DNA from: a virus | Direction: 5' to 3' (one strand) | Length of the DNA: 64,000 nt | IMG/VR virus record: IMGVR_UViG_3300047509_000156 | Location: 42,482-106,481 of that record | Notes under the pieces: generated by a model | Databases searched by the model: none | What the model was told of the DNA's origin: nothing | What the model saw: only the letters and a program-made list of their open reading frames with translations | In this document: positions 1 through 64,000 of the stretch, one piece after another | Layout of the letters: every line of letters starts with the position of its first letter | How positions within the stretch are numbered: position 1 is the stretch's first letter | Position numbers and translations under genes: made by a program

Positions 1-150
1 AAGGACGAAGTTGGGACCGGCGATGGAGGTGGGGATGCCCTCGGTGTTGCTCATGTCGAGCAACTGGGCAGTTTCCTGCACGTTCCATTCCTGGGTCGCG
101 TACAGTGTTCCCGCGATGGTTATGCGGGCATCGACGGCACGGCGGCGCAT
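1..150 (-). CDS. Probable tail tube protein, N-terminus (runs off window edge)
   Basis: MRRRAVDARITIAGTLYATQEWNVQETAQLLDMSNTEG...; the W-x-V...D-x-S/T pattern resembles tube proteins; follows the terminator-like gene; RBS AGAAGAGGTATCC is identical to that of the capsid gene. Confidence 0.55.
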   Translation of the reverse strand, partial: MRRRAVDARITIAGTLYATQEWNVQETAQLLDMSNTEGIPTSIAGPNFVL

Positions 151-219
151 GGGATACCTCTTCTCTGGGGTGTTCCGGCCCCGCGCGAATCCTAGCAGAA
201 GAGGCGTATATGGGAACAG

Positions 220-741
220 TCAGCCCGTTCCCTGACAGGGTTCAACCACCTCGAAGGAGATGTGAAGCGCCGACACGTCGTAGTTCTCGTACCACGCCGG
301 CCTGTCGATGGGAGGGTCCTCGTCGTAGTTTACCTCGTAGAGTTCGCTGTACTGCCCTGTGACCGTAACCTCCGTTGGAGACCCGGCGACGGCGCGGACG
401 CAGATTTGCTGCCAGGAGAGGTAATCTGGAAGTCCTGCCGTGTTGTCGAGGTTTCCTGCTGCGATGCGGGTGAGTTCGACGATGTAGGTGTTCAGTTTCG
501 TGTTCAGGCCGTTGGCGCGGGGATCGGCTGTCGTGTTCCAGACGGAGCGGACTGGACGCCCTGAGCAGGTGACGTAGATGAGGGGAAGATTCTCAGGAAC
601 GATGTCGGCCTCTTTTTTCGGCACTTTTCCAGTTATAACCGTGACCGGCGTGCCATTCGTTGTCGCCAGGCTCAGGCCGCTGACGACGTTGTAGGTGCCA
701 ACGAGAAGATCATTCCAATTGGATACGGGTGTGGTAGGCAT
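220..741 (-). CDS. Putative tail terminator/completion protein
   Basis: 173 aa with a PLIYV motif and a C-terminal alternating beta strand; lies just upstream of the putative tube gene. Confidence 0.45.
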   Translation of the reverse strand: MPTTPVSNWNDLLVGTYNVVSGLSLATTNGTPVTVITGKVPKKEADIVPENLPLIYVTCSGRPVRSVWNTTADPRANGLNTKLNTYIVELTRIAAGNLDNTAGLPDYLSWQQICVRAVAGSPTEVTVTGQYSELYEVNYDEDPPIDRPAWYENYDVSALHISFEVVEPCQGTG

Positions 742-745
742 GCCG

Positions 746-1522
746 CTATTCTAGCGGCGGCAGGCCGACAGCGGCGCGGCCATAGGCGATGCAGGCTTTC
801 GACAGATAGGCGTTGGCGTCGATAATCGAGTTGTACCGGCGGCGAAGAGGCTCTCGAAACCCATCTCTTTCGTCAACTTCTCCTTCCAAGAGGCCAGCAA
901 CGCCTTTCACAATCATGCTTCTGTCTTCAGGACTGACATATGGATACTCGCCAAGGTATTCAAGAATACTGCAATACCAGCGGTAGTATTCCCTTCCCTC
1001 GAAAATTGGTACTACTGTTGACGGCGCACGGTCGCGTAGTACGACCTCCTCGATGGGGTGTTTGCTGAAGATAATGTCGGCGTGCTTGAGGAACCGTTCC
1101 TGCGTCAGGGCGATCCGGGCGATGAATCCACGACGGAAGACGACGCTCATATCGCCGGGACGCATATCGCGATAGAGAGGTTCGCGGTTGTGCAGGCACT
1201 GTAGCGGCATGTCGCCTGTCATCTCTTCCCAGACGAGTGGAAAAAGTTCTAACTCGCGGTAGAGGATATCCCTGGTGTCCATGTCGTCGCAAGCACAAGT
1301 GCCGTTTGTGTGCTGCCCACCGCCACGCTTGCGGACACAGGAACCACAGGAGCATTTCTGACGCACCGGATCGAGCGTCAACTGGCCACGGATAAAATCG
1401 GCCAGGTTGTCGCGGCCGTTTTCCTCGAACCAGTCGGCCAGTGCCAGACGCGGTAGATCGTCTCGTGGGGATTCGAGGATAGAGTACATCAGGCTGACGC
1501 CGGTATCGACGGTCAATCGCAT
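746..1522 (-). CDS. TIGR02996 domain protein
   Basis: SILESPRDDLPRLALADWFEENG..ADFIRGQ and FRRGFIARI motifs; AGGAGG RBS before ATG 1522. Confidence 0.85.
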   Translation of the reverse strand: MRLTVDTGVSLMYSILESPRDDLPRLALADWFEENGRDNLADFIRGQLTLDPVRQKCSCGSCVRKRGGGQHTNGTCACDDMDTRDILYRELELFPLVWEEMTGDMPLQCLHNREPLYRDMRPGDMSVVFRRGFIARIALTQERFLKHADIIFSKHPIEEVVLRDRAPSTVVPIFEGREYYRWYCSILEYLGEYPYVSPEDRSMIVKGVAGLLEGEVDERDGFREPLRRRYNSIIDANAYLSKACIAYGRAAVGLPPLE

Positions 1523-1999
1523 ATCCTCCTGGCGATCGTGGTCCAGTATGCCAGTTTTTTGCGGAGTATCGGCGCACAGGTGATAACCGTGCCGTCCTTC
1601 ACGGTAAAGCCGGCACAAAGATAGGACGTGGTTACTTGATACAGGCCATCAGCAAGGTTTGTTTTCACAGCTTAACCACACTGCCGTCGCAAATTTCGTT
1701 CAGGAACGGATATTCGGCATTCTGCGGGTGATCGTAGTATTTCCTGCCGCAGTCCGAGCAGACGCAATCGCCACCGCAGCGGTCCCGGTCGAGGCGCGCC
1801 ACGTCCTTACATCGCAGCACCTCACGTGTCCTTGACGTGGCTACCTGTCGTCTCTCGACGGCGTGGAGCCAGCACAGATGGGTGAGGCTATCGCCTCACC
1901 CAGATGGGTGGGTTACTGGCAGGCTGGCGTCGGGAACGCTATCGCAATACTCCGTCGCCTCGTCGCAGAAAGCACACGTCAGGGATACTTCGGCTGGTT

Positions 2000-2293
2000 T
2001 CATCGACTGTCCTCGTAGTTGTTTCTCGTCAGATTACGGATCTCCGCATCAATTCCCTCGGAGTCGAGGGTAATGTGCGTTCTTGGTTTAGTGGCGAAGA
2101 ACTCCTCGATCTTCTGCCGCACTTCACCGGCTGTCATGGTGCCCGGCCAGGTGGTGCGGTATTCCTTGAACTCGCTGTAGCATTCTCCGCAGATGTAGTA
2201 GCCGCACAGAAGGCCGCAGTGGGGGCAGGGGAAGTTCACAACGTCGCACATACAGTTCCCGCAGCCGTACCGGTGGCAGGCAAGTACGCTCAT
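2000..2293 (-). CDS. Cys-rich hypothetical protein
   Basis: Several CxxC motifs; start overlaps the upstream gene stop. Confidence 0.55.
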   Translation of the reverse strand: MSVLACHRYGCGNCMCDVVNFPCPHCGLLCGYYICGECYSEFKEYRTTWPGTMTAGEVRQKIEEFFATKPRTHITLDSEGIDAEIRNLTRNNYEDSR

Positions 2294-2730
2294 TTATTCA
2301 TCTCCTCTTCCATCAACCCCGTCGCTTCGAGGAAGAACGCCGCGATACCTACGCGAAGCATATCCACGGGAGAAACTCCATTATCCTTGGCTGCCTTTAT
2401 CGTTGCGGCGGCAACGATGATCAGACTGTCGTCTTTCATGGCGCGGTGGATGTCGTTCTCGCTGAACCAGGATTCCCCCATGCACTCCAGTCGCCGCATC
2501 CGCCCAGGAGCGGGCGCCTTGAGTGTACCCTTCTCCACATTGACGCCAATATTAGCTTCGAGTAGTCCCAGAATGCCGACAACGAAGGCGTCCTTGACGA
2601 GCCTCTGCACGTCGGTGTCCTCCGGATCGAACGGATGCCGGCGGATCAGGTCCTCGATGCCTCCTCCACGGCGAAGGTTCTGCCAGAGAGCGTCGGCAAC
2701 GGCAGCGTGTTCTTCAGGTACGTCGGACAT
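2290..2730 (-). CDS. Hypothetical protein
   Basis: AGGAGA RBS; GTCACA-N15-CGTAT promoter at 2762-2787. Confidence 0.7.
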   Translation of the reverse strand: MSDVPEEHAAVADALWQNLRRGGGIEDLIRRHPFDPEDTDVQRLVKDAFVVGILGLLEANIGVNVEKGTLKAPAPGRMRRLECMGESWFSENDIHRAMKDDSLIIVAAATIKAAKDNGVSPVDMLRVGIAAFFLEATGLMEEEMNK

Positions 2731-2801
2731 GGGTGTTCTCCTGGGTGGGCGACTCTATCCTATACGCGGCCGTCGCTATTGTGTGACAGGAAACCCGGAC
2801 G

Positions 2802-2987
2802 TTACGGCGTCATCCCCATTCGATATGTCTTCTGTAGGCTCATCCGAGACTGCCAGGATTTACCCTTTTCCTGCCTCCAGATCCACAGGTAGCACAGCCT
2901 ATCGCACCAGACGCAGTAGACATCCCACGTCCCCCACGGATCGGCGACGGGGACAGGCTTGCCGCAGTGGGGGCAGGGGAAGTTCAC
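2802..2987 (-). CDS. Small Zn-ribbon protein
   Basis: GTG overlapping upstream TGA; FPCPHCG...CVWC. Confidence 0.5.
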   Translation of the reverse strand: MNFPCPHCGKPVPVADPWGTWDVYCVWCDRLCYLWIWRQEKGKSWQSRMSLQKTYRMGMTP

Positions 2988-3265
2988 GTCGTCCTCTCGG
3001 GGATTGCCGCGATGTCGAACTCGATGGGTTCGACTGGTTCTCCCTTGTCGTACCTGCTGATGAAATCCTGCAAGGCATCCGGTGTCAGGTGTCTTCCACC
3101 GCCAATACTGACGTGAAAGGGACTGACACTGACGTAGTTCGTCAGGAGCGGGTCGTACTGCTCGGGCCAGCCGAGTGTCCTGAGAATGCACAGCGACCCG
3201 GCGCACTTGCGGGCGTCGCTCCTGATGCCCCTGTCGATGTCTTCCTGCGTTATCTGGAATTTCAT
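2984..3265 (-). CDS. Hypothetical phage protein
   Basis: MKFQITQEDIDRG...FISRYDKGEPVEPIEF; GGAGA RBS. Confidence 0.7.
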   Translation of the reverse strand: MKFQITQEDIDRGIRSDARKCAGSLCILRTLGWPEQYDPLLTNYVSVSPFHVSIGGGRHLTPDALQDFISRYDKGEPVEPIEFDIAAIPERTT

Positions 3266-3627
3266 GGGTCTCTCCTTCCGAATGTCTGCTTGACCGCCTC
3301 AATGATGGCAGAAACGTCCTCTTCCGTGCCGCGTTTCTTCGTGATGGGCAGGAAATACTTACCGCTCGACGGCCACCACTGAAATATCTGCGCCGAGCCT
3401 TCGTAGAGACAGACGTGAGGAACTTTGGCCGGTTGAATCATACTGATGCGGACCTCGATCCCCAGTGGCGTCATGGCGTCTGTTAGTTGTCGTAGAATGT
3501 CGGCGTAGTCACCCGTATCATCGGTGCCGACGCCAGAGTGTTCGCCACCGCCCATTCCACGTTGGCGTGGTCTCCTTCGCCTGCCTCCTCTTGGCTGTGT
3601 CATGTCGTTCTCTGGCTCCTGTGACAC
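3262..3627 (-). CDS. Hypothetical protein
   Basis: ORF in a coupled chain; start uncertain. Confidence 0.5.
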   Translation of the reverse strand: MSQEPENDMTQPRGGRRRRPRQRGMGGGEHSGVGTDDTGDYADILRQLTDAMTPLGIEVRISMIQPAKVPHVCLYEGSAQIFQWWPSSGKYFLPITKKRGTEEDVSAIIEAVKQTFGRRDP

Positions 3628-3705
3628 GTTTTCGCTCGTCCACCACTCCTCTTCGCCCGCCTCGCGGATTCGGCAAGGCAGTGCGTTATCCTCGCAGTAC
3701 CACTT

Positions 3706-4035
3706 TCACACTGTCTCCAGCGGTGAAAGAAGCGGCATGTCGAGCGTGACGACGAGTTCTCCTGTTTCTAGAGCGTTCTCGAATCGCGCCGAATCGTACT
3801 CGTCGAGTTCGATACCGCACACCGTTCGCGCCTCGGCTGTCGGCAGGGGAATGTCTCTCACCTTGTAGCGTTTCTGCGACTCGATCACCTTCTCGCGTCT
3901 TCGCCTCAGTTCTCCCGTGACGAATCGTCGCAGATCGTCTTCGAGCCAGTCCTGCCGATCCAGCCAGTCTAGGTAGCCAATCGGGATATCACTCCACCGC
4001 TTCCCGACGTACTTCCCGAACGGCATGACTCGCAT
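3706..4035 (-). CDS. DUF3820-like protein
   Basis: MPFGKY.G...DIP..YL.WL motif. Confidence 0.7.
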   Translation of the reverse strand: MRVMPFGKYVGKRWSDIPIGYLDWLDRQDWLEDDLRRFVTGELRRRREKVIESQKRYKVRDIPLPTAEARTVCGIELDEYDSARFENALETGELVVTLDMPLLSPLETV

Positions 4036-4633
4036 AATAGTTTCCCTCTGCGCAGACCTTCCCCCGGCACACTCCCTCACTCCCTCCTGGGTCCTGTAAG
4101 CCTTCGTGTCCTACCCTGCGTGGGAACAGCGATCATCTGCGTCGTGGCTTGTGCCGCGATCAGGATGCTCTTGTTCCCACTGCCGGATCGTTTGCGATTT
4201 TGACTGGGCGAGTGTCGTTTCGCGTTGGCTTTCTTACAGTCCCCTATCGGTCGTTCGGTCGTTTCGGTGTGTTCGGCGGCCTGGGCTATTGGCCATAACC
4301 GCCTCTCCGACACCGGCCACCCCTCGGAACGTCGCTTTCCGCTTGGAACCCGTAGGTCCTCTTCCCTAGCCCGCCAGGAACTACCCCCGGCCTGCTGGAC
4401 TACCGACTTGCTGGCGGGAATCGGCCTTTCGTGGGAAAGTGATCAGCAAGTACCACTTTCGCAGCCGACGCACCGGCGTTTCGTCTCCGGCGCTTCTCTT
4501 GTCGATGGGGTTCGTCTTGCGGCACTTGGAAGGGAATCCTAGAATTGCCTTCATGGTGACGCCGCCAAGCAGACACCATCGTGCCGAACTCGTTCTGGGT
4601 TCGGCATCGTTATTGATACAGTATCTCCCGCTT

Positions 4634-5470
4634 CTACGCAATCAGTCTTCCGAGAGTCAACTTGTCCGACAGGTCGATCTGCCGCTTCCGCCGATCCGCC
4701 TGGGCATAGAGTGCCCGCATGAATCCTGGGTGCGCACGCAACTTGTCCAACGCCCGCGCCACCAGTTGCCGCACCCTCTCCCTGGTAATTCCCAACTCGT
4801 TGCCGATATCCTGTAACGTCCTATCCTCGAAGACGTGCAGGCAAAGAAGACGGAAATCGCGGTCGCTGTCCACGGTGATTTTGAGCAGCAAGAGCAGTTG
4901 CTCTGGTAACTCTTTCTCGACTTCCTCGGTTTCCTCTCGGTCGAGAACCTCGAAGATGTGGTTCTCCTCGCGATGTGATGACGGGTTGCCGTGAGAGTCG
5001 CTTACTCGCTCCAGTTCGCTGAAATGGATGGGAATGCGGATTTGGTTCTTGCTTCCACTCCGGTACTGAGGCCCGACACGCAGATCAGCCGATTCGGCTG
5101 CGATGCCGATGTATGAGCGTATCCAGTGGTAGGCAAAAGAGGAAAACTTGGCGCCAGTTTCCTCATCCCACGGCAAATCGCTGTAGGGGTGCCATGCCCA
5201 CGGAGTAATGTACCGCTGGGCGGCAACAGATAGTCCTATCCAGCCGGCGTCGATCAGGTCGTCGAAGTATTGATCGGTGATGGCTTTGAAACCAACAACG
5301 GCCCAGCCATAGCGCCGACGTGCCAGGGCGCAGGCGATCCGCCGCGCCTCCTTCCATACCAGTCCCTGGTTGTCGGTAACGAGTTGTTGCTCCTCGGGAG
5401 TCAGTTTTCGCAGGGGTGCGTACTTGACCCTACCCGAAAGGTGCCCAAGATGATGATTGTCGGCGTCCAT
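4634..5470 (-). CDS. Phage sigma70-family RNA polymerase sigma factor
   Basis: N.GLV...A, DDLIDAGWIGL, AKFSSFAYHWIR (region 2); TLQDIGNELGITRERVRQL..RALDKLR (region 4); AAGGAG RBS. Confidence 0.9.
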   Translation of the reverse strand: MDADNHHLGHLSGRVKYAPLRKLTPEEQQLVTDNQGLVWKEARRIACALARRRYGWAVVGFKAITDQYFDDLIDAGWIGLSVAAQRYITPWAWHPYSDLPWDEETGAKFSSFAYHWIRSYIGIAAESADLRVGPQYRSGSKNQIRIPIHFSELERVSDSHGNPSSHREENHIFEVLDREETEEVEKELPEQLLLLLKITVDSDRDFRLLCLHVFEDRTLQDIGNELGITRERVRQLVARALDKLRAHPGFMRALYAQADRRKRQIDLSDKLTLGRLIA

Positions 5471-5534
5471 GTTTCTCCTTCGCTGACTGGCCACGGATGT
5501 TAGAAGCATCGCGTGGCCTTTCCCTTATATACGC

Positions 5535-5795
5535 TCAATCGGGCAACTTGTGACAGACGTGATCGGGTTGCACGTCCTCACCGGCTGCCGGGATACCCAA
5601 CAGGGCAGCGGGGGCGCCGAAAGATTCGAGAACACCGTCGCGCATTTTCTCGTAGCCTTCGGCGTACTGTGCCGAACCGCACTCGTCCGTCATGTAGACG
5701 GGCAAGCCGCGATCGGGTGCCATGATCCATTCTTGTTGGGGCAGCATACCAAAGACGCTCCCCAGCGACACGATGATCGAGTCCTTCTCTTCCAT
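5535..5795 (-). CDS. Hypothetical protein
   Basis: ORF with RBS in the minus-strand chain. Confidence 0.5.
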   Translation of the reverse strand: MEEKDSIIVSLGSVFGMLPQQEWIMAPDRGLPVYMTDECGSAQYAEGYEKMRDGVLESFGAPAALLGIPAAGEDVQPDHVCHKLPD

Positions 5796-5796
5796 C

Positions 5797-6183
5797 TCAC
5801 ACTCTCTTCTGTACGTAGGTATTGATCCTCTGATCGTTCAACCCGGTAGCCACCCCACCCATGCGGACGATGTTCCACGTCGTTCCATCGGCTAGAGTCC
5901 AGTAGTCGGCAATCTTCGGTTTCGGACATGGTGATGGAGTCGCGGCGGCAAGGATCTCGGCCCAGACTTCCACCATCTTCGTCGATTTGGCAAGCGTGGC
6001 GCCGACGTGGGATACCTCGATAGCCGTCAGGGGACGGGATTTCACGAACGGCATTCCGTATTTTACAAACACCCCGTCTGACACCTTGACGTTCAGGGTC
6101 ACTGTCTGATTGCTTTGTGCTTCCGGCTCGGTATTCGGTTCAGTCAGCCAATGAAAATCGCCTCCAAGGATGGCGTCGAGCAT
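5797..6183 (-). CDS. Putative head-closure/head-tail joining protein
   Basis: 128 aa; PK..D....ADGTTWNI motif; position between adaptor and terminator. Confidence 0.5.
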   Translation of the reverse strand: MLDAILGGDFHWLTEPNTEPEAQSNQTVTLNVKVSDGVFVKYGMPFVKSRPLTAIEVSHVGATLAKSTKMVEVWAEILAAATPSPCPKPKIADYWTLADGTTWNIVRMGGVATGLNDQRINTYVQKRV

Positions 6184-6279
6184 TTTCCTCTACCTCTCGT
6201 CTGCAAAGACTATAGGATAGATTGAAAGCCCTGGCGTGGTGTAAACACCCAGGGCACGACACGAACCACCTTCAGGGAG

Positions 6280-6900
6280 ATGGCCATGTCCAGTCAGGAT
6301 ACTCCTTTTCGGCTAGCCAGGAAATGCCTTTGGTGCGGGACCGGCTTTGTCGCTAGGCTCTGTGACGTTGTCAGGGGAAGGGGGAACTTTTGCAGCCGCA
6401 CCTGTTCGTCAAGGTACAGGTGCGCAAACAGTAAATTTTCCACGACTGATCTGTTCTGGTTGAAGGTCGATAAGAATGGACCTGTGCAGGAGCATTGTCC
6501 AGAAATAGGACCATGCTGGGTGTGGACGGCCTGTAAGTTTCCCAACGGATACGGCAAGTTTCGTAGCGGGTCGGCCCACCGTGCCAGTTGGAAGATCAGC
6601 AATGGCGACATCCCAGAAGGCATTAGAGTTCTCCATCGCTGCGACAATCCTCCGTGCGTAAATCCATGCCACCTCTTTCTTGGGACCGACGCTGACAATA
6701 AGCAAGACGCGGTTGCCAAGTGTAGGCATTATTGCGGCGACGGCCACCATCTGGCGGTTCTGAACGAGGAAATCGTTCGCAAGGCGCGAGCGATGTACGA
6801 GAATGGTATGAGAGCCTGCGATGTTGCTCGTAGCCTCGATGCTCCTTATGGGCCGATACTGCAAGCCGTCACTAGGAGAACGTGGAAGCATGTCTCCTAG
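6280..6900 (+). CDS. HNH homing endonuclease
   Basis: CWVWT..GYG..AHRASW..VLHRCDNPPCVNPCHLFLGT..DN; N-terminal Zn finger, C-terminal HTH; antisense to the operon. Confidence 0.92.
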   Translation: MAMSSQDTPFRLARKCLWCGTGFVARLCDVVRGRGNFCSRTCSSRYRCANSKFSTTDLFWLKVDKNGPVQEHCPEIGPCWVWTACKFPNGYGKFRSGSAHRASWKISNGDIPEGIRVLHRCDNPPCVNPCHLFLGTDADNKQDAVAKCRHYCGDGHHLAVLNEEIVRKARAMYENGMRACDVARSLDAPYGPILQAVTRRTWKHVS

Positions 6901-7208
6901 TCGCAGGTCGGGCAGCGGTATCCTTTGAGACGTTCGTGGACCATTATACCGCCGCACTTCGCACAGCGCCCGTCGTCGCGGCACAGCTTACCAATAGCCT
7001 CCTCTACGGCGGCGTCACGCTGTTCATCAGTCGAGCCGTTGAACGCCGACGCCACGAGTTTGTTGAGCGACTTCTTCGTGTCGTCTGGTATCCGCTTGTA
7101 CCAGCAGGAGGAGCAAATGCCACGCTCGCCCTCGTGGATCGAGTGCAGAACGCGGTTACAGCCTTCCACGGTACAGCGGTCGTGGACGGTGATTGTTCGG
7201 GTGGCCAT
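6897..7208 (-). CDS. Cys-rich hypothetical protein
   Basis: AAGGAG RBS; CxxC pairs. Confidence 0.6.
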   Translation of the reverse strand: MATRTITVHDRCTVEGCNRVLHSIHEGERGICSSCWYKRIPDDTKKSLNKLVASAFNGSTDEQRDAAVEEAIGKLCRDDGRCAKCGGIMVHERLKGYRCPTCD

Positions 7209-7219
7209 TCTCTTCTCCT

Positions 7220-7453
7220 TCAGACTGCCTTCTTTCGCACCTTGACCGTGACGACTCCAGCGACTGGGCCGTCAAACCGCCCCAACTCTTCCAGTTCGGG
7301 GAACTTCGCCAGGAGTTTCCGGACATAGCGATCCGCCTTGCCTGGGTCGATGTCCGTGCAGAAGGCGATCACTCCACCATTCATGGCCTGCTGGCCGATG
7401 ATCGTGATGCGGTCATCCTCGGGCAGATCGGCAATGTCGGCGAAGGCGGTCAT
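7220..7453 (-). CDS. Hypothetical protein
   Basis: ATG overlaps upstream stop. Confidence 0.55.
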   Translation of the reverse strand: MTAFADIADLPEDDRITIIGQQAMNGGVIAFCTDIDPGKADRYVRKLLAKFPELEELGRFDGPVAGVVTVKVRKKAV

Positions 7454-7659
7454 GATTGGCACCCCCGGATGCAGCGATAACCGTACAGACGATAATGGGC
7501 CATCTGTCCGCCACATTTGGGACAACAAAGGCCGGGGCCGTGTTGGACTTCTTCCTCATCCATCTCCTTGAGGATCGCGGCGGCCTTGGCACGGATCTCC
7601 TCGACGGTCAACTCGCGGCCCAGATCGGCGCCGCCGTCGCTTGGGTGGTACGGCCTCAT
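7450..7659 (-). CDS. Small Zn-ribbon protein
   Basis: CPKCGG...YRC; coupled ORF. Confidence 0.55.
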   Translation of the reverse strand: MRPYHPSDGGADLGRELTVEEIRAKAAAILKEMDEEEVQHGPGLCCPKCGGQMAHYRLYGYRCIRGCQS

Positions 7660-8105
7660 ATTCCCCCTCCTATGTGCTTCTCTGCTTCCTTACGGCGTTT
7701 CTCTTCCCAGAGAGCCTGTGCTTCTTCCGGCGTCGCGCCGACGGGGATCACGCGGTCGCCGTTCGCCTCGACCCAGTAGAACGCGGCCTGCTTGTGCAGG
7801 ACCCTACCGCAGGCAATGTCGGCCGCGTCGAGCGGCGCTTCCACGTAACTGAACAGGTCGAAGTGCGTGCCGCAGTGGACGCACATCGTCCCGCCGTAGA
7901 ATTTCGGATTTCTGGCGTAGGTCTCGCACAGGGCGAGCCCCATGTGCGTGTCGCAACCGCACTTCATGTGCCGGTAGGAGCGGTAGACGGGCATGACAAA
8001 ACCCTTGGCGCGTTCCTCTTCGGAGAGGACGAGATACGCTACCTGTTGCCCGTCTGGTTGATGTTCTCGCAGTCGCGGGTCTTTCGGATCGGTTGTCAGT
8101 CCCAT
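7656..8105 (-). CDS. Conserved phage Zn-binding hypothetical protein
   Basis: YLVLSEEERAKGFV...ETYARNPKFYGGT.C..C motif. Confidence 0.7.
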   Translation of the reverse strand: MGLTTDPKDPRLREHQPDGQQVAYLVLSEEERAKGFVMPVYRSYRHMKCGCDTHMGLALCETYARNPKFYGGTMCVHCGTHFDLFSYVEAPLDAADIACGRVLHKQAAFYWVEANGDRVIPVGATPEEAQALWEEKRRKEAEKHIGGGI

Positions 8106-8112
8106 CAGTACC

Positions 8113-9012
8113 TCAATTTGCGTTGACGTATGGCGCCAAGAGGCCCCCAGCTTCAGATGCCGTTATCGAATACTTGATCTGTTGCTGCATCATGGATAGC
8201 GCCGCGCCCTCATACGATAAATTTGAAAGCAGCGATCCAGCTCTTGTCGATGCCCTCAATTGCGCCACCATTCGCTCCGCTGCCAGGGTAATGTCGTAGG
8301 GTAGTTTATCCCAACCGGCACAGTACGTGACCATCAGGTTGCCCTGGCCGTTGATGGGCACCGTGGAGAGGTTGATCCCTGGCGCGTAATACTTGGTACT
8401 CCACGTCTGGTTAATCCGCCACAGACAACCGCAGCGCGAAGAAGAATCAGGCTGGTCCCTGTCGATCCAGTAGTCGTTGCCGTAGTAGAGTTGCGACGAT
8501 GGCGAAGAAAACGATCCCGGCACGCTGCCACCATATGACAGATCGTCCTGCACGATATTCGCCCCGAAGGAGAGCGTCGTCAACCCCGTCAACGCGGCAG
8601 CCTGCGACAGGGTGATCGTCCCCGTCCCCACCGTGGCAATCGTCGTCAGCGGCTGAATGGCAAACGAGCCGATACAGGATACCCCTTGGCCGGCGAAGAG
8701 GTACTTGGTACTGCTCATCCCCGTCACCACGCTCGATCCGGCGACCGTATTGCCCGTGTAGATGGGTGCCTGTACGGGCCGGTCGCGGAGGATAAGTGGC
8801 CCCTCCGAAGGTCCCGATCCCATCCAGGTGATCGGGTTGGCCGGGTTGGAGGCCAGCATTACCGTCCTTCCCAGGTGTTCCTGGATGGCTGCACTCACCT
8901 CGGCAATCAACTGGTTGAGGATGAAGTCGTAGAGCGTCTTGGAAGGCTGGATACCAAGGACGATCTTGACGGCCGGCAGGGAGGTACAGGGGTCTACGTT
9001 GGGGATGCTCAT
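8113..9012 (-). CDS. Head-tail adaptor/connector (gp6/gp15-like) with an inserted domain
   Basis: SL..VK..LGI, LI...SA.I...LGR, VTYCAGW..LP.DI..A, LLAPY motifs. Confidence 0.8.
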   Translation of the reverse strand: MSIPNVDPCTSLPAVKIVLGIQPSKTLYDFILNQLIAEVSAAIQEHLGRTVMLASNPANPITWMGSGPSEGPLILRDRPVQAPIYTGNTVAGSSVVTGMSSTKYLFAGQGVSCIGSFAIQPLTTIATVGTGTITLSQAAALTGLTTLSFGANIVQDDLSYGGSVPGSFSSPSSQLYYGNDYWIDRDQPDSSSRCGCLWRINQTWSTKYYAPGINLSTVPINGQGNLMVTYCAGWDKLPYDITLAAERMVAQLRASTRAGSLLSNLSYEGAALSMMQQQIKYSITASEAGGLLAPYVNAN

Positions 9013-9332
9013 CAGGACGAACCCACTTTATCTTTGAGAATGTTGCCTATGTGCCAGCCTTTACAGTCAGGGCATTCGTAGGCTTGCAGGACAAAGCCGG
9101 GTCGCTTGCCCATGTGAGAGATAGCTTTTTCAGCCTTCTCTTTGGATCGGTAGCAGGTTTTTCGCACACATCGGTGGTAGATATGTTGTAGCCTGCCATT
9201 ACTTCCTGCTGTTTCTCTGTGGTTGCCGGACAGGTTCAATATATCTGATGCTTTTTCCACAGAGCCACAGATCGATGTCCCGTTCCAGTTCACGCCGCGA
9301 GAACGCCGACGTGGCGAAGACCCATTCGCCAT
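9012..9332 (-). CDS. Hypothetical protein
   Basis: K.CY.S...A...AYECPDCKGWHI motif common in phages; start uncertain. Confidence 0.55.
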   Translation of the reverse strand: MANGSSPRRRSRGVNWNGTSICGSVEKASDILNLSGNHRETAGSNGRLQHIYHRCVRKTCYRSKEKAEKAISHMGKRPGFVLQAYECPDCKGWHIGNILKDKVGSS

Positions 9333-9431
9333 TCGCCATCACCCCATCGTCGGATCGGAAAACATACCCAACCCATACTCGCAGTTCCGAGACGAGCGGA
9401 TGGCGCTGACAGCGGATCTGGGTGACGTGGC

Positions 9432-11270
9432 TCACACGGTTCTCTCAAAGGACATCGCCGGGCACTTCTCATCCTCTACTGCCATCGTATCGATGACGCC
9501 CTCGGGCAGGTCCTGCTTCCTACGGACAAACCACAGCGAATCAGGGCCGTGGCGCAGGACGCCGTACTTCCTCTGGAACCATGTCGAAGCGTAGCCTTCC
9601 GTCAGCGCTTTGTTGACACCTTCCGAGTAGGTGTCATGGCCGCACAGAATCCCTCCCGGCTTGACGTTGATCATCCATAAATCGATGTCCCGCTGCGCTG
9701 ACTCAAAGGCGTGGTCGCCGTCGATAAAGACGACATCCGCCGAGTCGGCAGCAAAGCGCGCCGCCGCCTGGAGCGACGTTGATAGCCACGATTCGATGGT
9801 TAGATCATGACGCAATCGTCGCAATTCGTCGCTCTGTGTTTGCCATGTCTTCATGGCCTCGGCGGGATCGAACTTTTCATTGTCGCCAATTCCCAGGAAG
9901 GGATCGACACAGATCAGTTTGCAGCCCGCAGGAAGGGCCAGGGCGACCGCCGAGGCGCTACGTCCCATCCAGGTGCCCACTTCAACCCAGACGCCTCCTG
10001 GGGCCAATTCTGACGCTCTCTTGGCCAGCCAGAGGAGTTCAGCGTGCGTCATCCATCCTGATACCGAGATGGCGTAGAGCGCTGCTACCTCGGGCGCGAA
10101 GGCGTTATGCTGTGGTTCCAGGGAAGCGTGCGGCACGACCTCAGTGGATCGCCTGGCGAACTCGTGGTTGGCCACCAGCATCTCGACCGCCTTGCCAGTC
10201 ATCGTCTTGCCATTGACGTTCTTCTGGATCTTGTCCAGCAATTCGCCGCCGGAGCGAAGGTTTTCCATTTGCGTTTGCAGGATCGCGCCTGGTGCCCTAT
10301 CTGTCCGGTCGCGGGGAACGCTGGCCTCGTTCCTTCTCAGCAACGGCGTTCCCGTCGCTGGGCACAGTGCGAAGTGCGTCCAATGCCCGGCACGGTCCAC
10401 GTAGGGCTTGAATTCCATCTCGCCATGTGAGGACCCGCACGCCTCGCAGTGCGGCACCAGCAGCGACACGATCCCCGCCTGCGACATCTTTGTCTTCCGT
10501 GCCGATGTGAGATCCGAGTGGATCTTCCGCTGGTGCTTGTGGAGATTGTCGAGTTGTTCGGGTGTGACGATGGCCGGCTTGCCAACCCAGTTGCTTTTGT
10601 GGTGCTGTGCCCAGTTGTCCCAGTCCACGTAGAGCGGCACGCCGGCAAAGAACAATTTGCGGTGGAAACAGCACTCCTCAGTCTCCAGAACCTCCGTCCC
10701 CTTGGCGTTGTAGGTGTAGTCGTACCAGGGCGGCTGGATGATATCGAAGCACTTCCCAGAGTAGGCAATACACCCAGTCCCGAGGTTGGCGACCCGCTCG
10801 ATCCCCGTCCGCCGCGCCGCATCCTCGCGCCCCACGTTGACGACAAGATGCGTCTGGTCCTGTGTCCACGAGTGGATCAGGTTGTTCTCATCAATCGTTG
10901 GGTTCGATGCCGAACCCCACTCGAAGACACAGACATTCTCCTGCACCCCACCCATACAGTAGGGCAATCCGATCACAGCCGGTCCCTGATGATTTAGAAG
11001 GAAGTCAACCATCCTCTCGAAGCATCCATCCTGCACCCACATATCGTCGTCGATCATGAAGACAACATCGGGCTTGATCTGTCTGAGCTGATCGGCGGCG
11101 AAGTTTCTTGCCACATTGGTGGGGAATCGCTTGACGGGCATGTAAACGAGTTCGCCCAGGTCCTCGCGGAGCCGGCAGGTGATCTCGGCATCGACGTGAA
11201 AGCGCGACACCTCTTCGCGATGACTGCCTGAACCCAAGGGTTTGACGAGAGCGATGGTGTACTTGGCCAA
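9432..11270 (-). CDS. Glycosyltransferase (GT-A) fused to a Methyltransf_24-type SAM methyltransferase
   Basis: ARN...FMIDDD, LGTGC (GT-A); VEVGTWMGRSA, VFIDGDH, VKPGGILCGHD (MTase). Confidence 0.85.
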   Translation of the reverse strand: MAKYTIALVKPLGSGSHREEVSRFHVDAEITCRLREDLGELVYMPVKRFPTNVARNFAADQLRQIKPDVVFMIDDDMWVQDGCFERMVDFLLNHQGPAVIGLPYCMGGVQENVCVFEWGSASNPTIDENNLIHSWTQDQTHLVVNVGREDAARRTGIERVANLGTGCIAYSGKCFDIIQPPWYDYTYNAKGTEVLETEECCFHRKLFFAGVPLYVDWDNWAQHHKSNWVGKPAIVTPEQLDNLHKHQRKIHSDLTSARKTKMSQAGIVSLLVPHCEACGSSHGEMEFKPYVDRAGHWTHFALCPATGTPLLRRNEASVPRDRTDRAPGAILQTQMENLRSGGELLDKIQKNVNGKTMTGKAVEMLVANHEFARRSTEVVPHASLEPQHNAFAPEVAALYAISVSGWMTHAELLWLAKRASELAPGGVWVEVGTWMGRSASAVALALPAGCKLICVDPFLGIGDNEKFDPAEAMKTWQTQSDELRRLRHDLTIESWLSTSLQAAARFAADSADVVFIDGDHAFESAQRDIDLWMINVKPGGILCGHDTYSEGVNKALTEGYASTWFQRKYGVLRHGPDSLWFVRRKQDLPEGVIDTMAVEDEKCPAMSFERTV

Positions 11271-11272
11271 GA

Positions 11273-11656
11273 CTATTCTCCCTTTGGATACTTCAACCGT
11301 TCAATCTTCCACTTCTCCATGCGGAATATCGTGCCTTCCTTTTCCATAACGCCTTCGCGTGTTCCCGGCTTGATCTTGATGGTGTGGACGGAGTAGTAGG
11401 ATTCATCCCTCAGAGGCATTATCGCCTCGCGGAACCACAGACGGCCGTTGCTGATGCCCCAGCGTCCGGCGTATCTGGTAGAGAGCCAGGAGGATTCGTA
11501 GTAGCCGTCCGCACGAAGAATGGCGTCGAACTTGTTTGTCCCCCATGTTATTTGCCAGTGGCCAGCAAACGCCGGAACCGTCAGCGGTACGGCAGGTGCA
11601 GGCCGAGGAAACGGCGCCGGTGCCGCGATGGCCAGGCAGAGGAGGAGATGGTTCAT
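11273..11656 (-). CDS. Planctomycete-type secreted small beta protein
   Basis: Signal peptide followed by APAPFPRP and F.G.W. Confidence 0.6.
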   Translation of the reverse strand: MNHLLLCLAIAAPAPFPRPAPAVPLTVPAFAGHWQITWGTNKFDAILRADGYYESSWLSTRYAGRWGISNGRLWFREAIMPLRDESYYSVHTIKIKPGTREGVMEKEGTIFRMEKWKIERLKYPKGE

Positions 11657-11657
11657 G

Positions 11658-11957
11658 CTACTCCGGTATGACGATGACTTGTTTCGATGGCACCACGACG
11701 CCGCCTTCCGCCCATGCGCCGGGAAGATAACTGGCAGGCCAGCCGGGGAACTCCTTGATCCTCCAGGCACCGTCAGGATAGAGCGGCGACGGTTCGATAT
11801 AGGTGGCGCATTCTTTTGGGATGTGGCAAACTCTCAGCAACCGTCCGAATCCATCCTTGACGTTCCAGAGAAGCAGTTTGCCTGTCTGTTTTTCTTTCTC
11901 GGGAAATGCCCATCCAAAGAGACAGGCGATCGTCGATAGGAATACTCGTCTGATCAT
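11658..11957 (-). CDS. Hypothetical protein with an RRxFL N-terminus
   Basis: MIRRVFLSTI; AGGAG RBS. Confidence 0.45.
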   Translation of the reverse strand: MIRRVFLSTIACLFGWAFPEKEKQTGKLLLWNVKDGFGRLLRVCHIPKECATYIEPSPLYPDGAWRIKEFPGWPASYLPGAWAEGGVVVPSKQVIVIPE

Positions 11958-12175
11958 GTTGACTCCTGCCAATGTTTGTCGATTGGTTTGAGTTTACGCA
12001 GGCGACGTATTTCATTGATGGTGAGCGGCCCCGTCTGAAGATCAGGAGCGAAACAGATCATCTTGGCGCATCGTCTGCTTGTTTGTCGTGGTTTCTTTGG
12101 CTGTGGCGTCTTCTTGACGAGGAGCGACAACCCGGTAAGGCCAATAAGAGAAGCAAGAAAGTTTCGCCGGATCAT
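11954..12175 (-). CDS. Hypothetical protein with an RRxFL N-terminus
   Basis: MIRRNFLASL; coupled ORF. Confidence 0.45.
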   Translation of the reverse strand: MIRRNFLASLIGLTGLSLLVKKTPQPKKPRQTSRRCAKMICFAPDLQTGPLTINEIRRLRKLKPIDKHWQEST

Positions 12176-12378
12176 GCGTATTCCTCCACTTCCTGTCCGC
12201 CATCGGCGAAAGCGTTACCAATCTCCTTGACGGCGTCGTACATACCGCCAGTTGGTGGCCCCATGAGGAAACCACCGCCACGGTGAAGGAGTGCCTTGTA
12301 GAGATGCACGAAGACCCTGTCCTGGCATTCCGGTGGCAGTTTGTCGAACTTCTTCCGCAGGTATTCTCCCGTCGTCAT
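12172..12378 (-). CDS. Hypothetical protein
   Basis: GGAGG RBS; coupled. Confidence 0.55.
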   Translation of the reverse strand: MTTGEYLRKKFDKLPPECQDRVFVHLYKALLHRGGGFLMGPPTGGMYDAVKEIGNAFADGGQEVEEYA

Positions 12379-12912
12379 CGCTTCCTCCGTCCGTAACTTA
12401 ACTCATTGAGTGCCGCTGAAATCTTCCTTGCCGCCTGACGCTCCGTCTGATCCATCTTGCCCCACGGGTCGCTCTGCGCCTCGTAGAGTCGTTCCATCTC
12501 CACCGTCTCGGCAGCATTTCCATCGGGGTCGATGTCGTTGAGTTGCAGGAGTATCGAGACATACTTGGCGAAGGGACTCACGGTGGTTGCTCCGTGACGG
12601 GCTGCACGCCAGCATATACACTCGCCGCGTTCTCCACAATGAGACACGGACACAGGTAGAGCATCCTGTGTCCGTGTGACCAGCGTGGAGAGATTGGCGA
12701 TGGGAGATTTCTCAGGCCGGCTTGTCCTGTGTACCCATTTGGGCCGTGAAGAGAGCGGCCATGTAGGCGTCGGCCGCAGCCACGGATTTCAGGCTCTCCG
12801 GTTTGCCCTGTGCGTTTGCCAGAGATGCTGCAAGGATCGAGGTTGCTGCGCCGATAAGTGTGTCATTGGCGGCTACGGTTGGTTTGCTCATTGTTTCTCC
12901 TCAGAGTAAGAA

Positions 12913-13236
12913 TCAGATCGAACCGGAAGAATGCCGCGTGATCGTCAGTTCGCCCCTCTCGTCCACGGCGGCATCCTCAACGAAGTATGGCTCGGCGGCG
13001 CAACCTCCTGCAAGGGCGCTGGTAATCTCGGCCATCATGTCCTTGTCGGGATGCACACAGATGTACGCTTCCAGAATCTTGCCGCACTCGGCCACAAGGA
13101 CGATTTTCTTGGTTGGCAGCCTGATGCTCTGTTTGTGACCGATGCCCAGAGCGTTCAGAAAGGCGTCAACGGCGTCGATTCCTCGCATGGCCATGACTTG
13201 TCTCCAGAGGCGGGCGGCACCGGCAGTATACAGCAT
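12913..13236 (-). CDS. Hypothetical protein
   Basis: ORF following the decoration gene. Confidence 0.55.
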   Translation of the reverse strand: MLYTAGAARLWRQVMAMRGIDAVDAFLNALGIGHKQSIRLPTKKIVLVAECGKILEAYICVHPDKDMMAEITSALAGGCAAEPYFVEDAAVDERGELTITRHSSGSI

Positions 13237-13253
13237 GGCGGCGCGAGATCGTC

Positions 13254-13742
13254 TCAGACGGACGGACTTCTACTGAACCCGCCTTCACCAGTACCGAAAC
13301 CGGGCTGACGTTTCTTCCCGCTGATCAGGAACCCCGACAGCCCAAACGCCCCAGTCGCGGTCGTCGCCGCGAAGGTATTGGCGTTCATGCGGACGTACCG
13401 CTGCGTCCGCAGTCCCATGATGGCCTGGAACAAGTTGGCGCCTGCCGTCGTGGCCGTCACCGTGAGGATCATCTGCGTGATCCCGTAGTCCGCCGAATTG
13501 ACGCCGGAGATCACGGTCCACGACCCCGTGCCAGAGGGTGATTCCTCGGCCTGCACGACGAGGTTGGTTACGTTGGCCACTGTGGGTACGGAGGCGATCA
13601 GCTGCATGGCGATACTGAACTCGCCGTCGCCCGACGTGGCCCAATCAGCCGAAGCACCCTGCGACGTGGCGGCGAGGGTGACGTTGTTGAACTGGAAGGA
13701 GCGAAGCGTCTCATTGACGTAGTCCAGAAGCATCGGAATCAC
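13254..13742 (-). CDS. Putative capsid decoration/cement protein
   Basis: First minus-strand gene after the capsid gene; beta-rich, ES..G..W and RYVR motifs. Confidence 0.65.
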   Translation of the reverse strand: MIPMLLDYVNETLRSFQFNNVTLAATSQGASADWATSGDGEFSIAMQLIASVPTVANVTNLVVQAEESPSGTGSWTVISGVNSADYGITQMILTVTATTAGANLFQAIMGLRTQRYVRMNANTFAATTATGAFGLSGFLISGKKRQPGFGTGEGGFSRSPSV

Positions 13743-13885
13743 CTCATGGAAAATGGGTTACGACGAGTGGAATTGAGGTCACTCGCGATGGGTTTGGGCG
13801 TATAATGAAGGCGGACCCGGCACCGTCCCTTAACGGTGTCAGGTCCTGACCGATCAAAGCACCCTTGACTAGAAAGGGCACCTCG

Positions 13886-14779
13886 ATGGCTACAGGACAG
13901 CGTATCAGGGATCTCGCCGGGCAGCGCTTCGAGCGGCTTCTCGTTCTCCGCTTCGACTCGATCAACCACAACAGCAAGGTTGTCTGGTGGTGCCGTTGCG
14001 ACTGCGGGACCGAGAAGGCGATCCTGGGCGCGCATATGACACGAACCACTGATCCGGTCGTCTCCTGTGGTTGCTGGCGACGGGAGATGCCGAAGATCCG
14101 CGACAGTAAACCGGGGCGACAGACGGACGGCAAGCGAGCGCCGGAATACACGGCATGGTGTGGCGCCAAGGATCGCTGCTGTCGAAAAGGCGCCAGGAGT
14201 TATCCCGATTACGGCGGGCGAGGCATCGTCATGTGCGACGAGTGGCGCGACAGTTTCGATGCCTTCCTGGCCGACATGGGAACCAAACCGGGTCCGGAAT
14301 ACTCTCTCGAAAGGCAGGACGTTAATGGGCCGTATGCGCCATGGAATTGTGTCTGGGCGCTGCCGGTTGAACAGGGCAACAACAAGAGGAACAACGTCCT
14401 GCTGACTTTCCAGGGACGGACGATGAGCGTTTCGCAGTGGGCGCGAGAGTTGGGGATGAAGGTACTTACGCTTTATCAGAGGATTCGTCGTGGCATGTCG
14501 ATTGAGGACGCTTTTACCGCTCCGCTTCGCCAGCAAGGAACACTGACTCCTGAAGAACGAAACAGGAGATACCTGGCTCGTTCCGCTATCAGAGATCGTG
14601 TTCGTCGCGGCAAGATGCCTCACGTTTCAACCCTCAAGTGTGTCTTTTGCGGTAAGCAAGCCGAGCATTACGACCACTACGCGGGCTACGATAGGGCTAA
14701 TCGGCTTACGGTTCGTCCTGTTTGCGAGCGGCATCACCTCTGGGAACATGGCTCTCTTTTGGTCGAGCCAAAAGACTGA
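13886..14779 (+). CDS. HNH endonuclease
   Basis: DLAGQRFERL, WWCRCDCG, SCGC, YGGRGI, SLER.DVNG.Y.P.NC.W...Q.NN; second HNH-like C-terminal segment. Confidence 0.9.
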   Translation: MATGQRIRDLAGQRFERLLVLRFDSINHNSKVVWWCRCDCGTEKAILGAHMTRTTDPVVSCGCWRREMPKIRDSKPGRQTDGKRAPEYTAWCGAKDRCCRKGARSYPDYGGRGIVMCDEWRDSFDAFLADMGTKPGPEYSLERQDVNGPYAPWNCVWALPVEQGNNKRNNVLLTFQGRTMSVSQWARELGMKVLTLYQRIRRGMSIEDAFTAPLRQQGTLTPEERNRRYLARSAIRDRVRRGKMPHVSTLKCVFCGKQAEHYDHYAGYDRANRLTVRPVCERHHLWEHGSLLVEPKD

Positions 14780-14788
14780 CAAATCGCG

Positions 14789-16288
14789 TCATGGGCCGAC
14801 AGTGGCGCAGGAAATTGAATCGCAAAAAGCCACTGTTCCGGGGTGTCTTGGACCTCCGTCGCCCGTGAGCACGCACCTGACCGCGCATTGGTCGCTCGAC
14901 AGAAGTGTATAGCCCACATCGGTTTGTACGAACTCAATTGCGCCGAAGAGGCCCAAGAGGTAGTCCGCCCATCCCGAAAAAAGTACATACGTCGCGTTCG
15001 TCACTCCACCCCGATTGTTGACGACCTGCACCGTCTTCGTCACCGGGTAGCCCGCCAGGTGCGGAATCGCCTTGCCCTTCAAATCGCGCACCAGCTCGTA
15101 CACGAAGCCGCCCACTTGCCCGGCCCCGGAGTAAGGCGTCCACCGCGTCTGACTGAACGCATAACTCAACTGCGGCCTCATGATGAAGCCGCCGTTGTCC
15201 TGGTCGGGATTGCCATTGTTTTCCTCGACCACCATCGGGAAGGAGTAGGCGTCCTGCGGCGAGAGTTGGTTCGGTGAACCCGACGCTCCCGTCTGCGTCA
15301 CTAGCGCCAACCCGTATGGGTTGCCCGAAGCGCTGCCCATCGTGGCCAGTCCCAGCGGTTGTGTCTGAGAGCCGTTGCCCTGGAGGAGGTAGAAGTCCAA
15401 CTGCAAGGCGACACTCTTGAAGATGTCCGCCCTGATCAGGGCCTCGGTAGCCGGCGCCCCGTAGCGCAGCAACTCGTTGGGCAGCACCACCACGGTGATC
15501 ATCTTGCGGGCGTTGAGGTTCAGCGCCCCCGTCGTGACCGTGGTTGGGGTTGTCTGGTTATTTTCCAGTTGCCCCTGGCTGGCTGTGGGCGTGATGAGGC
15601 GGGGGTAGGTGATTCGGCCCGAAGGACCCAGCGGCACGACGGTGGCGCCGGCGTTGAGCAATGCCTCGCGATTTCTCAGGAGTTCGATGGGCGGCCCGAA
15701 GGTTGGGGGAGGGACAAAGGTGCCGCCGCCGGCCTGGTCGGTCCAACTCTGCGCGGGTAGCGCGGCTGCCTTGCCGCCGTAGCCGGAAAGATCGTCGCGC
15801 AGGCCCTTGTTGTCGTAGGCTTTCTTGTACCAGTGCTGGATCTCTTCGGGGTCGGCACGATCGACGCCATGCTGAAGGAGCGATTTCATCTCGTAGTAGT
15901 CATCGTTGCTCATCATCTCCGAGTTGAACCCATCGGGCCACAGAGGGGCGAAGCAGTGCCCCGCTCCGGCGAACTTCTGGAAGCCGCCGCCGGCCTGGAA
16001 GGTAGCGTTGCGGATCTTTTCGGAGAGCATTCCCTCGACCTTGCAGAACTCAGGAGGGATGTGGCCGCCCACCATGCCCAGCATCTTGCCGAAGTAGAAG
16101 CCGCGCGAGGTCATGATGTTTTCACCACGCCGGGCATAGGGCGCCGATCCTGCGGGGGCGCCGAGAACTGGCTGCGCCCCCGTGTCGCGGGCGGCGGCGA
16201 GGCGGGCGTCGGTCGTCTCGATCTTGTTGAGCCGGCTTTCCATGTTGGACAGGACCTTGAGGACCTGTTCAGTGGCGGATTCTGGCAT
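14789..16288 (-). CDS. Major capsid protein (HK97 fold)
   Basis: GG.FVP, IELLR, PNELLR, L.GNGS..P.G, LAGYPV motifs; 499 aa. Confidence 0.92.
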   Translation of the reverse strand: MPESATEQVLKVLSNMESRLNKIETTDARLAAARDTGAQPVLGAPAGSAPYARRGENIMTSRGFYFGKMLGMVGGHIPPEFCKVEGMLSEKIRNATFQAGGGFQKFAGAGHCFAPLWPDGFNSEMMSNDDYYEMKSLLQHGVDRADPEEIQHWYKKAYDNKGLRDDLSGYGGKAAALPAQSWTDQAGGGTFVPPPTFGPPIELLRNREALLNAGATVVPLGPSGRITYPRLITPTASQGQLENNQTTPTTVTTGALNLNARKMITVVVLPNELLRYGAPATEALIRADIFKSVALQLDFYLLQGNGSQTQPLGLATMGSASGNPYGLALVTQTGASGSPNQLSPQDAYSFPMVVEENNGNPDQDNGGFIMRPQLSYAFSQTRWTPYSGAGQVGGFVYELVRDLKGKAIPHLAGYPVTKTVQVVNNRGGVTNATYVLFSGWADYLLGLFGAIEFVQTDVGYTLLSSDQCAVRCVLTGDGGPRHPGTVAFCDSISCATVGP

Positions 16289-16312
16289 TGGATACCTCTT
16301 CTTGTTTTTGGC

Positions 16313-17131
16313 TCAACTCGCCGCTGTTCCGGAGCGGCGTGCCTCGATCGAGGCGAGTTTAGAATCGAGTTTCTGGATAAAGGGAACGATCCCCTTCATC
16401 TGGTGTTCATCCATCTCTTCCATCGGCGCCCCTTCGCCTTCCTCTCCTTCGCCCATGTCGTCCTTGGTACACATCTTCTGACAGTAGGCGCGGAGCGATT
16501 GGGCGTGCTGCATGTGCAGATCGCGCATCATCCTGTCGGGGTGCGTCTTGCCCTGGCTCTCCAGCCAGTCGGCGACGTGATGAATTGGTGAGAGCGTCTC
16601 GTTAACCGCATCGCCCGTGTGCATTCCCTTGCCCGTCATCGCCTTTCCACCCTTGCCGCCCTTCTCCTCCTCTTCCTTGGTGGGCGGCTTCTCTTCCTTC
16701 TTGGGCTTTTCCTCGTCCTTACCTTCCTCGCCGGGCTTCTCCTCGTCGGCCATCGGCTTCTTTTCCCGCTCGCCCTCGGCGGTTTCGGCTTCCTCGATGC
16801 GAGTCTCCCCTTCGGGTTTCTTGGCTGCCGGGTGGACTTCGGGCAACTCCTCGTAACCCCCTTCGATGTCGGGGTATTCCTTCTCGTGGATCGCCCTGGC
16901 CTCGTTGCCCGACTTGCCGAGCATCGTGGTCATCTTGTGGGCAAATTTGCGGACGGGAGGATGTTCGGACTTGTGGCCGCACTCCAGAGCATTCGTGTGC
17001 GCCAGTTTGATCGATTCGTGCAAATTGGCGAGGTGCTGGCAGGAGTAGGGGATCTCCAACTCCTCGTCGCGGTGTTCCGGTGTGGTAGGAGTGTTGGCCG
17101 CTGCTGCGTTTGCCTGCTCTTGTTCGGCCAT
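16313..17131 (-). CDS. Putative capsid scaffolding protein
   Basis: Acidic E/K-rich helical protein immediately upstream of the capsid gene. Confidence 0.5.
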   Translation of the reverse strand: MAEQEQANAAAANTPTTPEHRDEELEIPYSCQHLANLHESIKLAHTNALECGHKSEHPPVRKFAHKMTTMLGKSGNEARAIHEKEYPDIEGGYEELPEVHPAAKKPEGETRIEEAETAEGEREKKPMADEEKPGEEGKDEEKPKKEEKPPTKEEEEKGGKGGKAMTGKGMHTGDAVNETLSPIHHVADWLESQGKTHPDRMMRDLHMQHAQSLRAYCQKMCTKDDMGEGEEGEGAPMEEMDEHQMKGIVPFIQKLDSKLASIEARRSGTAAS

Positions 17132-17410
17132 TGCGGTGTTCCGGGTAGAAATACTGGCTGTATACCCGGTGAATCGGACGGGTTGGATTATCCAGACATA
17201 ATCGCGGCAGTTGAGGCGTTCAAGGCAATTCGCGGAATAGGCGTAGACGCCATATACGCCAGGAGTCTAGGATTTTCGGTGGAACAGCGCGCATCCTGGC
17301 TTCTCCCCCGGCGAGTGAATCCGCCGGGGGAGATTGCTTTTATGGGAGGTGGCTAGTAGAGTTGGTGCCAGTAGGGAACCGCTCGTACCAAATACTTTAC
17401 GGGGGTGAGG

Positions 17411-17446
17411 CGCCGCCAGGCAGAGAAATCTGCCGGCGGCGTTTTT
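17411..17446 (+). terminator. Intrinsic terminator
   Basis: CGCCGCC(A)GGCAGA-GAAA-TCTGCCGGCGGCG followed by TTTTT. Confidence 0.75.
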
Positions 17447-17508
17447 CCTTGTCACACCCAATCAAAACAAGCGTATATGGACACGGTCGCCCCACTACTA
17501 GGGAAACC

Positions 17509-17736
17509 ATGTCCACCATATCGCAGCAGAGAATCGCCTCGATCCGCGTCTGGGCCGCTGATGTTCGTGATCAGGCAGACGATACCAGTGTCAGTGAACT
17601 GGCGTCTTCTCTGTGCCACCTGATCGATTTACACGGCAGGATCGAGGCGGATAACGTCCGTCTTGGTATCGAGACGAGTATTGCACTTCTGATCGGTAAA
17701 CTGGCTTTAACCTGGGCCGGCTGGCCGGGTAAGTGA
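17509..17736 (+). CDS. Hypothetical protein with a C-terminal TM segment
   Basis: Own GTCACA-N15-CGTAT promoter at 17451-17476. Confidence 0.6.
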   Translation: MSTISQQRIASIRVWAADVRDQADDTSVSELASSLCHLIDLHGRIEADNVRLGIETSIALLIGKLALTWAGWPGK

Positions 17737-18351
17737 TTATGTTGGTTGTTCCATGATGGCGTTACCAATGGCCGTGCCGCCGCCGAATTGTTCCTGCTGC
17801 ATCTTCCACGCTACCTCGGCACACCTCTTCCGCTCCATTGTTGTGCCGAAGTTCAGCCCATCGTTGATTCCCTTTTCGCGTCCCTTCTCGAATCCGTGCT
17901 GGTACTGGTCGAGCGACCCGTCCTCCCTGGAGTCGCGGAGCAGGCGGGTCAAAAAGTCGATGTGGGCGAAGAGGTCATTGACGCTGGCGAATACGTATTC
18001 TCGGCTCATGCGGATCGACCAACCACGGTCATTTTGTACGCGCACGTCGTCCTGCACCTTCTTCCACGCCAGCCGCGCCGATTCGAGCGCCTCGTCGGAA
18101 AGAGGATCGCCGGCCACGTCCAGCGACAGAGCGTCCTGCATACCCGCCTCGCGAGCCTCTTGGAGCAACGGCAGAACTTGACCGATCAGGCTTTCAGCCT
18201 CACCTCTGGCAATCGATTCAACCAGGAATGCCTTGATTTCAATGGCGCCGACGCGGATACCGTAAACATGATCCTGCTCGCCGCCGTTGGCCATACGGTC
18301 ACGACACTGTACCTTTACCATCTCCTGGGCGATCTGCTCGTTCGTCTTCAT
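17737..18351 (-). CDS. Hypothetical protein
   Basis: GGAGG RBS; coupled. Confidence 0.6.
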   Translation of the reverse strand: MKTNEQIAQEMVKVQCRDRMANGGEQDHVYGIRVGAIEIKAFLVESIARGEAESLIGQVLPLLQEAREAGMQDALSLDVAGDPLSDEALESARLAWKKVQDDVRVQNDRGWSIRMSREYVFASVNDLFAHIDFLTRLLRDSREDGSLDQYQHGFEKGREKGINDGLNFGTTMERKRCAEVAWKMQQEQFGGGTAIGNAIMEQPT

Positions 18352-18632
18352 GATCTATCTCCTCCGCTGGCAAGACAGCGGCGTATCGACTGGTACGACG
18401 TGTGGTACTTATTACCGATCGCCTCCAGCGTGGCACCTTGATCGCGCATAAGACGCATATCAGCCACGTCGGCAGGGGTGAATCGCGAGCGGCTCTTGTT
18501 GTTGCCGTCGCGAGCGCAGGCCGGCATGGTGGCGGCGCGATCGTCGTACTCTGACTGACAGCCGGCACAGATCCGCAGCGGTGCCGGGCAGATGCGTTTG
18601 CCGCACCATGTACACCCGTACGGTTCGTTCAT
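18348..18632 (-). CDS. HTH domain protein
   Basis: SRFTPADV..MR...G.TL..IG..Y. Confidence 0.55.
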   Translation of the reverse strand: MNEPYGCTWCGKRICPAPLRICAGCQSEYDDRAATMPACARDGNNKSRSRFTPADVADMRLMRDQGATLEAIGNKYHTSYQSIRRCLASGGDRS

Positions 18633-18825
18633 GGCTTCCTCTCGGCTTTCCTTGAGAGCAGTTCGGACTGACGGAAGCAGCGTTCCGTCAACTCCTCGAC
18701 GAGTTTCTTGAGGCGGGTGTTCTCCTCGCAGACAGCAACGATCACCTTGGGCGGTGCGTACTGCCAACTGTGGCCGAGGCGTACTGCCTCTCTAGCGTCG
18801 ATCAGGAGTTCCTCGGTGGTACGTG

Positions 18826-19359
18826 TCATAGGTCCGAGAGCCCTTTCTTGCGAAACTCTTCGATCCACCTCTGCCAGTCGTCGGCCAGGGCAAAGAGGCG
18901 ACGCCGAAGGTAGGAGACGTACTTTTTGTGGTAGAAGACGACTGTGGTGTCCTTCTCCGGGCGGACGGCGTAGTAGGCATAGGCTCCGATCAATCTTCTC
19001 TCTTCGTGGGTCGCTAGAGAGAATTCCTGTACGCTGGCGCGAAAGCCACCAATCATGACCGTACCAGGACCACTCACCTTCTCCTTATCGACCCGCAGCC
19101 ACAGGGATTTGGGCGTCCACCACGCCAATAGGGACATTCTCCAACCGTCGCCGTACTCTGTGTGGATCACAGTTCCAGGGCGGTGGCTAGTAACACGATC
19201 CGCCTTGCAGAACGCGACGATGGGCGTGGCGATCCTGGCGCGCCGACGCCAGGATTTCCGTATCTGCACCTCGCCGGGACAGTTCTCCTCCAGCCAGTCG
19301 GCAAAGGCCAGCCACGACACCGGGTCGAGTCCTCTCTGGAGATGCCGTGGCGGTTTCAC
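18826..19359 (-). CDS. TIGR02996-like protein
   Basis: DPVSWLAFADWLEEN. Confidence 0.7.
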   Translation of the reverse strand: MKPPRHLQRGLDPVSWLAFADWLEENCPGEVQIRKSWRRRARIATPIVAFCKADRVTSHRPGTVIHTEYGDGWRMSLLAWWTPKSLWLRVDKEKVSGPGTVMIGGFRASVQEFSLATHEERRLIGAYAYYAVRPEKDTTVVFYHKKYVSYLRRRLFALADDWQRWIEEFRKKGLSDL

Positions 19360-19543
19360 GCTTCACCACCGCTTTCCTGCCAGTCGAGCCACCAGGGATG
19401 TTCCTCCTCGCACACGCTGTCGGTGTGAGCGTCATCATTGCGAGGCAGAAATCCGTATCCGTCGCAGTCGTGGCACACCGTATAGTCGTTCGTTGGCACC
19501 GGGAACCTATCGACGATTCCCTTACCGCCGCATCGTGTACAGA

Positions 19544-19765
19544 TCATAGCTTCTCCTTTTCTGCTTCGTGGCTTCTCTGCCGCAACGCCTCTGCCAGCGC
19601 ACGGGCGGTTTTCGGATCGAGACGCAAAACGGTGACGGGCTGGGCGAAAGCAACCACGACGCTTCCCTGGTGCGCCATGATGTTGACATCGACGTTGTGC
19701 GTCTCGGGCAGCGTCGCATCTTGGGGCGGCAAGTTTACTCGCGGCTCGAAGTCGTCGTTGGTCAT
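19544..19765 (-). CDS. Hypothetical protein
   Basis: AAGGAG RBS; coupled to csrA. Confidence 0.6.
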   Translation of the reverse strand: MTNDDFEPRVNLPPQDATLPETHNVDVNIMAHQGSVVVAFAQPVTVLRLDPKTARALAEALRQRSHEAEKEKL

Positions 19766-19947
19766 CGCTTGCTCCTTTCCTTTTCCTCTTGCGACATCAA
19801 TTCCTCCCTGAGAACCGTAACCGTCCTGGGTGCCTCGACGCCCAGCCGGCAGCGGCCTCGATCCGTGTTGATGAGGGTAATCCAGATCGGCCCATCCGAT
19901 GTTTCCAGGTAGATCCGTTCACCCGTTTGTCGTCCCAGTACCAGCAT
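19762..19947 (-). CDS. csrA: Carbon storage regulator CsrA homolog
   Basis: MLVLGRQTGERI...RLGVEAPRTVTVLREEL matches the CsrA signature. Confidence 0.9.
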   Translation of the reverse strand: MLVLGRQTGERIYLETSDGPIWITLINTDRGRCRLGVEAPRTVTVLREELMSQEEKERSKR

Positions 19948-20183
19948 CCTTCTTCCTCCTTCTGTGAGAACGGCTTTCCGTTTTTACCTTCGGCCTCTTC
20001 GGTTGTCCGGCGTCTAGTTCGTCCAGCACATGAACCAGACACTCGCCGCACACTCTGGTTATCAGCAGCGGCAAAAATCCCTCGTCTTCCCGGTAAACGA
20101 GATGATCTCCCACGCTATCGCAGCGGTAGCACAGGCGATTTGTCTCGATAGTGCGCGTCGAGTAGGGCACGGCAGCCTCCCGC

Positions 20184-20477
20184 TCACGAGACCTGCGGCA
20201 AGGGTCGGACGTGCCAGCGTCCCTTGACCTGGAAGCCCCAGAAGACGTTGGCGTCGTGCCATCCCTTCTGCCACTGCCGGTAACAGTGCCGGTCGTCGGC
20301 GTGACTGTAGGGGTTGTCCGACAGCCCCTTACCGGCGATGCGGTCGCTGGACCCGCGATTGAACGCTGTCGCCATCTGTTCGGTGAGCGTTTCCTTGTAC
20401 TCCTGTTTCAATCCGCCCCCCCGGTCATCCGAGGGGGAATTCTCGTCATAGCCTGGCATCTTCTCGTGGTCGATCAT
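20184..20477 (-). CDS. Rmf/CrpP-like small protein
   Basis: AFNRG....AG....NPY........W.KGW motif. Confidence 0.6.
   Translation of the reverse strand: MIDHEKMPGYDENSPSDDRGGGLKQEYKETLTEQMATAFNRGSSDRIAGKGLSDNPYSHADDRHCYRQWQKGWHDANVFWGFQVKGRWHVRPLPQVS
20405..20441 (-). CRISPR. Solitary CRISPR-repeat-like unit inside a CDS
   Basis: AATTCCCCCTCGGATGACCGGGGGGGCGGATTGAAAC; 9-bp stem (1 G-U) plus ATTGAAAC end. Confidence 0.6.
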
Positions 20478-20740
20478 TCCTCTTCCTCCACTCGCTCCAC
20501 CTTGAATTCCGGTAGGCTGTCCACGTCGATCAGCCGCCGCATCGCCGCCCGCGCCTCACCAGCCGTCCACGCTTGGACGATGAAGTCGATCTCCGTTCCG
20601 GCCAGGCGCCACAGGGGAGTTGGTTTCTTGAGGTGGACGACGCGGGCACCTATTTCCTTGTTGATATTGGCAAACGCACGCCTCTTACTCTTGGCAGACT
20701 TCAGGGAGGCGATCTGTTCGCTGATGCTTACCCGGCGCAT
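20474..20740 (-). CDS. Hypothetical protein
   Basis: GGAGG RBS; coupled. Confidence 0.55.
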   Translation of the reverse strand: MRRVSISEQIASLKSAKSKRRAFANINKEIGARVVHLKKPTPLWRLAGTEIDFIVQAWTAGEARAAMRRLIDVDSLPEFKVERVEEEE

Positions 20741-21348
20741 ACTTCCTCCTCCGGATACTCGTTACCCCAGCCATCGAAACCCGATCGCCTCTTACGGGAG
20801 AATAGTTCCAGTCGCGGTTCTGGGCTGCACTTCTCGACCATCTCCATGAAGGAGTCTGGTTTGACGCTGTGCGGCAGGCGTTCGGAGAGAAATAGAGTTG
20901 GTATCGCCTCCTCGACTTCCAGACGAAGTTTTCCACGGACGGCGAATAGGCAATGTTCCGTGGCACTGCGGAACCAGTACCCCGTCTTGCACGACGGCTC
21001 GAAGGAAGCCTTGTCGGCCTTTCTTACCTTGCCCCAGGTGATGATCGTCTTGGGTTTGAATCCCCACGCCCTAGCGAGGTCGTGTGCTTCCTCCATGAAG
21101 GAGTTTGTCGTCCAAAGATAGAGGTGGGCGTCCTCCTGAACGAGAGACTGTACGCCCAGACGGATCAGATCGATCATGCTCATCGTCTCGTAGTGACTGC
21201 CAAGATCGGCCTGAATGATCTCTGCCGCCCTCCCCTCCTGGCTGCCCCTGCCGCCATTGCCGACGACGGCGCGTGGCGAGTGATAGGGCCACGGCGGGTC
21301 AGCCACGATGCAGCGGTAGTGCTTCGGAAGATCACTCAATTGTCGCAT
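20728..21348 (-). CDS. MT-A70 family adenine methyltransferase
   Basis: IVADPPW, LYLWTTN, AWGF, HSVKP, RLELFSR, WGNE. Confidence 0.92.
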   Translation of the reverse strand: MRQLSDLPKHYRCIVADPPWPYHSPRAVVGNGGRGSQEGRAAEIIQADLGSHYETMSMIDLIRLGVQSLVQEDAHLYLWTTNSFMEEAHDLARAWGFKPKTIITWGKVRKADKASFEPSCKTGYWFRSATEHCLFAVRGKLRLEVEEAIPTLFLSERLPHSVKPDSFMEMVEKCSPEPRLELFSRKRRSGFDGWGNEYPEEEVCAG

Positions 21349-21360
21349 TTCCGCTCCTTA

Positions 21361-21720
21361 TTAGATTTCCCAGAGAGTAACCACGATCTTGCCGCCCTTG
21401 CACACTTCCTTGCGGATGACATGTAGATCGTCGATATGTTCATCATCCTGATAAACTCCGGCCTTTTGCAGGGCGTCCAAAGTCGATTTGGCTAAGTTAT
21501 CGATATCGCGTCCTCGACGATCAGGAGGGAACACCTCGATAAGCACGCCGAGCCTGCCGTCCATTGGCTTCAGGCGAGCGATAACGCACATGATGCCGAC
21601 TGCTTCCCTGAACAGTTTACCTTCCTCGCTCACAAGAACCTTGATCCCCTTGGGGCAGGCTACATGGCGCCAGTAGTGGTTGACGCTTGGAGCGAAAGGG
21701 AGTTCGATTGTCTGCTTCAT
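21361..21720 (-). CDS. rusA: RusA-family Holliday junction resolvase
   Basis: PSVNHYW, PPDRR.RDIDN..K..LDAL, DD..IDD. Confidence 0.92.
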   Translation of the reverse strand: MKQTIELPFAPSVNHYWRHVACPKGIKVLVSEEGKLFREAVGIMCVIARLKPMDGRLGVLIEVFPPDRRGRDIDNLAKSTLDALQKAGVYQDDEHIDDLHVIRKEVCKGGKIVVTLWEI

Positions 21721-22061
21721 GTCGTCTCCTTGACCACCTCGTACTTTCTGCCGACCCTCTTGATGTACCCCGTAGCGATCAGCCCTCTGGCGCCGGCCAG
21801 ACAGGCGTAGACTCGCCGCGAGCAGGCTGAATCGCTCTCGGCTCCTATGAGTCCGAAATGCGTCTGGCTTTCTTCCCAGCAGGCCAGTATTAGCGTGGTG
21901 AGCGAGAAAGGTTGCTGGAGGTTTTCTGCCACACCGAGAAGCACCTCCACGGCTGATCCGGGTATGAGGATTTTCTTCTTGATGGCGTGTTTCTCGTCGT
22001 AGACGCGGTTCCACTCAGCCTCGTCGTGTGCCGCCAGTGCAGCAGGGGTGTCGTCGTTCAT
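21717..22061 (-). CDS. Hypothetical protein (possibly wHTH)
   Basis: Coupled ORF with GGAGA RBS. Confidence 0.55.
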   Translation of the reverse strand: MNDDTPAALAAHDEAEWNRVYDEKHAIKKKILIPGSAVEVLLGVAENLQQPFSLTTLILACWEESQTHFGLIGAESDSACSRRVYACLAGARGLIATGYIKRVGRKYEVVKETT

Positions 22062-22236
22062 TTATCTCTCCAAAGTCCCAAACGTCTCAGTTCTTCCTCG
22101 GCCTGCCGCGCCAGTTCCTCGATCCGCTCCTCGTGTCCTGGCGGATCGTGCAGGACGAGATCGCCGTGGTGGCGTCTCTGTCTCGTCTTGGTCATCGTCT
22201 CCGATGGCCGGCAGGCGTGAACGCTATTATTCTCCA

Positions 22237-22653
22237 TCAGAATCCTCCGCCCTGCGAGATGTAACCGGCGACCTTCTCGGGCAACGGTTCCGGCTTCACA
22301 TCGGCCAAGTCCATGCGTCCGAGAAACTCGATGGCTAAAGCACGGACGCAAAATGAGTACACGCCCTTACACGTCTTGATCCAGGGATGTCCGCGTACCT
22401 GGCCGTCTGGTTTGCTCCAGGCTTCGAGGAACTTGCACACCAGTTTATCCAGCGGCGTGCCGTACTGGATCGCCGTCGAAAACAGGATGGCCCAGTCGTC
22501 GGCCACTAGGCGGATGTCACCGTTGCCGACGACGAGGAACACCTCCCCCAACTTGCCGTCCTCATAGAGGCCGCAAGTCAGAAACACGTCCGTGCCTCCG
22601 ATATCGACGGACCATGTGAAGGATTTGCGACGGTCGGGGAGTTTACGGTACAC
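22237..22653 (-). CDS. Stand-alone TSCPD domain (class II RNR C-terminal-like)
   Basis: RKLPDRR, G.YEDG..GEVF, S.AIQYG.PL. Confidence 0.8.
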   Translation of the reverse strand: MYRKLPDRRKSFTWSVDIGGTDVFLTCGLYEDGKLGEVFLVVGNGDIRLVADDWAILFSTAIQYGTPLDKLVCKFLEAWSKPDGQVRGHPWIKTCKGVYSFCVRALAIEFLGRMDLADVKPEPLPEKVAGYISQGGGF

Positions 22654-22945
22654 CTTGCATCTCCTTGGATTCTCTCTGTCTTTGAATCGTCACCGCACGC
22701 CACATGGCTTCCAGAGTTTCGTGGAGATCCTTCATCTGATCGGCCTTGCCGCGAACGCCGGCACAGAGCATCTTCTTGATGGCGTGCTGCCGCGCCGGGC
22801 AGGTTATTCCGAACGCCTCCAGTACGCAGTACACGTCAACGAGGATAGGCTTGCCGTTGTCGTCTGCCGGGTGGATCAGACGGAGATACTTGGAGCCGCT
22901 GTGGCTCTGTATTGGCCTCTCGTAAATAGACGGGTCTTTTTTCAT
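22643..22945 (-). CDS. Conserved phage protein (DUF3310-like)
   Basis: DVY.VL.AF.ITCPA.QHAIKK.LCAG.RG. Confidence 0.75.
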   Translation of the reverse strand: MKKDPSIYERPIQSHSGSKYLRLIHPADDNGKPILVDVYCVLEAFGITCPARQHAIKKMLCAGVRGKADQMKDLHETLEAMWRAVTIQRQRESKEMQGVP

Positions 22946-22991
22946 GGTTGTTTCCCAGGCAGCCGGCGGTTCTCCTTGCCCACTATCTCCA

Positions 22992-23091
22992 GTTTCAATC
23001 CACAGCCAGCCCAGCGGCCGGCTGCACCGTCTCATCAGTCCGATCAGATTGGTGGTTTCAATCCACGCCTAACCCACATGGCCAGGCGCAC
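22992..23091 (-). CRISPR. CRISPR mini-array (2 repeats, one 27-nt spacer), type I-C-like repeats
   Basis: GTGCGCCTGGCCATGTGGGTTAGGCGTGGATTGAAAC - CACCAATCTGATCGGACTGATGAGACG - GTGCAGCCGGCCGCTGGGCTGGCTGTGGATTGAAAC. Confidence 0.8.
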
Positions 23092-23116
23092 GATTCCGCC
23101 GGCTGCCTGTTGATCG

Positions 23117-23962
23117 TCAGTGGTCGCGAACCCACACTGTCTCGACCATGCGCCTCTTGGATTCTCCCGATGCGGCGTTGTTCGGCAGCGTCCATTCCTG
23201 CTGCGTTGTGTGCTTGTTCAGCATCCGGTCGTAGAGGTCGTTGCGGTATCCCGAGAGGATAAACTTCGACTTACCGCGAAGCAACTGCTCCAGAAGCCTC
23301 TCGTGCTGTTCGACCGTCATCTCGTGCTGGTAGTCGTCCGTGCTGGCGCGGGTCTCGGGCATGTAGCTTGGATCTAGGTACAGGAGCGTGTTCTCGCCGT
23401 CCTGCTCGCGGCACACGTCGATGCCGTCGTGGTTGAGGATGACGACTCTCTTCAAACGGGCGTGGACCTCTGGAAGTCCCTCGATGCACGTCAGCCACGC
23501 GGATGCCTGCTCGTTCTGTCCACGGCGTGTCCTGTTCCGCGACAGTGGGGCGAAGTGTTTCATTCGCCCAGCGAGCGATTGGCGGCAGCAGATAAAGAAA
23601 CTACAGGCGCGGAGAACACAGGCTGCTGTTCCTTGCGTGGTGATTTCGCTGGAATCTGGAACACCTTTCCACCCGATATTCCTCAGAATTCCGGCGGAAA
23701 CAGTCCACTCGAACTCGCTAAACGGTGTCGCTTCGATGACACGGAAGAACGCCTCGAACGTATGCGGGTGACGGATAACAGTCCAGAAGTTTGTCAGGTG
23801 GCGGTAGAGGTCGTTCGCAACCTCGCTGACACCTTCCGGGTTCTTGGCGAGCAGGACAGACAATCCGCCAGCGAACGGCTCGACGTAGTGCAGGTGCGGT
23901 ATCGAGTCGGTAATCTCGACGATCCTGGCGGCAAGGTATGATTTTCCGCCATTCAGTGCCAC
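23117..23962 (-). CDS. Dam/D12-class DNA adenine methyltransferase (N-terminus disrupted)
   Basis: GGKSYLA, YVEPFAG, EVAND, YLDPSY; the KWH of the usual KWHGGK start is in another frame. Confidence 0.85.
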   Translation of the reverse strand: MALNGGKSYLAARIVEITDSIPHLHYVEPFAGGLSVLLAKNPEGVSEVANDLYRHLTNFWTVIRHPHTFEAFFRVIEATPFSEFEWTVSAGILRNIGWKGVPDSSEITTQGTAACVLRACSFFICCRQSLAGRMKHFAPLSRNRTRRGQNEQASAWLTCIEGLPEVHARLKRVVILNHDGIDVCREQDGENTLLYLDPSYMPETRASTDDYQHEMTVEQHERLLEQLLRGKSKFILSGYRNDLYDRMLNKHTTQQEWTLPNNAASGESKRRMVETVWVRDH

Positions 23963-24255
23963 TTCAAACAGGACGGCACAGGCCGAAACGTCGAAGCGGC
24001 ATTCCTCCTTTCACTGGTCATCTTGTCCCTCCTTTCCCGGTACTTCTCCAGGCATGGCTTGCACACCAGTCCGTAGCGCCAGATCCACCAAGCATCATCC
24101 AGAGGCTCGATCACCTCTTCGCATGTCCGACATGGGTACGCCTTGGTGACGAGGATCTTCTGGGCGCTACGCCGCGCAGGCAGACGCTCGACGGATGCGA
24201 GTTTGCCATGTTCGTCGCGATACTCTCTGTATTCAGGAGCCTGTTCCACACTCAT
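23953..24255 (-). CDS. Zn-finger protein ending in the Dam N-terminal segment
   Basis: CRTC..CKPC then ...PSCLKWH*. Confidence 0.55.
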   Translation of the reverse strand: MSVEQAPEYREYRDEHGKLASVERLPARRSAQKILVTKAYPCRTCEEVIEPLDDAWWIWRYGLVCKPCLEKYRERRDKMTSERRNAASTFRPVPSCLKWH

Positions 24256-24724
24256 CGGAGTTCCCTCCGTCGCGCCACTCGCAGAAAAAGCGCCATAGTT
24301 TACGCTGCATCCGCTCGATACTGCTGTCCTCGGCGGTGAAGCAGTGCCCGCAGGGAAGCACCGCCTTGCCCTCATGGCGTTGTTCCGGTGTCGCGTGATA
24401 GATCGAGGAGAAGTTCGTTCCGTCTGGCCATCTGAATGATTCTTCCGGCGCGGGGCGGTTTTGCCGCTCGACGAGCATCTTGGCCTTCCGCGCCTCAGCA
24501 CGCGCCTTGCGCTTCTCCTGCCGGCAACTGCCGCAATCCTCCTGGGCATAGGAGGCGACCGGGCGAACATGACCGCACTTGAATGCCACGTTCTCCGTCA
24601 GTTTGACGTGACACTTCGGCACCGGCAGGTCGTTGGAGATCTGCGGCTTGTCGGCCACGATGAGTCCCTTGGCCGCTTGTTTACTTCGCATTCGTTCGAG
24701 TCGATCCCCCATCATTTCCTCCAC
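24233..24724 (-). CDS. Hypothetical Cys-containing protein
   Basis: ORF with GGAGG RBS. Confidence 0.55.
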   Translation of the reverse strand: MEEMMGDRLERMRSKQAAKGLIVADKPQISNDLPVPKCHVKLTENVAFKCGHVRPVASYAQEDCGSCRQEKRKARAEARKAKMLVERQNRPAPEESFRWPDGTNFSSIYHATPEQRHEGKAVLPCGHCFTAEDSSIERMQRKLWRFFCEWRDGGNSDECGTGS

Positions 24725-24742
24725 CAGAGTAGTTCGTGCCAG

Positions 24743-24847
24743 TCAGGAAACTGAGCGGCCTTCGTCCCCGACTTTGAAGCCTTCCAGAACCGCCTCGGCG
24801 CGCCGCCAGAGAAAGACCACCAACCATAAGGCAATCCGTTGCAACAT
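24743..24847 (-). CDS. 34-aa hydrophobic peptide
   Basis: GGAGG RBS; MLQRIALWLVVFLWRRAEAV...; directly follows a solitary repeat. Confidence 0.45.
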   Translation of the reverse strand: MLQRIALWLVVFLWRRAEAVLEGFKVGDEGRSVS

Positions 24848-24862
24848 CGTAAACCTCCATGA

Positions 24863-24898
24863 GTTTCAATCCACAGCCAATATTGCGACCGGACGCAT
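24863..24898 (-). CRISPR. Solitary degenerate CRISPR repeat
   Basis: ATGCGTCCGGTCGCAATATTGGCTGTGGATTGAAAC; 27/36 identical to repeat 22992-23027. Confidence 0.65.
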
Positions 24899-25186
24899 CG
24901 GAAAAATCGCCCGCCGCCGGGTTGGACTGCAAACGACAAAGGTCTGGCGCCTCTCCAACGAGGATCGGCACTCCCAGCGGCGGGCGAAGTCACGTCTTAG
25001 GCTTATAAGTCTTCAGAGTGCCGTACACTCCACATCACCTAGCCTTTCCTTGTTTTGTGCTCGCCGGAGCATAGAAGAGAACCCCCAACCACGAGCGTCC
25101 TTTACCACCCTCCGGCGAGCCTGGCCTCTCGGGTGGCCTCGCGATGACCCGCGCCGGCAACGAGCCGGATAGTCTCCCGAGAAGGA

Positions 25187-25486
25187 TCACGCTGTCCGCA
25201 TCGCTTCCGGTTTGCAGACGATAAGTTGCAGGACGGGCTGGATCGTAGCCACTTCTCTGTCCTCGAAGGAGATGACGCCCAGACGCCGTAATTTCCTGAC
25301 GATGTGGTGGACGTGATTGCTCGCCTTGAATCCGCATCTCTTGGCGACCGTGCGAATGGAGATCGGTTTGCGCTCCCGGTAGAGGTCGTAGATGGCGGCG
25401 ATCACCTTGACGTGACCTGGAGGCAGAACGTCGGAGCGGATGGATCGCGGCATGGTGTGGTAGATACTCGGTACTCTGAGAGACAT
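25187..25486 (-). CDS. LexA-like DNA-binding domain protein
   Basis: SIR.VA..CGF.....V......L...G.I wHTH; no protease domain. Confidence 0.7.
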   Translation of the reverse strand: MSLRVPSIYHTMPRSIRSDVLPPGHVKVIAAIYDLYRERKPISIRTVAKRCGFKASNHVHHIVRKLRRLGVISFEDREVATIQPVLQLIVCKPEAMRTA

Positions 25487-25558
25487 GGTCCGTTCTCCGT
25501 TGTTTATGTCTTCCTCTGCACTATATACGCTCCTGTCTCTTGCGTGTGACAGGGAGAG

Positions 25559-25876
25559 TTATTTTTTCTGGCCATTGCCGTTGGTGTGCGTGCCATTCGT
25601 GCCGGCGGCGACGGCTATCTTGGGCTTTTCGGCAGGCTTTTCCTGGGGTCGCTCGGCGTCGAGGTGTTTCTGGTACTCGTCGATGATGAGACCGATCAAT
25701 CGGTCGGCCTCGCTCTTGGCCACGGCGGTGGTGACGTTTCCCAGCGTCTCGCGGTCTTCCATGTTCCCCGAGTGACAGGCACTCATCGTGGCGGCGCGGA
25801 AGGAAACCGTCCCCGAGAGGATAACACCCACGGTCAGGCCGTGGAGGCGTGCGATGGTGCGTTCGCGTGCGGTCAT
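25559..25876 (-). CDS. Hypothetical protein
   Basis: ORF after the helicase. Confidence 0.5.
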   Translation of the reverse strand: MTARERTIARLHGLTVGVILSGTVSFRAATMSACHSGNMEDRETLGNVTTAVAKSEADRLIGLIIDEYQKHLDAERPQEKPAEKPKIAVAAGTNGTHTNGNGQKK

Positions 25877-25894
25877 GGGTGACGCCTTTCGTGG

Positions 25895-28198
25895 CTAATC
25901 GGGGATTGGTTCGTCCGAGACGACGTAAACGTCTTCGTGTTGCGTTGGCGTACTGACCATTGACTGCGCCGCTCCCATAAGCGCCTTTTTGCGCTTGCCC
26001 TGCTGGGCAAGATGGTCCCAGCGCTCGCGGGGTAGGATGTTGTAGACGAGGGACAAATCAAGTCCGACAGCGTGCAGTTCATCCCTGTTTCTTGACTCGT
26101 TGATCCTTTTGAGACAATCGGCTTCAAAGACGGCAGGTTCCTTCCTGGCACCGATGACCAGGGAGGCGAGAAAACGCGACGATGCCTTGCTGGTGGCGAT
26201 GCCGAGATAGGCCATCAATTTGCATTGGCCGGGCGAAGGACCGCTCGCCTGCCAGGCATCCTCCTGAATGCCGCAGAGTGCAGCCACTCTGGCGGGGTCT
26301 GTCCGCAACCGCAAAAGTCCGATCATCCGGCCTGCCAATTTTCTGCTGGGCCGTGCCTCTAGTTTCATACCCAGCGAGTCGATGAATTTCATCTGACCAT
26401 CAGAGGCCAGGTTTGCCGGTGTTTCAAAAGGAGTGCTGTAGCCGATTTCGTTGACCGAGTAGCTGACCTCGGCGCCGGCACGGCTGCGCCGTTCAAACTC
26501 CTCGCGAGCCGCCTGTTCGGCTTCTTCGCGCTCAATACGGATACGCTCCTTGTCGACAGCATCCTGTCTCTTGGCCTCCTCGATGATTTCTTGAACGTCC
26601 ACAGAATCGTCCACGCCGGCAGCGGCGAGCAGCTTTTCCGCTTTCTCCTTGACCTCGTCCGGCAATCCCTCGGCGTAGATTTCAATGGTCGAAGCACAGT
26701 CGGCCAGGCCGGTTATGCCGACCAGATCGACGATGAGGGCGTTGGGCTTTTCGCTTGCCGCGATAGCCGCGCGCCGAGAGGTAGCGTCCGGGTACGTGTG
26801 TAGCTTCTTGGCGAGTGACCGCGCAGGTCGGCAGGCTCGTCCTTTCATTTGCTCGGCAAGAGAGGAGGCTTTTTTGCTGACGGGCCTGAGAACGGCGACA
26901 CAGGACACATCGGGGTCGTTGTAGCCCTCGCGACAAAGGCCGCAGACAGAGAGGAACTGAAACTGGCCGTTCTGGTGGCCTTCATAAACTTGCTTCCTCT
27001 CGTGGGGCGGCGAGGAGCCGTCGAGTTGTCGGGCGTTATCTCCCGACTTGGTGATACTTTCCTTTTCGATCATCTCGCCACACTTACAGACGGCGCCATC
27101 GCCGATCATGGCGGAGGGATACCATCGCGTCAGGCCACAGTCACAGCGAGCCTGGACGCGGGCGTTGATGTAGCGGGCGACGTTCTTCGACATTTCCACA
27201 CCGGGAGAAAAGATGAGCGTGCGCCGGTCTTCGACCAGATCGAGCAGCGGTTCCACCATTGCCGCCAGGTGTTCCTCCAGCGCTCTTTCCAGTGCCGCAT
27301 CGTCGTAGTCGCCATCAGTGCCAAAGAGTTCCGGGTTGCGAAAATCGACGCCGTCCACCTCGATGTAGCGCTGGATATAGGGCACAGCGTAGCCGTCCTT
27401 GACGGCACATCGTTTGACCGTACTGAAGAGGGGAAAGTCGATGGCGATGCCTGGGAATTGCTTGTGGCCGATGGACACTTGATCGAAGCGTTTGGGCGTT
27501 GCCGTCATGCCGAGGCGGCGATGGGAGGGGTTCTGGCTGAACCAGTCGGTAATGTGCCCCACCGAGGGTAATTTGTAGGCGTGCCGGTGTGCCTCGTCCC
27601 AGATGACCAGCCAGTCGAGTCGCCAGTCGAACTTATGCAGGCGGCTGACGATGTTGCCGCTCACTTCGGGCCGCTGCATCTTTTGCGTCATGTCTTCGAG
27701 GACGGCGGCGGTATCTCCTGCTTGCTCGATGTGCCGCAGATAGGTCTTGGCCATGCGTTTAGTCATGGCGCCAACCGAGGTGATGCCATACTTCGCCAAC
27801 TTGTCGAGTTGCTCTGGAGTGGGCGGTGATTCTCGCAAGAGGCTGGCGCGGCTGGCGACCACAATGCGCGGAACGTCGTCGTGGGGAACCTTTTCCGCCT
27901 CCATCTCGATGCCCGGCTCGATGCCGAGAAAGTCACGGATCTCCTGGGAAAACTGCCAGACAAGCTGTTTCTCGTAGGTGACGACGAAGATATGCGCCTT
28001 GTTGCTGCGGCGCATCCAGGTATCGCCAATGAGACAGGCGACGGGTGTTTTACCCGTGCCCGTGGCCATCCGCAACAGTACGCCTTCGATACCGCTGTCC
28101 CAGTGACGAAAAGCCACGTCGTGCGCTTCGGTCTGGTAGTCGCGCGGCGAGAGGCGAGTCGATTTGATGGACTTCTCAAACAGGTCTTGCTGTATCAC
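25895..28198 (-). CDS. SF2 (DEAH) helicase
   Basis: PRDYQ, ATGTGKT, DEAH, GMTAT, EGYNDP, QMKGR. Confidence 0.93.
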   Translation of the reverse strand: MIQQDLFEKSIKSTRLSPRDYQTEAHDVAFRHWDSGIEGVLLRMATGTGKTPVACLIGDTWMRRSNKAHIFVVTYEKQLVWQFSQEIRDFLGIEPGIEMEAEKVPHDDVPRIVVASRASLLRESPPTPEQLDKLAKYGITSVGAMTKRMAKTYLRHIEQAGDTAAVLEDMTQKMQRPEVSGNIVSRLHKFDWRLDWLVIWDEAHRHAYKLPSVGHITDWFSQNPSHRRLGMTATPKRFDQVSIGHKQFPGIAIDFPLFSTVKRCAVKDGYAVPYIQRYIEVDGVDFRNPELFGTDGDYDDAALERALEEHLAAMVEPLLDLVEDRRTLIFSPGVEMSKNVARYINARVQARCDCGLTRWYPSAMIGDGAVCKCGEMIEKESITKSGDNARQLDGSSPPHERKQVYEGHQNGQFQFLSVCGLCREGYNDPDVSCVAVLRPVSKKASSLAEQMKGRACRPARSLAKKLHTYPDATSRRAAIAASEKPNALIVDLVGITGLADCASTIEIYAEGLPDEVKEKAEKLLAAAGVDDSVDVQEIIEEAKRQDAVDKERIRIEREEAEQAAREEFERRSRAGAEVSYSVNEIGYSTPFETPANLASDGQMKFIDSLGMKLEARPSRKLAGRMIGLLRLRTDPARVAALCGIQEDAWQASGPSPGQCKLMAYLGIATSKASSRFLASLVIGARKEPAVFEADCLKRINESRNRDELHAVGLDLSLVYNILPRERWDHLAQQGKRKKALMGAAQSMVSTPTQHEDVYVVSDEPIPD

Positions 28199-29238
28199 TA
28201 TTTGACCCCCATCTGATCGTAGGCGTAGCGCGTGACGCGGCCCGTCTTGTGGCATTGCTTGCAGCCTTCTCCCCGGCAGAGAGGACAGGCACAGTGGCAC
28301 TTGGCCGAGCGCACTGTCTCACAGACCGACTTGAGTTTGTTGATGGCGCTCTTGCGGCGGTCCATGTCAAGGAGCCAGGGATCGTCCGGCATCGTCTCGG
28401 TGAACTTCATGAGTTGCCGGCACCACGACTCCAGTTTACTGTTGAGCCGCTTGATCTGTTGTTCGGTCGTTTCATCTTCGGGCGCTTCCGGCTCCTGGTT
28501 CAAGTCTTCATCAGTCTGCTCGGATAGCGTCTTGCTCTTTTTTTTGCCGCTGCCCTTGCCGAGATTGCGCTTCCTTGCCTTTTTACGCTTGTCTTCACAG
28601 GAGGCACAACCGACCACGACGCCGTTCTTCTTACACTGCGGGCAGAGGATCGGTTTCCCACCACCGGAAATCTGAGCAATCGTCTGCCCTGACTGGCCGT
28701 TGAGGATGACGGAACGGGCGCCATCGCCTTGCTCGGCAGCGGCAGCATCGACGCCGGCAGCGAACTGAGTGGCGTTCTTGACTGTGCGCTCAGAAACGCC
28801 GTGCTCTGAGGCCAGTTCTGCCGCCGTTTTATTTCCTCCCTGTTGGGGAGGAATCGGGCAAAATTTGCCCGATTCCTCCCCAACAGGTGCGCTATTGCTA
28901 CTGCGCGTAAGTTCTCTCTCCTTACCGAGATAGTACAATTTTTGCTCTGGAGTCGCGTTTCGCCTTCCGAACTGGTTTTGGATAATCCAGAGCAATGCCG
29001 CTTCGCGTGAAGGTAGCTCGATTTTCCTTGTAGGAATTTTGAGATGCTTTTCCTCTGCAATATCGAACCGCGTGTGCCCGTCGCCAAGAATCGGTTCGTC
29101 TTCTCCTGGCAGTTGAAGGAGGACAAGCGGGTCGATGTGCTGGCTCTTTTCGATCTCAGCTTCCAGGGTGCTGCGCTCCTCTTTGGTCAGGGCGGGGAGA
29201 TAGGACTTGAACTCCTGATCGATCTTGAAGGATTGCAT
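28198..29238 (-). CDS. ParB-like domain protein
   Basis: KID.EF...LP.LT.EE, DGHTR, NQFGRRN, HTH GVSERTV. Confidence 0.8.
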   Translation of the reverse strand: MQSFKIDQEFKSYLPALTKEERSTLEAEIEKSQHIDPLVLLQLPGEDEPILGDGHTRFDIAEEKHLKIPTRKIELPSREAALLWIIQNQFGRRNATPEQKLYYLGKERELTRSSNSAPVGEESGKFCPIPPQQGGNKTAAELASEHGVSERTVKNATQFAAGVDAAAAEQGDGARSVILNGQSGQTIAQISGGGKPILCPQCKKNGVVVGCASCEDKRKKARKRNLGKGSGKKKSKTLSEQTDEDLNQEPEAPEDETTEQQIKRLNSKLESWCRQLMKFTETMPDDPWLLDMDRRKSAINKLKSVCETVRSAKCHCACPLCRGEGCKQCHKTGRVTRYAYDQMGVK

Positions 29239-29279
29239 GTCTTGCCCTCGACTATATAAGCACGCTATCCTCCGGAAAA

Positions 29280-29396
29280 TCCCCTGGTCCGGCTGAAGAT
29301 GGCCGGGGAATAGCGTGTGGCTCAAGTTGTTCGGTTAGTGGCCCGGACCAGGGGTCACTGAGAAAGCAGTTTATCCAGAGGCGATGTATCCGTCAA
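29280..29396 (-). promoter_or_regulatory. Sigma70 promoter plus structured leader RNA, copy 1
   Basis: TTGACG-17-TAAACT, then CAGTGACCCCTGGTCCGGGCCACT... Confidence 0.65.
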
Positions 29397-29409
29397 CGAG
29401 AAAATCACG

Positions 29410-30396
29410 CTATTTCCCGGCCAGTGCAGGTACGCCAAGAATCTTTGTCTGCCAGGTTTCCCAGCACGTCATGAAGTGCGACAGATGATCGAGGCATGTG
29501 CGGTGTTCGAGGCTATTCTTCTCGTGCGGATAGGAGATAGTCAGTCCGTCTACCATGCCGACGAACTTGTCATACTCGGCCTTGACCGCCTTGAAATCGA
29601 ATAGGGGCTTGCCGTTGCGCTGGTGGCTTTCCTTATTGTCTTCAGGTTCGGAGTGGCCGTTCGTGGTGCCGTTGCGGGACGCCTTTCGCTTCTCGGCAGC
29701 GGCCTTCTTACGTGCTTCTTTGCACTTCTCGCAGTCCTTCACCTTGCCGACGCGCGTACATCGCTCGCAGTAGATCGTCGGTGTCTTGGTGGCGGACTGT
29801 GACCTGCCATCCCTGCCAGCGCGTGTCCTTGTGCCGCCTCCGGTGCCACGCTTTTTTCTGCCGCCGGGACCAGTATTTTTCTTTGAATCATCAGAATGTT
29901 CATCATCTTGTTCATGTTGAGTGGGAGAACTCCCACCTGACATCTCGGTGCGCTCTTTGCGCATCTCTCCAACAAGATGATTACTGACGCGGCATTGATC
30001 TGCGATCCATCGATCAGCCTTGCCGGACCACTCCGTATCGTCCAAAAGCGTGGCGACGGCGTTGCGGCGATCATCATAGGTTCGCCGCTTGCCGTGGGAG
30101 TCGTTGGCACCGCAGGCGTACAGGATCGCGTCCCTTACCGTTCCTTTCTTCACCGTGGCGTTGATTTTCTCCTTGCCGGCCCTCTTCGCGGCTGCCAGGC
30201 GAAAGTGCCCATCGGCGAGATATCGGCCTCCGTTGACGCCATCGCTCTCGAAAACGACGATGTCCGGCATGTCCTTGTCCATATTGGTGCGGTAGATTTC
30301 CGCGTACTCCTCGATGGTCGCCTCGTCCAGTTCGACGCGGATCTGCGTCCCCGCGTCGGTGATGATTGTGCTTACGTCAATAAATTCAGTTGCCAT
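29410..30396 (-). CDS. ParB-like domain protein
   Basis: GTQIR, LADGHFR..A, AN..HG..R...D.R.AV. Confidence 0.85.
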   Translation of the reverse strand: MATEFIDVSTIITDAGTQIRVELDEATIEEYAEIYRTNMDKDMPDIVVFESDGVNGGRYLADGHFRLAAAKRAGKEKINATVKKGTVRDAILYACGANDSHGKRRTYDDRRNAVATLLDDTEWSGKADRWIADQCRVSNHLVGEMRKERTEMSGGSSPTQHEQDDEHSDDSKKNTGPGGRKKRGTGGGTRTRAGRDGRSQSATKTPTIYCERCTRVGKVKDCEKCKEARKKAAAEKRKASRNGTTNGHSEPEDNKESHQRNGKPLFDFKAVKAEYDKFVGMVDGLTISYPHEKNSLEHRTCLDHLSHFMTCWETWQTKILGVPALAGK

Positions 30397-30419
30397 CCTG
30401 CCCTACGGAAAAAGGCGCG

Positions 30420-30549
30420 CCATCCCCGGAATTCACCTGGCTCGGCAAAAGAGTTGCCGGGGATCTGGTGCGTGGTTCGAGTTGATTCGGTAGTGGCCCG
30501 GTCCAGGTGTCACTGGTGCTGATCATAACCCTTGTTCGGTGGGAGTCAA
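30420..30549 (-). promoter_or_regulatory. Sigma70 promoter plus structured leader RNA, copy 2
   Basis: TTGACT-16-TATGAT, then CAGTGACACCTGGACCGGGCCACT... Confidence 0.65.
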
Positions 30550-30565
30550 GAAGATTTCTTCTCAT

Positions 30566-31825
30566 CGAATTGTCTCCAGGAAACCCCTAGCTTCAGCTAT
30601 GGGGAGGAATGGAGACGCCTTCGCCCCCATTCCCGACCTACCAACCTTGTTTCGGACGTTTTTCTTCCGTACAATAGGAGCATGAAACTGACCATTCAAC
30701 TCCAGTTGCTCCCGACACCCGAGCAAGCGGCCCTCTTGCTCGACACGATGGAGCGCGTCAACGAAGCCGCCACCTTCGCCGCCAGGCAGGGATTCGAGGC
30801 TGGAGTCTTTTCCCAACCCTCGATTCACAAACTGGCGTATCGCTCCATCAGGGATCGCTTCGGCCTGTCCGCCCAATTGGCCGTCCGCGCTATCGGCAAG
30901 GCGGTTGAGACGTTCCATCGCGACAAGACCATTTGCCCCGTCTTCAGGCCGCATGGGGCCATCACCTACGATCAGCGGAACCTGTCGTTCAAGGGACTCG
31001 ACAAGGTGAGCCTGGCAACGCTCACCGGCCGCGAGGTTGTCGCGCTGGTCTACGGCGAGTATCAGGCGGAGCGCTTTGACCGGATCAAGGGCCAGTGTGA
31101 TCTCGTCTACCGTGACGGCAAGTTTTTCCTGATGGCCACGGTGGAGTTGCCCGAGCCGCCGCCCGGCGAAGTCAAGGAGTTCCTGGGGATCGACCTTGGC
31201 ATCGTCAACATCGCCACCACGAGCGAGGGCGAGACGTTCAGCGGCGCGAACATCGACCGCAACCGCAAGCGCCGGGCCACCGCCCGCAAGCAGTATCAGC
31301 GAAAGGGGACGAAGAGCGCGAAGCGCAGATTGAAACGACTCGCGAAGTGCCAGGGGCGCTTTCAGAGGCATACCAACCACGAGATCAGTAAGCGACTCGT
31401 GGCAACGGCCAAGGCACTCGGTCTGGGGATCGCGATGGAGGACCTCACCCACATTCGCGGCAGAATCGAGCCAACAGTTTCGCGCCGGTTTCGACGAAGA
31501 TTCGGCAACTGGAGTTTCTCTCAACTCCGGGAATTTGTGAAGTATAAGGCATGTCTGGCAGGCGTACCGTTCGTGCTGGTGGACCCGCGCAACACCAGTC
31601 GGACTTGCTCGCAATGCGGATACTGCGACAAGGCCAACCGCAAGACTCAGGCTGAGTTCGTCTGCCTGCATTGCTCGTACTCCGCGAATGCCGACCGAAA
31701 CGCCGCCGAGAACATCTCTCGGCTTGGGCAAACCAGTAGACTTGCCCCAAAAGTAGCAGTCCTTGCGTCTTCTCTCAACGAAGGCTAGCTGCAAAGCCCC
31801 CGGCTTTAGCCGTGGGGATGTTTAC
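30566..31825 (+). mobile_element. Non-autonomous IS200/IS605-family element (tnpB only)
   Basis: Left hairpin CCCCTAGCTTCAGCTATGGGG and right hairpin CCCCGGCTTTAGCCGTGGGG; ends inferred as TCAT| and TTAC|. Confidence 0.85.
30682..31788 (+). CDS. tnpB: TnpB RNA-guided endonuclease
   Basis: RuvC GIDLG / MEDL / NADRNAA with D-E-D intact; Zn finger CSQC..CLHC. Confidence 0.95.
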   Translation: MKLTIQLQLLPTPEQAALLLDTMERVNEAATFAARQGFEAGVFSQPSIHKLAYRSIRDRFGLSAQLAVRAIGKAVETFHRDKTICPVFRPHGAITYDQRNLSFKGLDKVSLATLTGREVVALVYGEYQAERFDRIKGQCDLVYRDGKFFLMATVELPEPPPGEVKEFLGIDLGIVNIATTSEGETFSGANIDRNRKRRATARKQYQRKGTKSAKRRLKRLAKCQGRFQRHTNHEISKRLVATAKALGLGIAMEDLTHIRGRIEPTVSRRFRRRFGNWSFSQLREFVKYKACLAGVPFVLVDPRNTSRTCSQCGYCDKANRKTQAEFVCLHCSYSANADRNAAENISRLGQTSRLAPKVAVLASSLNEG

Positions 31826-32157
31826 CCACTCTCTTCCTCCCTCCTCTGTTCCTTCGTCTGCCGCTGGAGTCGCTTCACCTCTGCCTCCAGTACCTCGGGC
31901 GTCTGCTTCTCGCGGGCGGCGACGATGGCCCACAGTTGCTCGATGTGGACCTCGCCATTATGGATCAGGCGATGACACTGGCAGGCCCAGTCGGCGCCTA
32001 ACGCCATGAGGTTCCAGGGGTGGTCAATTCGCATCGCCCCGCCAGCGCCACGGCCCCTAACATGGTGCGGTTCGCGTTTCTTGCAGAAACGACGGCACAG
32101 CTCGCAAAATCCAGGCGTGCGAAAAAGTTCGAGCGTTGGCTCATCGATCAGTTTCAT
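31822..32157 (-). CDS. Small HNH-like protein
   Basis: CELC...HH...N..L...C.CH...H. Confidence 0.7.
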   Translation of the reverse strand: MKLIDEPTLELFRTPGFCELCRRFCKKREPHHVRGRGAGGAMRIDHPWNLMALGADWACQCHRLIHNGEVHIEQLWAIVAAREKQTPEVLEAEVKRLQRQTKEQRREEESG

Positions 32158-32357
32158 GCCTTTGCCTTGGCCCGCGCCAGCAGTTCGTTCTCCAGTGCCC
32201 GCTGTGCCTGGATGATACAGGTGTAAGCCTTGCACAGATTGCAGGTGCAGTCGGTGGCGTGCTTTTCAGTACCGATCCGCTTATCTTCGTGTATCCAGCC
32301 GCTCGCTGACTGGAGACACTCCCTGGCGTCATTAAGAGTAATGGCAGTAATCTTCAC
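32154..32357 (-). CDS. Hypothetical protein
   Basis: Coupled ORF. Confidence 0.5.
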   Translation of the reverse strand: MKITAITLNDARECLQSASGWIHEDKRIGTEKHATDCTCNLCKAYTCIIQAQRALENELLARAKAKA

Positions 32358-32359
32358 GC

Positions 32360-33001
32360 TTATCCCCCATACGTCTTGTTCGTCTCGTTAAAGACCCAAC
32401 CCTGGTTGGCGGCGTACTCGTTGATCATCTTCCAGACGATCTTCTTATCTTCCTTGGCCATGCCGGATAGCTGCTCCAGCTTGTCGTTGAAGTCGTCGCG
32501 CTTCGGTCCCAGGTGCAGATACTGCTCCCAATCGCGTACAGTTTGGCTGCGCGGGCAGGCCCAGTCCGGCAATGCTGGTTTTTTGACGAACTGGCGTTTC
32601 TGCGTGTCGTAGTCGCACCATTGCTTGGGCAGGTCGTACAAGTACCTGCCGATTCCCCACTTAACAGCCGTTCGCTTGATCGCGTCGGATACCGCTGCCT
32701 TCATCTTGTCGCCGCTATCTGGCTGTTCGCTTGGTCCGCCAACGTCCTGCTTGGGAATCCACTCGTCGCCGATCCGCAATGACAGGATACACTGTACGTT
32801 GCCATCGGAAAGAGCGGCGTACTCGTCCTTCCAGCCGTCGATCCCCATAACTTCGTCAAGTCTCTCCATGACGCATCTCGCGTCGATGTACGCGATGGCG
32901 AGGGCGCGGTTGCCGCTGACAGCCTGCGGCTTGAACGACACCTCGTCGATGGCGAACGGTTCTCGCAATTGACGAGCGATTAAGTCCGTTGGCTTGCTCA
33001 T
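32360..33001 (-). CDS. Rad52/Sak-like single-strand annealing protein
   Basis: AYIDAR.VMERLD, K.A.SDA.KR.AVKWGIGRYLY. Confidence 0.92.
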   Translation of the reverse strand: MSKPTDLIARQLREPFAIDEVSFKPQAVSGNRALAIAYIDARCVMERLDEVMGIDGWKDEYAALSDGNVQCILSLRIGDEWIPKQDVGGPSEQPDSGDKMKAAVSDAIKRTAVKWGIGRYLYDLPKQWCDYDTQKRQFVKKPALPDWACPRSQTVRDWEQYLHLGPKRDDFNDKLEQLSGMAKEDKKIVWKMINEYAANQGWVFNETNKTYGG

Positions 33002-33501
33002 GTCTTCTCCTTATTTGGCAAAGGTAATTGTTTCTTCGCTTGCTCTGTCTCGATACGCAGGGCGGCTTGCTCTAGGGCGTCCAGAACTTCAGGCGGAACT
33101 TCGCCCGACCGATCCCATCCATGATTGGCGGTAAAGGTCCATCGTGGCAGGGTGAGTGCATCAACCTCTAGGCTGCGACTGGTTAGCGCCATGTTCCACG
33201 ATGGGCATTCAATCGTTATGAACGTATCAGTGGTATGCTCGCCCTTGTACTTGTGGACCTTGACCGCGCTCGACCGGCATTTTCTATAGCGCCGGAAGAA
33301 CTCGCTCGGGTTCACCCTGCCGTCCAGCAGCAAGCCGCGCATTCGCTCTGACACGAGCGCCTGCCGCCGCCGCTTGACCGCCTCGCTCAACTTGCCGTCC
33401 TCCTCAAAGAGATCGGCCAGCGCCAGACAGTAGAGCGGATCGGGCAGTTCTCCCTGAACCAGTATCGTCAGCCGGACGTAGAGGTCGCCGCGTTCGCTCA
33501 T
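32998..33501 (-). CDS. TIGR02996-like protein
   Basis: PDPLYCLALADLFEEDG; own promoter at 33522-33547. Confidence 0.65.
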   Translation of the reverse strand: MSERGDLYVRLTILVQGELPDPLYCLALADLFEEDGKLSEAVKRRRQALVSERMRGLLLDGRVNPSEFFRRYRKCRSSAVKVHKYKGEHTTDTFITIECPSWNMALTSRSLEVDALTLPRWTFTANHGWDRSGEVPPEVLDALEQAALRIETEQAKKQLPLPNKEKT

Positions 33502-33607
33502 GATTCCTCCTTCGCCCTAATATACGCATCTTTCTCCTCGTTGTGACAGGTTAGTTGCGGAATTCTTCGTCTTGCCACGTTCTCCGGCGTGTGATAGTCT
33601 CTTCCTT

Positions 33608-33856
33608 GTGAACGACGAGAAACCAGTTACCGACGAGTTTCTGCGGAAGCGTCTGGCTGCCCTCGTGCAGACATACGCGGGCGAGTACAACCGTGGCATC
33701 TCGGCCTTCGCCCGCGAGCATGGATTCCAGCCCAGTTTCATCAACGAGGTCCTTTCCGCGAAAAAACCTGTCTCCGAACGTCTGGCGCGTCTCGTCGGCT
33801 ATGTCAGAGAATCGAAGTGGGTCCGAATCAACGAGAAGAAAGAGGAAACACCGTGA
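33608..33856 (+). CDS. Cro/XRE-like HTH regulator
   Basis: SAFAREHGFQPSFINEVL; divergent from the replication block. Confidence 0.65.
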   Translation: MNDEKPVTDEFLRKRLAALVQTYAGEYNRGISAFAREHGFQPSFINEVLSAKKPVSERLARLVGYVRESKWVRINEKKEETP

Positions 33857-35136
33857 CCTGTACCATCAAGTCTCACCGTCTCATCCATCCATCCTTGCCG
33901 CTACCGGTGCCGCGATCACTGCCGGCAGTTGCCGCTGGAGGCATCCAGTGGCCATCCTTCACCGGGCAGGCGACGTTGGTGGGCACGTCTGCTGACGGTG
34001 GGACTACCGTCTACTACGACAGCAGCCTCGGTGCCGCTGGTCTGGCAAATGCGCAGGCGTTGGTGAGCGATGCGGCTCGCATCAACGCTCTCGATGATGG
34101 GTTCTTCGGCGTGAAGGGCGGACCAACAAACGTCATCATCTTCGCGCTGGGCGGCGCCACGGATGGAACTGGCGGCGCTGACCATGCTTCCTGTTCCTTT
34201 TCCACGGGTGCGAACATCGAGGTGTGTGCCGCGTTCGGTAAGGACGCGCGCTGCTCCGCACTGTACGAGGCAGAGCGCAGCGAGTGCCAGATGCGGAACA
34301 ACCTCTGTGGACTGTCCACGGGAGAGGCCCTGTCCCGTCTCTGTGCCGAGTACGGTATCTTTCCTTCTGGCCCCAATCCGCTCGCAGATTTTGCCAGTAC
34401 GCCGAGTTGGGTACAGGCTGGCTATCCCAACTGGGTGGATAAGACCCAGCCCAGCGACGGCGACTATCCGAGCATCGGTGCCGGAATGGCCTTCCTCTCA
34501 TGGCTGCGGGCGCAGAAGTTCACTATTGCCCAGATCGCGCAGGCGATGGTGTCTCTGGGAGATTCCGGCACGCTGTCGCAGCTTTACAGCAAACTCACCG
34601 GACACGTCGGCAGTCCCTGGAGCACCTTCCTCGCTGCTGCCAAGGCGCTGCCGGCAATCAAGGACGACGACCCATTCGCTGGGGCGACACCTCTTCCGGG
34701 TGGCAACACCGGCACGCTTACCGTCGGTACCGCCTTGCCCGCCGGCACGCTGCCGGTGAACGGTAACGCTGCCGCCCTGTCCATACCGCAAGGGCTGGCG
34801 ACGGGCACCTATCCTGTTGGCGGTACGGCTACGCCACCTCCGGGTGGACCAACTCTTGCCGCCGCCCAGAAGGCCGCCGCTGGTGCTGTGGACGCCTACG
34901 CGGCACATTACCCGCGATATTTTCGCCCCTACATCACCAATTGTGAACCAGGAGTCAAGGCAGCGCTGGCACAACTGTGGTCCAGCCCGCAGACCAGTTT
35001 CTCCCTGTCGCCACCCGCCGCACTGGCTCTGCCGGGATGGGCGAGTTATCTCGAACAGATCCTCCTGAAGTACGGCGAGCAGGCCCTGGAGCAGATCCTT
35101 CAGGATATCCTCGCTGGCAAGGTTCCGAAACCGTGA
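33853..35136 (+). CDS. Hypothetical protein, possibly a metallopeptidase-like or envelope-acting enzyme
   Basis: GADH, AERSEC, GEALSR motifs and a P/T/A-rich linker; function not established. Confidence 0.5.
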   Translation: MTCTIKSHRLIHPSLPLPVPRSLPAVAAGGIQWPSFTGQATLVGTSADGGTTVYYDSSLGAAGLANAQALVSDAARINALDDGFFGVKGGPTNVIIFALGGATDGTGGADHASCSFSTGANIEVCAAFGKDARCSALYEAERSECQMRNNLCGLSTGEALSRLCAEYGIFPSGPNPLADFASTPSWVQAGYPNWVDKTQPSDGDYPSIGAGMAFLSWLRAQKFTIAQIAQAMVSLGDSGTLSQLYSKLTGHVGSPWSTFLAAAKALPAIKDDDPFAGATPLPGGNTGTLTVGTALPAGTLPVNGNAAALSIPQGLATGTYPVGGTATPPPGGPTLAAAQKAAAGAVDAYAAHYPRYFRPYITNCEPGVKAALAQLWSSPQTSFSLSPPAALALPGWASYLEQILLKYGEQALEQILQDILAGKVPKP

Positions 35137-35241
35137 TCACTGGAGTGAAGAGATGAACCGCGACCTTGTTGGTTTGTGTGAGGCGATCCTTGCCGGCGAT
35201 CTGACGGCTATTACATCCCGCACCCCGACGAGGCCAAAAGA

Positions 35242-36822
35242 GTGCGATCGTACCTGCTGATCACTCTGATCCTCCTCTTCGCCTCCTTTCTCCCTGCCGT
35301 CGATGCGGTGCCACAGCCAAGTCTACAACTGGCTGTGGCACTTGCTAAACTGGACGCCTCGCGCCTTCCTGAGAAGGTCCGCCTCACCTGCCGCTACTAC
35401 TACACGGAGAAACAGGGTAAGGACCTCGAAGAGATCCGCGTCGCGGCACGCTACCACTTCAACCTGCACAGCCACGTCAAGGAACCTGTCGATGTAGTCG
35501 AGATCACCCCCTGGTTGTGGCGCTTCGACTGGGCTGATGCACGCAGAAGGGGCGATCTTCAGATTCTGGCAACCCTGGAGACGGCGGCGACGCTCGATCA
35601 CTTCTTCCACGAACACACACCCACGAAGGTTGATGTGGTCGTTAATACCCTCTGGCCTGGAGGGGTCTTTGCCGGCGACGGAAAGTTCTACGAACGCGGA
35701 GAATCGCCTGTCAGGGTCCGCGCTGGCGGCATCGTCCATACGAGCGCTGCCTGGCCCCCTCTGAGTGATATCAAGGAACTGCGAGAGTTGCTCCAAAGCG
35801 AGGTGCCGATACTTCACTTCGGCTGGTTCATGGCGCAGACTTCCCGCCAGCGTCCCTACGGCCGCGCCAAACAGAACGGTCTAGGTTACTACAACCTCCA
35901 CGGATTAAAATCCAGGGACGATTATTTTAAGTTGATCAAACTGAATATAAAGGACTCCGAGGATATCGACGAGCATATCCGTGCTGCTCTGGAGAAGTCG
36001 GGCATCAACCCCAACGATGGGGCACGACAGATCGCTCGCTTCCAGGCGCTGACGGGCGGATCGTGGGGCACCTTCGACACGGACGACACGAGCAATGGCA
36101 ACAACGCCCTGGACAAGCCAGTCGTCGGCACTTTCAAGCACAACGCTGAGGAATGGTTTTCCCACCTGCCCAACAAGACACCCGTCACTCTGGCCTGTAA
36201 CGACAAGGGGGTGTTGCAGGAGTTCGCACCAACGGACAGTCACGGTTTCAACGACAGTTCGACTCTCAACGCCAGCCAGGACCCCCGCGTCCACGTCAAC
36301 CTGGCCTGCCTCCGCTGTCACTCGGCAGATATTTTGCAACCTATTCGCGATAGTTTTCGTGAGTCCTTCAAAGCGGGCGATTGGTTAGGATTAAGCGCCT
36401 ACAAGGATAGCGTGCGACGAGAACTAACTAGGCAATACCTCGGGAAAATCAACCCGCAAATAGAAGCAGACAATGCTGTTTATGCCGAGGGCATAAGACA
36501 GGCATCGATTACTTCTGCTTACCCGAAAGGATTGACCGTTACGCGCGCGGCTGCGTTGTACGCGCGAAGTTTTCACAATTACGTCGATACGCCTGTTACT
36601 CTTGAGCGTGCCGCAGCCGAACTGGGTTGCGCTCCGGTTGAGTTCCTTGATTCCTTGCGGTTCGCAGCGTCGCCACCTCCTGGCACTGTCGCTATTATTG
36701 ACCTGCCTTTGAGCAGGTTCCTCACGAGAAAGCCGCTGACAATTGGCAGACAGACGTGGGAAGGCCGCTTCGCAGCAGCAAACCAGGCGCTTGCGACTTG
36801 GAGGCTGTCGAGGAAGAGGTAG
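35242..36822 (+). CDS. Secreted planctomycete-type protein with a heme-c motif
   Basis: Signal peptide; CLRCH. Confidence 0.7.
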   Translation: MRSYLLITLILLFASFLPAVDAVPQPSLQLAVALAKLDASRLPEKVRLTCRYYYTEKQGKDLEEIRVAARYHFNLHSHVKEPVDVVEITPWLWRFDWADARRRGDLQILATLETAATLDHFFHEHTPTKVDVVVNTLWPGGVFAGDGKFYERGESPVRVRAGGIVHTSAAWPPLSDIKELRELLQSEVPILHFGWFMAQTSRQRPYGRAKQNGLGYYNLHGLKSRDDYFKLIKLNIKDSEDIDEHIRAALEKSGINPNDGARQIARFQALTGGSWGTFDTDDTSNGNNALDKPVVGTFKHNAEEWFSHLPNKTPVTLACNDKGVLQEFAPTDSHGFNDSSTLNASQDPRVHVNLACLRCHSADILQPIRDSFRESFKAGDWLGLSAYKDSVRRELTRQYLGKINPQIEADNAVYAEGIRQASITSAYPKGLTVTRAAALYARSFHNYVDTPVTLERAAAELGCAPVEFLDSLRFAASPPPGTVAIIDLPLSRFLTRKPLTIGRQTWEGRFAAANQALATWRLSRKR

Positions 36823-37044
36823 AATAGAACCATGGTACTCCTCGGTGGCAGGCGCCTACGCGGCTGCGAACAACGACTACAATCTCGGCTTGTGGGATGC
36901 CTGTTACAACACCTGCGGAGAGGGAGACGCCGCCGACGCCAAGTTCACCGCTTGCTCGAAGGACTTCTCGCTCCAGGTAGGCATCATCATCGACACGCTG
37001 GGTTACATCGACGACATCCTGGCCAACTACTGAAAAGGTGACGC

Positions 37045-37758
37045 ATGGTTCGCTATCTCGCTTTTGCCTCCCTGTCCGTGCTTCTCTGGCCTCTGCCACT
37101 GCTGGCTACCTGTCGCGCCCGCCGCGTCGTGGCGGTCAAGGAAGTGGTCGTCGTGAAGAAGAAGGTCGTTCCGGCAATCGTTTTGACGCCTCTGGCTGCC
37201 TACGTCCCAGGCTACCTCGTCGTCGGCAGCGTCTACACCGGCCCGGCTCCCGGTGTCTACGCACCGACTCCTGCACCTGTTCCTGTACCAACGCCAGCGG
37301 CCACGCCGGTACCGCGAACGACTACCAGTACGGAAACCAGTACGACAACCACGGTCTTCACCGAGGCACAAAAGGCGTGGCTGAGGAAGGAGATCCGCGC
37401 CGCCGTGGGCGATGCTGTCGGCAAGCCTTCGGTGAGGGAAGTTACTCCTGGTGCCACTGCCACTCCAGCGACACCAAAAGAGGAATCGCGGACGACGGAC
37501 GCGCCGGCTATATTCGCCAAGAATTGTGCAAAATGCCATACCGCTGGTCCCAGCCTGAACGCCAAGACGAGTTTCGAGATGTTCTCGGCGGACGGCAAGA
37601 TGAAGGATCTACCCGACAAGCAGTGGGCCAAGGTGGGGGCACGAGTCGCACTGGCGGAAATGCCGCCGCCGATCAAGGATGCTGCCGGTAAGGAATCTCC
37701 GGCGATGTCAGACGAGGACGCCGCCATCGTGGCGAACTACATCAAGAACCGCAAGTAA
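37045..37758 (+). CDS. Secreted c-type cytochrome domain protein
   Basis: Signal peptide; CAKCH and distal EMPP ligand motif. Confidence 0.8.
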   Translation: MVRYLAFASLSVLLWPLPLLATCRARRVVAVKEVVVVKKKVVPAIVLTPLAAYVPGYLVVGSVYTGPAPGVYAPTPAPVPVPTPAATPVPRTTTSTETSTTTTVFTEAQKAWLRKEIRAAVGDAVGKPSVREVTPGATATPATPKEESRTTDAPAIFAKNCAKCHTAGPSLNAKTSFEMFSADGKMKDLPDKQWAKVGARVALAEMPPPIKDAAGKESPAMSDEDAAIVANYIKNRK

Positions 37759-37811
37759 CGCCAGTTACCGCGTTACAATAGATACTGGGGAATCCAACAG
37801 AGGAGAGAATC

Positions 37812-38516
37812 ATGAAGAAACTGATCGTACTCGCCATCGTGGCAACCACCTTGGTCTGGACCTACGAAGCCTCAGCACAGCGCGGCGGGCGCGGGGGTGG
37901 TCGTGGTGTCGCCGGCCGAGGCGGGCGTATCGGCGGCGCCGGGCGTGGCGTGGCCCGTGCCGGTCGTGGTATCGCTCGTGGCGGGAGACTGGCCGGTCGA
38001 GCCGGGCGTGGCGTGGCCCGTGCCGGTCGTGGTATCGCTCGTGGCGGGAGACTGGCCGGTCGAGCCGGTCGCGGCGCTGTTCGGAATGGAGGCCGAGCGG
38101 CAATTGCTTCGGCCCGTCTGGCTCGCGCCGGCTTCCGTGGCAATGCTTTTCGCGGCAACTTCCGTGGGGCGAACTTCATCCGTAACCGCTTCGTGGGCAA
38201 TGCCTCTTTCCGCAACCGTGCGTTCTTCCTGAATAACTTCAACCGCTTCGGTTACGGCAACGCGGCCTTCCTTGGTCGTATCGGCTACGGTAGCGCCGGA
38301 TTCGTCTACCCGTCGCTGGTTGCCGGCTACACGGCACCGCTGGGATTTTCCGCAGCGTCTGGTTACTCCGGATATGCCGCCCCGCCTCTGCCGCCTCTGG
38401 CTCCAGCGGTTTCCGAGGCTGCACCGCCCTGCACGGGATTGCGTGCCGAAGCGGCAGCCACGTCATCGGTGACAACCACGGTAACGACCGTGACCACGAC
38501 AACCACGAATCAGTGA
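37812..38516 (+). CDS. Secreted Gly/Arg-rich low-complexity protein
   Basis: MKK signal peptide, RGG repeats, AGGAG RBS. Confidence 0.75.
   Translation: MKKLIVLAIVATTLVWTYEASAQRGGRGGGRGVAGRGGRIGGAGRGVARAGRGIARGGRLAGRAGRGVARAGRGIARGGRLAGRAGRGAVRNGGRAAIASARLARAGFRGNAFRGNFRGANFIRNRFVGNASFRNRAFFLNNFNRFGYGNAAFLGRIGYGSAGFVYPSLVAGYTAPLGFSAASGYSGYAAPPLPPLAPAVSEAAPPCTGLRAEAAATSSVTTTVTTVTTTTTNQ
37938..38068 (+). repeat. 63-bp in-frame tandem duplication
   Basis: AGRGVARAGRGIARGGRLAGR twice with identical DNA. Confidence 0.9.
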
Positions 38517-38540
38517 GAGTAGTACCTTGGCGGGTACTTT

Positions 38541-38586
38541 GGCCACGGAGGTGAAGTCATAGCCATCTCCGTGGCCGTTTTACTTT
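38541..38586 (+). terminator. Hairpin/terminator
   Basis: GGCCACGGAG...CTCCGTGGCC followed by GTTTTACTTT. Confidence 0.6.
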
Positions 38587-38599
38587 AGGAGGGCGAATC

Positions 38600-38788
38600 A
38601 TGCCGTTTTGGATGCTCGTTTTGGTCCTGGTTACGCTCATCGCCCTGTGTTGGGGTGGTGGGTATGGTTTCTATCGTAGCGCCCCCGACCGGCCGTTCGT
38701 CGGCGGACTTCTGGGCGTCCTGGGCCTGATCCTGTTCATCGTCCTAGTGATGGTGTTCATGCAGGGGCAACAGTTGCCTGGAAGGTGA
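38600..38788 (+). CDS. Small 2-TM membrane protein
   Basis: Two hydrophobic segments; AGGAGG RBS. Confidence 0.7.
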   Translation: MPFWMLVLVLVTLIALCWGGGYGFYRSAPDRPFVGGLLGVLGLILFIVLVMVFMQGQQLPGR

Positions 38789-38884
38789 CATGGATCTCTA
38801 CAACGTCTTCTGCCTTGTCCTGATCACCCTTGTTAGCCTCGATGCCGTGGTACACGACGGGAGAACCTAGCCCCAAAGGACCAA

Positions 38885-39373
38885 ATGGACCACTTAGCCG
38901 CCCTCGTCTCGGCAATAACTGCCCTGGTCATTGCTGTAACCGGCCTGCTGGCAATGATCATCCGACTGTGGTTTCTCATGAAGAGAGGAGACGCCAAGAC
39001 CGACAAGCGCGTGGACCTCATCTGGTCGCGGGATATATCCCGTGGCGAGATGGCAGTCCAGAAGATCGACACGAGGTCGCTGGAGGCAGCCTTCGCCCCG
39101 ATTGCCCCGGCACTCAGGCGGATCAAGTACGACCTACCCGACGCCACTGCGGGAGAACTGGCCGAGGCCATCGAGGACCGGATGGGGGAATGGATTACCC
39201 GGCATATATGCGGACCCCTCCATGTGAAGGACTATATGTGTCTTGCCATCGCTCTCCAGGTGGCCAGCAGCGAGGGGCCAAGCGTCCGCAACCATAACTC
39301 ACCCTGGCGGCGAGTCAAGCCGGCGCCCATGACGGATATCGCGACACCGGCCAAAGAAGATACCGCGAAGTAA
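38885..39373 (+). CDS. Membrane protein (N-terminal TM)
   Basis: Hydrophobic N-terminus; holin-region-like context. Confidence 0.6.
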   Translation: MDHLAALVSAITALVIAVTGLLAMIIRLWFLMKRGDAKTDKRVDLIWSRDISRGEMAVQKIDTRSLEAAFAPIAPALRRIKYDLPDATAGELAEAIEDRMGEWITRHICGPLHVKDYMCLAIALQVASSEGPSVRNHNSPWRRVKPAPMTDIATPAKEDTAK

Positions 39374-39387
39374 CGTAGAGGTTCGCC

Positions 39388-40086
39388 ATGCCTACGGCTG
39401 ACAGGAGCGAACAACGGGAGCATCGGTTCGAGGGGGACATCCGTCCCATCCCCGATCCGACCGTGCTGACCACGCAGCAACTCGCCACTGCGATGACGAG
39501 CCTCAAGGAACTGATCGACGTGCGGTTCAACCAGGCGCACGATGAGGCGATACTGAGGAACGAGATCCTTGAGACTCGCCTGAAAGCGATGGACATGGCC
39601 ATCGCTCTCGTTCAGACCGCAGCCGACCGCATACCGGGCTACGTGGACGAGAAGATAAACTCCCTGCGTTCCGTCCATGAGGAGAGGTTCAACAGCATCC
39701 AGGTTCAGTTCAAGGAGCGAGACGTGCGTACGGAGCAGACCAGCAAGGACAGCAAAGTGGCCGTTGACGCGGCGCTTCAGGCCGCGAAGGAGGCGGTCAC
39801 AGAGCAAAATCGTTCGGCGGCGTTGGCGATTTCCAAGAGTGAGGCATCCACTATCAAGCAGATCGACCAGATGGGACTTCAGATCCAGACAGGGAACAAG
39901 TCAATGGACGACAAGTTCGGTGACATCAAAGAACGACTAACCCGAATCGAGGGCAAGGACGTGGGCCATACTGCCACCGTGGCGCAGCAGTCAACAGCGA
40001 GCAGTTTCATCCTCGCCATCGTGGTAGGCATCGCCGGCATTGTCATTGGCCTAGGGGCAATAGCCGTTTCCGTTCTGAAGCGCTGA
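39388..40086 (+). CDS. Coiled-coil protein with a C-terminal TM
   Basis: AVDAALQAAKEAV..AISKSEA; C-terminal hydrophobic segment. Confidence 0.7.
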   Translation: MPTADRSEQREHRFEGDIRPIPDPTVLTTQQLATAMTSLKELIDVRFNQAHDEAILRNEILETRLKAMDMAIALVQTAADRIPGYVDEKINSLRSVHEERFNSIQVQFKERDVRTEQTSKDSKVAVDAALQAAKEAVTEQNRSAALAISKSEASTIKQIDQMGLQIQTGNKSMDDKFGDIKERLTRIEGKDVGHTATVAQQSTASSFILAIVVGIAGIVIGLGAIAVSVLKR

Positions 40087-40104
40087 GGAGGACAGAACAA
40101 AGCC

Positions 40105-40821
40105 ATGTCCGATGCTTTGCCAGTCAAGGTCTACATCTACGGGCTGTATGACGACACCGGCATTCGGTACGTCGGACAGGGCGCGGACCCAGACAAACGC
40201 CTCCGCGATCACATGCGGAGCAAAAAGAAGAACCACAAGACGAACTGGATTCAGAAACTGAAATCGGAAGAAAAGGCTCCGAAGGTGTGCATCCTAGAGG
40301 AAACCGACGAGGAGAACTTTGAAGAACGGGAACGGTTCTGGATCGCTTTCGGCCGCGAGAACGGCTGGAAGCTGACGAACGCAACGAACGGTGGTATCGG
40401 CACTCGCGGCTACAAGCACAGCAAGGAAGCCCGCCAAAAGATGGCGGACGCGAAGATCGGCAACACCTGGAATATCGGGCGCCTTGCCGGCAAGCCGAAG
40501 AGTGAAGAACAGAAACGGAAGATAGCCGCCACTCTGACAGGGAGGACTTTGAGCGACGAACACAAGCGAAAGATAAGTGAAGCCGGGAAAGGTAGAGTGC
40601 AGTCCACAGAGACACGAAAGAAGCTGTCGGATTTCCATCGTGGCAAAGTCGTGTCTGCCGAATCGCGGCGAAGGATGTCTGAAGCAAGGAAAGGCCGTGC
40701 GCCTTGGAACAAGGGACAAAAGTGCAACCCACCATCCGAAAGCACGCGAAAGTTGCTTTCAGAGGCGATGCGCGAGTACCGCCGCCGGAAGAAAGAGGCC
40801 GTCGCACTCATGAAGCGTTGA
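40105..40821 (+). CDS. GIY-YIG homing endonuclease with NUMOD3 repeats
   Basis: YIYGL..RYVGQ..R...H, E..WI, LTN...GG; repeated S.E...KIS. Confidence 0.9.
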   Translation: MSDALPVKVYIYGLYDDTGIRYVGQGADPDKRLRDHMRSKKKNHKTNWIQKLKSEEKAPKVCILEETDEENFEERERFWIAFGRENGWKLTNATNGGIGTRGYKHSKEARQKMADAKIGNTWNIGRLAGKPKSEEQKRKIAATLTGRTLSDEHKRKISEAGKGRVQSTETRKKLSDFHRGKVVSAESRRRMSEARKGRAPWNKGQKCNPPSESTRKLLSEAMREYRRRKKEAVALMKR

Positions 40822-41001
40822 GGAGATCGAGATGCCCGTAGACAAGGCGGAACTGGAACTGGCGGTAGAAAAGGTAAGAGAGGAACTCTCGCGTCAGATG
40901 GCGCAGGAGATCAGTGACATTCATCTCAGGATGGACGCCGCTCTTATGTACATGGATGAACGCCTGAAACGCCTCGAAGGCAAAGAAGCGCCGAGGTAGG
41001 T

Positions 41002-41253
41002 ATGGACTGGAAAACAATTTTCGCTTCGTTCTTCGCAGCCCTGATAGCCGCCCTGCCTGGTATCTTGGGTGCCATCAAGAACTGGCAGGACAACAAGGCG
41101 CTCAAGAAGGACCTAGAGAAGAACACCGAGTTGACGAGTACCACGCTGATGCAGGCCGTTGATACCGGCGACAAGGTAGCCGAGATCCACACCGCCACGG
41201 GCGCCCGATCATCCCCTCCACCTATTCCTGGCGATCCAAGGAGCCATCTATGA
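41002..41253 (+). CDS. Small membrane protein (holin-like)
   Basis: N-terminal TM with charged tail. Confidence 0.55.
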   Translation: MDWKTIFASFFAALIAALPGILGAIKNWQDNKALKKDLEKNTELTSTTLMQAVDTGDKVAEIHTATGARSSPPPIPGDPRSHL

Positions 41254-41520
41254 AACTTCCTGTGAAGATCAAGGCTCTAGTAGTCCCCACGGTGGACATT
41301 CTGGCCGCAATGGCTCAGAGTGACAAGTTGACCGAGGAGGTTCGGGCGACTATCGCCGACCTGTACAGTAAGTGGCTGAAGGAGTACCCCGAACTGGCAA
41401 GGGGCCACCAGATGGAGGAAGGGCCTTGAGTCTGCGGGGGGACTGGCTCTTTACCCTTCTCGTCGTCTGCCTCTTCCTGGCTGTCGCACTGATCGCTCTG
41501 GCTGAGTACCTGCGGAGAGG

Positions 41521-41739
41521 TTAGTGGCCCTCCAGTTCCGCCAGCTTGTCGATCGAGGGCGGGTCGCGTACTTCCAGAATCGTGCCTTCTTTATCGGCCA
41601 GATGGACAAGAGCAGCGGCCGGCTCCCATGATGCCTCTGGGTTGTTCGGGCGGAAATGAATGCCGACTATCTGTGCTGGGTTGACGAGCCAGTCTTGTGG
41701 CTTGTTGTCTATCCAACTATGGGCAAGCAGCCGTATCAT
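41521..41739 (-). CDS. Hypothetical protein
   Basis: GGAGG RBS. Confidence 0.55.
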   Translation of the reverse strand: MIRLLAHSWIDNKPQDWLVNPAQIVGIHFRPNNPEASWEPAAALVHLADKEGTILEVRDPPSIDKLAELEGH

Positions 41740-41742
41740 CTC

Positions 41743-42375
41743 TCATCCTCCCACTTGTGGCGGTTTGATCGGCGGCAAGCCAACGAGTTCTCTGCCCCAG
41801 GCGACACAGGCGACCGATAGCGCCCAGAAGGCAGCTTCCTCGCTGTCATGGCGCGGCTCTTTGTGGGCGCCGCGTTCGTTGAAACGAAGTCCAGGCAGTT
41901 TCATGCCGATATAGAGCGGTAAGATATCGCCAGTCCAGTAATGCCTTTGATTACCGCCGATCAGCCATCGCCAGACTTCTTTGCCTCTGGTTCTCCTGTT
42001 CTGAAGCCTCATCGGCTTCTTATCAGTCAGCCTAACTTCAGTGATCGGCTGCTCAGAGAACAGCGTTTCGGCGTGTTTGAGGAAGTCTTCACAACTCATC
42101 TCGACGCCAACCACAAAACCTCGATGGACGGTCCCCGAGGCGTTGAGGAACCTTCTCTTCTCCGGCGAGCGCCAAGACTCTGCTATACCGATAGCGCCGT
42201 CGAGTGTGCAGTGCAGTTGCCCGTATGGTTCCAGGACTCTCTCGCGGATGTACGCTGCACGCTCGATCTCGCCGGCCTCGTCGATGGCGTCGGCGTAGAC
42301 GAGACGAACGTCGTCCCTGTCTGGTTCTTCGAGGATGGCCCACAGGAGGCTATCGATGGTGGGCTGGGTGATCAT
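41743..42375 (-). CDS. TIGR02996 domain protein
   Basis: LLWAILEEPDRDDVRLVYADAIDEAG..ERAAYIR; HRGFV; PITEVRLTD. Confidence 0.9.
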   Translation of the reverse strand: MITQPTIDSLLWAILEEPDRDDVRLVYADAIDEAGEIERAAYIRERVLEPYGQLHCTLDGAIGIAESWRSPEKRRFLNASGTVHRGFVVGVEMSCEDFLKHAETLFSEQPITEVRLTDKKPMRLQNRRTRGKEVWRWLIGGNQRHYWTGDILPLYIGMKLPGLRFNERGAHKEPRHDSEEAAFWALSVACVAWGRELVGLPPIKPPQVGG

Positions 42376-42692
42376 GCTTCCTTCTCCAGTTGCGCTACCA
42401 CATCCAGTACCTGTTCGCGAGACAATTCCCAGCGGTCCTTGGGCAAGCCGTAGACTACCTTGAACTTGAACTCCTGGTAGAGCGCACAGGCTCGCTCGTC
42501 ATCGTTGAGGGCGTCGGCCAGGATCGCTAGGGCCAATTGAGAGGGGCCGCTCCCGGCGTAGCCCCATTCGTAGCCGGTTTGGCTGTGGTTGCGTAGATCG
42601 AGACGCGGCAGCAAGGCGTATCTGCGGTAAGCGTCCTCCACATCTATCATCACTCCATTACCGACGCGCAGGCCGTGGTAGCGTTCGGCTAT
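42372..42692 (-). CDS. DUF6166-like protein (start uncertain)
   Basis: NHS.TG.EWGY.GSGP.QLALAIL. Confidence 0.7.
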   Translation of the reverse strand: MAERYHGLRVGNGVMIDVEDAYRRYALLPRLDLRNHSQTGYEWGYAGSGPSQLALAILADALNDDERACALYQEFKFKVVYGLPKDRWELSREQVLDVVAQLEKEA

Positions 42693-43691
42693 GCGTACAT
42701 CCCACCACGCCAGACTGCCGGCCACGCTGATGTACTTTCCGTAGCCGGGCGAGAGGAGCATCTTGAAGATCGCATAGATAGCCGAGTAACCGAACAGCGT
42801 GATCGGCCGGCAGATTTCGCCGCGACGATTGGTCGTCAGTCTCTTCCGCGTACCTCTCTGGAGCGTGTGGCTTTCGTAGTCCGGCGTCCATCCAGGCACA
42901 GTGCGCCAGGATGGAGCGGTCAAAGCCAGGGGGGATGGGCGGCCATTCCGTGTAGGAGAGGGTGAACGCCGGTTTGCACTCGGGTTCCTCCAGCACCGCC
43001 AACCCCTGGGCATGGACCTTCTCCAGCCAGTCGCTGGCGATGACCAGATGAAGACGCTCGTGTGGCTCATACCTCTTCTCGCGGAAGTGATTCTGCCTCA
43101 ACTTGCTGGGTGAGCCGAAGAATAGCTCGATCTTCCAGTGCGGCGGGAAGAAGTGCAAGCCCTCGATCACCGTGAGGGTGTCGCGGTAGCGCTGGGCGAG
43201 GACGGATTGCTTGGCGGCGCGGGTGCTCACGACGTTCGCCCTCCGAAGTCCCATTGGGTGAGCCGAGACTTGTTCGTCGGGCTGGCTAGCTCGGGCAGGT
43301 TCAGCGCCACAATCGCCTGCTGGTGTAACTCCTTGAGCGCCAACTCCGCACTCGACATGATACACTGCATCCCGCCCCAGCGCACGAGGCAGCTCGATGC
43401 TTTCTTGAAGGTCCCATCCGCCGAGCGGTGCGGGCCGCGAACGCACCTTGCGTGGAGGATTCGGTAAGCCGCATCGGCGCCGGGGCAGGGGACCGGATCG
43501 GCGTAGAGGACAAAGAGGTCCTCGCGCAGGGGAACTTGCCTGACCCGGGTGCGCAGGTCGGCGCCCTCAACGCCCCGGTCTACCTCATGGACGCCGCCGA
43601 AGAAGTGTCCGCGCATACTCGCCGTGCTTGAGGCGTACCGTGCGAAACGTTGGCCTGTCTCGCACGTCCCATTCGTGCATGTCAGTGATTC

Positions 43692-43967
43692 TCATGGTTC
43701 CTCTGGAATTGGATCGTAAGCGTGTTTGGCATACCCGCTTTCGTGGTAGTACGCTTCCGTATGACGCCACAACGTGAGAAGTTCGTCGGACCAGTGCGCG
43801 TTGCCGTGCGACAGCATTTGTGATACGTGTCTGCAAGCATTCGCCAGGTCTTCAGCGGTGTGCCAAGGACGTTTGTTCGTGCGGATCGCTTCTTCAAGTT
43901 CCGCTCGCTTCGTGCGCAGGAGCGTTTTCAACCGCTCCTCTTCACCCTTCAGGGAATCTTCGCTCAT
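43692..43967 (-). CDS. Hypothetical protein
   Basis: MSEDSLK.. with GAGG RBS. Confidence 0.5.
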   Translation of the reverse strand: MSEDSLKGEEERLKTLLRTKRAELEEAIRTNKRPWHTAEDLANACRHVSQMLSHGNAHWSDELLTLWRHTEAYYHESGYAKHAYDPIPEEP

Positions 43968-44449
43968 GATGTCCTCACAATACCCACAAGCAAGGAATAG
44001 CCCGCGTTCGTCTGGAGGGAATTGCACCCTCTGGCCTTGACGTTCGCCAGTACGCATGAGTAGCGAACAACCTTGCTCGTAGGTGTCTCATCGCCGGCCC
44101 CGTCGCCGGCCCTTCTTGTGGTTGATCTTCTTGTACGAATGGCGGGGGCGGGGTGCTGGGCGGTCGATGCGGAGAAACGGCCCTGCGCCGACTGCCAGAA
44201 TCGGTGGATGATCGAGAGCCCCTCCTTCTCCACGGTCTGCCACCAGTCCTCGGGGAGGACAGCCTGGACGTGGAGGGTGTGTTCCCCGCACGACAGGATC
44301 ATGTCGGGAGAGCCCACGCTCACCTGGACACGCGCTTTCCAACTCGGGCCGCGCAAGGGCGCATCGATACCCACGAGTGCCGGCAGGCAGCTTTCCGCCC
44401 AGGTCTGGACCAGGCGGGTGGCCAGGGTGAGGTCGTGTTGCGAGGGCAT
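43964..44449 (-). CDS. Hypothetical protein
   Basis: Shares a DW..V...GL motif with the ORF near 42900-43150. Confidence 0.45.
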   Translation of the reverse strand: MPSQHDLTLATRLVQTWAESCLPALVGIDAPLRGPSWKARVQVSVGSPDMILSCGEHTLHVQAVLPEDWWQTVEKEGLSIIHRFWQSAQGRFSASTAQHPAPAIRTRRSTTRRAGDGAGDETPTSKVVRYSCVLANVKARGCNSLQTNAGYSLLVGIVRTS

Positions 44450-44452
44450 GTG

Positions 44453-44668
44453 TCACTTTCCTGTCGTCTTGCGGCGGTATGCCTCTCTTTTCCAGGCGTT
44501 CACCCGGCGACGTCCTCTGGGCGTCTGCCGCAGTCGGGCGCTGTAGTCATTCATACAAGCCTTGCACCAGCTACGCGCCCTGCCGTTTTGGCGGTAGAAG
44601 TCGTCGAGTGGAAGGACTCGGAGGCAGTGCTTGCACTCCTTGGTCAGCGTCAATGTGTCGTCCCTCAT
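44453..44668 (-). CDS. Small Zn-binding protein
   Basis: K.C..C....PL..FY....S.CK.C. Confidence 0.65.
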   Translation of the reverse strand: MRDDTLTLTKECKHCLRVLPLDDFYRQNGRARSWCKACMNDYSARLRQTPRGRRRVNAWKREAYRRKTTGK

Positions 44669-44952
44669 TGCTGTTTCTCCTTGGTTAGCGTCCGCGAATC
44701 TGGTCGCACAACTCGATCAATTCCTTCAGGCATGGCGTCTGAGCGGCATCTGAGCGCCGCAGAAAGTCGGCCACGGCACATGCCTTCTCGAAGAGGTCGT
44801 CGCGTTGGCTACTGGCGAAACTGATCGACACCTCGCGCAACTCCTTAGCCAACTTGTCGGCTCGGCTCGACAGAGAGGCCAGGTAGGTACAGGCGTTGCT
44901 GTAGGGGTTCTTCACGGGGTACTCCAGGGGGGGGGGGATGGGTGATGGTTTG

Positions 44953-45771
44953 CTACGCCGTGGCGATAGAGAGCGGCTTCTCTTCACCGGGAATCGGGAA
45001 CAGTTCCTGGTCGGTCGTCACCAGTTTGGTGAGCCTCTTCTGCTCCAGAAAAGCGACGAGTGCCGCCTCAGCCTGGCGGTAAAGTTCTCGCCGCGACCCT
45101 GATTGTTCTGGTAGGACTTCAAGGACGAAGTTTCTCAGGAGGATCGCCGCCTCGTCACCGGGGACCATCATGCCACTCTGGAGAACTTCGCCGAAGCGTT
45201 CCAGCATCTTCTTCTTGGCCTTGCCGATGGCAGCGCGGACCACGACGGCGCGAATCGAAGAAGAAACGAACTTGCCGCTGGGAAGAATCTTGTGCGCCAG
45301 TGATACCTGCTCGCCGTAAGTCTGCATGAACTCGTCCACTTCCTTGTCTGAGATCGCACAGAATCCCTTCATGGCCGGGCCGTAGAGGAGTCTGCGAACA
45401 GTGGGGCCACAGCCGCGCGGCCAGTCCTTGTCGGCGATGCGGAAGTTGTCGTCCGTCGAACGTCTCTGGCAGCCGTCGAGAACGAGGAAAGAATCCTTGG
45501 GCAGGCCGTGCATGACGACCGAGTCGAAGGAGACGCCAGCTCGGGAGCAGGCAGTCAGTCGTTTCTTGCCGTTGATCAGGTTGTGGTCCACGCCGAAGGA
45601 GATGGCCTGGTCGGACAACTCCCATCGGCCGTTCTCCATGTCGGACTGGTACTGCGCCACCTTGCCCTCGTTGAGCCGGCGGTTGCGCGGATGGTCCCGC
45701 GTCAGCCAGTTCTCGGCCATCTGTGGGGTGATGGTCATGATCTCTACCGTTGGTTGCTGCCGTCGCGTCAT
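44953..45771 (-). CDS. ParB-like N-terminal domain phage protein
   Basis: ITP.MA..WL...NR.L....V..Y..DM..G.W; LING..RL.A. Confidence 0.8.
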   Translation of the reverse strand: MTRRQQPTVEIMTITPQMAENWLTRDHPRNRRLNEGKVAQYQSDMENGRWELSDQAISFGVDHNLINGKKRLTACSRAGVSFDSVVMHGLPKDSFLVLDGCQRRSTDDNFRIADKDWPRGCGPTVRRLLYGPAMKGFCAISDKEVDEFMQTYGEQVSLAHKILPSGKFVSSSIRAVVVRAAIGKAKKKMLERFGEVLQSGMMVPGDEAAILLRNFVLEVLPEQSGSRRELYRQAEAALVAFLEQKRLTKLVTTDQELFPIPGEEKPLSIATA

Positions 45772-45918
45772 AGCGGGTTCTCCTGGGAAAAACGGTTGCC
45801 TTGTTCTCTCTCGACGTTATACTATACGCAGTTGTCTCCTTCTTGTGACAGAGAGATCGGTAGAATCCAGAGAATATCGGTCACAGTCCGGATGAATCGG
45901 CGTATATCAAGTGTCGCC

Positions 45919-45955
45919 ATTTTCCCCCGGCCAAAATCCGGGGGCGGATTGAAAC
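45919..45955 (+). CRISPR. Solitary CRISPR-repeat-like unit in a 5' leader
   Basis: ATTTTCCCCCGGCCAAAATCCGGGGGCGGATTGAAAC, between promoter 45880-45907 and the RBS. Confidence 0.7.
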
Positions 45956-45977
45956 AAGAGAGAAAGGACGGTGAAAC

Positions 45978-46584
45978 GTGGAGACGGCAGAACCCAAGGA
46001 ATCCTGGCGGATTGTCTGGCGAGCGGCGGCGGATTTGATCTCTCTGGAGGAACTGCAATTTATTCAGGTGACATTGGCGAGCGATGATCCGAGATGGGTC
46101 CAGGGCGCCACGACCAGTCCTCCCCCCTTTGCAGGCTGTGGCAGATTGGCCCGTGGAAGCCGCCTGTCTGTTCGGCCTATGTGGAGTGTTCAGCGGCGGC
46201 GGTTGGGGAGAGGCAATCGTCTCGGACACTGAGGATCGGTTTGCGAGACTCTGTTTCGACGTGGACCAGAAACTAGGCGAGCCTGCCGGCGTGAGATTTT
46301 TGCTCAACTGGCATGATGAGGCGCCCCGTGAGGAGGTCCGCCAGTCCTTACTCACAGAGATTACGGACGCCATCTCCTCCCGACTGTCCTCCCTCCGCGA
46401 CCGTCTCGCCAATCTGGGCGGGCAGCGTATCCTCGCCGAGGTGGAGTTGCAGGACTTCCTCGCGGAAGGTGACACGGGACTCTCGCCGGACCCGTCCCGT
46501 GGCAAGGCGGCACAGGAACGCCTCGACACCATCAACGCCGAGTACGCACAGGTGCGCGAGGAATACGCTAGGGCTACGGCGTGA
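45978..46584 (+). pseudogene. Planctomycete-type hypothetical gene split by a +1 frameshift
   Basis: ESWR.VWR..DDPR.VQGATTSPPP continues as LQAVADWPVEAAC in another frame at the C6 run near 46122. Confidence 0.65.
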
Positions 46585-46652
46585 ATTGTTGTCACAACTA
46601 CGAGAATATGCCGTATATCAGGGTGTCGCCCGGAAGCGTAAGGAGAAGAACC

Positions 46653-46925
46653 GTGAGCAAGAAGACAGCGAAAGGTGTTCGCTCAAAGGTAACTCTCTAC
46701 ATCGACAGCGGCGCCGTGCAGGTCTTTGCTGGACAGTTGCATCCCGCCGTGTTCACCGAGGAGGAAGCCTGCCGCATTCTCCTAGCGCATAAGGATCTCC
46801 TTGCCGCGTGTCGCAGCGCCCTGACACTCGTTGCCACAATGCAGAGTATGCCGCCGTCTGTGGATTGCATTGAGAGCGTTCTCGAGCAACTCGAATCCGC
46901 CATCGCCAAGGGAGAATCGCCGTGA
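46653..46925 (+). CDS. Hypothetical protein
   Basis: Own promoter at 46591; AAGGAG RBS; DLLAAC..A...AIAK motif. Confidence 0.6.
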   Translation: MSKKTAKGVRSKVTLYIDSGAVQVFAGQLHPAVFTEEEACRILLAHKDLLAACRSALTLVATMQSMPPSVDCIESVLEQLESAIAKGESP

Positions 46926-47142
46926 TCCAGACTGTGAATAAACTTGTCGGCAAGATCGCCGCCCGTGCCGCCGAGTTGGCCAACATGAAAATCAACCGGC
47001 TCCGTCTGGAGGCACCAGCCTACGAGGAGAGCGTCGCTGCTCATTTGAGGATCGCCAAGTTGGATTTCCCTGACCGAGGAAGACTCATCGAGGCGATTCT
47101 TCTGGAGGAGTTCAGCGAGGAGTTTGATCGGAGTATTGATCC

Positions 47143-47454
47143 ATGACACCCACCACCCCCATCCGTGGCCTCCACGATGTCACGCGAATCGCCAGTGGCT
47201 ACGGCATCCCCTGGCAGGTCGCCCTGACGCCCGAATGTTTCGAGAGGTGTATTCGCGTCGGCGTCTTCTGGAGCAAAGAAGAGGACCGCCTCGCCGACGT
47301 GATTTACGCCCTTGCCGTCGCCCTGAGAAGCTGCCGCTGGTGCTGGCGTATCTACGTACCCTCGGGGACACGAGTTCCCGACGTGGTTAAACTGCGGGCA
47401 CGGCGGGAGGAGAATAACGAGGAAGTACGAATTATCGTGGACCTGGAGGAGTGA
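47143..47454 (+). CDS. DUF6573-like protein
   Basis: DVT..A...GI...VALT...E..RL.DV. Confidence 0.55.
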   Translation: MTPTTPIRGLHDVTRIASGYGIPWQVALTPECFERCIRVGVFWSKEEDRLADVIYALAVALRSCRWCWRIYVPSGTRVPDVVKLRARREENNEEVRIIVDLEE

Positions 47455-47652
47455 TGAACAAATACGAACTGGCAGCCAAGATCGGCGATCTGGCTGAAGA
47501 GGCTGGAGAATCCTACGCCGCCGTTGTCCTGCTCGCCCTGGCCGGAGCGGTAATGATTGGACTGGAGAGAGAGTTGGCCGATGTTTGTGTTCTCGTCTCG
47601 CAGAGACAGAAGGATTTCTGCGACAGAAGTCTCAAGGCAAAGGATAACTAGC

Positions 47653-48141
47653 ATGGGAGACCGTAGCCGCTTCCGACTGTTCGCTCAACTGATCGCCGAG
47701 AGGTTCCCTGACCGCAAGGCGCGAATCGCCGACGTGGCCTGTGGCAAGGGGCAACTGCACAGTGAGTTGCACCTCCTGGGTTATCGCAACGTCGTCTCCT
47801 GGGACAAGCGGAAGAGGAACCTGCGGCGACTTTCAGTGGGATTCCGCTACGAGTGGTTCGACTACCGAAACGCTCCCAGGGGTTACGATCTGGTGGTTGG
47901 GATGCACCCCGACGAGGGCACGGACCACATAATCCTGTACGCCGCCAAGCACAAGGTTCCTTTCCTCGTCTGCCCCTGCTGTGTGCTTCCAAGTGCTGCG
48001 GAGTACGGCGGGCAGCGTGCCTGCTACACGGACTGGATGCGTCATCTCGTCGGTTTGGCACGTTCCCGAAGGATGACGACCGACACCGTATCTTTGCCGA
48101 TGGATGGACGAAAACAGGTAATCGTGGGAGGCTGTCGATGA
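47653..48141 (+). CDS. SAM-dependent methyltransferase-like protein
   Basis: ADVACGKG.L, VVGMHPD, PF.V.PCC. Confidence 0.8.
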   Translation: MGDRSRFRLFAQLIAERFPDRKARIADVACGKGQLHSELHLLGYRNVVSWDKRKRNLRRLSVGFRYEWFDYRNAPRGYDLVVGMHPDEGTDHIILYAAKHKVPFLVCPCCVLPSAAEYGGQRACYTDWMRHLVGLARSRRMTTDTVSLPMDGRKQVIVGGCR

Positions 48142-48473
48142 GCGTCATGAACCTGCGCTGGCGTTCCGATTCCAAGGTGGAACTGACCCTGTGCTGGCCG
48201 GACGGTCGCAGTTTCGTTACCGTTGCCACGAGAAACGGTGATCACATTGACATCGACACGCCTTATTTCCCCGACAAAGGCGACATCGATTCAGTCGAGG
48301 CGATACGCGACGTGACGCAGTGGTTGGCGCTGGGAGCCTGCTGTGCCCAGATGCTTGTCGGGTTCGACCACGCCACACTGGAAGATCTCGTCGCCGGCAG
48401 GAAGATGCTCCAGATTCCCAACCCGATCATCTCCATCACAATCGGGGTGGTGGACGCTGTGGAGGATAAGTAA
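48138..48473 (+). CDS. Hypothetical protein
   Basis: Coupled ORF. Confidence 0.5.
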   Translation: MSVMNLRWRSDSKVELTLCWPDGRSFVTVATRNGDHIDIDTPYFPDKGDIDSVEAIRDVTQWLALGACCAQMLVGFDHATLEDLVAGRKMLQIPNPIISITIGVVDAVEDK

Positions 48474-48973
48474 TGTCAGAACGATTCATGACGCCCGAGA
48501 ACGGGCTTTGCTCCTTTTTGCCGAAACGAAACGATTTGAGGTATTTAAGAGTAAAAAAGGAGCAAAGCCCCGAGAACGCCGACGCCTTCGTGGATTTTCC
48601 GCCCGCCCGCAAGGAATGCCCGAATCATCTTCCCGATGGGAGGCTTTGTGCCCGCTGCCACGGTTTCGGCGGCTGGAACCTGGAATTGAACGCCTACCCG
48701 AAAACGAAGGAGCAAGAAGATGCGATCCGCGACAACCTTCGCAGGTGTCCGGTGACGAACCTGCCCGGTCCCGACATGACGAACGCCGAGTTCCGGCATC
48801 ACTATGTCCACTTCCGCGCCAGTTGCTCCAACTGCAACGGCTGGGGTTGGGTCAAGAAGGAACAGGGCGATCATGTCCACGAGTGGGTGGAGAGCCGCAA
48901 TGTGGGGAAATGCCTGAACGAGTACACCTGTAAGACGTGCGGTGAAAGGCAGACGGTGGATTCGTCGGACTAG
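48473..48973 (+). CDS. Zn-finger protein
   Basis: C..C.G.G motifs. Confidence 0.65.
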   Translation: MSERFMTPENGLCSFLPKRNDLRYLRVKKEQSPENADAFVDFPPARKECPNHLPDGRLCARCHGFGGWNLELNAYPKTKEQEDAIRDNLRRCPVTNLPGPDMTNAEFRHHYVHFRASCSNCNGWGWVKKEQGDHVHEWVESRNVGKCLNEYTCKTCGERQTVDSSD

Positions 48974-49356
48974 CGGATGGTATTGCGCCCGGCCTGCTGG
49001 TCGGGTGTGGATTGAAACGCCTGAAGCGCCATGATCTCCTGTTGCTTCCTCTCGATCTCCCTGGCCTTCTCCTCGCTCTTGCGGAGTTCCGCTGCCTCGA
49101 TGGCGGCGGCCAGGTCATCGGCACAGTGCCCGATCAGTGCCTTGGCCTGGTCGATCGACAGGGTGATCTCTTCGTGGGTCGCCGTGGGTGTCGGTCCGGA
49201 GTGGTGCATAAGAGGAGGAAGGGGCCGGCGGATCTTGATGGACGTACCGGAGGCGAGGATCAAGATGGCGTCGGGAGGGAGGGCTTTCTTGGCCATGTGG
49301 GACAACCTTACGGGTGGGGGCGGAATCGGCTCTGGGAGGCGGTAAACGTGGTTCAT
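48970..49356 (-). CDS. Hypothetical protein
   Basis: Coupled ORF; C-terminus encoded by the antisense of a CRISPR-like repeat. Confidence 0.55.
   Translation of the reverse strand: MNHVYRLPEPIPPPPVRLSHMAKKALPPDAILILASGTSIKIRRPLPPLMHHSGPTPTATHEEITLSIDQAKALIGHCADDLAAAIEAAELRKSEEKAREIERKQQEIMALQAFQSTPDQQAGRNTIR
48983..49018 (+). CRISPR. Solitary CRISPR-repeat-like unit
   Basis: TTGCGCCCGGCCTGCTGGTCGGGTGTGGATTGAAAC; 9-bp stem with 2 G-U pairs. Confidence 0.7.
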
Positions 49357-49553
49357 TCCTTCGGCTTCATGATGTCGGCGTACATGGACTTGGCGTCCTC
49401 GTTGAGGGAGTCGGCCAGTGACTTACCGCCCTCGGCGCGACGCTGCTCGGAGTATCCAATTGCAACTGCTTGTGCTTCTGGTTTTCCCGCCCGGCGTTCC
49501 GTGGCGATGTTCTCGGATCGTGCTTCGTCCGAAGGGGAATGGTTAAGCGGCAT
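49353..49553 (-). CDS. Small phage protein
   Basis: MPL....S..A.S.NI..E..AGKP..QAVAI motif. Confidence 0.7.
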   Translation of the reverse strand: MPLNHSPSDEARSENIATERRAGKPEAQAVAIGYSEQRRAEGGKSLADSLNEDAKSMYADIMKPKE

Positions 49554-49902
49554 GGCTGGCTCCCTCTTTCTCTGGGGCGACGACGGCGAGCAGGTGGCTC
49601 TCCGGCATGATAACCAATGTTTTGCCGTTATGCTCAACCTCGGAGCCCTGGTAGCGCGGGTAAAGGACGGTGTCGCCGACCTTAACCGTCAGAGGGTAGC
49701 GGCCTTCCGTCGCGTATCGCGTCTGGGTCTTGGCGGAGAGCATCTCGGGCACTACGAGTCCTGGCCCAACAGCAACCACGGTGCCGCGCTGCGGCTTATC
49801 CTTGGCCGTATCAGGGATGTACAGACCGCTCTTGGTCCGGTCGGGTGCCTCCAGAGGATCGATGACAACGCGGTCGTTCAGAGGAGAGATCGGGTAACTC
49901 AT
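49543..49902 (-). CDS. groES: Co-chaperonin GroES
   Basis: PLNDRVV, TKSGLYIPDTAKDKPQRG.VVAVGPG, VKVGD.VLY..Y.G. Confidence 0.95.
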   Translation of the reverse strand: MSYPISPLNDRVVIDPLEAPDRTKSGLYIPDTAKDKPQRGTVVAVGPGLVVPEMLSAKTQTRYATEGRYPLTVKVGDTVLYPRYQGSEVEHNGKTLVIMPESHLLAVVAPEKEGASHAA

Positions 49903-49984
49903 GGAATTACTCCTGGTTTCGTGGTCACAGGTTACTACGAGTAGCGTATATGACTCGTCGCCCGTCAGCAACACGGAGAGAAAG

Positions 49985-50370
49985 ATGAATCACATTGAAG
50001 CCTTGCGGAATCTCCAGCAGGAGACTGGGCACCCCGGTCACGAACTGGGTACGTTCCTGCTCCAGAACAGCAACTCGCTGCCTTACCTCGCGGAGCAGTT
50101 GAAGTTTCAATCCCCTCCTTCGCGGGGCACTTCTGCGGACTCAAGGAGAAGAACGATCTGGACGCACACCGCTGGCGCGATTACGAATTGGTGGAAGTCG
50201 GATGGATTAACGGCGTGAATCCGAAGACGGCCCGCTCGCTTGTTGAGGCCGGCGTTCTGGTCGAGGACATGCCTTTCGATATGGACGCGAACACCAACTC
50301 CCATGTTCGCCTACCACGGCTGGAAGAGGTGTATCCGAGAATCGGCAAGCCGCTGATCGATGTTCTTTGA
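49985..50370 (+). pseudogene. Gene apparently interrupted by a CRISPR-like repeat
   Basis: Own promoter at 49924; MNHIEAL..EQLK in one frame and KEKNDL..VEAGVL in another, flanking the repeat. Confidence 0.5.
50104..50140 (-). CRISPR. Solitary type III-like CRISPR repeat
   Basis: GTCCGCAGAAGTGCCCCGCGAAGGAGGGGATTGAAAC, 37 nt with CCCC/GGGG stem. Confidence 0.7.
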
Positions 50371-50703
50371 CTACGGCAGACGAATCTGCCCGCCCAGTAA
50401 TCGCCTCAAGGCGTGAATAATCTCTGCCCGCCGGGAACGCCGGTTCTCGGCAGCCCTGGCGTCCACCCGCGATAAGAAAGCGAGGCTTATACTTCTGAAC
50501 GTGCATCCCAGCAGTCCCTCATTCTCCTCGCTGTCGAGGTCCACGACGGACAGCGGCGGCCGGTCGAGGTGGGACGCGACGGCAGCGAGGACGACGGCCT
50601 TGCGGGTTCTTCCCAGCCGGGCCGCTTCCCGATCAAGGCCGGCGACGATCCAGGAGGGGATCTCGACATAGAGCATCTTCAGGCAGGCTTCGCGTTGCAT
50701 GAG
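50371..50703 (-). CDS. Tandem ribbon-helix-helix protein
   Basis: LD.EA.RLGRTR..V and RVD.RA....RSR..EI; start uncertain. Confidence 0.6.
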   Translation of the reverse strand, partial: LMQREACLKMLYVEIPSWIVAGLDREAARLGRTRKAVVLAAVASHLDRPPLSVVDLDSEENEGLLGCTFRSISLAFLSRVDARAAENRRSRRAEIIHALRRLLGGQIRLP

Positions 50704-50811
50704 TCCAGCATATACAAAGCGCCCGAACCCAAGAAGGAGAAATACCAATGACAGCGACTCAGAAGATCCAGCGATTTCGCTCAAGATTGCCCTCAAAGAA
50801 GCCAAATAGCC

Positions 50812-51189
50812 ATGACCATTACTGACCTGGAAAACCTGCTCGCCCTGGTCCTAGCGGACGGACCCGGCGCCGACGTGCAATTGATCGCTGCCGACGCGGC
50901 AGAGGACGCCGACCGTCCCTTCCTGGCTGAATGTCTGCGCTGGATGCACGCCGGCAAGAAGTGGCCAGATCATGGTGAACATTTGCCAGATGGAGCAACG
51001 TGGAGGTGGTATGAAAGCAGCGATCACCCCGAATCGTCGCGTCTCCCACAATGCGAGGGAGAGTTTGTTAAGTTCTGGCGTTCTTGGAAATGGCATGATT
51101 CGGTTGCTACTGCTATCCGTACCTTGTGGAGCGATTGGGAGACTGCCCGCAGGAGCGGATGGCAGCCGGAAAACCTGTCACAACCCTGA
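50812..51189 (+). CDS. TIGR02996-like protein
   Basis: LLALVLADGP..DVQLIAADAAEDA. Confidence 0.65.
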   Translation: MTITDLENLLALVLADGPGADVQLIAADAAEDADRPFLAECLRWMHAGKKWPDHGEHLPDGATWRWYESSDHPESSRLPQCEGEFVKFWRSWKWHDSVATAIRTLWSDWETARRSGWQPENLSQP

Positions 51190-51244
51190 CCTTACGACGT
51201 ATCTCTAATATCGCCCCTAACCCGCCAAGAGGAGGGATGAGACG

Positions 51245-51544
51245 ATGACACCCACAGTTACGCGACAGACGATCCTGATTCGGCCGGTCGGCGGTAGTGA
51301 CGACACCGGCACCTGGGACGAGTTCCCGCTGGACGACCAGGCCGAGGCTCGCGTGTTGGATCGCTGGCCGGATGCCGAGATCCGGGGACAGGTCGCCATC
51401 AGCCGCGCGACCTACAAACAGGCTCCTTCGGTGATCGGTGCAGACCTGACACCGATCTGCCGCCAGCAGGTGGAGGGAGAGATCCGGTCGCGCATGAGTC
51501 AGCATCCGGTACAGGTCGCGTCGATCCGTAGCTACTACGTCTGA
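51245..51544 (+). CDS. Hypothetical cassette gene
   Basis: Promoter at 51177 plus CCCGCCAAGAGGAGG leader. Confidence 0.65.
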   Translation: MTPTVTRQTILIRPVGGSDDTGTWDEFPLDDQAEARVLDRWPDAEIRGQVAISRATYKQAPSVIGADLTPICRQQVEGEIRSRMSQHPVQVASIRSYYV

Positions 51545-51608
51545 CCCCCACCCCCTCCGGCCAGCGGCACCGGCGGGGATAACGAGGCCGCTGAGGGAGG
51601 GGTGGGAG

Positions 51609-51848
51609 ATGGAAAAGTCAACGCAGTGTATGCACGGCCGTGCATATTGGTCACAGGGAGGGTGCGTAGTTCGCTCAATGCACTCTGAATCGAAAAGCGT
51701 GTACGAGTTCACCTTCGCTTCGGAAGCGGAGGCTCAACAGGCTGTCGAATCCAGGGGCCCCTATTCGACCTGGGGTGCATCGGCATTCACTGATGCACAC
51801 GACGGAGGCAGGGGGCCGCGTCCGCTTCGCGTCGAAAAGGTCAGCTAA
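51609..51848 (+). CDS. Hypothetical protein
   Basis: GGAGG RBS. Confidence 0.5.
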   Translation: MEKSTQCMHGRAYWSQGGCVVRSMHSESKSVYEFTFASEAEAQQAVESRGPYSTWGASAFTDAHDGGRGPRPLRVEKVS

Positions 51849-51895
51849 CCCCGCCCCTCGCCCCCGTGCGGCCTGGCCGCTGAGGAGGATCACCC

Positions 51896-52093
51896 GTGAA
51901 ACTCACCATGCGACTCTTGGAGGCGATCATCGAAATGGCGACTTGTGTCGAGGCCGGTAGCGTCGATGACTACCGTGGTGGTTCGGAGTCCGTGGCTGAC
52001 CGCAAGGCATACGAGGACGCAATCGACGCCGGTCTGTGGGCACGGCAGGAGAAGCGTCGGCGCGGGCAGCGAAGGATGGAGGCTCACCGATGA
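51896..52093 (+). CDS. Hypothetical protein
   Basis: AGGAGG RBS. Confidence 0.55.
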   Translation: MKLTMRLLEAIIEMATCVEAGSVDDYRGGSESVADRKAYEDAIDAGLWARQEKRRRGQRRMEAHR

Positions 52094-52350
52094 AGGAACT
52101 CAGTCTCAGACAGGCCCAGCGCTGCGAGGAAGCCCGCGAGCCGGTATGCAAGTGCCGGTGCGGTGGGAGACTGCACGGCGCCAAGAGGAACGGCGGCAGC
52201 GCGTCCTTCTTTGGCGAACTGCCCGAGGACGACCCGCACCATGTTGACACGCCCGCGCAAAAGCGCGAGAAGCGTAATGCGAAGAAGCGAGCGGAGACGG
52301 AAGCGCGATTTGAGGCGCGCATGAAGTACCTGGGAGGACTGACCAGTTAA
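52090..52350 (+). CDS. Cys-rich small protein
   Basis: C..A....C.C.CGG..HG. Confidence 0.65.
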   Translation: MKELSLRQAQRCEEAREPVCKCRCGGRLHGAKRNGGSASFFGELPEDDPHHVDTPAQKREKRNAKKRAETEARFEARMKYLGGLTS

Positions 52351-52705
52351 GGAGCTGCTTGACCTTGCCTCGTGGATCTCCCGCCACCCGCGATTCAGGA
52401 GCCTCTTGCGGTTCCTGCCGGGTGGGGGATTTGTGCGGATCACCGCCGGCCGTAATTGGCTGGACGTGGCAGATGCGGCCGGGGTGTTGCGGAGTGTGCT
52501 GATAAGCCGTACAGCCCGATCGCGCATCGCCCGCCTCTTCGAGAGCGAAGACTTGGGACCATCAACCCTCGCCGCCGCCACCCACGCCCTTCGCCAGCGT
52601 GCGGCACAGCTGCGACGTAGGTATCCCGAGGGGTAATTTTCTGTCACAACGGCAGCGTTCGACCGTATATCTGATCGTCGCCCTACCCGCCAAGGAGATA
52701 GAACA

Positions 52706-52933
52706 GTGGAGAATCACAGCAAATTCCTCGCCCGTGCCCTGTACTGGAGCGAGGGAAACAAGGAATTCCGCCGGCAGAATCAGTTCTGGGACTGGCGCCT
52801 TTCCGCCTGCCCGTATCCTGTCCTCTCGGAAGCCTGGGAGTGCTGGCGTACCGGCTGGCTCGCAGGGATGGAGGAAGCCAGGGGTGAGCGGTATAGCGAT
52901 ACACCGGATGGGGACGGCGACGTTCCTTTTTGA
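52706..52933 (+). CDS. Rmf/CrpP-like small protein
   Basis: CPY......W..GW motif; promoter at 52643. Confidence 0.55.
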   Translation: MENHSKFLARALYWSEGNKEFRRQNQFWDWRLSACPYPVLSEAWECWRTGWLAGMEEARGERYSDTPDGDGDVPF

Positions 52934-52999
52934 TCGGTCACAATCGCCCGATGGTTGCGTATATAAGTTGTTCGCCTCAAACAGCCAAGGGAGAGAAAC

Positions 53000-53563
53000 A
53001 TGACGACTGCACAAGAGATTGAAACACTGGCCGCGCAGATGGGGTTGAGCCTAAAGACGGAATTCGTGCCCTTCTCGCGGTCCCGTAACAAGGGCGAGAA
53101 ATCGCCTTCGCTCAACTGGAAGGTGACGCTATGGAAGGGACTGGCTGGGCCGGCTGTCCCGTTGCCTTCAATCGAAGCGCACGCCATCTTGACGACCGAC
53201 TACAGCGCCGGTTGCGCCCACTGTCCGAGTTACGAGCAGGGAAATAATAACGCCCCTCGCGCCGTGGCGGTCGATGCCGAGTGCGAGACCGGGTACGCTC
53301 ATAGCATCATGGGCATGAATACAAGGAAAACCGGCAAGCGGATTGCGCCGTCCTTCGCGGACGTGCTGTATTCGCTGGTGATGGATGCGGGCGTGATCGA
53401 CTACGGCAACTTTGAGGAGTGGGCCAGCGCTTTCGGCTGCGACATCGACAGTCGCACAGCGGAGCATACTTACCGCTCCTGCCTGGAAATCGCGCTCAAA
53501 CTGCGAAACGGCATCGGTGAGGAGGCATTGGCAAAACTCCGCGAAGCGTTCACCGACTACTAA
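53000..53563 (+). CDS. Hypothetical phage protein
   Basis: P...DVL.SL..DA...FEEWA..FG.D.DSR.A...Y..C; promoter at 52937. Confidence 0.75.
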   Translation: MTTAQEIETLAAQMGLSLKTEFVPFSRSRNKGEKSPSLNWKVTLWKGLAGPAVPLPSIEAHAILTTDYSAGCAHCPSYEQGNNNAPRAVAVDAECETGYAHSIMGMNTRKTGKRIAPSFADVLYSLVMDAGVIDYGNFEEWASAFGCDIDSRTAEHTYRSCLEIALKLRNGIGEEALAKLREAFTDY

Positions 53564-53624
53564 CCGTCACATTATCGCCCCTCTGTCGTATCTACCCTGT
53601 CGCCCCTTCTTTGGAGGAAAAGTC

Positions 53625-53801
53625 ATGTTTGAGGATTTGACAGCGGTAAAAGCCTGGCTGTTGTGGGCCGGACTCGGAAAGCAGATCGACACGCTATCCG
53701 AGGGCCTTTGCTACGAAGATGACGGCGATACTTATCGCCTGATCGGTAAATGCGAAGAGATGCGTGCCGCCCTACTTCCCTTGTGGGAAGGCAAACTGTA
53801 A
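53625..53801 (+). CDS. Small cassette gene
   Basis: Promoter at 53566; GGAGG RBS. Confidence 0.55.
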   Translation: MFEDLTAVKAWLLWAGLGKQIDTLSEGLCYEDDGDTYRLIGKCEEMRAALLPLWEGKL

Positions 53802-53834
53802 CCCTATCGCCCCTTCTTAGGAGGTTGTGGAACC

Positions 53835-54047
53835 ATGCCGGAAACGATTGGCCCTGTACTGGTGGAAGCGGAATTGCTGGAGCAACTGGCAGCGAAGTGG
53901 GAAGATACGGCGGCTGAATTTCGCTACGAAATACACGGCACCAACGAGCAGACTCCTAGTTACGGATGGCTGCAAGGAAACGCCAGATCGTACCGTATGT
54001 GCGCCGAAGAACTCCGTGCCCTCATCGCCTCCAAGAAAGGACCGTAA
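53835..54047 (+). CDS. Small hypothetical protein
   Basis: AGGAGG RBS. Confidence 0.55.
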   Translation: MPETIGPVLVEAELLEQLAAKWEDTAAEFRYEIHGTNEQTPSYGWLQGNARSYRMCAEELRALIASKKGP

Positions 54048-54117
54048 TCTAGGCTGTCACAAGGAAAAGATCCGGACGTATATGAGTTGCCCACAACATC
54101 CCGCCAAGGAGAAAACC

Positions 54118-54660
54118 ATGAGCAAGAGAGAACTGCTTTCGATCCGTACCGCACTAATTCAGGACGACAATCCCGATCTGTCCTACCTCGGAAAGTGGGC
54201 CAGTCGGTCCAGGGGACAACACTGGATCGACCGCGACACGGGAACGCTCTACGACCCCGACGGCAACGAGATCGCCACGCACGAAGACGGTGGGGTGTTC
54301 TTGGACCGCAACGCCTTCGAGCTGTTCATCGTGGGCCAGTGGGCCGGTGATGAGAACGTGAAACTGTCCGATGCCATCGAGTACTCTTTCCGCGACTGGA
54401 AGCGCATGGAAGCCTTTAACGACAACGAATGGGAGATGTACGGCGTGGTGTGCCGGGCCAAGTGGAAGGATGAGGCGGGATACGAGCATACGATCGACTC
54501 GCCTGGACTGTGGAGAGTCGAATCGGACAGCGGCAAGGACTACTTCCGCGAGATAGCCGAAGATCAGGTGTCCGAGATCCGCGCCGATCTCGAAGCGTTG
54601 GGATTCTCCGAGGAGGAGGTAGCCGCTGCGATGGACCTGGAAACGATCGAGTCGGAATAA
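54118..54660 (+). CDS. Acidic hypothetical phage protein
   Basis: D.D.SYL, S.GLW.VESDS...Y; promoter at 54056. Confidence 0.7.
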   Translation: MSKRELLSIRTALIQDDNPDLSYLGKWASRSRGQHWIDRDTGTLYDPDGNEIATHEDGGVFLDRNAFELFIVGQWAGDENVKLSDAIEYSFRDWKRMEAFNDNEWEMYGVVCRAKWKDEAGYEHTIDSPGLWRVESDSGKDYFREIAEDQVSEIRADLEALGFSEEEVAAAMDLETIESE

Positions 54661-54720
54661 CCTGTCACACCTTCGCCCGTTGTTCGTATCTCATTCGTCG
54701 CCCCAATACGAGGACAGGCC

Positions 54721-54921
54721 ATGATTGCAACCATCAAAGAGGAATGCGCGTGTGCCTGGTGCAATTCGCCGCTCTATGTGGGCGACAGGGCCATATTCGA
54801 TGACGGCAAGGACGGCCTTTATCGCTGGTGCTGTAATCCCAGGTGCCGCGACCGCGCCCGCCGCAAAGCCGGCCTGCCCACACCGATGCCTGCCCCGGCG
54901 CCGGTTGTATGGGACGATTAA
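54721..54921 (+). CDS. Small Cys-rich cassette gene
   Basis: Promoter at 54664. Confidence 0.6.
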   Translation: MIATIKEECACAWCNSPLYVGDRAIFDDGKDGLYRWCCNPRCRDRARRKAGLPTPMPAPAPVVWDD

Positions 54922-54982
54922 CTGTCACACCTTCGCCCTTCAAGCGTATATCCCGGTGTCGCCCGTTCCAGGGAGAAAGCCA

Positions 54983-55528
54983 GTGGACAAGATCAGCCAG
55001 ACCGCTACCATTGTGGACTACCACGCCATCCAAGAGGCCATCGACCGCGAACCGCTCGAAAGTTACCATCGGCTCGCCTTGGCTGATTGGGCGGAAGAAC
55101 ACGGCGACGCGATCACGGCCAAGAGGCAACGCGACATCGCAGTTGCCATCGAAGATCCCAGCAATTACGCCGTCGCCTACTGGCAGGGAAGCGAAGCGCT
55201 GGCGCACGCTAGGGGCAAGGAAAAGAAGCTGGCCGGCAACACCTACCTCTATCGCATCGACCGCGACCGGCTAGGAATCCGCCTGCACAATACTACCATC
55301 GTGGAGATTCACGCGGACGGTACTTTTACGCTCAATTCCGGCGGATGGTTGACGGCGGTAACGATGGATCGCATCAGCGAGAACAGTCCGGCCCGGTTGA
55401 CTGGTCGCAACGCACAGCGCCGCCGGAACAGCGAAGACATCGAAGGCGTCTGGTGGCTCCGCTTCGACGGCAAGGTCGTGCCTTTCTTCGACGGAATCAG
55501 GATCGACGCTTACGGATGGGTGATTTGA
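54983..55528 (+). CDS. TIGR02996-like N-terminus fused to a phage domain
   Basis: AIDREP.....LALADWAEEHGD, then LH.T.IV....LNSGGW.T..T..RI. Confidence 0.75.
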   Translation: MDKISQTATIVDYHAIQEAIDREPLESYHRLALADWAEEHGDAITAKRQRDIAVAIEDPSNYAVAYWQGSEALAHARGKEKKLAGNTYLYRIDRDRLGIRLHNTTIVEIHADGTFTLNSGGWLTAVTMDRISENSPARLTGRNAQRRRNSEDIEGVWWLRFDGKVVPFFDGIRIDAYGWVI

Positions 55529-55588
55529 TCCGGTCACAAAGCGCCACGGATGGCGTATTCCCTTCGCCCGCATTCCTCTGGAGAGAAC

Positions 55589-55738
55589 ATGAGACAGCCA
55601 GTGTTGCTTGACCTGTTCTGTAAAGCCGGCGGAACGTCGCATGGCTACGCTCGCGCTGGATTCGACGTGATCGGCGTTGATATTGAACCGCAGCCAAACT
55701 ACCCGTTTAACCCCATCGTCCAGGCTGATGCGCTATAA
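55589..55738 (+). pseudogene. Truncated DNA cytosine methyltransferase
   Basis: LLDLFC.AGG...GY..AGF.V.GVDI.PQPNYPF..QADAL then stop; catalytic PPCQ absent. Confidence 0.8.
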
Positions 55739-56103
55739 GTGCTTCGCGACCTGATCTCTGGTATCGGTATCCAGACGCGCGGCAGGATGCTGAAGCGCTA
55801 CCTGTTGGAGCGCTACCCTTATGGCTGGGGAAGCTACACTTTCCCCATTGAGCTAGGCAAAACAGCCGGCCAATCGTGGAGCGGTTCCGGCAACAGCATT
55901 TCCGCTCGCGATATTGATTCACGTTACTAGAGAACGTTGGTCACAACCATCTCGCCAGAGCGTATATGAGGCATCGCCACAAACAAGGGAGAAGACCATG
56001 AAACAGGCAATCGAAACACTGGCCGGCGAGATGGGACTGACACAACCTCGCCCCTGATGCGTATATGTGTTGTCGCCTTCAACCCGCCAAGAGGACAGAA
56101 GAC

Positions 56104-56721
56104 ATGAGCAATCACGGCATCGACTACGGCATGGGAACGACGAACATCGACCGCGAAACGGGCATCCGCTACGGGGTTATCTCCGTCCATGAGGTAACGC
56201 AAGCGTGGTGCGATTCGTCGGAAGCGGACTACGGCGAACCTCGTTGCCCTGAGTGCGGCAATGATGCGGTTGATGGGGATTCCGCTATCGACAATGACGG
56301 TATCTTGGACGATCTGCGGGAAGAGGGCACGTTCACGCCGGAAGAAATCGAAGACGGCGACAGGCAGTATCTCGGATGGAAGATCTTGCACCACGCTTGC
56401 GGCGACTACGCTTGCGATTCCTGTCGTCTGCTGTTCGACGGCGAAGACGCCTACGGTGACGAACCGCTCTCCTTCACCTTGGACGATGGGGAGTACAAGG
56501 CGGAACAGGGTAGCGACGGTGATATCTTCATCTTCTCCAGCCCGTACTACACCTACGCTCAGTTCTGCTCCCCCTGCGCTCCTGGCGCGTGCTACCTGAT
56601 GAATCCGACCGATACGGATGGACCGAAAGCGTACTGTTTCTCCCACGATTGGTTTGATGGAGGCAAGGCGCCGTATCCCGTGTACCGTGTCTCGGATGGA
56701 ACGCTGGTCGAGCCGGAATAA
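56104..56721 (+). CDS. Acidic Cys-rich phage protein
   Basis: N.D.ETGIRYGVI, SPY...CSPC.PGA; promoter at 56039. Confidence 0.75.
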   Translation: MSNHGIDYGMGTTNIDRETGIRYGVISVHEVTQAWCDSSEADYGEPRCPECGNDAVDGDSAIDNDGILDDLREEGTFTPEEIEDGDRQYLGWKILHHACGDYACDSCRLLFDGEDAYGDEPLSFTLDDGEYKAEQGSDGDIFIFSSPYYTYAQFCSPCAPGACYLMNPTDTDGPKAYCFSHDWFDGGKAPYPVYRVSDGTLVEPE

Positions 56722-56801
56722 CAACCGTCCGCGCTGGTCACAATGGGCCGGCGCGGACGTATCTTGTCCACCCGAACAATCCTAGGCAAAGAGGTGATGC
56801 G

Positions 56802-57467
56802 ATGCGAGGAACAATGGACATTGACCGGATGGCGGAAGAGGCAATGGGTAACTGGCGCCGTTTCGAGTCATTCTGCTGGGATCGTGCTTACGAGTTAGAA
56901 GACGCCGATTCGTGGTGCATTGTCTACGGCGCCAACCGTGATAGCGGGCTACTTGACCAGAGTAACGCGGAGGCAACCGACAAGGCGCTTGAGTCGTTCA
57001 TGGATGGGGATAACCCCGATGTCCTCTCGGAACATCATGGACACTGGGGATGCGGATGGGTAGATGGATGGGCAATCCGCGTCCGCGACAGTCAAGGCGC
57101 CTTGACTCCGGCATTCCGCGCTTACTGTGAACTGCAAGAGGCGCTTGAGGATTACCCCGTTCTGGACGAGGAAGACTACTCCCGTCGCGAGTACGAAGCA
57201 ACCATTGAAAACCTGTCCGATGCGGCGCGTGGTCTCGACTACGAATTGCCAGAGGGGTGGGAAAGCGAAGTCTTTTCGTGGTTGTGGGATCATGGCAGCA
57301 TGCTGGAAGCGCTGGGGATTCCTCTGGAATGGTGCGATGAATGGGACGACTGTAGCGAGTGCAACGGACTACTTCGGCATCAACCCGATTCCTACGGATG
57401 GACACCTTCCTATTCGGAAGAACTCTTGCGGTCCGGCGAGATGGTTTGTCTAGAGTGCGCCGAATAG
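56802..57467 (+). CDS. Acidic phage protein
   Basis: RDS.LL..SN, HW.CGWV, L.DYPVLDEED.S..EYE; promoter at 56737. Confidence 0.75.
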   Translation: MRGTMDIDRMAEEAMGNWRRFESFCWDRAYELEDADSWCIVYGANRDSGLLDQSNAEATDKALESFMDGDNPDVLSEHHGHWGCGWVDGWAIRVRDSQGALTPAFRAYCELQEALEDYPVLDEEDYSRREYEATIENLSDAARGLDYELPEGWESEVFSWLWDHGSMLEALGIPLEWCDEWDDCSECNGLLRHQPDSYGWTPSYSEELLRSGEMVCLECAE

Positions 57468-57530
57468 GTCATACCCCATCGCCCCGTCCGTATCTCACTC
57501 GCCCAACATTCCCGCCAAGGGAGATAAGAG

Positions 57531-57749
57531 ATGTTCACACCGCGACACGTCGCCGGGCTGATCCGCCGGCTTCCCCGGAATGCCAGTGTATGCGTCCAGG
57601 TTGAGTTAGGCCGCACGAACGGCCGGATAACCGGCTCGTTGCTCCCCGTCCCGCGTATCGTCGCTCTACGTGCCATCCGGAGGCTCTACGGGACGGGGGC
57701 AAAGGTGGCGGTATCGGATTTCTGCGGGGATCTTGTGCTGGGAATGTAG
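57531..57749 (+). CDS. Small cassette gene
   Basis: Promoter at 57468 plus CCCGCCAAGGGAG leader. Confidence 0.6.
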   Translation: MFTPRHVAGLIRRLPRNASVCVQVELGRTNGRITGSLLPVPRIVALRAIRRLYGTGAKVAVSDFCGDLVLGM

Positions 57750-57809
57750 GTCACAACGGCGCCGGATGAGCGTATTTGAAGTGCCCAAAATCACCAAGAG
57801 GAATCGATC

Positions 57810-57983
57810 ATGCACGAGACGAACGCCACTATCCGCGATCGGGACGGGTTTCTGACGCGGGGCAACGTGTACCGGGAAACGGGACAAATCGGCCGGTACA
57901 TGGTGGAGCGCTTTTACGTTCTCCGTGGTTGCGCCGGACGTATGTACGTCAAGATGTTCAACGGTCGGTGGGTGGAAGCCTAG
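57810..57983 (+). CDS. Small cassette gene (57 aa, not in ORF track)
   Basis: Promoter at 57750; GAGGA RBS; stop abuts the next promoter. Confidence 0.55.
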   Translation: MHETNATIRDRDGFLTRGNVYRETGQIGRYMVERFYVLRGCAGRMYVKMFNGRWVEA

Positions 57984-58036
57984 GTCACAAATATCGCTCC
58001 GCGTATCTTGTTCATCGCTAACCGGGAGGACGGATC

Positions 58037-58198
58037 ATGTGGATTCTGAGTTATCTGAGGCAGTATGGGAATCGGTTCACGGAGTTCCGTACAGAGTACA
58101 CCAGCATTGAAGCGCTCGAAAGCGCGATTGCCATGCTGAGCGGGCAAAGCGGTGTTTCGGCTATGAATGTCACATTCGACAACCGGGCGCATATCTGA
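58037..58198 (+). CDS. Small cassette gene (53 aa, not in ORF track)
   Basis: Promoter at 57984; GGAGG RBS. Confidence 0.5.
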   Translation: MWILSYLRQYGNRFTEFRTEYTSIEALESAIAMLSGQSGVSAMNVTFDNRAHI

Positions 58199-58234
58199 GG
58201 TAGAGAACACCAATCCGCCAAGAGGGAGAGAACA

Positions 58235-58741
58235 ATGCAGACAACGGAAACGGTCGAGAATCTCGCGAGTATGCTTGCCGCCGTCGAAAGTGCCCCGATG
58301 GACATTGACGCAAGGCGCATTCTCGCGGATGCCTACATGGACGCGCAGCAAGACGGCATGGCAGAACATCAGCGTAAGATCGTCGCCGGACTGGAGAAGG
58401 TCAAGGATTGGCGCGGCGCAACGATCGGCAAGGGACACGCGATCTATCGCACTCTTACCGATCGGCTCAAGTATCGGAAGAAGGAAGGGCGTGTTCACGT
58501 TGCCCTCTCCGTGAGCATCACGGGAACGTGGTGGGATGGTGGTTCTAGGTCGTCGTTCTACGCTCTGGATCTCACGACCGGCGCACTCTCCCCAATCGCC
58601 GGTCCACAATGGGGAGATGCAAAGCCTAGTATCGAGCATCCCATCCGCAAGGGAATTGCCATCGTGGAGTGCGGTACGTTCTGCGGTAAACCGGCGACGG
58701 CGCGAATCACTCTGCATCCCGATGACGCATGGCGAATCTAA
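58235..58741 (+). CDS. TIGR02996-like N-terminus fused to a phage domain
   Basis: LAAVESAP.D...RRILADAY, then T.WDGGSRS...F.GK. Confidence 0.7.
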   Translation: MQTTETVENLASMLAAVESAPMDIDARRILADAYMDAQQDGMAEHQRKIVAGLEKVKDWRGATIGKGHAIYRTLTDRLKYRKKEGRVHVALSVSITGTWWDGGSRSSFYALDLTTGALSPIAGPQWGDAKPSIEHPIRKGIAIVECGTFCGKPATARITLHPDDAWRI

Positions 58742-58819
58742 CCTGTACGCTCCGCGTCACAACAGACGGCGCGGAGCGTATCTTGATTGCCCATAACCAC
58801 GAATGAGGGAGAAGGACCA

Positions 58820-59041
58820 ATGAAGGTTTGCGAAACATGCGGTAATGACATCGACGGCGCTCGCGATGGGGAGAATACCTGTCGTGATTGCGATGAATTT
58901 GCGACCATTGGCGTTGTCGGTGCGCTGCAAGCCGCAAAGCGCCGCAAGAGGAACGCTAGCAGACGGGCAAGGGAAAACGCTCTGCGGTCGTGCGGACTAG
59001 TCAAGGTGAGAGGTGCGCTTGGCGGGACGTATTGGGAGTAA
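58820..59041 (+). CDS. Small phage protein
   Basis: GLVKVRGALGGTYWE C-terminus; promoter at 58756. Confidence 0.7.
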   Translation: MKVCETCGNDIDGARDGENTCRDCDEFATIGVVGALQAAKRRKRNASRRARENALRSCGLVKVRGALGGTYWE

Positions 59042-59119
59042 CGTGTAGGACCGGCGAGCAACCACGCGAAAGAGCGTACAATAGTGGTTGCTCGCCGTTT
59101 CTCTTTAGGTAATCACCAT

Positions 59120-59641
59120 ATGTCGGCACGCGGAAGAGGCGGAATCACCCTGGAACAAGTCATGGTCCGCAGGCAGACGGCATGGCAACTGCGGTGCAAA
59201 GGTTTACCGTACCGCGACATTGCGAAGGAGATGGGGTTATCGTATCGCTCTGCTTTCCGGCATGTTGAGAAGATGCGCGAATGGTGTCTGAAGAACGCCA
59301 CGCAAGACTATGTTGCCCGTTTGCTGGAGAAGGAAGAACAATTCCTTGAGCTAGCCAACCTGGCAAGGACAGCATACGAGCGTAGCGTTGAACAGGGCAC
59401 ACCGGACGGCTCCTGGCTCGATCGTGCCGCTAACTATCTGGGGAAAGCCGCCGCCCTCTGGCAGCCAACGCAAGCAACGGCCAGTGTAACCGTCACCACG
59501 ACCACATCCGATGGAGATTCCGCCGCGCTTGCACGGTTCTTCGCTGGGGTATTCTCCCAGCAGAAGGCGCCTGAAGCGCTTCCAGCCGTCGTGGAAGTAG
59601 AGTCTCGGAAGTTAGAAGCCGAACCTACGGACGGGAAGTAG
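59120..59641 (+). CDS. Putative terminase small subunit (HTH)
   Basis: RR..A..LR..G..YR.IA..MG.S HTH plus helical core. Confidence 0.6.
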   Translation: MSARGRGGITLEQVMVRRQTAWQLRCKGLPYRDIAKEMGLSYRSAFRHVEKMREWCLKNATQDYVARLLEKEEQFLELANLARTAYERSVEQGTPDGSWLDRAANYLGKAAALWQPTQATASVTVTTTTSDGDSAALARFFAGVFSQQKAPEALPAVVEVESRKLEAEPTDGK

Positions 59642-60127
59642 TCTCACCTAATGCCCGCCAATCGTGATTAATGGCACCAAGGGCGCGAGCAAGGCGCATT
59701 CGGCCTACAGGTCGTCTTGCGGAACGATCGGCGTTTATACGCGATCCTGTACGTTCACTTTGGTTTACAAAGTGAACAGCACTTAAGTCCTTAAAAATTG
59801 CCGTGGTTACGTCGCGAACTCCGGGAATTCAAACGATCGTTTGAGGGGAAAACGGCCTTTTGCCCTGTCACAACCTGGAGAAGCGAGCGTATCTATAGTA
59901 TCGCCTTCAACCTCAGACACGGGAGAACATCAATGGCCGCTGTTGTTCGGTCCGCCCTCCGCGCTCTCTATGCTCGCCAGACGAGACGAGCTAATCTCCG
60001 TGCTCGCCGCATCCTGGCATGGCGCAGAGCACGCACCGCCAAGTAACCCTATTACGCACGCGCCGTCACAACACGACGGCGCGTGCGTATCTCTGTTAGT
60101 CCGTTCAACCCGCCAAGGAGACCGATC

Positions 60128-60655
60128 ATGCTTCATGACACTATCCACGCCAGCGATGACACCACGGCCATCGACGTTGTGCCGGCCCGCAAACCCCGCA
60201 GCCGCAAGCCGGCTCAGACGGTCAAGGCGCCGTCGGCTGCCGCAACCTCCCGTGCCTACGCTGCACAGCGTGCGGAGCGCTGGAGTCGGGCCTACACCTA
60301 CAGCGCCGTCGTCCTGTCGTCCGGCCTCAACGCCTACGCTGCCGCAACCGAGTCTCACGCCGTCAACCCGTACATGATGGCCGCATCCGCCCTGATCGGT
60401 GCCGTTATCCCCGTTCTCGTGTGGATGCTCGGCTCTGTCGTTGCTTGGAGCTACAAAGCCGGCCACCGCAGGCTGTCCTACGTCACCGGCGCCGTTGCCG
60501 GTTGCGTCCTTGCTCTGTCCGTCGTTCACGTCGCAGGCGCCCTTGGTGCTCTCACTGGCTCCGGAGTCATCCTCAGCGCCCTGCTCGCCATCGGCATCGA
60601 TTGCGGCCTGGTTGCGAGCGAAGCGACGGCCATCCTGGTTTCCGTTGCAGAGTAG
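60128..60655 (+). CDS. Multi-TM membrane protein
   Basis: Four hydrophobic segments; promoter at 60065. Confidence 0.7.
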   Translation: MLHDTIHASDDTTAIDVVPARKPRSRKPAQTVKAPSAAATSRAYAAQRAERWSRAYTYSAVVLSSGLNAYAAATESHAVNPYMMAASALIGAVIPVLVWMLGSVVAWSYKAGHRRLSYVTGAVAGCVLALSVVHVAGALGALTGSGVILSALLAIGIDCGLVASEATAILVSVAE

Positions 60656-60733
60656 CCCAATCCCGCCCCCGTCACAACCGACGACCGCCAGCGTATCTCT
60701 TGTGCCCACCCTTCGCCCGCAAGGAGCATCCTA

Positions 60734-60922
60734 ATGTGTTACGACAATGGTTCTCGCGTCGCGATCGTCGTCCCCTTCGGCCCCAACGCGGGGCAGGTTT
60801 GTGGGCACGGTACCGTGATCGGGTTCATCACCAGCGGCATCGACGGGCGATGCTACTTCGTGCGGGAGGACGACGGCACGACAGTCCAGCACAGCGATTC
60901 GTGGATGCGCAAGGCGCGGTGA
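60734..60922 (+). CDS. Small SH3-like cassette gene
   Basis: Promoter at 60671; G.RV..GTV..Y.V..DDG. Confidence 0.55.
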   Translation: MCYDNGSRVAIVVPFGPNAGQVCGHGTVIGFITSGIDGRCYFVREDDGTTVQHSDSWMRKAR

Positions 60923-61118
60923 CGGCCAGCGGGGGAATCGCCCATCCCCGGTACTGGCGCTTCGCCGGAGGATTGCGGGGAGGGGGCGGTGGGTGTCCTT
61001 CTATGCCCATACCATTTCTCGTCACAACGTGGTGACAGGGTACGGTACTGGCGCTCGCAGCGATATTCGCTTCCTGCCCTCGATGGGTGTCTTCCCGTGC
61101 CTCCGACATTACCTGTCG

Positions 61119-61580
61119 CTACGCCGTGACGCCGGCCTCCACGAACGCCTTGCAGATTCGTCGAAGTCTCTTGACGACCCACTCCCAACTACTGTCGTAG
61201 AAGTGCGAGTAGTCGTCGTCCGGTTCCCACAATCGATCGCGATACCGGCTCTTGAAGATGTAGGCGGACATGACGTGCCGGCACGTTCCCATCGTGGGCG
61301 GGTTGGGGATAAACGACGCAATGACGCTGAACTTTGACCGGCGGGAGAGACAGATAATCGTCTTGTCCGTCTTTCGTGTCAGGTAAACCAACTCATCGGC
61401 CGTTTCAAAGGAATGGGCCAGATCGATCCACGAGCGAAGCAGTTTATCCCCCCACGAGGCCATCAGACGCCATACGGCACTCTCTGGATTGCCGCGTTCT
61501 TCGAGGAGATCGGCCATCGCTAACCATGCCAGTGGGGAGCGGTCGATAAGTATAGCCTTCTCCTGAGGTGTGTGTCTCAT
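61119..61580 (-). CDS. TIGR02996-like protein
   Basis: AILIDRSPLAWLAMADLLEERG; promoter at 61649-61674. Confidence 0.7.
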   Translation of the reverse strand: MRHTPQEKAILIDRSPLAWLAMADLLEERGNPESAVWRLMASWGDKLLRSWIDLAHSFETADELVYLTRKTDKTIICLSRRSKFSVIASFIPNPPTMGTCRHVMSAYIFKSRYRDRLWEPDDDYSHFYDSSWEWVVKRLRRICKAFVEAGVTA

Positions 61581-61741
61581 GATTACTCCACGTTATAATC
61601 GACACCGGCCATGCGTCTTTCTCCTTTCGGTGACAGTGATACTCTACTATACGCCCCATTCCCCCATCCGTGACAGATATTCCACGGATTTTCCTTCTCC
61701 TGCTGGTGACAGTCGCGTAGAATACCACCAAAGGAGAAGCT

Positions 61742-62107
61742 ATGAGTCACCCGATCGAATCTTATACTGAAGGTTGGCAGAAAGTCCTGCGTGAATGGCT
61801 GGAGTACGCCTACAACCGTGGCCGTGAGGATGTCTGCCAGAATCCTATTAGAACGCCGCAAACCCCCATCTCGGCAGACGAGATGCGAGCGGCCCTGGTG
61901 GCTGCCTGGGATGCCCTCGACGAACGTATTCGTGCGAGAAACATCCAGGTTAATTTCCACGACCTGGCAACCGATCTGGCGCCTCTCATCAAACTTCCCT
62001 GTGCCGCACCCTATTCCGCTCCTTCCTGGGAAGAAGGCTTCGAGGCCGGCTTCAAGGCAGGATTCTCTTCCGGGCGCTCCGATTCAGTCATAACGCCGAA
62101 CCCATGA
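61742..62107 (+). CDS. Hypothetical protein
   Basis: AAGGAG RBS; TAGAAT upstream. Confidence 0.6.
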   Translation: MSHPIESYTEGWQKVLREWLEYAYNRGREDVCQNPIRTPQTPISADEMRAALVAAWDALDERIRARNIQVNFHDLATDLAPLIKLPCAAPYSAPSWEEGFEAGFKAGFSSGRSDSVITPNP

Positions 62108-62212
62108 AACTCCTGATCCTTGCCGACGCCTGCCTGATCTACCTCATCGCTCTGTCGCTCTACGGGCACACAGAGGCCAGGACCTATTTTAAGGAATGCC
62201 TGGAGGAATCCG

Positions 62213-62719
62213 ATGGCTGATTCTGGTGGAACCCTGGGAAACCCATTCGTCCCGTCTTCAGAGACGATCGACTACTTCAACGATGAAGGTGTCTGGACGG
62301 AAGTCATCTCCAGCAACGTGACGCACTTCGCCTTCTTCTGGATGATCTCCCATGAGGGCAACAGGCGCCTCGTCACCGGGGTCCTGGGCGTCAAATACTG
62401 GTGGAAAGGCGCAGGGGCAACCTACCTCTACATGGGCGTTCCGAGGCACTACTTCGAGGCAGCCGTCAACACCTCCGGCGCCGGCACGTCGATCCACGGA
62501 CGGGGAGCCATCAAGAGTTTCTCCGAAGGCCGGAAGGTGGTCCGGGCGAGTAGGGCGGTGTCGAAGCACTTTCGCGTGACGCCCAGATTAGATAGGGGCG
62601 CATCAAATGTCCTTCCAAAGGGTATTTCGGAAGAAGGAACTGGCGGCAGCGCCGGCCCCGGCGGGTGGACCTGGAGAAATTTACGCCGTACCCACATACC
62701 CTATTCACACGTGTCCTGA
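62213..62719 (+). CDS. KTSC-like domain protein
   Basis: V.SSNV....L.V.Y....Y.Y.GVP...F......S.G. Confidence 0.6.
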   Translation: MADSGGTLGNPFVPSSETIDYFNDEGVWTEVISSNVTHFAFFWMISHEGNRRLVTGVLGVKYWWKGAGATYLYMGVPRHYFEAAVNTSGAGTSIHGRGAIKSFSEGRKVVRASRAVSKHFRVTPRLDRGASNVLPKGISEEGTGGSAGPGGWTWRNLRRTHIPYSHVS

Positions 62720-62901
62720 GCAGGCAACTCCATCAGTCCGGAACGTTTTCCCTGTCCCTTCTCGGGTTTGAATGGATTCGCTGCAAACTCCCGCTCGCAG
62801 CCGCAGCAGAGGATCACATCAACCCCCTCCAACTTCTCGTCGGACTCGATCCAGTTAAACTCCCCGCAGTGCGGGCAGGCGAGCCGGTGCCAGGTCTCCA
62901 T
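62701..62901 (-). CDS. Small Zn-ribbon protein
   Basis: CPHCG...CCGC; AAGGAG RBS. Confidence 0.55.
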   Translation of the reverse strand: METWHRLACPHCGEFNWIESDEKLEGVDVILCCGCEREFAANPFKPEKGQGKRSGLMELPAQDTCE

Positions 62902-62902
62902 A

Positions 62903-63493
62903 TCATTCTCCTTCGAGGGCGGATTTGAGGATACTGATGGTTGCCGAGTGCGCCGTTGCGCTTGTCATTTTCTCTGCCAGGAACTTCGCCTTCTCGATCG
63001 CCGAACGCAGCCGATCGATCTCCTCCCTGGCCTTCGTTGGTGGTAGCGGTGGGCGATCGGAGAAGTCGGCTAGTTCGGCCAGGAGAGTCTTCTTGATTGT
63101 TTCCGCCGACAGAGAGAATGACAACGACCTGTCGATGGCCTTCTCGATCCGTCTCCGCAGATCCGCCGCCCCCTGGGCGTAGAGTTCGTGGTCCTGCTGG
63201 AGTATGTCGAGCAGGTTATCCCTGGCGTCGATCTCGGCAAGGAGGAAGCGAACATCATCAGCGTAAGGGCCAACATATCGGGCGCGGTCGTGTAGTTCTG
63301 TCGTTCTAACCATATCCCTGATCTTGGCCATCTTGACGCCGTTATCGGTCGCCGCCTTCGCCCTGTTATCCTCCAGTGCCGCGTCGATGGCCTTCTGGAT
63401 TTCCATTTCTACGGACCAGGATTCTTTGGACGATCCGCCTCCGCTGGTTATTTTTCGTGCGGCATTGTAGGCGTGCTGACTGATGTCGCTCAT
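62903..63493 (-). CDS. Hypothetical coiled-coil protein
   Basis: Promoter at 63516-63541. Confidence 0.65.
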   Translation of the reverse strand: MSDISQHAYNAARKITSGGGSSKESWSVEMEIQKAIDAALEDNRAKAATDNGVKMAKIRDMVRTTELHDRARYVGPYADDVRFLLAEIDARDNLLDILQQDHELYAQGAADLRRRIEKAIDRSLSFSLSAETIKKTLLAELADFSDRPPLPPTKAREEIDRLRSAIEKAKFLAEKMTSATAHSATISILKSALEGE

Positions 63494-63577
63494 TCCTTAT
63501 CTCCTTATCCTTCAGATACGCTCTCTTCTCGCCATTGTGACAGCGATTCCCTAGAATACCACCCAGGAGGCAATCCG

Positions 63578-63772
63578 ATGAAAACCGAATACTTCACGAT
63601 TCAGATGCGGCACGGCAACGAAATGCAGAACTGGCGTGCCCTGAAGGACGGCGCCGGCAACATCCGCCGCTTCTCCGAGACAGACGCCAAGGCCGAGAAA
63701 GACCGCCTGACCGCCCTGGACAACGGCCTGGCCATCGAGATGGTCAAGGTGACGGAGGAAGTCGTTGATTGA
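63578..63772 (+). CDS. Hypothetical protein
   Basis: AGGAGG RBS; TAGAAT upstream. Confidence 0.6.
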   Translation: MKTEYFTIQMRHGNEMQNWRALKDGAGNIRRFSETDAKAEKDRLTALDNGLAIEMVKVTEEVVD

Positions 63773-64000
63773 CACTCTTTCGCCTCCTCTGGAATCTCTA
63801 CTCGCGGGCATGGCGCAACTCGCCGACCGGCCCGAGGCGATCCAACCCTATATCGATTCCCTTCCCGTCTGGACGCGCAAACAACTCGACGCCGTCAAGC
63901 GGGCCATGATCGGCAAGCCCCAACCACTCGACCGCTTCTGGCTCGACCCATCCCGCCTCATGTCGGACGCCGGCATGACACCCGATCCCTGGCAGATGGA
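63765..64000 (+). CDS. Probable terminase large subunit, N-terminus (runs off window)
   Basis: DP..LM..AG..PDPWQ Q-motif; GGAGG RBS before TTG. Confidence 0.6.
   Translation, partial: MIDTLSPPLESLLAGMAQLADRPEAIQPYIDSLPVWTRKQLDAVKRAMIGKPQPLDRFWLDPSRLMSDAGMTPDPWQM

Follow-up and report, generated by a model that had tools for sequence, protein, structure and literature searches.

Cas-less phages can carry solitary repeat units (SRUs), lone look-alikes of CRISPR repeats that combine a stem–loop with an intact handle and can act as RNA anti-CRISPRs (Racrs), and the type I-C example RacrIC1 is the described case closest to the phage locus analysed here (Camara-Wilpert et al. 2023, PMC10651486). 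The distance from acrIC5 to the downstream RacrIC1 is 11 nt, the tested Racrs are small RNA genes, the tested I-C repeat is 32 nt long, and a unit placed just behind a promoter is the classic SRU layout. In the same study, intragenic SRUFinder matches are treated as likely false positives, and phage integration into CRISPR arrays via repeat-like sites is proposed for SRUs (PMC10651486). Virus-borne mini-arrays that act in inter-virus conflict are also known (reviewed in PMC11656645). Here we describe seven 37-nt units (u1–u7) in one phage genome, six of type I-C family and one of Cas6/type III family.

The phage genome is complete (106,481 bp, from soil) and has direct terminal repeats; it looks lytic, which is probably its lifestyle. 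In the window, the whole 64,000-nt stretch that was analysed, the unit tail GGATTGAAAC occurs seven times against 0.06 expected (at least seven in 0 of 100 shuffles), at 20405(-), 22992(-), 23055(-), 24863(-), 45946(+), 49009(+) and 50104(-). It is absent from the remaining 42 kb of the genome, and all copies fall within 30 kb of non-structural genes. This search, with its seven matches, shows that the coordinates given for the units in a preliminary description were all correct. In a separate Logan assembly of run X1, probably the source sample, a single 40-kb contig crosses u5–u7 with zero differences. The claim that no cas gene is present is borne out for Cas5d, Cas6 and Cas7, none of which was found in a search of the whole phage genome.

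Likeness to CRISPR repeats emerges from Rfam scans that are independent of the GGATTGAAAC 10-mer. A blind scan of the whole window has u6, u7, u2, u3 and u1 as its only CRISPR matches, and a focused scan aligns 7/7 units at full length (positions 1–37 of 37), with u1–u6 matching CRISPR-DR9 at 21–34 bits and u7 matching CRISPR-DR10 at 32.4 bits, all below the respective gathering scores of 45 and 39. Repeats of the matching 37-nt family are found in at least 120 genomic stretches, mostly as arrays in which the repeats recur about every 72 nt. The arrays of Singulisphaera sp. GP187 (L022) and of locus L121 are located after cas7-cas4-cas1-cas2, with Cas5d in that genome, and this gene set beside the 37-nt arrays is that of type I-C. 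The phage units share with these arrays the length, stem–loop position, GGATTGAAAC tail and an identity of up to 33/37 (u6 against the L121 repeat), whereas in the phage each copy stands alone, away from the others, with neither cas genes nor a leader. Two groups of units previously separated as different subtypes (families A and B) belong to this one Rfam DR9-like family, whose real arrays adjoin I-C cas genes, and the proposed multi-subtype arsenal therefore becomes six I-C-type units plus one of Cas6/type III type.

The earlier label of u7 as type III-like agrees with the surroundings of similar Planctomycetota repeats, which match in 12 of 401 Planctomycetota genomes and adjoin Cas6 or RAMP and Csm6 genes (loci L233 and L235). 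Like the repeats of these DR10-like arrays, u7 contains the ...GTGCCCCG-N6-GAGGGGATTGAAAC core, and its 5′ half agrees with theirs in part, but it is a single, array-less copy, antisense in a phage gene remnant. The suggested comparison with Planctomycetes repeats places the closest repeats to u1, u5 and u7 in Planctomycetota. The phage itself encodes five TIGR02996 domains, a family that occurs in Singulisphaera and two more of 41 Planctomycetota but in none of 14 control genomes, and we infer that its host is probably a planctomycete. A sample of 1796 array spacers gave no match to the phage beyond 14-nt ones attributable to chance.

Five of the units form stems of 7–10 bp including G-U pairs, and this folding is restricted to the strand that corresponds to the local transcripts; the stems differ among units and the GGATTGAAAC tail is identical. 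The folds of u1, u2, u3 and u6 are far more stable than shuffled sequences (z -2.6, -3.7, -3.95 and -3.6, respectively), while the 7-bp stem of u5 reaches -13.9 kcal/mol, yet z is only -1.05. No significant structure is seen for u4 (z 0.0) or u7 (z -0.4; a weak 4-bp stem). The hairpins of the preliminary description are strong in u1, u2, u3 and u5–u6 and degenerate in u4, as it stated, but u7 also lacks a convincing one; u4, and possibly u7 as well, may be in decay. Each unit resembles some real array repeat at least as closely as it resembles its sister units.

The unit u1 (20405..20441, minus strand; DR9 23.7 bits) has a 9-bp CCCCC/GGGGG stem and the tail CGGATTGAAAC, and lies in frame at codons 13–25 of g97 (20184..20477, minus), a 97-aa ribosome-modulation-factor (RMF)-like gene (PF04957). 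The start codon of g97 shares an ATGA with the stop of the gene before it, and the N-terminal extension of g97 scores as coding; no homologues for checking this N-terminus were found. In u4 (24863..24899, minus; DR9 22.2 bits, E 0.6) an exact tail follows a mismatched stem, and the unit occupies a 474-nt intergenic gap, 15 nt upstream of the GGAGG-ATG of a 34-codon ORF.

Two units make up a mini-array, in which u3 (23055..23091, minus; DR9 26.9 bits; 10-bp stem including G-U pairs; tail TGGATTGAAAC) is the first repeat and u2 (22992..23028, minus; DR9 32.3 bits; 10-bp stem) the second. Their bodies are strongly divergent (16/27) and flank a 26-nt spacer (23029..23054, minus). Natural spacers of the 37-nt family measure 31–51 nt, with only 2 of 1796 at 28 nt or less, and the phage spacer is shorter than the other 1794. 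Searches of the phage and of IMG/VR found no target for it, even when every sixth position was allowed to vary, and so short and targetless a spacer fits a decoy better than a guide. A 14-bp perfect inverted repeat with arms at 22956–22969 and 23096–23109, one of eight inverted repeats of at least 14 nt within 250 nt in the window, surrounds the mini-array and would close an RNA domain (22956..23109, minus) within the 171 nt that separate g104 from the Dam-like methylase gene g105. The predicted fold is multi-branched and preserves the hairpins of both units (-85.4 kcal/mol, z -5.8). Downstream of u2 come GGAG and a uORF of 13 codons (22983-22942) that the closing stem overlaps and whose stop overlaps the g104 ATG.

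A predicted phage cassette promoter (45880..45905, plus; GTCACA-N15-CGTAT, a motif with 26 copies in the genome) ends 13 nt upstream of u5 (45919..45955, plus; DR9 21 bits; stem CCCCCGG/CCGGGGG), the only unit with a predicted promoter of its own; the remaining units are embedded in mRNAs. The unit lies between the promoter/TCGCC box and the cassette RBS, 15 nt upstream of a GTG that opens a 38-codon ORF, itself ATGA-coupled to g141. A search for repeat-free alleles, as proposed earlier, found a contig from another soil sample (X3) with the joint 45918>45955 and CGC replacing u5 (one contig of depth 2, with a side of 26 nt). This low-depth contig suggests a related soil phage in which precisely u5 is missing and the canonical cassette leader takes its place, which would make u5 a discrete add-on module. 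The canonical type I-C PAM is TTC. The suggestion that the units are recombination scars that erased PAMs could be checked at u5 only and finds no support there, the repeat-free allele having GCC and not TTC before the flank.

The best-formed I-C-type unit, u6 (48982..49018, plus; DR9 34 bits; 10-bp stem), begins in the 3′ UTR 8 nt past the stop of g148 (48473..48973, plus), the gene that ends the rightward operon, and also runs antisense to the final ~16 codons of g149, which is convergent. The 166-aa g148 product has a Cys-rich C-terminus, with no family and no solved relative found. The 5′ end of this operon carries u5 and the 3′ end carries u6. The Cas6/type III-type unit u7 (50104..50140, minus) is 201 nt upstream of, and on the same strand as, the phage GroES gene (49543..49902, minus), and lies antisense inside a disrupted small cassette gene (49985..50370, plus). 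Homology to a phage protein family of 64–91 aa runs in one frame across u7, without a start codon, and the cassette ATG (49985) is in a different frame; the gene is conserved elsewhere and broken here. No promoter for antisense or leader transcription of u7 was found.

We favour, with somewhat better than even confidence, a reading of the solitary repeat units as RNA decoys of the Racr type that counter host immunity, an option already raised in the preliminary description and the best available one for repeat look-alikes that face local transcription in a cas-less phage. It builds on observed features, namely the resemblance to repeats, the subtype to which the real arrays are linked, the absence of cas genes and the anatomy of the units. 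The units would be copies or mimics of host CRISPR repeats and, judging from their orientation and from u5 directly behind a promoter, would be transcribed within phage operons. Their RNA would present a stem–loop and an invariant 10–11-nt handle to the host processing enzyme and effector subunits, putatively Cas5d and then Cas7 and Cas8c for the I-C units, and Cas6 for u7. By tying up Cas5d or Cas6 and seeding guide-less, non-productive complexes, they may lower interference against the phage. Varied stems with an identical tail would suit recognition by structure plus handle, and divergence of the stems would also avoid long repeats prone to recombination within the phage genome. An invariant tail is, however, also expected from recent capture from different arrays without selection. 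As in the RacrIC1 system, six units are of I-C type, u5 reproduces the layout of a unit behind a promoter, and u6 follows g148 much as RacrIC1 follows acrIC5. Unlike in the described SRUs, there are seven units in one genome with strongly divergent stems, most lie inside long operon transcripts, one is in a coding sequence (u1) and one is antisense in a broken gene (u7), no known acr gene was recognised near them, and they represent the 37-nt repeat variant, where the tested I-C repeat has 32 nt.

The form of u3-spacer-u2 raises the alternative that the phage borrows host Cas proteins and makes crRNAs from the mini-array, or from a lone repeat and its downstream flank, directed at competing or sibling phages without the insert (inter-virus warfare or protein-free 'homing'). 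Cas-less repeat-spacer-repeat mini-arrays with such a role are known from viral genomes (PMC11656645), but the phage repeats are non-identical where host-type mini-arrays have identical ones, the spacer falls below the natural range, no matching virus was found for it, and a 14-bp stem encloses the unit. The sibling phage seems to lack u5 and keeps the flank, so a guide from u5 plus flank would match it; however, GCC rather than TTC precedes this would-be protospacer, and lone units have no downstream repeat to set the 3′ end. We regard guide production as unlikely. It is similarly improbable that the units are Cas-responsive cis-elements, the Cas-sensing switch of the preliminary description, at which host Cas5d or Cas6 would cut phage mRNAs or Cascade would assemble, shifting the stability or translation of downstream genes so that the phage senses or exploits active CRISPR. 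Several units do sit directly before start sites and u1 within a coding sequence, as reported before; the units are sense-oriented inside operons, u4 and u5 each precede start codons by 15 nt, the uORF behind u2 is ATGA-coupled to g104 and overlapped by the 14-bp stem, and u5 and u6 flank the rightward operon. In a genome that is 89% coding, however, a tolerated insertion has room only in the stretch from a stop codon or transcription start to the RBS that follows, so this adjacency is expected without regulation, and the downstream genes (RMF-like, DUF3310-like, small ORFs, GroES) have no common theme.

Mostly functionless relics, pieces of host arrays gained by illegitimate recombination or repair while CRISPR-bearing hosts were infected, tolerated at sites of little harm and now decaying, would account for the broken stem of u4, for u7 sitting exactly where a small gene is broken, for the variable presence of u5 among related phages and for units as near to real array repeats as to their sisters, or nearer, which independent captures predict. 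Against such an origin stand seven captures in a 106-kb genome where 0.06 are expected, an orientation that follows that of the neighbouring genes at no fewer than 5 of 6 sites, and an enrichment in non-coding DNA (3/6 sites cleanly intergenic versus a non-coding share of 10.7%; binomial p about 0.02). Five intact hairpins with G-U pairs on the transcribed strand and the 14-bp stem around the mini-array likewise speak against relics, as do other IMG/VR phages with 2–3 dispersed units that have different stems and the same tail, and we give this explanation little credence. A role at the DNA level, as recombination or integration sites with host arrays or as decoy sites for host Cas1-Cas2 adaptation, is very improbable. 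Array integration has been proposed for SRUs (PMC10651486), but no tyrosine integrase was found in this phage, its genome has direct terminal repeats and a lytic appearance, an arrangement of seven sites in both orientations would be pointless for integration, the G-U pairs in the stems suggest constraint at the RNA level, and no leader-like sequence accompanies the units.

As Racr-type RNA decoys, the units would make this phage an unusually rich case of a strategy already described, with seven mimics in one genome.

Seven copies of GGATTGAAAC occur in the window, against 0.06 expected, and none in the other 42 kb of the genome. Every copy closes a 37-nt unit, which bears out the preliminary description of seven CRISPR-repeat-like units, here named u1 to u7: 20405 (−), 22992 (−), 23055 (−), 24863 (−), 45919 (+), 48982 (+) and 50104 (−). 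RNA folding gives stems of 9–10 bp in u1, u2, u3 and u6 (z −2.6 to −3.95) and of 7 bp in u5. A hairpin had been described in all but u4; u1–u3, u5 and u6 do carry one and u4 is weak, but u7 also lacks significant structure. The bodies of sister units differ at 9–16 of 27 positions, and the tail is identical throughout. Judged from the sequence, divergent stems with a constant tail would fit recognition of a hairpin plus handle and would spare the copies recombination; the same pattern would also arise from independent recent captures. No further near-copies with hairpins were found. A candidate eighth unit at 21054 (−) was discarded: its tail is GGATTCAAAC, its stem is weak, and its Rfam match fell short of E 10. 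The conserved tail was also considered as a sigma-70 −35 box and ruled out, as no −10 element lies at a fixed distance downstream.

In a blind scan of the whole window against all 4227 Rfam families, u6, u7, u2, u3 and u1 were the sole CRISPR matches, and the remainder of the genome gave one tRNA and one group I intron, nothing else. The intron is a full-length match (57.3 bits, above gathering) outside the window, in the structural or left half of the phage genome (G000 29336–29569 (−), equal to L244:9436–9669). A focused scan aligned all 37 positions of all seven units, u1–u6 to CRISPR-DR9 and u7 to CRISPR-DR10. Every unit scored below the gathering threshold (best 34 bits versus 45 for DR9 and 32.4 versus 39 for DR10), so they are look-alikes rather than formal members of these families.

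A search pattern derived from u2 and u6 matched at least 120 genomic stretches, mostly arrays with a period of ~72 nt, from many phyla including Planctomycetota (Singulisphaera, Gemmataceae, Planctomycetaceae and Blastopirellula). The repeats in them follow the scheme G...C.CCCGGCC-loop-GG.CGGG.G.GGATTGAAAC, and the best identity of any unit to a real array repeat is that of u6 to one of these matches (33/37). Both the array locus of Singulisphaera sp. GP187 and the array closest to u6 show the order cas7 (PF05107)-cas4-cas1-cas2-array, and Cas5d is encoded in the Singulisphaera genome; this order with Cas5d is the type I-C layout. In type I-C repeats a stem–loop precedes ~11 single-stranded nt that end in ATTGAAAC and become the Cas5d-generated 5′ handle. 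In u1–u3, u5 and u6, 10–11 nt separate the end of the stem from the 3′ end, and the tail reads (T/C)GGATTGAAAC. The units had been divided into families A and B as separate types. Since the Singulisphaera I-C array repeat carries the CCCCCGGCC...GGCCGGGGGCGG form of family B, the two are instead variants of a single I-C-associated family.

The label 'type III-like' given to u7 (family C) is supported. Array repeats resembling u7 were matched by a pattern search in 12 of 401 Planctomycetota genomes, and the arrays adjoin Cas6, or a RAMP protein together with a Csm6-HEPN protein. This pattern search was used in place of an Rfam DR10 search of 151 Planctomycetota genomes, which returned no match and in which the controls were silent too. 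None of five genomes with DR10-like arrays has the I-C-type repeat pattern as an array.

The virus record is complete (106,481 bp with direct terminal repeats), the window being its right-hand 64 kb, and comes from soil: the whole phage is found in one soil sequencing run and small parts in two more, and the runs listed for it include no RNA run. By our own gene calls, the whole genome has 183 genes and is 89% coding and 10.7% non-coding. No cas gene had been recognized before, and Cas5d, Cas6 and Cas7 are absent from the whole phage genome. Five TIGR02996 domains, the Gemmata-type 'repeat-companion', lie on different phage proteins (746–1516 (−), 42238–42354 (−) and 55025–55120 (+) in the window, and others). 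This domain occurs in Singulisphaera and two others among 41 Planctomycetota sampled, being otherwise patchy within the phylum, and in none of 14 control genomes. It is the main host clue and suggests that the phage probably infects a planctomycete. The 1796 spacers from the collected arrays match the phage only at chance lengths and so provide no host link. Both repeat families, with I-C and Cas6/type III genes, are present in the presumed host phylum.

The phage carries 26 copies of a promoter-like motif, GTCACA-N15-CGTAT, at 25 sites in the window (2787–63541) and one outside. In most cases a small rightward cassette of genes lies downstream, preceded by a TCGCCC box and an RBS. The longest palindrome in the window, 49 nt at 28839–28887 (24-nt arms that match perfectly around a 1-nt loop), lies in or beside the 346-aa gene g111.

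The units occupy six sites, of which at least five are co-oriented with the neighbouring genes. Three sites (u2 with u3, u4 and u5) are cleanly intergenic in a genome that is only 10.7% non-coding (p ~0.02), and a predicted promoter lies upstream of u5 only. The first unit, u1, forms codons 13–25, in frame, of g97, a 97-aa RMF-like gene (PF04957; 20184–20477 (−)). The N-terminal extension that bears u1 scores as coding; no g97 homologues sharing words were found, so the extension is argued from codon usage only. A Dam-like methylase gene and a DUF3310-like gene are 171 nt apart, and this gap contains u3 and u2 on the minus strand (22992–23091), with 26 nt between the two units. Being 63 nt apart, they would class as a mini-array rather than as solitary units. 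A perfect 14-bp inverted repeat encloses u3-spacer-u2, and the RNA is predicted to fold into a multi-branched domain with a 14-bp closing stem and both unit hairpins intact (z −5.8). Downstream of u2 follow GGAG and a uORF of 13 codons, its stop overlapping the ATG of the next gene. Nearby, a 138-aa ORF at 22237–22653 (−) matches only positions ~970–1096 of the 1222-position model of B12-dependent ribonucleotide reductase, and is a stand-alone C-terminal fragment or domain.

Unit u4 (−) lies in a 474-nt gap, and the GGAGG-ATG of a 34-codon ORF begins 15 nt downstream. On the plus strand, u5 sits between a cassette promoter, 13 nt upstream, and a 38-codon ORF whose GTG lies 15 nt downstream and which is ATGA-coupled to gene g141; the unit breaks up the TCGCCC...RBS leader usual in the other 25 cassettes. 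Unit u6 (+) starts 8 nt past the stop of g148, the final gene of a rightward operon, and overlaps, in antisense, the 3′-terminal ~16 codons of a convergent gene. Neither for the product of g148 nor for that of the ORF behind u5 was a Pfam, PHROG or NCBIfam family or a solved relative found, and no Acr protein could be named. Unit u7 (−) shares its strand with the phage-encoded GroES co-chaperonin gene (49543–49902 (−)), lies 201 nt upstream of that gene, and runs antisense to a plus-strand cassette, within a small conserved gene. A scan for sigma-70 promoters around u6 and u7 found nothing.

This small gene (49985–50370 (+)) belongs to a phage family of 64–91 aa with the core LVEVGWINGV...DMP...HVR and is broken. 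The frame set by its promoter, RBS and ATG differs from that of the homologous ORF, which lacks a start codon; it is in this latter frame that the family homology crosses u7. We rejected u7 as a simple 37-nt insertion that split the gene: the homologous frame continues through the unit without a stop, with ~6 additional residues, and the break is found further upstream. The single metagenome locus found with this family, L242, is distant and unit-free.

An independent assembly of the probable source sample, X1, covers u5–u7 in one 40-kb contig with zero differences. This agreement argues against an assembler artefact, although it comes from the same probable source and is not independent sampling. 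A repeat-free allele in related phages was found at u5 only, and the evidence is thin: a contig from another soil run, X3, joins 45918 to 45955 with CGC between, at depth 2 and with 26 nt on one side. In this joint u5 is exactly absent, the boundaries coincide with the unit and the canonical leader TCGCCCGCCAAGAGAG is restored. Related soil phages apparently differ in whether they have u5. In other soil runs, contigs also skip or replace 47448–48138, 38852–39368 and 49295–49379, so related phages differ by whole small-gene cassettes. No close relatives were found in IMG/VR via the methylase g105 or the 767-aa g110. The same repeat pattern matched 91 IMG/VR stretches, roughly the chance expectation; ~40 of these, however, are lone units that form good hairpins, and on a few contigs there are two. 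Two complete phages have 2–3 dispersed hairpin units each, with different stems and the same tail, which makes several units per phage a recurring habit of some phages. One of them, IMG/VR record G405 (69.8 kb), has three, at 4653, 40705 and 43181; their stems differ and all share the (T/C)GGATTGAAAC tail. Seven units are at the high end among the phages examined.

The closest known counterpart is the solitary repeat unit (SRU) that acts as an RNA anti-CRISPR (Racr). RacrIF1 binds Cas6f and Cas7f and gives rise to aberrant complexes, RacrIC1 lies 11 nt past acrIC5 and is co-transcribed with it, and SRUs are often located downstream of a promoter (PMC10651486; reviewed PMC11656645). All seven units resemble DR9 or DR10 over their full length, with weak hairpins in u4 and u7, and, the u2/u3 pair excepted, they sit in a mobile element without cas genes or an attached array. 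Unit u5 has the promoter-following layout, and u6 the behind-stop layout of RacrIC1 and acrIC5. On this likeness the set reads as Racr-like decoys: transcribed inside phage operons, six units would be putative decoys against a I-C system and one against a Cas6-dependent system. The earlier proposal of a multi-subtype Racr arsenal is thus retained as to decoys but narrowed to two system types rather than several.

Use of lone repeats for guide making or 'homing' is not supported at u5, the one site open to a check: GCC rather than the canonical I-C PAM TTC precedes the flank in the repeat-free allele, though TTC may not be the PAM of this variant. Virus-borne mini-arrays have repeats identical to each other and to those of the host, and a natural-length spacer that matches related viruses, whereas the bodies of u2 and u3 share 16/27 positions and their spacer is 26 nt long, against 31–51 nt in 1794 of 1796 natural spacers of this repeat family. 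The phage has no other copy of this spacer, and IMG/VR gave neither an exact nor a seed-relaxed match to it; the mini-array is therefore unlikely to make a normal guide. A role in integration at the DNA level is likewise unlikely, given that no integrase was found (no tyrosine integrase in the phage) and that the stems contain G-U pairs. That the units are neutral relics would match u4, u7 and the presence/absence allele of u5, but it clashes with the number, orientation and intact structure of the other units and with the stem built around the mini-array, and we consider it improbable.

It is improbable, in our estimate, that the units serve as Cas-responsive switches within phage messages as well as decoys. 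Their closeness to start sites and the uORF couplings agree with such a function, but in a packed operon any tolerated insertion would land there. Were it true, then wherever the host's I-C or Cas6 system is active, unit cleavage or Cascade assembly on the handle would cover the downstream RBS, within ~15 nt of u2, u4 and u5, and the 14-bp-closed mini-array domain would open. Expression of downstream genes would be re-programmed only when CRISPR-Cas is present, and trimming of the rightward operon, which u5 and u6 bracket, would leave a crRNA-like, Cas-capped and stabilized mRNA.

Under the Racr-like decoy reading, this genome is an unusually dense case of a phenomenon already known in phages and recently validated. 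It combines seven units of two repeat families, with variable stems and an invariant handle, that are embedded in operons and in one instance in a coding region; one pair is enclosed in a closed RNA domain, and one unit apparently varies in presence between related soil phages. As a small panel, the units could be used to ask which features of a I-C repeat are needed by Cas5d and Cascade, whether more copies or more diverse stems extend inhibition to a wider set of host strains, and whether the units also regulate phage genes. To our knowledge, almost nothing is known of CRISPR counter-defence in phages of Planctomycetota, and with the host being probably a planctomycete, these units would offer a first look at it.

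Follow-up and report, generated by a model that had tools for sequence, protein, structure and literature searches.

What does a CRISPR-like repeat-spacer-repeat unit do between two protein genes of a phage in whose genome searches for cas5d, cas7 and cas1 found none, although control genomes gave matches, and found no Cas5/6/7-like RNase either? The unit lies in an uncultured virus (IMG/VR record IMGVR_UViG_3300047509_000156), whose complete record of 106,481 bp carries direct terminal repeats. The window analysed here is its right-hand 64 kb (64,000 nt), and all coordinates are those of the window unless stated otherwise.

Layout of the cassette in its operon

The cassette fills a 171-nt intergenic gap on the minus strand, which extends from the stop codon of a Dam-type methyltransferase gene (23117-23119) to the ATG of the next gene (22943-22945). 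Read along the minus strand, the Dam stop codon TGA (23119-23117) is followed by 7 nt, the 5' arm of an inverted repeat (23109-23096), 4 nt, a first repeat (R1, 23091-23055), a spacer-like segment (23054-23028), a second repeat (R2, 23027-22992), 22 nt, the 3' arm (22969-22956), 10 nt and the ATG (22945-22943). The spacer-like segment measures 27 nt, or 26 nt if R2 begins at 23028 as in the Rfam alignment. The features of the cassette and its neighbours are as follows.

25895-28300, minus strand: DEAD/ResIII helicase, the gene upstream of Dam in the operon, with small ORFs between them
23117-23962, minus strand: intact Dam-type (D12 class) adenine methyltransferase (Pfam PF02086, E 3.5e-17)
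23096-23109, minus strand: 5' arm of the closing stem, a perfect 14-bp inverted repeat unique in the genome, beginning 7 nt past the Dam stop
23055-23091, minus strand: R1, a 37-nt CRISPR-type repeat with a 10-bp hairpin, a 5-nt loop and a 10-nt single-stranded tail, GGATTGAAAC (Rfam CRISPR-DR9)
23028-23054, minus strand: spacer-like segment of 26-27 nt with a weak internal hairpin (sequence, folding)
22992-23027, minus strand: R2, a CRISPR-type repeat of 36-37 nt with a 10-bp hairpin, a 4-nt loop and the same tail as R1 (Rfam CRISPR-DR9)
22970-22991, minus strand: 22-nt linker with an AAGGAG motif 26 nt upstream of the ATG
22956-22969, minus strand: 3' arm of the closing stem (inverted repeat, pairing probability 1.00), stopping 10 nt short of the next ATG
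22643-22945, minus strand: downstream gene for a small phage protein of 100 aa (PHROG 2452, E 1.3e-21)

The first-pass annotation had described a unit set between the Dam stop and the next gene start and enclosed by a perfect 14-bp inverted repeat at 22956-22969 and 23096-23109. Both statements are exact: the arms are 126 nt apart, and mismatches bound the inverted repeat on both sides. The genes around the cassette, namely those for the helicase, the small ORFs, Dam, the 100-aa protein, a RusA resolvase and an MT-A70 methyltransferase, all lie on the minus strand. No phage-type promoter motif was found near the cassette, the nearest on this strand being at 25525-25550, and neither a sigma-70-like promoter nor a terminator was found to flank it; there is also no leader directly upstream. 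Since no promoter or terminator flanks the cassette, its co-transcription with Dam is the simplest reading.

The possibility that the element had split a gene is ruled out, because the homologues of the downstream 100-aa protein are stand-alone ORFs of 76-83 aa and Dam is full length, its relatives aligning over 98-99% of the protein. Within the spacer, an ATG (23035-23033) is in frame with the downstream gene and opens a 130-aa ORF (22643-23035, minus strand) that covers R2 and the 3' arm. Homologues give this extension no support, and automatic gene callers could mask the mini-array there.

Identity of the repeats and the solitary mimics

Both repeats align at full length, over all 37 positions, with the Rfam family CRISPR-DR9 (R1, 26.9 bits, E 3.4e-5 per genome; R2, 32.3 bits, E 8.3e-7 per genome). 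The same holds for all six phage units, comprising R1, R2 and the four solitary units listed below, with E values from 2.6e-7 to 2e-3 per genome. The family model describes a 37-nt repeat with a 9-bp stem and a 4-nt loop and has a curated gathering score of 45 bits. All phage units score under this cut-off, and by Rfam's criterion R1 and R2 are diverged relatives or mimics and not CRISPR-DR9 members.

The predicted folds have the shape of CRISPR repeats. R1 folds with -17 kcal/mol (z -3.6) and R2 with -20.7 kcal/mol (z -4.7), and these two and the solitary unit at 48982-49018 each form a 10-bp hairpin with a 4-5-nt loop and a free 10-nt tail (z -3.6 to -4.7). The geometry that was looked for, a hairpin of 9-10 bp, a loop of 4-5 nt and a single-stranded tail of 10-11 nt ending ATTGAAAC, is present. 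The terminal 12 nt of R1 and R2 are identical, and their last 8-11 nt are the conserved crRNA 5' handle. This 12-mer also ends the repeats of more than 100 arrays in viral contigs, and the 10-mer tail occurs seven times in the window, against 0.1-3 expected.

Covariation among the six units follows the hairpin. In the aligned register, 90% of the stem cells pair, compared with 37-50% in slid registers; seven of the ten stem pairs are altered on both sides across the units, and none of 500 shuffles matches this covariation. Between R1 and R2, three stem pairs are swapped through fully compensatory changes. The covariation could partly stem from the separate capture of host repeats that already differed, and not from selection within the phage.

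We built a covariance model from the six phage units only and used a genuine array as an outside control. The model matches all 66 repeats of an array of Deinococcus aetherius (plasmid pDAETH-1, NZ_AP026561.1) with 38.7 bits each, and about 13 kb from this array the plasmid encodes Cas5d and Cas8c/Csd1, the type I-C signature. R1 is identical to the Deinococcus repeat at 29 of 37 positions and R2 at 30 of 37, so that each is nearer to the Deinococcus repeat than to the other. The Thermus type I-C repeat is likewise 37 nt long with the geometry of the phage units (PMC6452258, PMC12102369). The alignment to CRISPR-DR9, the hairpin covariation, the Deinococcus control and the Thermus geometry together therefore place the phage units, as judged from sequence, in the long-repeat (37-nt) type I-C repeat family as diverged versions, and the type I-C-style repeat-spacer-repeat proposed in the first-pass annotation is a reasonable subtype call (DR9, the Deinococcus array and the Thermus tables).

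The likeness to the 37-nt I-C repeats of Deinococcus and Thermus extends over the length, the 9-10-bp stem, the 4-5-nt loop and the 11-nt tail ending GGATTGAAAC, with 78-81% identity to R1 and R2. Genuine arrays of these genera differ from the phage cassette in having identical repeats, many units, cas genes nearby and spacers of 31-38 nt (up to 42 nt in Thermus). The dissimilarity of R1 and R2, remarked upon at first reading, stands at 10 differing positions out of 37 (27 identical, 73% identity), and therefore the two cannot both equal a single host repeat.

A separate observation concerns D. aetherius itself. Between the I-C cas genes and the 66-repeat array of NZ_AP026561.1, beside a WYL-domain regulator, lies a solitary degenerate 37-nt I-C repeat (examined segment L132, positions 4687-4790), with a GC hairpin and a T-run about 40 nt further on. 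It may be a host crRNA-like regulatory unit.

Outside the cassette, the following solitary repeat mimics were found in the window.

24863-24899, minus strand: mimic with a weak hairpin in the cassette operon, 15 nt upstream of a ribosome-binding site and ATG (DR9 22.2 bits, six-unit model 44.1)
20405-20442, minus strand: mimic with a C-rich stem in the cassette operon (DR9 23.7 bits)
45919-45955, plus strand: mimic directly downstream of a phage cassette promoter (DR9 21 bits; promoter motif 45880-45905)
48982-49018, plus strand: the best DR9 match of the genome (34 bits, E 2.6e-7; 10-bp hairpin, z -4.0)
50104-50131, minus strand: doubtful weak mimic with the same 10-nt tail

The mimics fall into at least two stem families, one G/C-mixed and one with a C-run, and three of the five mimic loci lie in the minus-strand operon of the mini-array. 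The units share the strand of their flanking genes, and units other than the cassette are also placed just upstream of start codons. The unit at 24863-24899 has a poor hairpin (z 0.24). Just upstream of it, 24900-24990 (minus strand) holds a GC-rich, long-range inverted repeat whose loop measures about 50 nt and which ends in a T-run. The unit at 20405-20442 is inside a 97-aa ORF (20184-20477, minus strand) whose ATG shares nucleotides with the preceding stop codon (ATGA); because of this position, it may be translated as well as transcribed. A feature of solitary RNA anti-CRISPR repeats (Racrs), that a single unit lies more than 100 bp from another, is seen in all four solitary units, which are putative Racr-like candidates, and fails in R1 and R2, whose starts are 63 nt apart.

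The short spacer and the role of the cassette

The spacer-like segment departs from ordinary arrays. It had been called short, and the genuine Deinococcus array bears this out: its 65 spacers measure 31-38 nt (mode 35), and the 26-27 nt of the phage segment lie under all of them, 4-11 nt below. Thermus I-C spacers measure 33-42 nt (PMC6452258, PMC12102369). With diverged repeats, a short spacer, no leader and no cas5d, cas7 or cas1, the cassette does not qualify as a canonical CRISPR array. Short pseudo-spacers and degenerate repeats are hallmarks of CreR/CreA and of viral Cracr RNAs, type I-C included (bioRxiv 10.1101/2024.10.29.618823; PMC10120712). Since its repeats are diverged and its spacer is shortened, the cassette fits Cracr/Racr-type RNAs and not the arrays of inter-virus conflict. 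Our best explanation, which we hold tentatively, is that the cassette is a crRNA-like RNA anti-CRISPR that would imitate a host type I-C unit and thereby occupy and redirect the host I-C complex.

The closest likeness is to the Cracr RNAs. As in these, the cassette is located in a phage without cas genes and outside any CRISPR-cas locus, is built as degenerate repeat, short pseudo-spacer and degenerate repeat of a type I repeat family, and is co-encoded with solitary mimics, a combination that the Cracr authors say acts in concert. It differs in three respects. A Cracr is defined by a match to host CreR/CreA or a promoter, with at least nine PAM-proximal matches to the host CreR/CreA pseudo-spacer or to a cas/creT promoter, whereas none is known for the phage cassette. 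Cracrs are reported from three phyla, and Planctomycetota, at which a hint alone points as the likely host phylum, is outside these. Finally, the phage unit sits between two protein genes within a 14-bp stem, whereas the paper mentions no such stem and the term "inverted repeat" is absent from the preprint (bioRxiv 10.1101/2024.10.29.618823). CreR/CreA (bioRxiv 10.1101/2023.03.10.532045; PMC10120712) also have one or both repeats diverged and the spacer shortened, and act through partial complementarity without cleavage; however, they are found inside cellular CRISPR-cas loci and target their own cas or toxin promoter, whereas the cassette is in a phage and away from cas genes.

Racrs are related in another way. 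RacrIC1, a solitary type I-C repeat co-transcribed with a gene, was inhibitory in experiments (Camara-Wilpert et al. 2023, PMC10651486). Like it, the phage units are type I-C repeat mimics with hairpin and handle kept, and the cassette appears to be transcribed with a neighbouring protein gene, as RacrIC1 is, 11 nt after acrIC5 on one transcript (PMC10651486). The four solitary units fit the class directly. The cassette does not, since Racrs are single repeats whereas it consists of repeat, spacer and repeat, with no known acr gene adjoining. Two-repeat units with the same tail, non-identical repeats and periods of 57-62 nt also occur in six IMG/VR contigs (L068, L085, L061, L107, L072 and L063), some of them with compensatory stems; these units look like further I-C crRNA-like anti-CRISPR candidates.

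For the crRNA-like RNA, we infer a course that runs from transcription through Cas5 processing and Cascade loading to repression. The cassette would be transcribed within the minus-strand early operon (helicase, Dam, cassette, small protein, RusA and MT-A70). The host Cas5 endoribonuclease would cut at the 3' base of each repeat hairpin, which is predicted to release a crRNA-like RNA of about 64 nt composed of an 11-nt 5' handle, the 26-27-nt pseudo-spacer and the R2 hairpin. Loaded with host Cas5, Cas7 and Cas8, this RNA would form a shortened Cascade that rivals those with immune crRNAs. Given a short pseudo-spacer and degenerate repeats, features also of CreR/CreA/Cracr RNAs, the complex would probably bind without cutting and might repress a host promoter, such as that of cas genes, an associated toxin or a defence gene. 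The four solitary mimics may add pure decoy capacity in the manner of Racrs. Several observations count against this explanation, namely that no target was found, that the Rfam scores are below the cut-off, that the pseudo-spacer is predicted to pair partly with itself and that no relative carries the cassette.

The search for a target covered viral, metagenomic and cellular sequences. Against the phage genome itself, a seed-weighted comparison gave a best seed run of 10 and a best total of 18/27, both inside the range of shuffled controls, so the earlier remark that the spacer has no match in the window extends to the whole phage genome at the level of these controls. A 12/13-nt complementarity (10 nt exact) exists between spacer positions 23037-23049 and the coding region of the downstream gene (22734-22746, plus strand); it has no seed or PAM match and is not significant genome-wide. 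Among the 2.9 million viral contigs of IMG/VR, we found no protospacer with the full spacer (every sixth position free), no match to a TTC PAM followed by 15 nt of the spacer, and no second guide copy with the junction of the repeat tail and the first 9 nt of the spacer. A 22-nt version of the spacer gave nine matches in JGI metagenomes, about the chance expectation, and none extends past the forced positions. In GTDB genomes, the tail plus 9-nt junction gave a single match, in a Latescibacterota MAG, which shares only the 9 nt and comes, as an ordinary spacer unrelated to that of the phage, from a canonical 32-nt I-C array. The whole cassette had no match in GenBank phages. Thus neither a PAM-adjacent nor a full protospacer emerged from the phage, IMG/VR, JGI metagenomes, GTDB genomes or GenBank phages.

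Further comparisons were made with related repeats. When 896 spacers of 111 viral loci whose repeats end in the same tail were compared with the phage, only chance matches of 13-18 nt resulted, and these loci had no similar repeats, and a scan of viral contigs for a DR9-like 5' stem with the tail gave none. Against plasmids, R1 had no match, and the units at 48982-49018 and 20405-20442 gave noise. As for the host, TIGR02996, the Gemmata repeat-companion family, is over its curated cut-off in two phage ORFs (1373-1492 and 42238-42354, both on the minus strand; record positions 43854-43973 and 84719-84835) and weaker in a third. This is the only clue to the host, which is possibly Gemmata-like (Planctomycetota). 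Searches with Dam, the 100-aa protein and the helicase gave relatives of no more than 61% identity, and none has the repeat units or the cassette; therefore, relatives provide no evidence of conservation or evolutionary replication.

A possible though on balance unlikely reading is that R1 and R2 are two Racr-like mimics in chance tandem, a pure decoy that draws Cas5 and Cas7 into aberrant subcomplexes and contains no guide information. With four solitary mimics in the same phage, decoy use is evidently its strategy, the spacer target is absent from every collection searched, and the Cracr authors regard repeat-like elements as likely Racrs when no spacer match exists (bioRxiv 10.1101/2024.10.29.618823); RacrIC1, moreover, is active as a single repeat (PMC10651486). 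However, R1 and R2 are spaced for a crRNA-like product, whereas all other phage units are solitary, and two repeats around a shortened spacer are what marks out regulatory crRNA-like RNAs. The absence of a target is weak evidence here, because host genomes were outside the searches.

The first-pass annotation had offered two targets for a guide, a host cas promoter or a competing phage. In the latter case the cassette would be a mini-array that arms the host Cascade to destroy a competing phage or plasmid, as in the portogloboviruses SPV1 and SPV2 (Medvedeva et al. 2019, reviewed in PMC11656645). Arrays of one or two spacers that are carried by viruses and rely on host Cas proteins form a known class with experimental support (PMC11656645). 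The cassette resembles the one-spacer arrays of SPV1 and SPV2 in its reliance on host Cas, and it has the right orientation and two repeats predicted to be processable. However, those arrays share their repeats exactly with the host, and their spacers are of normal length and match related viruses (PMC11656645), whereas the phage repeats are diverged, to 73% mutual identity, the spacer is 4-11 nt short of those in the Deinococcus array, and no protospacer was found in the 2.9 million viral contigs or in GenBank phages. The lack of a viral protospacer in these collections weakens the guide against a competing phage to a very unlikely option and leaves the reading of a host cas promoter as target unaffected.

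The closing stem and its possible meaning

The arms of the closing stem occur nowhere else in the 106-kb genome, in which Markov shuffles lead one to expect about 0.2 perfect inverted repeats of at least 14 bp within 200 nt; a multi-copy MITE is rejected on account of this uniqueness. When an mRNA context of 800 nt was folded, as the first-pass annotation had suggested doing, the predicted probability of pairing was 1.00 for all 14 stem pairs and 0.95 for the two repeat hairpins. With the 5' arm scrambled in silico, the 3' arm was free to invade the unit, and the probability of the R1 or R2 hairpin sometimes fell to 0.14. The start region of the downstream gene was predicted to be about equally accessible whether the stem is present or not. 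Complementary flanks are absent from all 35 other viral two-repeat units that share the tail, and the stem is accordingly rejected as a general feature of viral mini-arrays. Long perfect hairpins of at least 14 bp also occur elsewhere in the genome, at 28839-28874 and about 28 kb ahead of the first position of the window, and probably serve as terminators or in regulation.

A 9-mer of the 5' arm recurs in the 5' half of the R2 stem. The 3' arm, when extended by the GGAAAC that comes after it, is similar to the 3' portion of R2, and none of 500 shuffles aligns as well. Because both arms resemble parts of the R2 stem, the closing stem seems to be derived from an R2-like repeat, as a third repeat hairpin split around the unit. 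When the 154-nt cassette is deleted in silico, a stop-to-start junction of 17 nt with a Shine-Dalgarno-like motif remains, and the nearest Dam relative, in which the cassette is absent, has a junction of 28 nt. The cassette, we infer, was inserted where the two genes lay close together.

As the last step of the crRNA-like mechanism, the stem would loop the insert out of what was once a 17-nt junction, insulate the repeat hairpins and keep them folded, and tether the mRNA halves after Cas5 cleavage. That the stem is a functional invention and not a scar, with a split repeat hairpin allowing a CRISPR-mimic RNA to nest in a tightly coupled operon, is doubtful, and we rate it as rather improbable. 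If it were true, the folding of both Cas-binding hairpins would be assured, the mRNA halves would stay tethered after cleavage or the expression of the downstream gene would report host Cas activity, and the stem would represent a previously undescribed RNA anti-CRISPR architecture, in a phage of a phylum without known examples.

We give little probability to the reading that the cassette is a cis-acting mRNA element, such as a processing site for RNase III or another enzyme, a stabiliser, a device for translational coupling or a sensor of Cas activity for the downstream gene, its CRISPR-like shape being either used for cleavage or incidental. The cassette is exactly at a stop-to-start junction, whose 17 nt, motif and 28-nt counterpart in the closest Dam relative are consistent with such a role, as are the other units just 5' of start codons and a stem predicted to be fully formed with no flanking promoter or terminator. 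A purely phage-internal role, however, leaves unexplained why a CRISPR repeat family is matched over its full length and why six copies have kept the crRNA-handle tail invariant; the phage has no Cas5/6/7-like RNase, and the stem leaves the accessibility of the start region almost unchanged. Passenger DNA, that is, a decaying fragment of a host array or a host crRNA-like gene that was acquired by recombination and is now functionless, is equally far from likely: there is one known copy, relatives lack it, the units score under the Rfam cut-off and the hairpin of unit 24863 is poor, but R1 and R2 have kept 10-bp hairpins through three fully compensatory swaps with an invariant tail, the closing stem is perfect, and the insert sits precisely between intact genes of a tightly packed genome.

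Under the most likely readings, the crRNA-like anti-CRISPR and the decoy, the element adds one more case to an established type. What sets it apart is the stem around it, its occurrence beside four solitary mimics and the probable phylum of its host. As a class, RNA anti-CRISPRs are young (Racr 2023, Cracr 2024-26), and most come from Pseudomonadota, Bacillota and Actinomycetota. If the cassette is real, the strategy reaches an uncultured 106-kb phage of a probable Gemmata-like Planctomycetota host, and a single phage pairs a crRNA-like unit with four solitary decoys in at least two repeat variants. For the mining of phage genomes, the locus gives the hint that gene callers can conceal such units within extended ORFs. 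The stem-enclosed layout would amount to a simple design rule, by which a processable guide RNA is carried inside a polycistronic mRNA while its neighbours are left undisturbed.

Follow-up and report, generated by a model that had tools for sequence, protein, structure and literature searches.

The C4 RNAs of phages P1 and P7 and the CI RNA of P4 are antisense RNAs that are processed, act in trans and have repeated target sites, and the mRNA leader of T4 gene 32 carries a 5' pseudoknot, adjoining an unstructured tract, that serves as a translational operator. The put RNAs of phage HK022 bring about factor-independent read-through of distant terminators by way of the zinc-binding domain of RNA polymerase beta-prime. 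They are outlined as about 70 nt long, folded into two adjacent stem-loops and working in cis on the RNA as it is being transcribed (PMC9378689). Furthermore, stable RNA structure just upstream of a terminator is summarized as generally suppressing termination without sequence overlap (bioRxiv 10.64898/2026.06.17.733018).

The locus described here lies in a 64-kb window (the whole stretch of viral DNA that was analysed). Judged from its sequence, it is best read as encoding an undescribed cis-acting 5' RNA, transcribed from host-type promoters, before two tandem early phage genes, and it resembles each of the known systems in part: i) Like C4 and CI, a segment of the phage leader would pair with other segments of the same operon RNA and so control downstream expression; in contrast to them, the leaders have no C4-type match in Rfam, the genome holds no segment complementary or similar to them beyond chance length apart from the two leaders themselves and one upstream segment (B0, below), and each copy pairs better with itself, in cis, than with the other. 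A preliminary description of this DNA proposed a likeness to P4 CI and P1 C4, for which no evidence was found; ii) Like the gene 32 leader, they would place a pseudoknot (here a predicted one) at the 5' end of phage DNA-metabolism mRNAs, beside an unstructured tract, but their stems are much longer, they end in a terminator-like tail, and RNA binding by ParB-like proteins is only hypothetical; iii) Like putL and putR, described as two related structured RNAs per genome directly downstream of host-polymerase promoters (PMC9378689), they occur as two copies after early promoters (predicted sites in this case). Unlike put, which as described has no terminator of its own, each is about 100 nt long and, rather than two adjacent stem-loops in about 70 nt, contains a pair of interleaved helices, of which one resembles a terminator; the leaders showed no similarity to put RNA in sequence or in Rfam; iv) As in tug-of-war antitermination (bioRxiv 10.64898/2026.06.17.733018), one helix (A:A') would form before the 3' strand of the terminator and shares no bases with it; here, however, one competing strand sits in the terminator loop and the other at the transcript 5' end, the hairpin loop is atypically large, and there is no known ligand or aptamer.

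Two leader copies with conservation from the predicted transcript start

The genes, leaders and promoter-like sites are arranged as follows:

30522..30549, minus strand: copy 2 (gene A) promoter-like site, TTGACT-16-TATGAT, 10/12 consensus matches
30397..30515, minus strand: leader copy 2 (119 nt), running from the predicted start of transcription up to the base ahead of the gene A ATG (30396); 124 bits to covariance model R1
29410..30396, minus strand: gene A (P0001, 328 aa), with a ParB-like N-terminal domain, an HTH and a CxxC zinc-ribbon region; PHROG 1033, E=8e-16
29368..29396, minus strand: copy 1 (gene B) promoter-like site, TTGACG-17-TAAACT
29239..29360, minus strand: leader copy 1 (122 nt), running from the predicted start of transcription up to the base ahead of the gene B ATG (29238); 136.5 bits to covariance model R1
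28198..29238, minus strand: gene B (P0002, 346 aa), with a DGHTR motif, an HTH and two CxxC zinc-ribbon motifs

Relatives of gene A carry PF02195. Gene B matched nothing in Pfam, PHROGs or NCBIfam and bears a weak colinear resemblance to gene A (hhalign E=0.096); of the initial view that both genes are ParB-like, the part on gene A therefore stands, while ParB-likeness of gene B is weakly supported. The downstream genes, a helicase and others, all point in one direction. Because no terminator was found after gene A, copy 1 would also be carried inside a longer read-through transcript.

The duplicated leader reported ahead of both genes was recovered as two minus-strand copies, unique in the window and the genome: the pattern CAGTGACNCCTGGNCCGGGCCACTA has exact matches at 29336-29360 and 30491-30515 as its sole occurrences in the whole window (0 expected, from 100 shuffles), and neither BLAST nor a covariance model detected a third copy in the complete 106,481-bp phage genome. 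The sigma70-type promoters said to precede the conserved blocks by 6-7 nt were likewise located, the block beginning 7 nt past the -10 hexamer in copy 1 and 6 nt past it in copy 2; two such promoter-like sites fall in 2 kb, against 0.5 expected. The transcription start sites at both leaders are predicted positions.

From 5' to 3', each leader consists of stem A, a conserved single-stranded tract (ACCGAACAAC), stem B, a short loop, A' and B', and 3' of B' come a pyrimidine/U-rich tail, a ribosome-binding site and the start codon. The two copies are 30% identical across the promoter spacer, 89% over the first 18 transcribed nt, 76% within loop L1 and 36% from B' to the start codon; drift has brought the flanks, promoter spacer included, down to 30-42% identity, with the leader core still at 76-89%. 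The gene A and gene B proteins are almost unalignable. Conservation that starts at the predicted transcript start, together with proteins that barely align, points to selection on the leader itself.

The element was also described as unrecognised, and the Rfam search agreed: Rfam 15, including C4 antisense RNA, riboswitches and phage leaders, gave 0 matches at gathering thresholds over the whole 64-kb window. At E<=10, positions 28900-30900 and a region of another viral contig (L007:2600-3100) returned chance-level eukaryotic or irrelevant families only, the best chance score being 20.6 bits against cut-offs of 32-80.

Two predicted interleaved helices in each leader

The paired and unpaired elements of the two copies are:

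30498..30509, minus strand: copy 2 stem A, 5' strand CACCTGGACCGG, 10/12 complementary to 30434-30445
30481..30490, minus strand: copy 2 unpaired conserved motif CCGAATCAAC, in loop L1
30457..30472, minus strand: copy 2 stem B, 5' strand CGCACCAGATCCCCGG
30434..30445, minus strand: copy 2 stem A' (partner of A), inside the B:B' loop
30416..30429, minus strand: copy 2 stem B' CCGGGGATGGCGCG, then CCTTTTTCC
29343..29354, minus strand: copy 1 stem A, 5' strand CCCCTGGTCCGG, 12/12 complementary to 29281-29292
29326..29336, minus strand: copy 1 unpaired conserved motif AACCGAACAAC, identical in the L007 homolog
29303..29317, minus strand: copy 1 stem B, 5' strand CACGCTATTCCCCGG
29281..29292, minus strand: copy 1 stem A' CCGGACCAGGGG, inside the B:B' loop
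29261..29275, minus strand: copy 1 stem B' CCGGAGGATAGCGTG, then CTTATATAG

The pairing of the 5' segment with a downstream segment, with a compensatory change between copies, had been noticed in the preliminary description and is present in both. In copy 1, CCCCTGGTCCGG forms 12 Watson-Crick pairs with CCGGACCAGGGG; in copy 2, CACCTGG/CCAGGTG gives 7 pairs, followed by a 2x2 internal loop and 3 pairs, with a compensatory C-G to A-U change and two disrupted pairs beyond what had been described. As for the idea that this segment alternates between a 5' hairpin and the downstream pairing, competing pairings are indeed available in the leaders, but the only 5' hairpin (AGUG..CACU) is absent from L007.

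Moreover, a second helix, B:B', had been missed. It is interleaved with A:A' (strand order A..B..A'..B') and takes the form of a GC-rich hairpin of 12-16 bp, whose loop of 27-35 nt holds A' and which is followed by a pyrimidine/U-rich tract. The transcript 5' end (stem A, which begins 0-7 nt from the predicted start site in all three leaders, L007 included) is thus predicted to pair with the loop of a terminator-like hairpin.

Several lines of evidence bear on these helices: i) Three pairs are altered on both sides between the copies; ii) Pairing cells amount to 88.5% between copies and to 28-46% when partners are slid by 1-3 columns; iii) The summed length of the interleaved stems is 22 in copy 1 and 22 in L007, which 0/1000 dinucleotide shuffles reach in either case; iv) Copy 2 has degraded stems, which taken alone are not significant (143/1000 shuffles). 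The two crossing helices of an H-type pseudoknot are therefore supported by the shuffles, by the three compensatory pairs and by the retention of B:B' in L007, and A:A' and B:B' may coexist as a pseudoknot, with stems of 10-15 bp and an L3 of 4-12 nt, or instead be kinetic alternatives. Other measures are less distinctive. Nested minimum-free-energy (MFE) z-scores of the leaders, at -0.4 to -0.9, do not stand out; the fold of the antisense strand is at least as good and wobble versus A-C counts are 3 vs 2, neither of which assigns the strand; and crossing 8-bp stems arise by chance in 35 of 81 GC-rich upstream control regions. With three instances from two phages, the covariation evidence is suggestive and thin.

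Terminator likeness, predicted folding order and a possible second partner for stem B

On its 3' side, B:B' is followed by C or CC, then UUAUAUAGU, UUUUU or UUUCUUCUCU. Typical intrinsic terminator loops are far smaller than 27-35 nt, and a terminator consensus scan that allows loops of 3-8 nt calls none of these hairpins. The U-run does not adjoin the stem directly but follows one or two C residues, and the copy 1 tail is only weakly U-rich.

In predicted folds of the nascent RNA up to B', the MFE structure is A:A' in 3/3 leaders. When the full leader is folded with the helices taken as exclusive, B:B' is favoured by 3-9 kcal/mol. The gap between the end of A:A' and B' downstream of it is 4-12 nt. 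Because A and A' share no bases with B and B' in any of the three leaders, a switch of the classical type, with overlapping terminator and antiterminator, was rejected.

Copy 1 has a further competitor for stem B:

29406..29420, minus strand: B0, CCGGGAAATAGCGTG, which overlaps the stop codon of gene A and lies upstream of the promoter of copy 1; 14/15 Watson-Crick pairs with copy 1 stem B

B0 is single-copy, is identical to B' at 12/15 positions, and competes directly for stem B at copy 1 only. The MFE fold of the read-through RNA uses B0:B (-69.7 kcal/mol, vs -59.2 kcal/mol with B:B' forced), and this predicted competition suggests that formation of B:B' matters.

A homolog in a second phage

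L007 is a syntenic locus on another viral contig, with a ParB-like gene (38% identity) followed by a ResIII helicase. Its leader keeps the order of elements, an identical AACCGAACAAC motif and a U-rich tail, while its stem sequences are unrelated. The preliminary description had suggested building a covariance model from the two copies; run on those two sequences only, the model recovers L007 as its best sense-strand non-self match (16.1 bits, E about 0.04 in 90 kb), with B:B' retained. The model-guided alignment, which leans towards the model, gives 12 standard pairs for B:B' in L007, several positions with three pair types, and an aligned tail; in a plain three-way MAFFT alignment, on the other hand, the L007 stems are out of column register with those of the window. 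Column-wise covariation was counted between the two copies of the window and on the model-guided alignment only. As a separate observation, the L007 leader fills a divergent intergenic region beside an 82-aa gene that looks by eye like a small regulator and has no family match.

Searches for further members added none. Exact leader-motif scans of viral, metagenome and genome contigs returned only L007 again, plus chance matches mostly in coding sequence; 80 ParB-like loci on viral contigs had no leader-like sequence upstream (motif, BLAST and inspection); protein searches with the gene B product and the L007 protein found no leader-bearing relative; and GenBank phages gave no DNA match and distant ParB-like proteins only. 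The known leaders are thus three instances in two phages, a tiny family.

A candidate attenuator

The element is probably a functional structured leader RNA of some kind, and its most likely role would be to dose expression of gene A and gene B. We tentatively propose a conditional attenuator as the specific form, a reading that is possible but that we would not put at even chances. The switch or attenuator suggested in the preliminary description is supported in part: the 5' UTR location, the compensatory changes, the competing pairings and the L007 architecture agree with it, but A:A' and B:B' share no bases.

In the proposed attenuator, A:A' would be the first helix to form during transcription and, lying 4-12 nt upstream of B', would hinder closure of B:B' without sharing bases with it. 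The balance between the two would set the number of polymerases that continue into the gene, and a factor reading the strongly conserved first ~43 nt may shift it. At copy 1, B0 would capture stem B on RNA arriving from upstream, and read-through RNA bearing B0 would escape the block faced by RNA from gene B's own promoter. What the analysis establishes is the sequence architecture, how it is conserved and the statistics of its base pairing, while the start of transcription, its termination and any regulator are inferred.

A wider generalization is that phages possess an undescribed device in which base pairing between the very 5' end of a transcript and a terminator hairpin's loop tunes RNA polymerase stopping without shared bases and sorts RNA by promoter of origin (B0 read-through escaping, local RNA attenuated); we regard this as unlikely on present evidence. 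If the attenuator model holds, i) the leader would represent a new architecture by which phage early genes set termination or the fate of their mRNA; ii) control would come from topology (5' end to terminator loop) rather than from overlapping alternative helices; iii) different treatment of read-through and locally initiated transcripts would be built in; and iv) phage ParB-like, helicase and recombinase modules would gain a layer of control by RNA. If the model fails, the leader is still a well-delimited conserved non-coding element of a rare phage lineage, and so tiny a family limits its practical weight.

Alternative explanations

An unlikely competitor is a device for translation or mRNA stability, in which the 5' end, paired into the hairpin loop, would shield the mRNA from 5'-end-dependent decay, the tail or 5' tract would pair with the Shine-Dalgarno (SD) sequence and thereby set translation, and a ParB-like protein might bind the conserved single-stranded tract, much as gp32 binds its own pseudoknotted leader. 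Stem A at the extreme 5' end in 3/3 leaders fits such a role, as do the pyrimidine-rich tail with no clean U-run and the presence of copy 1 within a longer read-through transcript. Moreover, the tail or GCCACUA pairs with the SD region in 3/3 predicted folds (CUCUC/GGGAG in L007, CCUU/AGGG in copy 2 and GCC..CU/AG..GGC in copy 1). These SD pairings, however, span just 4-7 bp, wobbles included, vary from one leader to the next and lack covariation support; the competition of B0 for stem B is more easily read as terminator control; and no RNA-binding domain was recognised in the gene A or gene B protein.

Control at the DNA level, which we consider quite improbable, would treat the inverted repeats and the conserved +1 to +43 tract as operators bound by a repressor, perhaps the ParB-like/HTH proteins regulating their own promoters, or as the place where a Q-type factor loads; co-variation of the stems would then reflect half-sites of a dimeric protein. 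It would account for the greatest conservation being in the unpaired/5' tract and not in the stems, and for an imperfect palindrome, AGTGRC-N11-GYCACT, that is found genome-wide only at these two promoters but is missing from L007. HTH-like segments in both gene products, a near-copy of the motif (CCGAACAAG) within the copy 2 promoter spacer, the possible small-regulator gene next to the divergent L007 leader, and wobble-pair strand counts (3 vs 2) that favour neither strand are also consistent with it. On the other hand, known operators look different from arms of 10-15 bp that are set ~45-60 bp apart and cross another pair; both arms have changed jointly at three positions in one phage, which a shared repressor would not need; and conservation sets in at the transcript start and does not extend across the promoter.

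Processive antitermination of the put/nut kind, by which the leader, alone or with a phage factor, would make RNA polymerase ignore terminators across the replication/recombination operon, is very unlikely. Its appeal lies in two similar copies per phage just past host-type promoters, as described for HK022 putL/putR (PMC9378689), in the strongly conserved promoter-proximal RNA and in downstream genes, helicase and others, that run in one direction; yet put consists of two adjacent stem-loops, whereas the leaders have interleaved helices and L007 does not keep the 5' hairpin, no boxA- or boxB-like element was recognised in the leaders, and each copy stands directly before one gene with its own terminator-like hairpin, needless for put.

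Least probable of all is a relic of a duplicated or recombined promoter cassette with no present function and stems that are incidental GC-rich inverted repeats, for although chance crossing stems are frequent (35/81), the copy 2 stems are degraded, B0 may itself be a relic of a further partial copy (12/15 identical to B') and the family is extremely rare, the leader core stands at 76-89% identity amid flanks drifted to 30-42%, 0/1000 shuffles match the stems of copy 1 or L007, and the architecture persists at 38% protein identity with every stem sequence replaced.

Other features of the locus

Three further candidates were rejected. A leader peptide is contradicted by short GTG/ATG frames that differ in length between leaders and are absent from L007. 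A general operator role of CCGAACAAC was set aside, its remaining occurrences in the genome being in coding sequence. A connection with the TnpB element next to the locus was also dismissed, since the leader is not part of that element, whose only effect is to displace the native upstream sequence of copy 2.

The two leader copies and their genes

The leader feature is real and conserved. In all likelihood it is a structured leader RNA that regulates in cis and has a new architecture, for which we infer a mechanism. The source record is a complete 106,481-bp IMG/VR phage genome with direct terminal repeats (G+C 58.7%). The window covers its bases 42482-106481, and both leaders and their genes occupy the window's minus strand:

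25895-28300, ResIII/DEAD helicase, next after gene B
28198-29238, minus strand, gene B (P0002, 346 aa), with a DGHTR motif, an HTH-like segment and two CxxC motifs
29239-29360, minus strand, leader copy 1
29410-30396, minus strand, gene A (P0001, 328 aa), PHROG 1033 'ParB-like partition protein', E=8e-16
30397-30515, minus strand, leader copy 2
32360-33001, Rad52-like annealase, upstream of the leader genes

The preliminary description had called both genes ParB-like; this stands for gene A, whose protein has relatives with PF02195. For gene B the likeness is weak: profile searches gave no significant family match, and its profile aligned colinearly but weakly with that of the gene A family (hhalign E=0.096).

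A 25-nt pattern common to both leaders matched the window exactly twice (29336-29360 and 30491-30515; 0 expected), and promoter-like sites end 7 nt (copy 1) and 6 nt (copy 2) before the conserved block, bearing out the earlier claim of two leaders 6-7 nt after promoter-like sites. Across the whole genome, BLAST and a covariance model found no further copy. Identity between the copies was strongly non-uniform along the region.

Segment-wise identity between leader copies 1 and 2
Upstream of -35: 42%
-35 hexamer: 5/6
Spacer and -10: 30%
First 18 transcribed nt: 89%
Next 25 nt (L1): 76%
Paired segments: 45-75%
Last 25 nt before the start codon: 36%

Because this profile is non-uniform and the sole stretch common to the gene A and gene B proteins is a 25-residue zinc ribbon, recent duplication cannot account for the leader similarity, and the constraint acts on the transcribed leader itself. 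The leaders encode no conserved leader peptide. The copy 2 promoter spacer (30531-30539, minus strand) contains CCGAACAAG, a near-repeat of the leader motif CCGAACAAC, ~50 nt upstream of the variant form that the leader itself carries; the resemblance may be chance, or the repeat may mark a DNA site. A general operator role for CCGAACAAC was rejected, as the motif has no general distribution at promoters.

Two crossing helices

The pairing noticed earlier (A:A') is intact in copy 1 (12/12 Watson-Crick pairs) and interrupted in copy 2 (7 pairs, a 2x2 internal loop, 3 pairs). In addition, a second helix, B:B', was detected in both copies: CACGCTATTCCCCGG (29317-29303) with CCGGAGGATAGCGTG (29275-29261) in copy 1 (13 Watson-Crick pairs, one G-U, one C-A), and CGCACCAGATCCCCGG with CCGGGGATGGCGCG in copy 2 (13 Watson-Crick pairs, a 2-nt bulge, one A-C). 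With the strands arranged as A, L1, B, L2, A', L3, B', the two helices cross, and A' falls within the 27-nt loop of B:B'. Stem A covers +7 to +18 of the predicted transcript. After B' come C or CC and then a U- or pyrimidine-rich run; the ribosome-binding site lies 20-22 nt further on.

A third leader (locus L007) lies on a viral contig of 20,667 bp (IMGVR_UViG_3300031857_001697, identical to Ga0315909_10003069). Its promoter-like site ends at 2874, upstream of a ParB-like gene that is followed by a ResIII helicase:

2880-2889, stem A, CGCCAACCGC
between A and B, motif AACCGAACAAC, identical to that of copy 1
2903-2914, stem B, CCCCCGGCGTCT
between B and A', CATCTTC, as in copy 1
2924-2933, stem A', GCGGTTGGCG
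2946-2957, stem B', AGGCGTCGGGGG
after B', tail CCTTTCTTCTCTCC, then GGGAG and a GTG start

The order of elements is that of the window leaders, and the stem sequences are unrelated. The distance from the end of A:A' to B' is 4-5 nt in the window copies and 12 nt in L007. After viral, metagenome and genome collections were scanned by pattern, the family stands at three members in two uncultured phages. The Rfam search gave no match, in keeping with the preliminary view of an unrecognised RNA, and a limited literature search found no published description of the element.

The single L007 protein (2989-3927) joins a gene A-like ParB N-domain (38% identity over residues 3-164) to a C-terminal double CxxC zinc ribbon resembling those of gene B; this C-terminus is common to P0004 and P0011. 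This combination suggests that genes A and B belong to a single ParB-N/zinc-ribbon family, either as paralogs that have diverged or as products of domain shuffling. Divergent from the leader region, on the locus minus strand, an 82-aa gene (2613-2861) has an N-terminus resembling by eye a small ribbon-helix-helix regulator, with no family match.

Structural statistics and covariation

Crossing 8-bp stems occurred in 35 of 81 GC-rich upstream control regions and are thus common by chance; in this comparison, both stems reached at least 10 bp in L007 only. In both copy 1 and L007 the best crossing stems had a summed length of 22, a value that 0/1000 dinucleotide shuffles of each attained; in copy 2 the sum was 15, attained by 143/1000. 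Nested MFE z-scores were unremarkable, as expected if the informative helices cross.

Between copies 1 and 2, 88.5% of cells pair, versus 28-46% with slid partners, and three pairs are altered on both sides, upholding the compensatory change first described; the shuffle control on this covariation (57/500) has little power with two sequences. A covariance model of the two window copies, as the preliminary description had proposed, here with B:B' only (R1), ranked L007 first among its sense-strand non-training matches, with 16.1 bits and an E-value of about 0.04 over 90 kb (filters off), and no other site scored in the window or genome. The model-guided alignment, which leans towards the model, gave L007 B:B' 12 standard pairs and several columns with three pair types; plain MAFFT placed the L007 stems out of register with those of the window. 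Predicted folding of the antisense strand equals or exceeds that of the sense, and wobble counts do not discriminate between the two; 5' UTR position and the conservation boundary at the predicted start site point to sense RNA.

Candidate mechanisms

For RNA up to B', the MFE structure was A:A' in all three leaders (-30.8, -23.9 and -21.4 kcal/mol); with B' added and the helices treated as exclusive, the B:B' state was lower by 3-9 kcal/mol. Together, B:B' and its tail resemble a terminator whose loop is oversized. A preprint (bioRxiv 10.64898/2026.06.17.733018) reports that stable structures placed shortly before a terminator generally suppress termination, with no need for shared sequence. 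We tentatively favour a conditional attenuator, because A:A' is predicted to fold before B' is made, B:B' and the tail are terminator-like, and A:A' lies close upstream of B'. On this reading, base-pairing between the 5' end and the terminator loop would work against hairpin closure, and a factor could act on the first 43 nt, which are highly conserved.

B0, a third copy of the B' strand that stands by itself, is a single instance, with no equivalent at copy 2 or L007:

29420-29406, minus strand, B0, CCGGGAAATAGCGTG, covering the stop codon of gene A and lying upstream of the copy 1 promoter

B0 is complementary to copy 1 stem B at 14/15 positions, better than B', and when RNA that runs in from gene A was folded, B was predicted to pair with B0 (-69.7 versus -59.2 kcal/mol with B:B' forced). 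Given this fold and the lack of a terminator in the gene A-gene B interval, read-through RNA from gene A would bypass the hairpin, while locally started RNA would form it, a model that fits the attenuator reading.

Protection of the 5' end and the weak Shine-Dalgarno pairings in 3/3 folds would suit a translation or stability device, which we consider unlikely. Somewhat more doubtful is that the region consists of DNA operators. The palindrome AGTGRC-N11-GYCACT lies at +2 to +24 of both leaders, with no other site in the genome, and is missing from L007. A put-like processive antiterminator (PMC9378689) is improbable, and a functionless relic the least likely of these, because the conservation profile and shuffle tests oppose it.

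A tnpB element and a palindrome near the leaders

30682-31788, IS605-type tnpB (PF07282 and PF01385), just upstream of the gene A promoter

The tnpB element spans 30566-31825, borders with which the junction sequence, read directly, is consistent. The insertion falls where an HNH-like gene (31822-32235, PHROG 740) ends, 13 nt ahead of the gene A promoter -35, and replaces the native sequence upstream of leader copy 2. Inside gene B, a perfect 49-bp palindrome (28839-28887; arms of 24 nt, 1 nt between) adds an in-frame segment (..APVGEESGKFCPIPPQQGG..) to the protein, which separates its ParB-like part from the HTH. The stretch GGGGAGGAAT in the palindrome's arm recurs at the left end of the tnpB element, which is rich in hairpins (~30598-30612). 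The palindrome may thus have arisen by in-frame insertion of a palindromic mini-element.

Follow-up and report, generated by a model that had tools for sequence, protein, structure and literature searches.

Viral solitary repeats that lie behind promoters can act as Racrs, and one of these, RacrIC1, shares a transcript with acrIC5 (Camara-Wilpert et al. 2023, PMC10651486). Solitary repeat units (SRUs) of this kind were first listed by Faure et al. 2019 (as cited in PMC10651486), and the SRUfinder rule asks for at least 90% identity to a catalogued repeat (PMC10651486). RacrIF1 is the only Racr to have been studied biochemically; its active product is the RNA of ~70 nt upstream of the cut (PMC10651486). 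In type I-C systems, cutting is carried out by Cas5c, which cleaves at the 3' base of a 7-bp stem and leaves a 5'-OH end. Recognition depends chiefly on the cut site and on the 3' tail of 11 nt, and the enzyme tolerates changes in the loop and 5' flank. After cutting, it stays on the tail, which becomes the 5' handle of the crRNA and forms the end of Cascade where assembly begins (PMC8524198).

Here we describe U1, a 37-nt repeat in a phage genome, as an SRU and Racr candidate with an unusually clean layout of promoter, repeat and ribosome site. Like SRUs and Racrs, U1 is one repeat copy in a cas-less virus, directly behind a predicted promoter. As with RacrIC1, its repeat type matches that of the likely host group (type I-C), and its predicted RNA is shared with a protein-coding gene. 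Unlike RacrIC1, which comes after acrIC5, U1 precedes its gene, within the 5' leader and 22 nt from the start codon, and unlike RacrIF1, with its ~70 nt active upstream piece, it would yield an upstream piece of only ~31-34 nt. It also departs from known Racrs in its phage-specific, ECF41-like promoter, in having a neighbour gene that is no known anti-CRISPR, in being at most 89% identical to any known repeat, and in being known from sequence alone. Set against described type I-C repeats (PMC8524198), U1 is solitary rather than part of an array, has a loop of 7 nt, and represents a 37-nt planctomycete variant (tail beginning CGG, longer 5' flank) as opposed to the canonical 32-nt repeat (tail beginning UGG).

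Two other systems bear comparison. As in Cracr and CreA-CreR (bioRxiv 10.1101/2024.10.29.618823), a phage repeat could here load host Cas proteins with non-immune RNA. Unlike Cracr and CreA, U1 has no second repeat or target match, and the position of the guide is taken by a ribosome site and coding sequence. Qi et al. are said to have found in 2012 that engineered Csy4/Cas6 cleavage sites in 5' UTRs insulate gene expression. U1 resembles such insulators in placing a repeat hairpin between the predicted transcription start and the ribosome site, where cutting would leave a short, standard 5' end; unlike these synthetic devices, which come with a supplied nuclease, it would rely on a host immune nuclease for any such role.

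The repeat unit in its cassette leader

The window, meaning the whole stretch of 64,000 nt that we analysed, has a GC content of 58.7% and corresponds to bases 42482-106481 of a virus record. That record is complete, spans 106,481 bp and carries direct terminal repeats. The phage DNA probably came from a soil metagenome. A sequence-only reading of this DNA had proposed a run of cassette promoter, 37-nt repeat, some 22 nt containing AAAGGA, and GTG start codon. We found this arrangement borne out to the base, with correct coordinates (Table 1). The -10 core CGTAT lies at 45901-05, 10 nt separate the promoter end from U1, and 22 nt (45956-45977), AAAGGA included, separate U1 from GTG 45978.

Table 1 Features of the U1 locus and further repeat units, in window positions
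Feature	Position	Strand	Details
Cassette promoter	45880-45908	+	-35 GTCACA 45880-85, 15-nt spacer, -10 CGTATATC 45901-08
GTCGCC motif	45913-45918	+	recurs 5-8 nt past the -10 in most or many cassette leaders
U1, solitary 37-nt type I-C-like CRISPR repeat	45919-45955	+	R1 covariance model, Rfam CRISPR-DR9 (weak), hairpin fold
Shine-Dalgarno-like AAAGGA	45963-45968	+	9 nt upstream of GTG 45978
Downstream gene, ~201 aa, family without annotation	45978-46584	+	start GTG 45978, frame broken in C-run
Next cassette promoter	46591-46616	+	7 nt past the stop of the downstream gene
U2, sister unit, same CCCCC-stem class as U1	20405-20441	-	R1 41.6 bits, E 3e-9
U3 and U4, unlike units 27 nt apart (mini-array)	22992-23091	-	intergenic gap
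U5, different stem class	48982-49018	+	Rfam CRISPR-DR9 34 bits, E 7e-4; R1 22 bits
U6, weak stem	24863-24899	-	15 nt upstream of ATG with GGAGG ribosome site
Seventh unit, 37 nt	50104-50140	-	Rfam CRISPR-DR10, 32.4 bits, E 0.002

The promoter in front of U1 belongs to a family. The motif GTCACA-N15-CGTA[TC] is present 26 times in the 106-kb genome, and almost all copies point towards a start codon with a Shine-Dalgarno site; examples are found at 46591, 49924, 52643, 52937, 54924 and 60065 on the plus strand and at 2787, 5554, 25550, 33547, 45849 and 63541 on the minus strand. Nearly every small gene in the right-hand 18 kb is fronted by this ECF41-like promoter, GTCACA-N15-CGTAT, and (G)TCGCC(C) and CCCGCCAAGGAG often come after it. 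The motif resembles the ECF41 signature, TGTCACA-n16-CGTC (PMC3426412). An open frame of 1,211 aa in the phage carries a Sigma70_r2 domain near its C-terminus (G000 7276-10896). Given 26 copies of an ECF41-like motif and a phage-encoded Sigma70_r2 protein, we infer that the phage's own sigma factor drives the cassettes. A scan for sigma-70 promoters and intrinsic terminators across 45700-49300 returned nothing above chance. Promoter geometry alone predicts a transcription start at ~45911-45915, upstream of the repeat (5-8 nt before U1 and 10-13 nt before its stem), with GTCGCC marking the predicted start region. Among RNA sequencing runs, none was found to contain the region 43000-51000.

Leader lengths set the U1 cassette apart from its sisters. 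From the end of CGTAT to the start codon, cassettes mostly measure 30-42 nt, with a median of ~36 nt, against 72 nt in the U1 cassette, which is why we regard U1 as a clean, modular insert of 36-37 nt. Subtracting the 37-nt unit leaves a leader of 35 nt, an ordinary length. U1 falls precisely where the conserved GTCGCC element ends and the ribosome-site region begins, and the other 25 cassettes are without such a hairpin.

U1 itself reads as a 5' flank ATTTT, a stem arm CCCCCGG (45924-30), a loop (45931-37) and a second arm CCGGGGG (45938-44). Its fold is a hairpin with 7 bp in the stem and 7 nt in the loop; the 11-nt tail that follows, CGGATTGAAAC (45945-55), is single-stranded, and the predicted Cas5c cut falls after 45944. 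Against R1, a covariance model that we built from 47 distinct real repeats, U1 scored 40.9 bits (E ~4e-9 in 64 kb); the last 15 positions of R1 were fixed by the search pattern taken from U1, and its 5' UUUCCCCC and stem are independent. The best identity of U1 to any real repeat compared was 33/37, with a repeat from a Fimbriiglobus MAG. At 89% against the repeats compared, U1 is thus borderline, just below SRUfinder's 90%.

The 10-mer GGATTGAAAC occurs seven times in the genome, all within the window, where base composition would lead one to expect ~0.1 copies; a reversed-pattern control gave no copies in the genome. U1 is solitary, with no other R1 or Rfam repeat match within 2.9 kb, and an R1 search to E 10 with filters off detected no second or degenerate repeat downstream of it. 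It is also intergenic, with the divergent gene 44953-45771 (-) on one side and the downstream gene on the other. Folding predicted the ribosome-binding site to be unpaired in the full and the processed leader alike, which ruled out a riboswitch-like masking of that site. The 9-mer GGCGGATTG, with which the repeat tail starts, appears again 50 nt downstream at 46006-46014, inside the gene. This second copy falls on conserved W-R-I-V codons and is probably due to chance.

GTG 45978 is the true start of the downstream gene: homologues align from there, and coding potential follows its frame until ~46110, after which it follows the frame of ATG 46084. Homologues are single ORFs across both parts (ME.WR.VWR...DDPR..QG.TT.PPP.Q...DWPVEAAC...). 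The switch of frame, together with these single-ORF homologues, therefore defines the gene as 45978-46584 with one extra base in the C-run 46122-46127. The extra base in this six-C run may reflect a genuine frameshift, a programmed +1 shift or a mistake in the assembly. It is present as well in a 25x contig of the probable source run, which is not independent support and which argues against a one-off assembly slip.

The encoded protein has no Pfam, PHROG or NCBIfam match. Its AlphaFold model is helical and confident (pLDDT 95), and a Foldseek search with this model returned no similar structure in PDB or BFVD. Members of the family, with the motifs ME.WR.VWR...DWPVEAAC...DQ.LGEPA, are found in planctomycete records as well as in 15 or more viral contigs, whose GC content ranges from 50 to 74% (L101-L115, P0002-P0006). 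None of 15 viral homologues carries a repeat unit upstream of the gene, and one has a unit ~500 nt downstream. U1 is therefore not part of the gene's conserved control.

Type I-C repeats of Planctomycetota and the probable host

Tandem copies of U1's 15-nt end, sought in the genomes of 185,579 species, turned up at 70 loci, nearly all of them in Planctomycetota (Gemmataceae, Fimbriiglobus, Gemmata, Singulisphaera, Isosphaeraceae, Pirellulales and Phycisphaerae). The array repeats are 37 nt long, with the consensus GTTTCCCCCGGCCT....GCCGGGGGCGGATTGAAAC, and are separated by spacers of ~35 nt. Cas8c/Csd1, Cas7, Cas4 and Cas1 adjoin the arrays at the three loci checked, and Cas5d genes lie 5-8 kb from arrays in three genomes, which together identify the repeat class as type I-C. 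This class is nearly confined to Planctomycetota type I-C loci.

The tail of U1 is identical to that of the 47 real repeats behind R1. U1 keeps the 7-bp stem length and the 11-nt 3' tail, and departs from real repeats in the loop and the 5' flank. It presents the features of a type I-C substrate, with a hairpin of ~7 bp, an 11-nt tail, and conservation of the cut-site-proximal NGG and the tail. In all seven units of the phage the 10-mer GGATTGAAAC is single-stranded and invariant, and the stems differ, as one would expect of units recognized by Cas5c. For a type I-C repeat, the enzyme to consider is Cas5c rather than Cas6. Searching the complete 106-kb phage genome gave no Pfam match to the Cas5d or Cas6 families, and on this basis we call the phage cas-less. 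For the second stem class, arrays ending in GTGGATTGAAAC were absent from 151 genomes of the Fimbriiglobus MAG's order at a gap range of 55-80, a range that would miss canonical 32-nt arrays.

The host is probably a Gemmataceae-like planctomycete. Three lines of sequence evidence point there indirectly: sharing of the TIGR02996 domain, look-alikes of the downstream protein, and Fimbriiglobus as the source of the nearest repeat. TIGR02996 is a Gemmatales-type domain that is expanded in Gemmata-like bacteria. The phage gave three matches, two Gemmataceae MAGs gave 34 and 8, and Singulisphaera gave one, whereas 14 control genomes gave none. Most look-alikes of the downstream protein come from viruses or planctomycetes. 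Among 1,374 spacers from arrays of the same class, none matches the phage beyond 16 nt.

A possible decoy and its alternatives

The sequence-only reading had offered two roles for the processed RNA, a crRNA mimic or an mRNA whose translation depends on host Cas proteins. The former gained ground: U1 matches Planctomycetota type I-C repeats, keeps the parts that Cas5c recognizes and stands alone in a cas-less phage behind a credible promoter. The latter found no direct support, with a ribosome-binding site that is unpaired either way and no upstream repeat in the 15 homologues. We therefore consider U1 to be, with about an even chance, a solitary repeat unit that serves as a Racr-like RNA decoy for host CRISPR proteins and is co-transcribed with an mRNA.

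Under the decoy reading, U1 would have been copied from the 37-nt type I-C repeats of planctomycetes and inserted into the 5' leader of one cassette. A phage ECF-type sigma factor would start transcription ~5-8 nt upstream of U1, and the RNA would fold into its 7-bp hairpin, allowing host Cas5c to cut at the 3' base, after 45944. Cas5c would then stay on the 11-nt tail CGGAUUGAAAC, now heading the remaining RNA, and Cas7 and Cas8c could load on RNA that guides nothing useful, much like a non-targeting crRNA. The DNA copy of the loaded RNA would be preceded by a repeat end, not a PAM; by general type I rules, the phage DNA would thus look like part of an array. Host Cas proteins would in this way be diverted from real crRNAs, with U1 acting as one of six or seven decoy units in the phage. 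Because the upstream piece would measure only ~31-34 nt, inhibition should come from the downstream, tail-bearing RNA. Several points count against the decoy reading: inhibition by the downstream piece would depart from the RacrIF1 mechanism, Cas proteins covering the ribosome site would burden the very mRNA that carries the decoy, no match to the phage was found among the 1,374 spacers, and U1 is identical to none of the real repeats compared (33/37 at best).

If U1 is active, the range of RNA anti-CRISPRs would widen to take in the phages of Planctomycetota, hardly any of which have been studied, and a 37-nt variant of the type I-C repeat, and the decoy would be the leader of an mRNA rather than a separate small RNA. 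This raises the question of which cleavage product inhibits a Cas5c-based system and whether the mRNA behind it pays. The 25 sister cassettes without a repeat provide matched natural controls in the same phage.

Several other explanations have to be weighed against a decoy, beginning with a leader in which U1 couples the downstream cassette to host type I-C activity. We consider such coupling unlikely, although it may coexist with decoy action. It could take two forms. Cutting by Cas5c might give a 5'-OH mRNA of changed lifetime, or Cas5c and Cas7 on the tail might cover the ribosome site (9-14 nt past the tail) and the start codon (23 nt), making output fall or rise with the level of Cas proteins. 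Since no fold masks the ribosome site, covering by Cas loading is the only concrete form of the sensor idea, and the unpaired state of that site in the full and processed leader speaks against a fold switch. The distance of 22 nt between U1 and the start codon favours coupling, as does the persistence of Cas5c on the 5' handle, the origin of Cascade assembly (PMC8524198). The placement of U6 fits too, as do units of the same class that sit 0-12 nt before long ORFs in the viral contigs L100, L083 and L085. In a compact phage genome, however, any insert between genes would be expected to lie near a start codon, and U2 (in an ORF) and U5 (at the end of a gene block) are placed where translation control is impossible. 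The downstream gene is itself frameshifted, and its 15 viral homologues do without an upstream repeat. That host type I-C proteins naturally set the stability or translation of the downstream cassette's mRNA strikes us as quite doubtful. Were it so, phage gene expression would read out active CRISPR immunity in the infected cell, and coupling, not shortage of space, would account for the recurrence of such units immediately ahead of start codons in phages that are not related.

The same RNA might instead be a crRNA-like guide of the Cracr/CreA type, with the tail and the next 20-35 nt targeting a host promoter (that of cas genes or of a CRISPR-guarding toxin) so that Cascade silences it. Viral crRNA-like RNAs of this kind have been reported (bioRxiv 10.1101/2024.10.29.618823), and elsewhere in the phage two repeats flank a spacer of 27 nt. 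At U1, however, the guide position consists of the ribosome site, the start codon and the first codons of a conserved protein and is thus constrained by coding, and no second or degenerate repeat lies downstream. The first 23 nt past U1 had no match with up to 3 mismatches in five planctomycete genomes that carry the repeat class, a weak objection, since the true host need not be among them. We judge a guide to be highly improbable. A role independent of Cas proteins, in which the repeat likeness is inherited and irrelevant, would have the 5' hairpin stabilize the mRNA or bind an unrecognized phage protein. Such hairpins commonly protect bacterial mRNAs, and many phage proteins are of unknown function. 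An invariant 10-mer combined with differing stems fits recognition by Cas5c, however, and not a generic stabilizer; no RAMP-family protein was found in the phage, and the other 25 cassettes manage without a hairpin. We give this explanation little credence.

Equally improbable, in our view, is that U1 has no RNA role and is a leftover of recombination with a host array or a patch of homology acting at the DNA level. Roles in recombination and integration have been suggested for solitary repeats (cited in PMC10651486), and single-protein scans of viral contigs for both flanking genes found no close relative of the phage in which conservation might show. A search of viral and metagenome contigs for the promoter followed by 30-55 nt and GGATTGAAAC gave only low-GC chance matches. 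In two DNA runs we saw only the contig that is probably the source, together with fragments, at low depth, from a near relative; these fragments do not cover 45670-46470. A relic or patch fails to explain seven units, six of them in sense, with intact stems of differing sequence and an invariant tail, and it fails to explain the exact fit of U1 between promoter element and ribosome site. Runs of identity to real repeats extend only ~16-20 nt, short for homologous recombination.

Further repeat units and neighbouring genes

The remaining units of the phage occupy varied positions. Rfam gave sub-threshold CRISPR-DR9 matches for six units and CRISPR-DR10 for the seventh, and six of the seven have the same orientation as local transcription. 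U2 falls within codons 1-25 of ORF 20184-20477 and is therefore coding, not intergenic; this ORF is preceded by a strong ribosome site and overlaps the gene upstream through ATGA. The U3/U4 pair is enclosed by a 14-bp inverted repeat (22956-23109, -), and the 27-nt spacer between the two units had no match at up to 3 mismatches in five planctomycete genomes. U5 begins 9 nt past the last gene of U1's co-directional block and overlaps the 3' end of the convergent gene 48970-49296. The seventh unit is antisense inside a plus-strand cassette gene starting at ~49985, and may either imitate another type of repeat or have arisen by chance.

Cassette genes neighbouring U1 have no Pfam, PHROG or NCBIfam annotation, except for a sub-threshold match to Methyltransf_32 (E 1.4e-4, 22 bits, cut-off 27) in ORF 47557-48141 (+). 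That ORF overlaps called small genes, and gene calls within 47450-48140 are uncertain. Elsewhere in the window, a 49-nt near-perfect palindrome at 28839-28887, within or at the edge of the called ORF 28198-29238 (-), drew spurious Rfam microRNA matches on both strands.

Solitary units of U1's class are also carried by other high-GC viral contigs, including two (L091 and L087) in which they lie behind a promoter-like site. In some contigs, paired solitary units of the type I-C class stand ~2.5 kb apart (L083 840-855 and 3352-3367; L094; L096; L087 1023 and 3499). The first unit of L083 lies 11 nt before a 163-aa ORF beginning MKRDGLTDKQRKF. Such pairs recall U1 and U5, between which lies a gene block of 3 kb.
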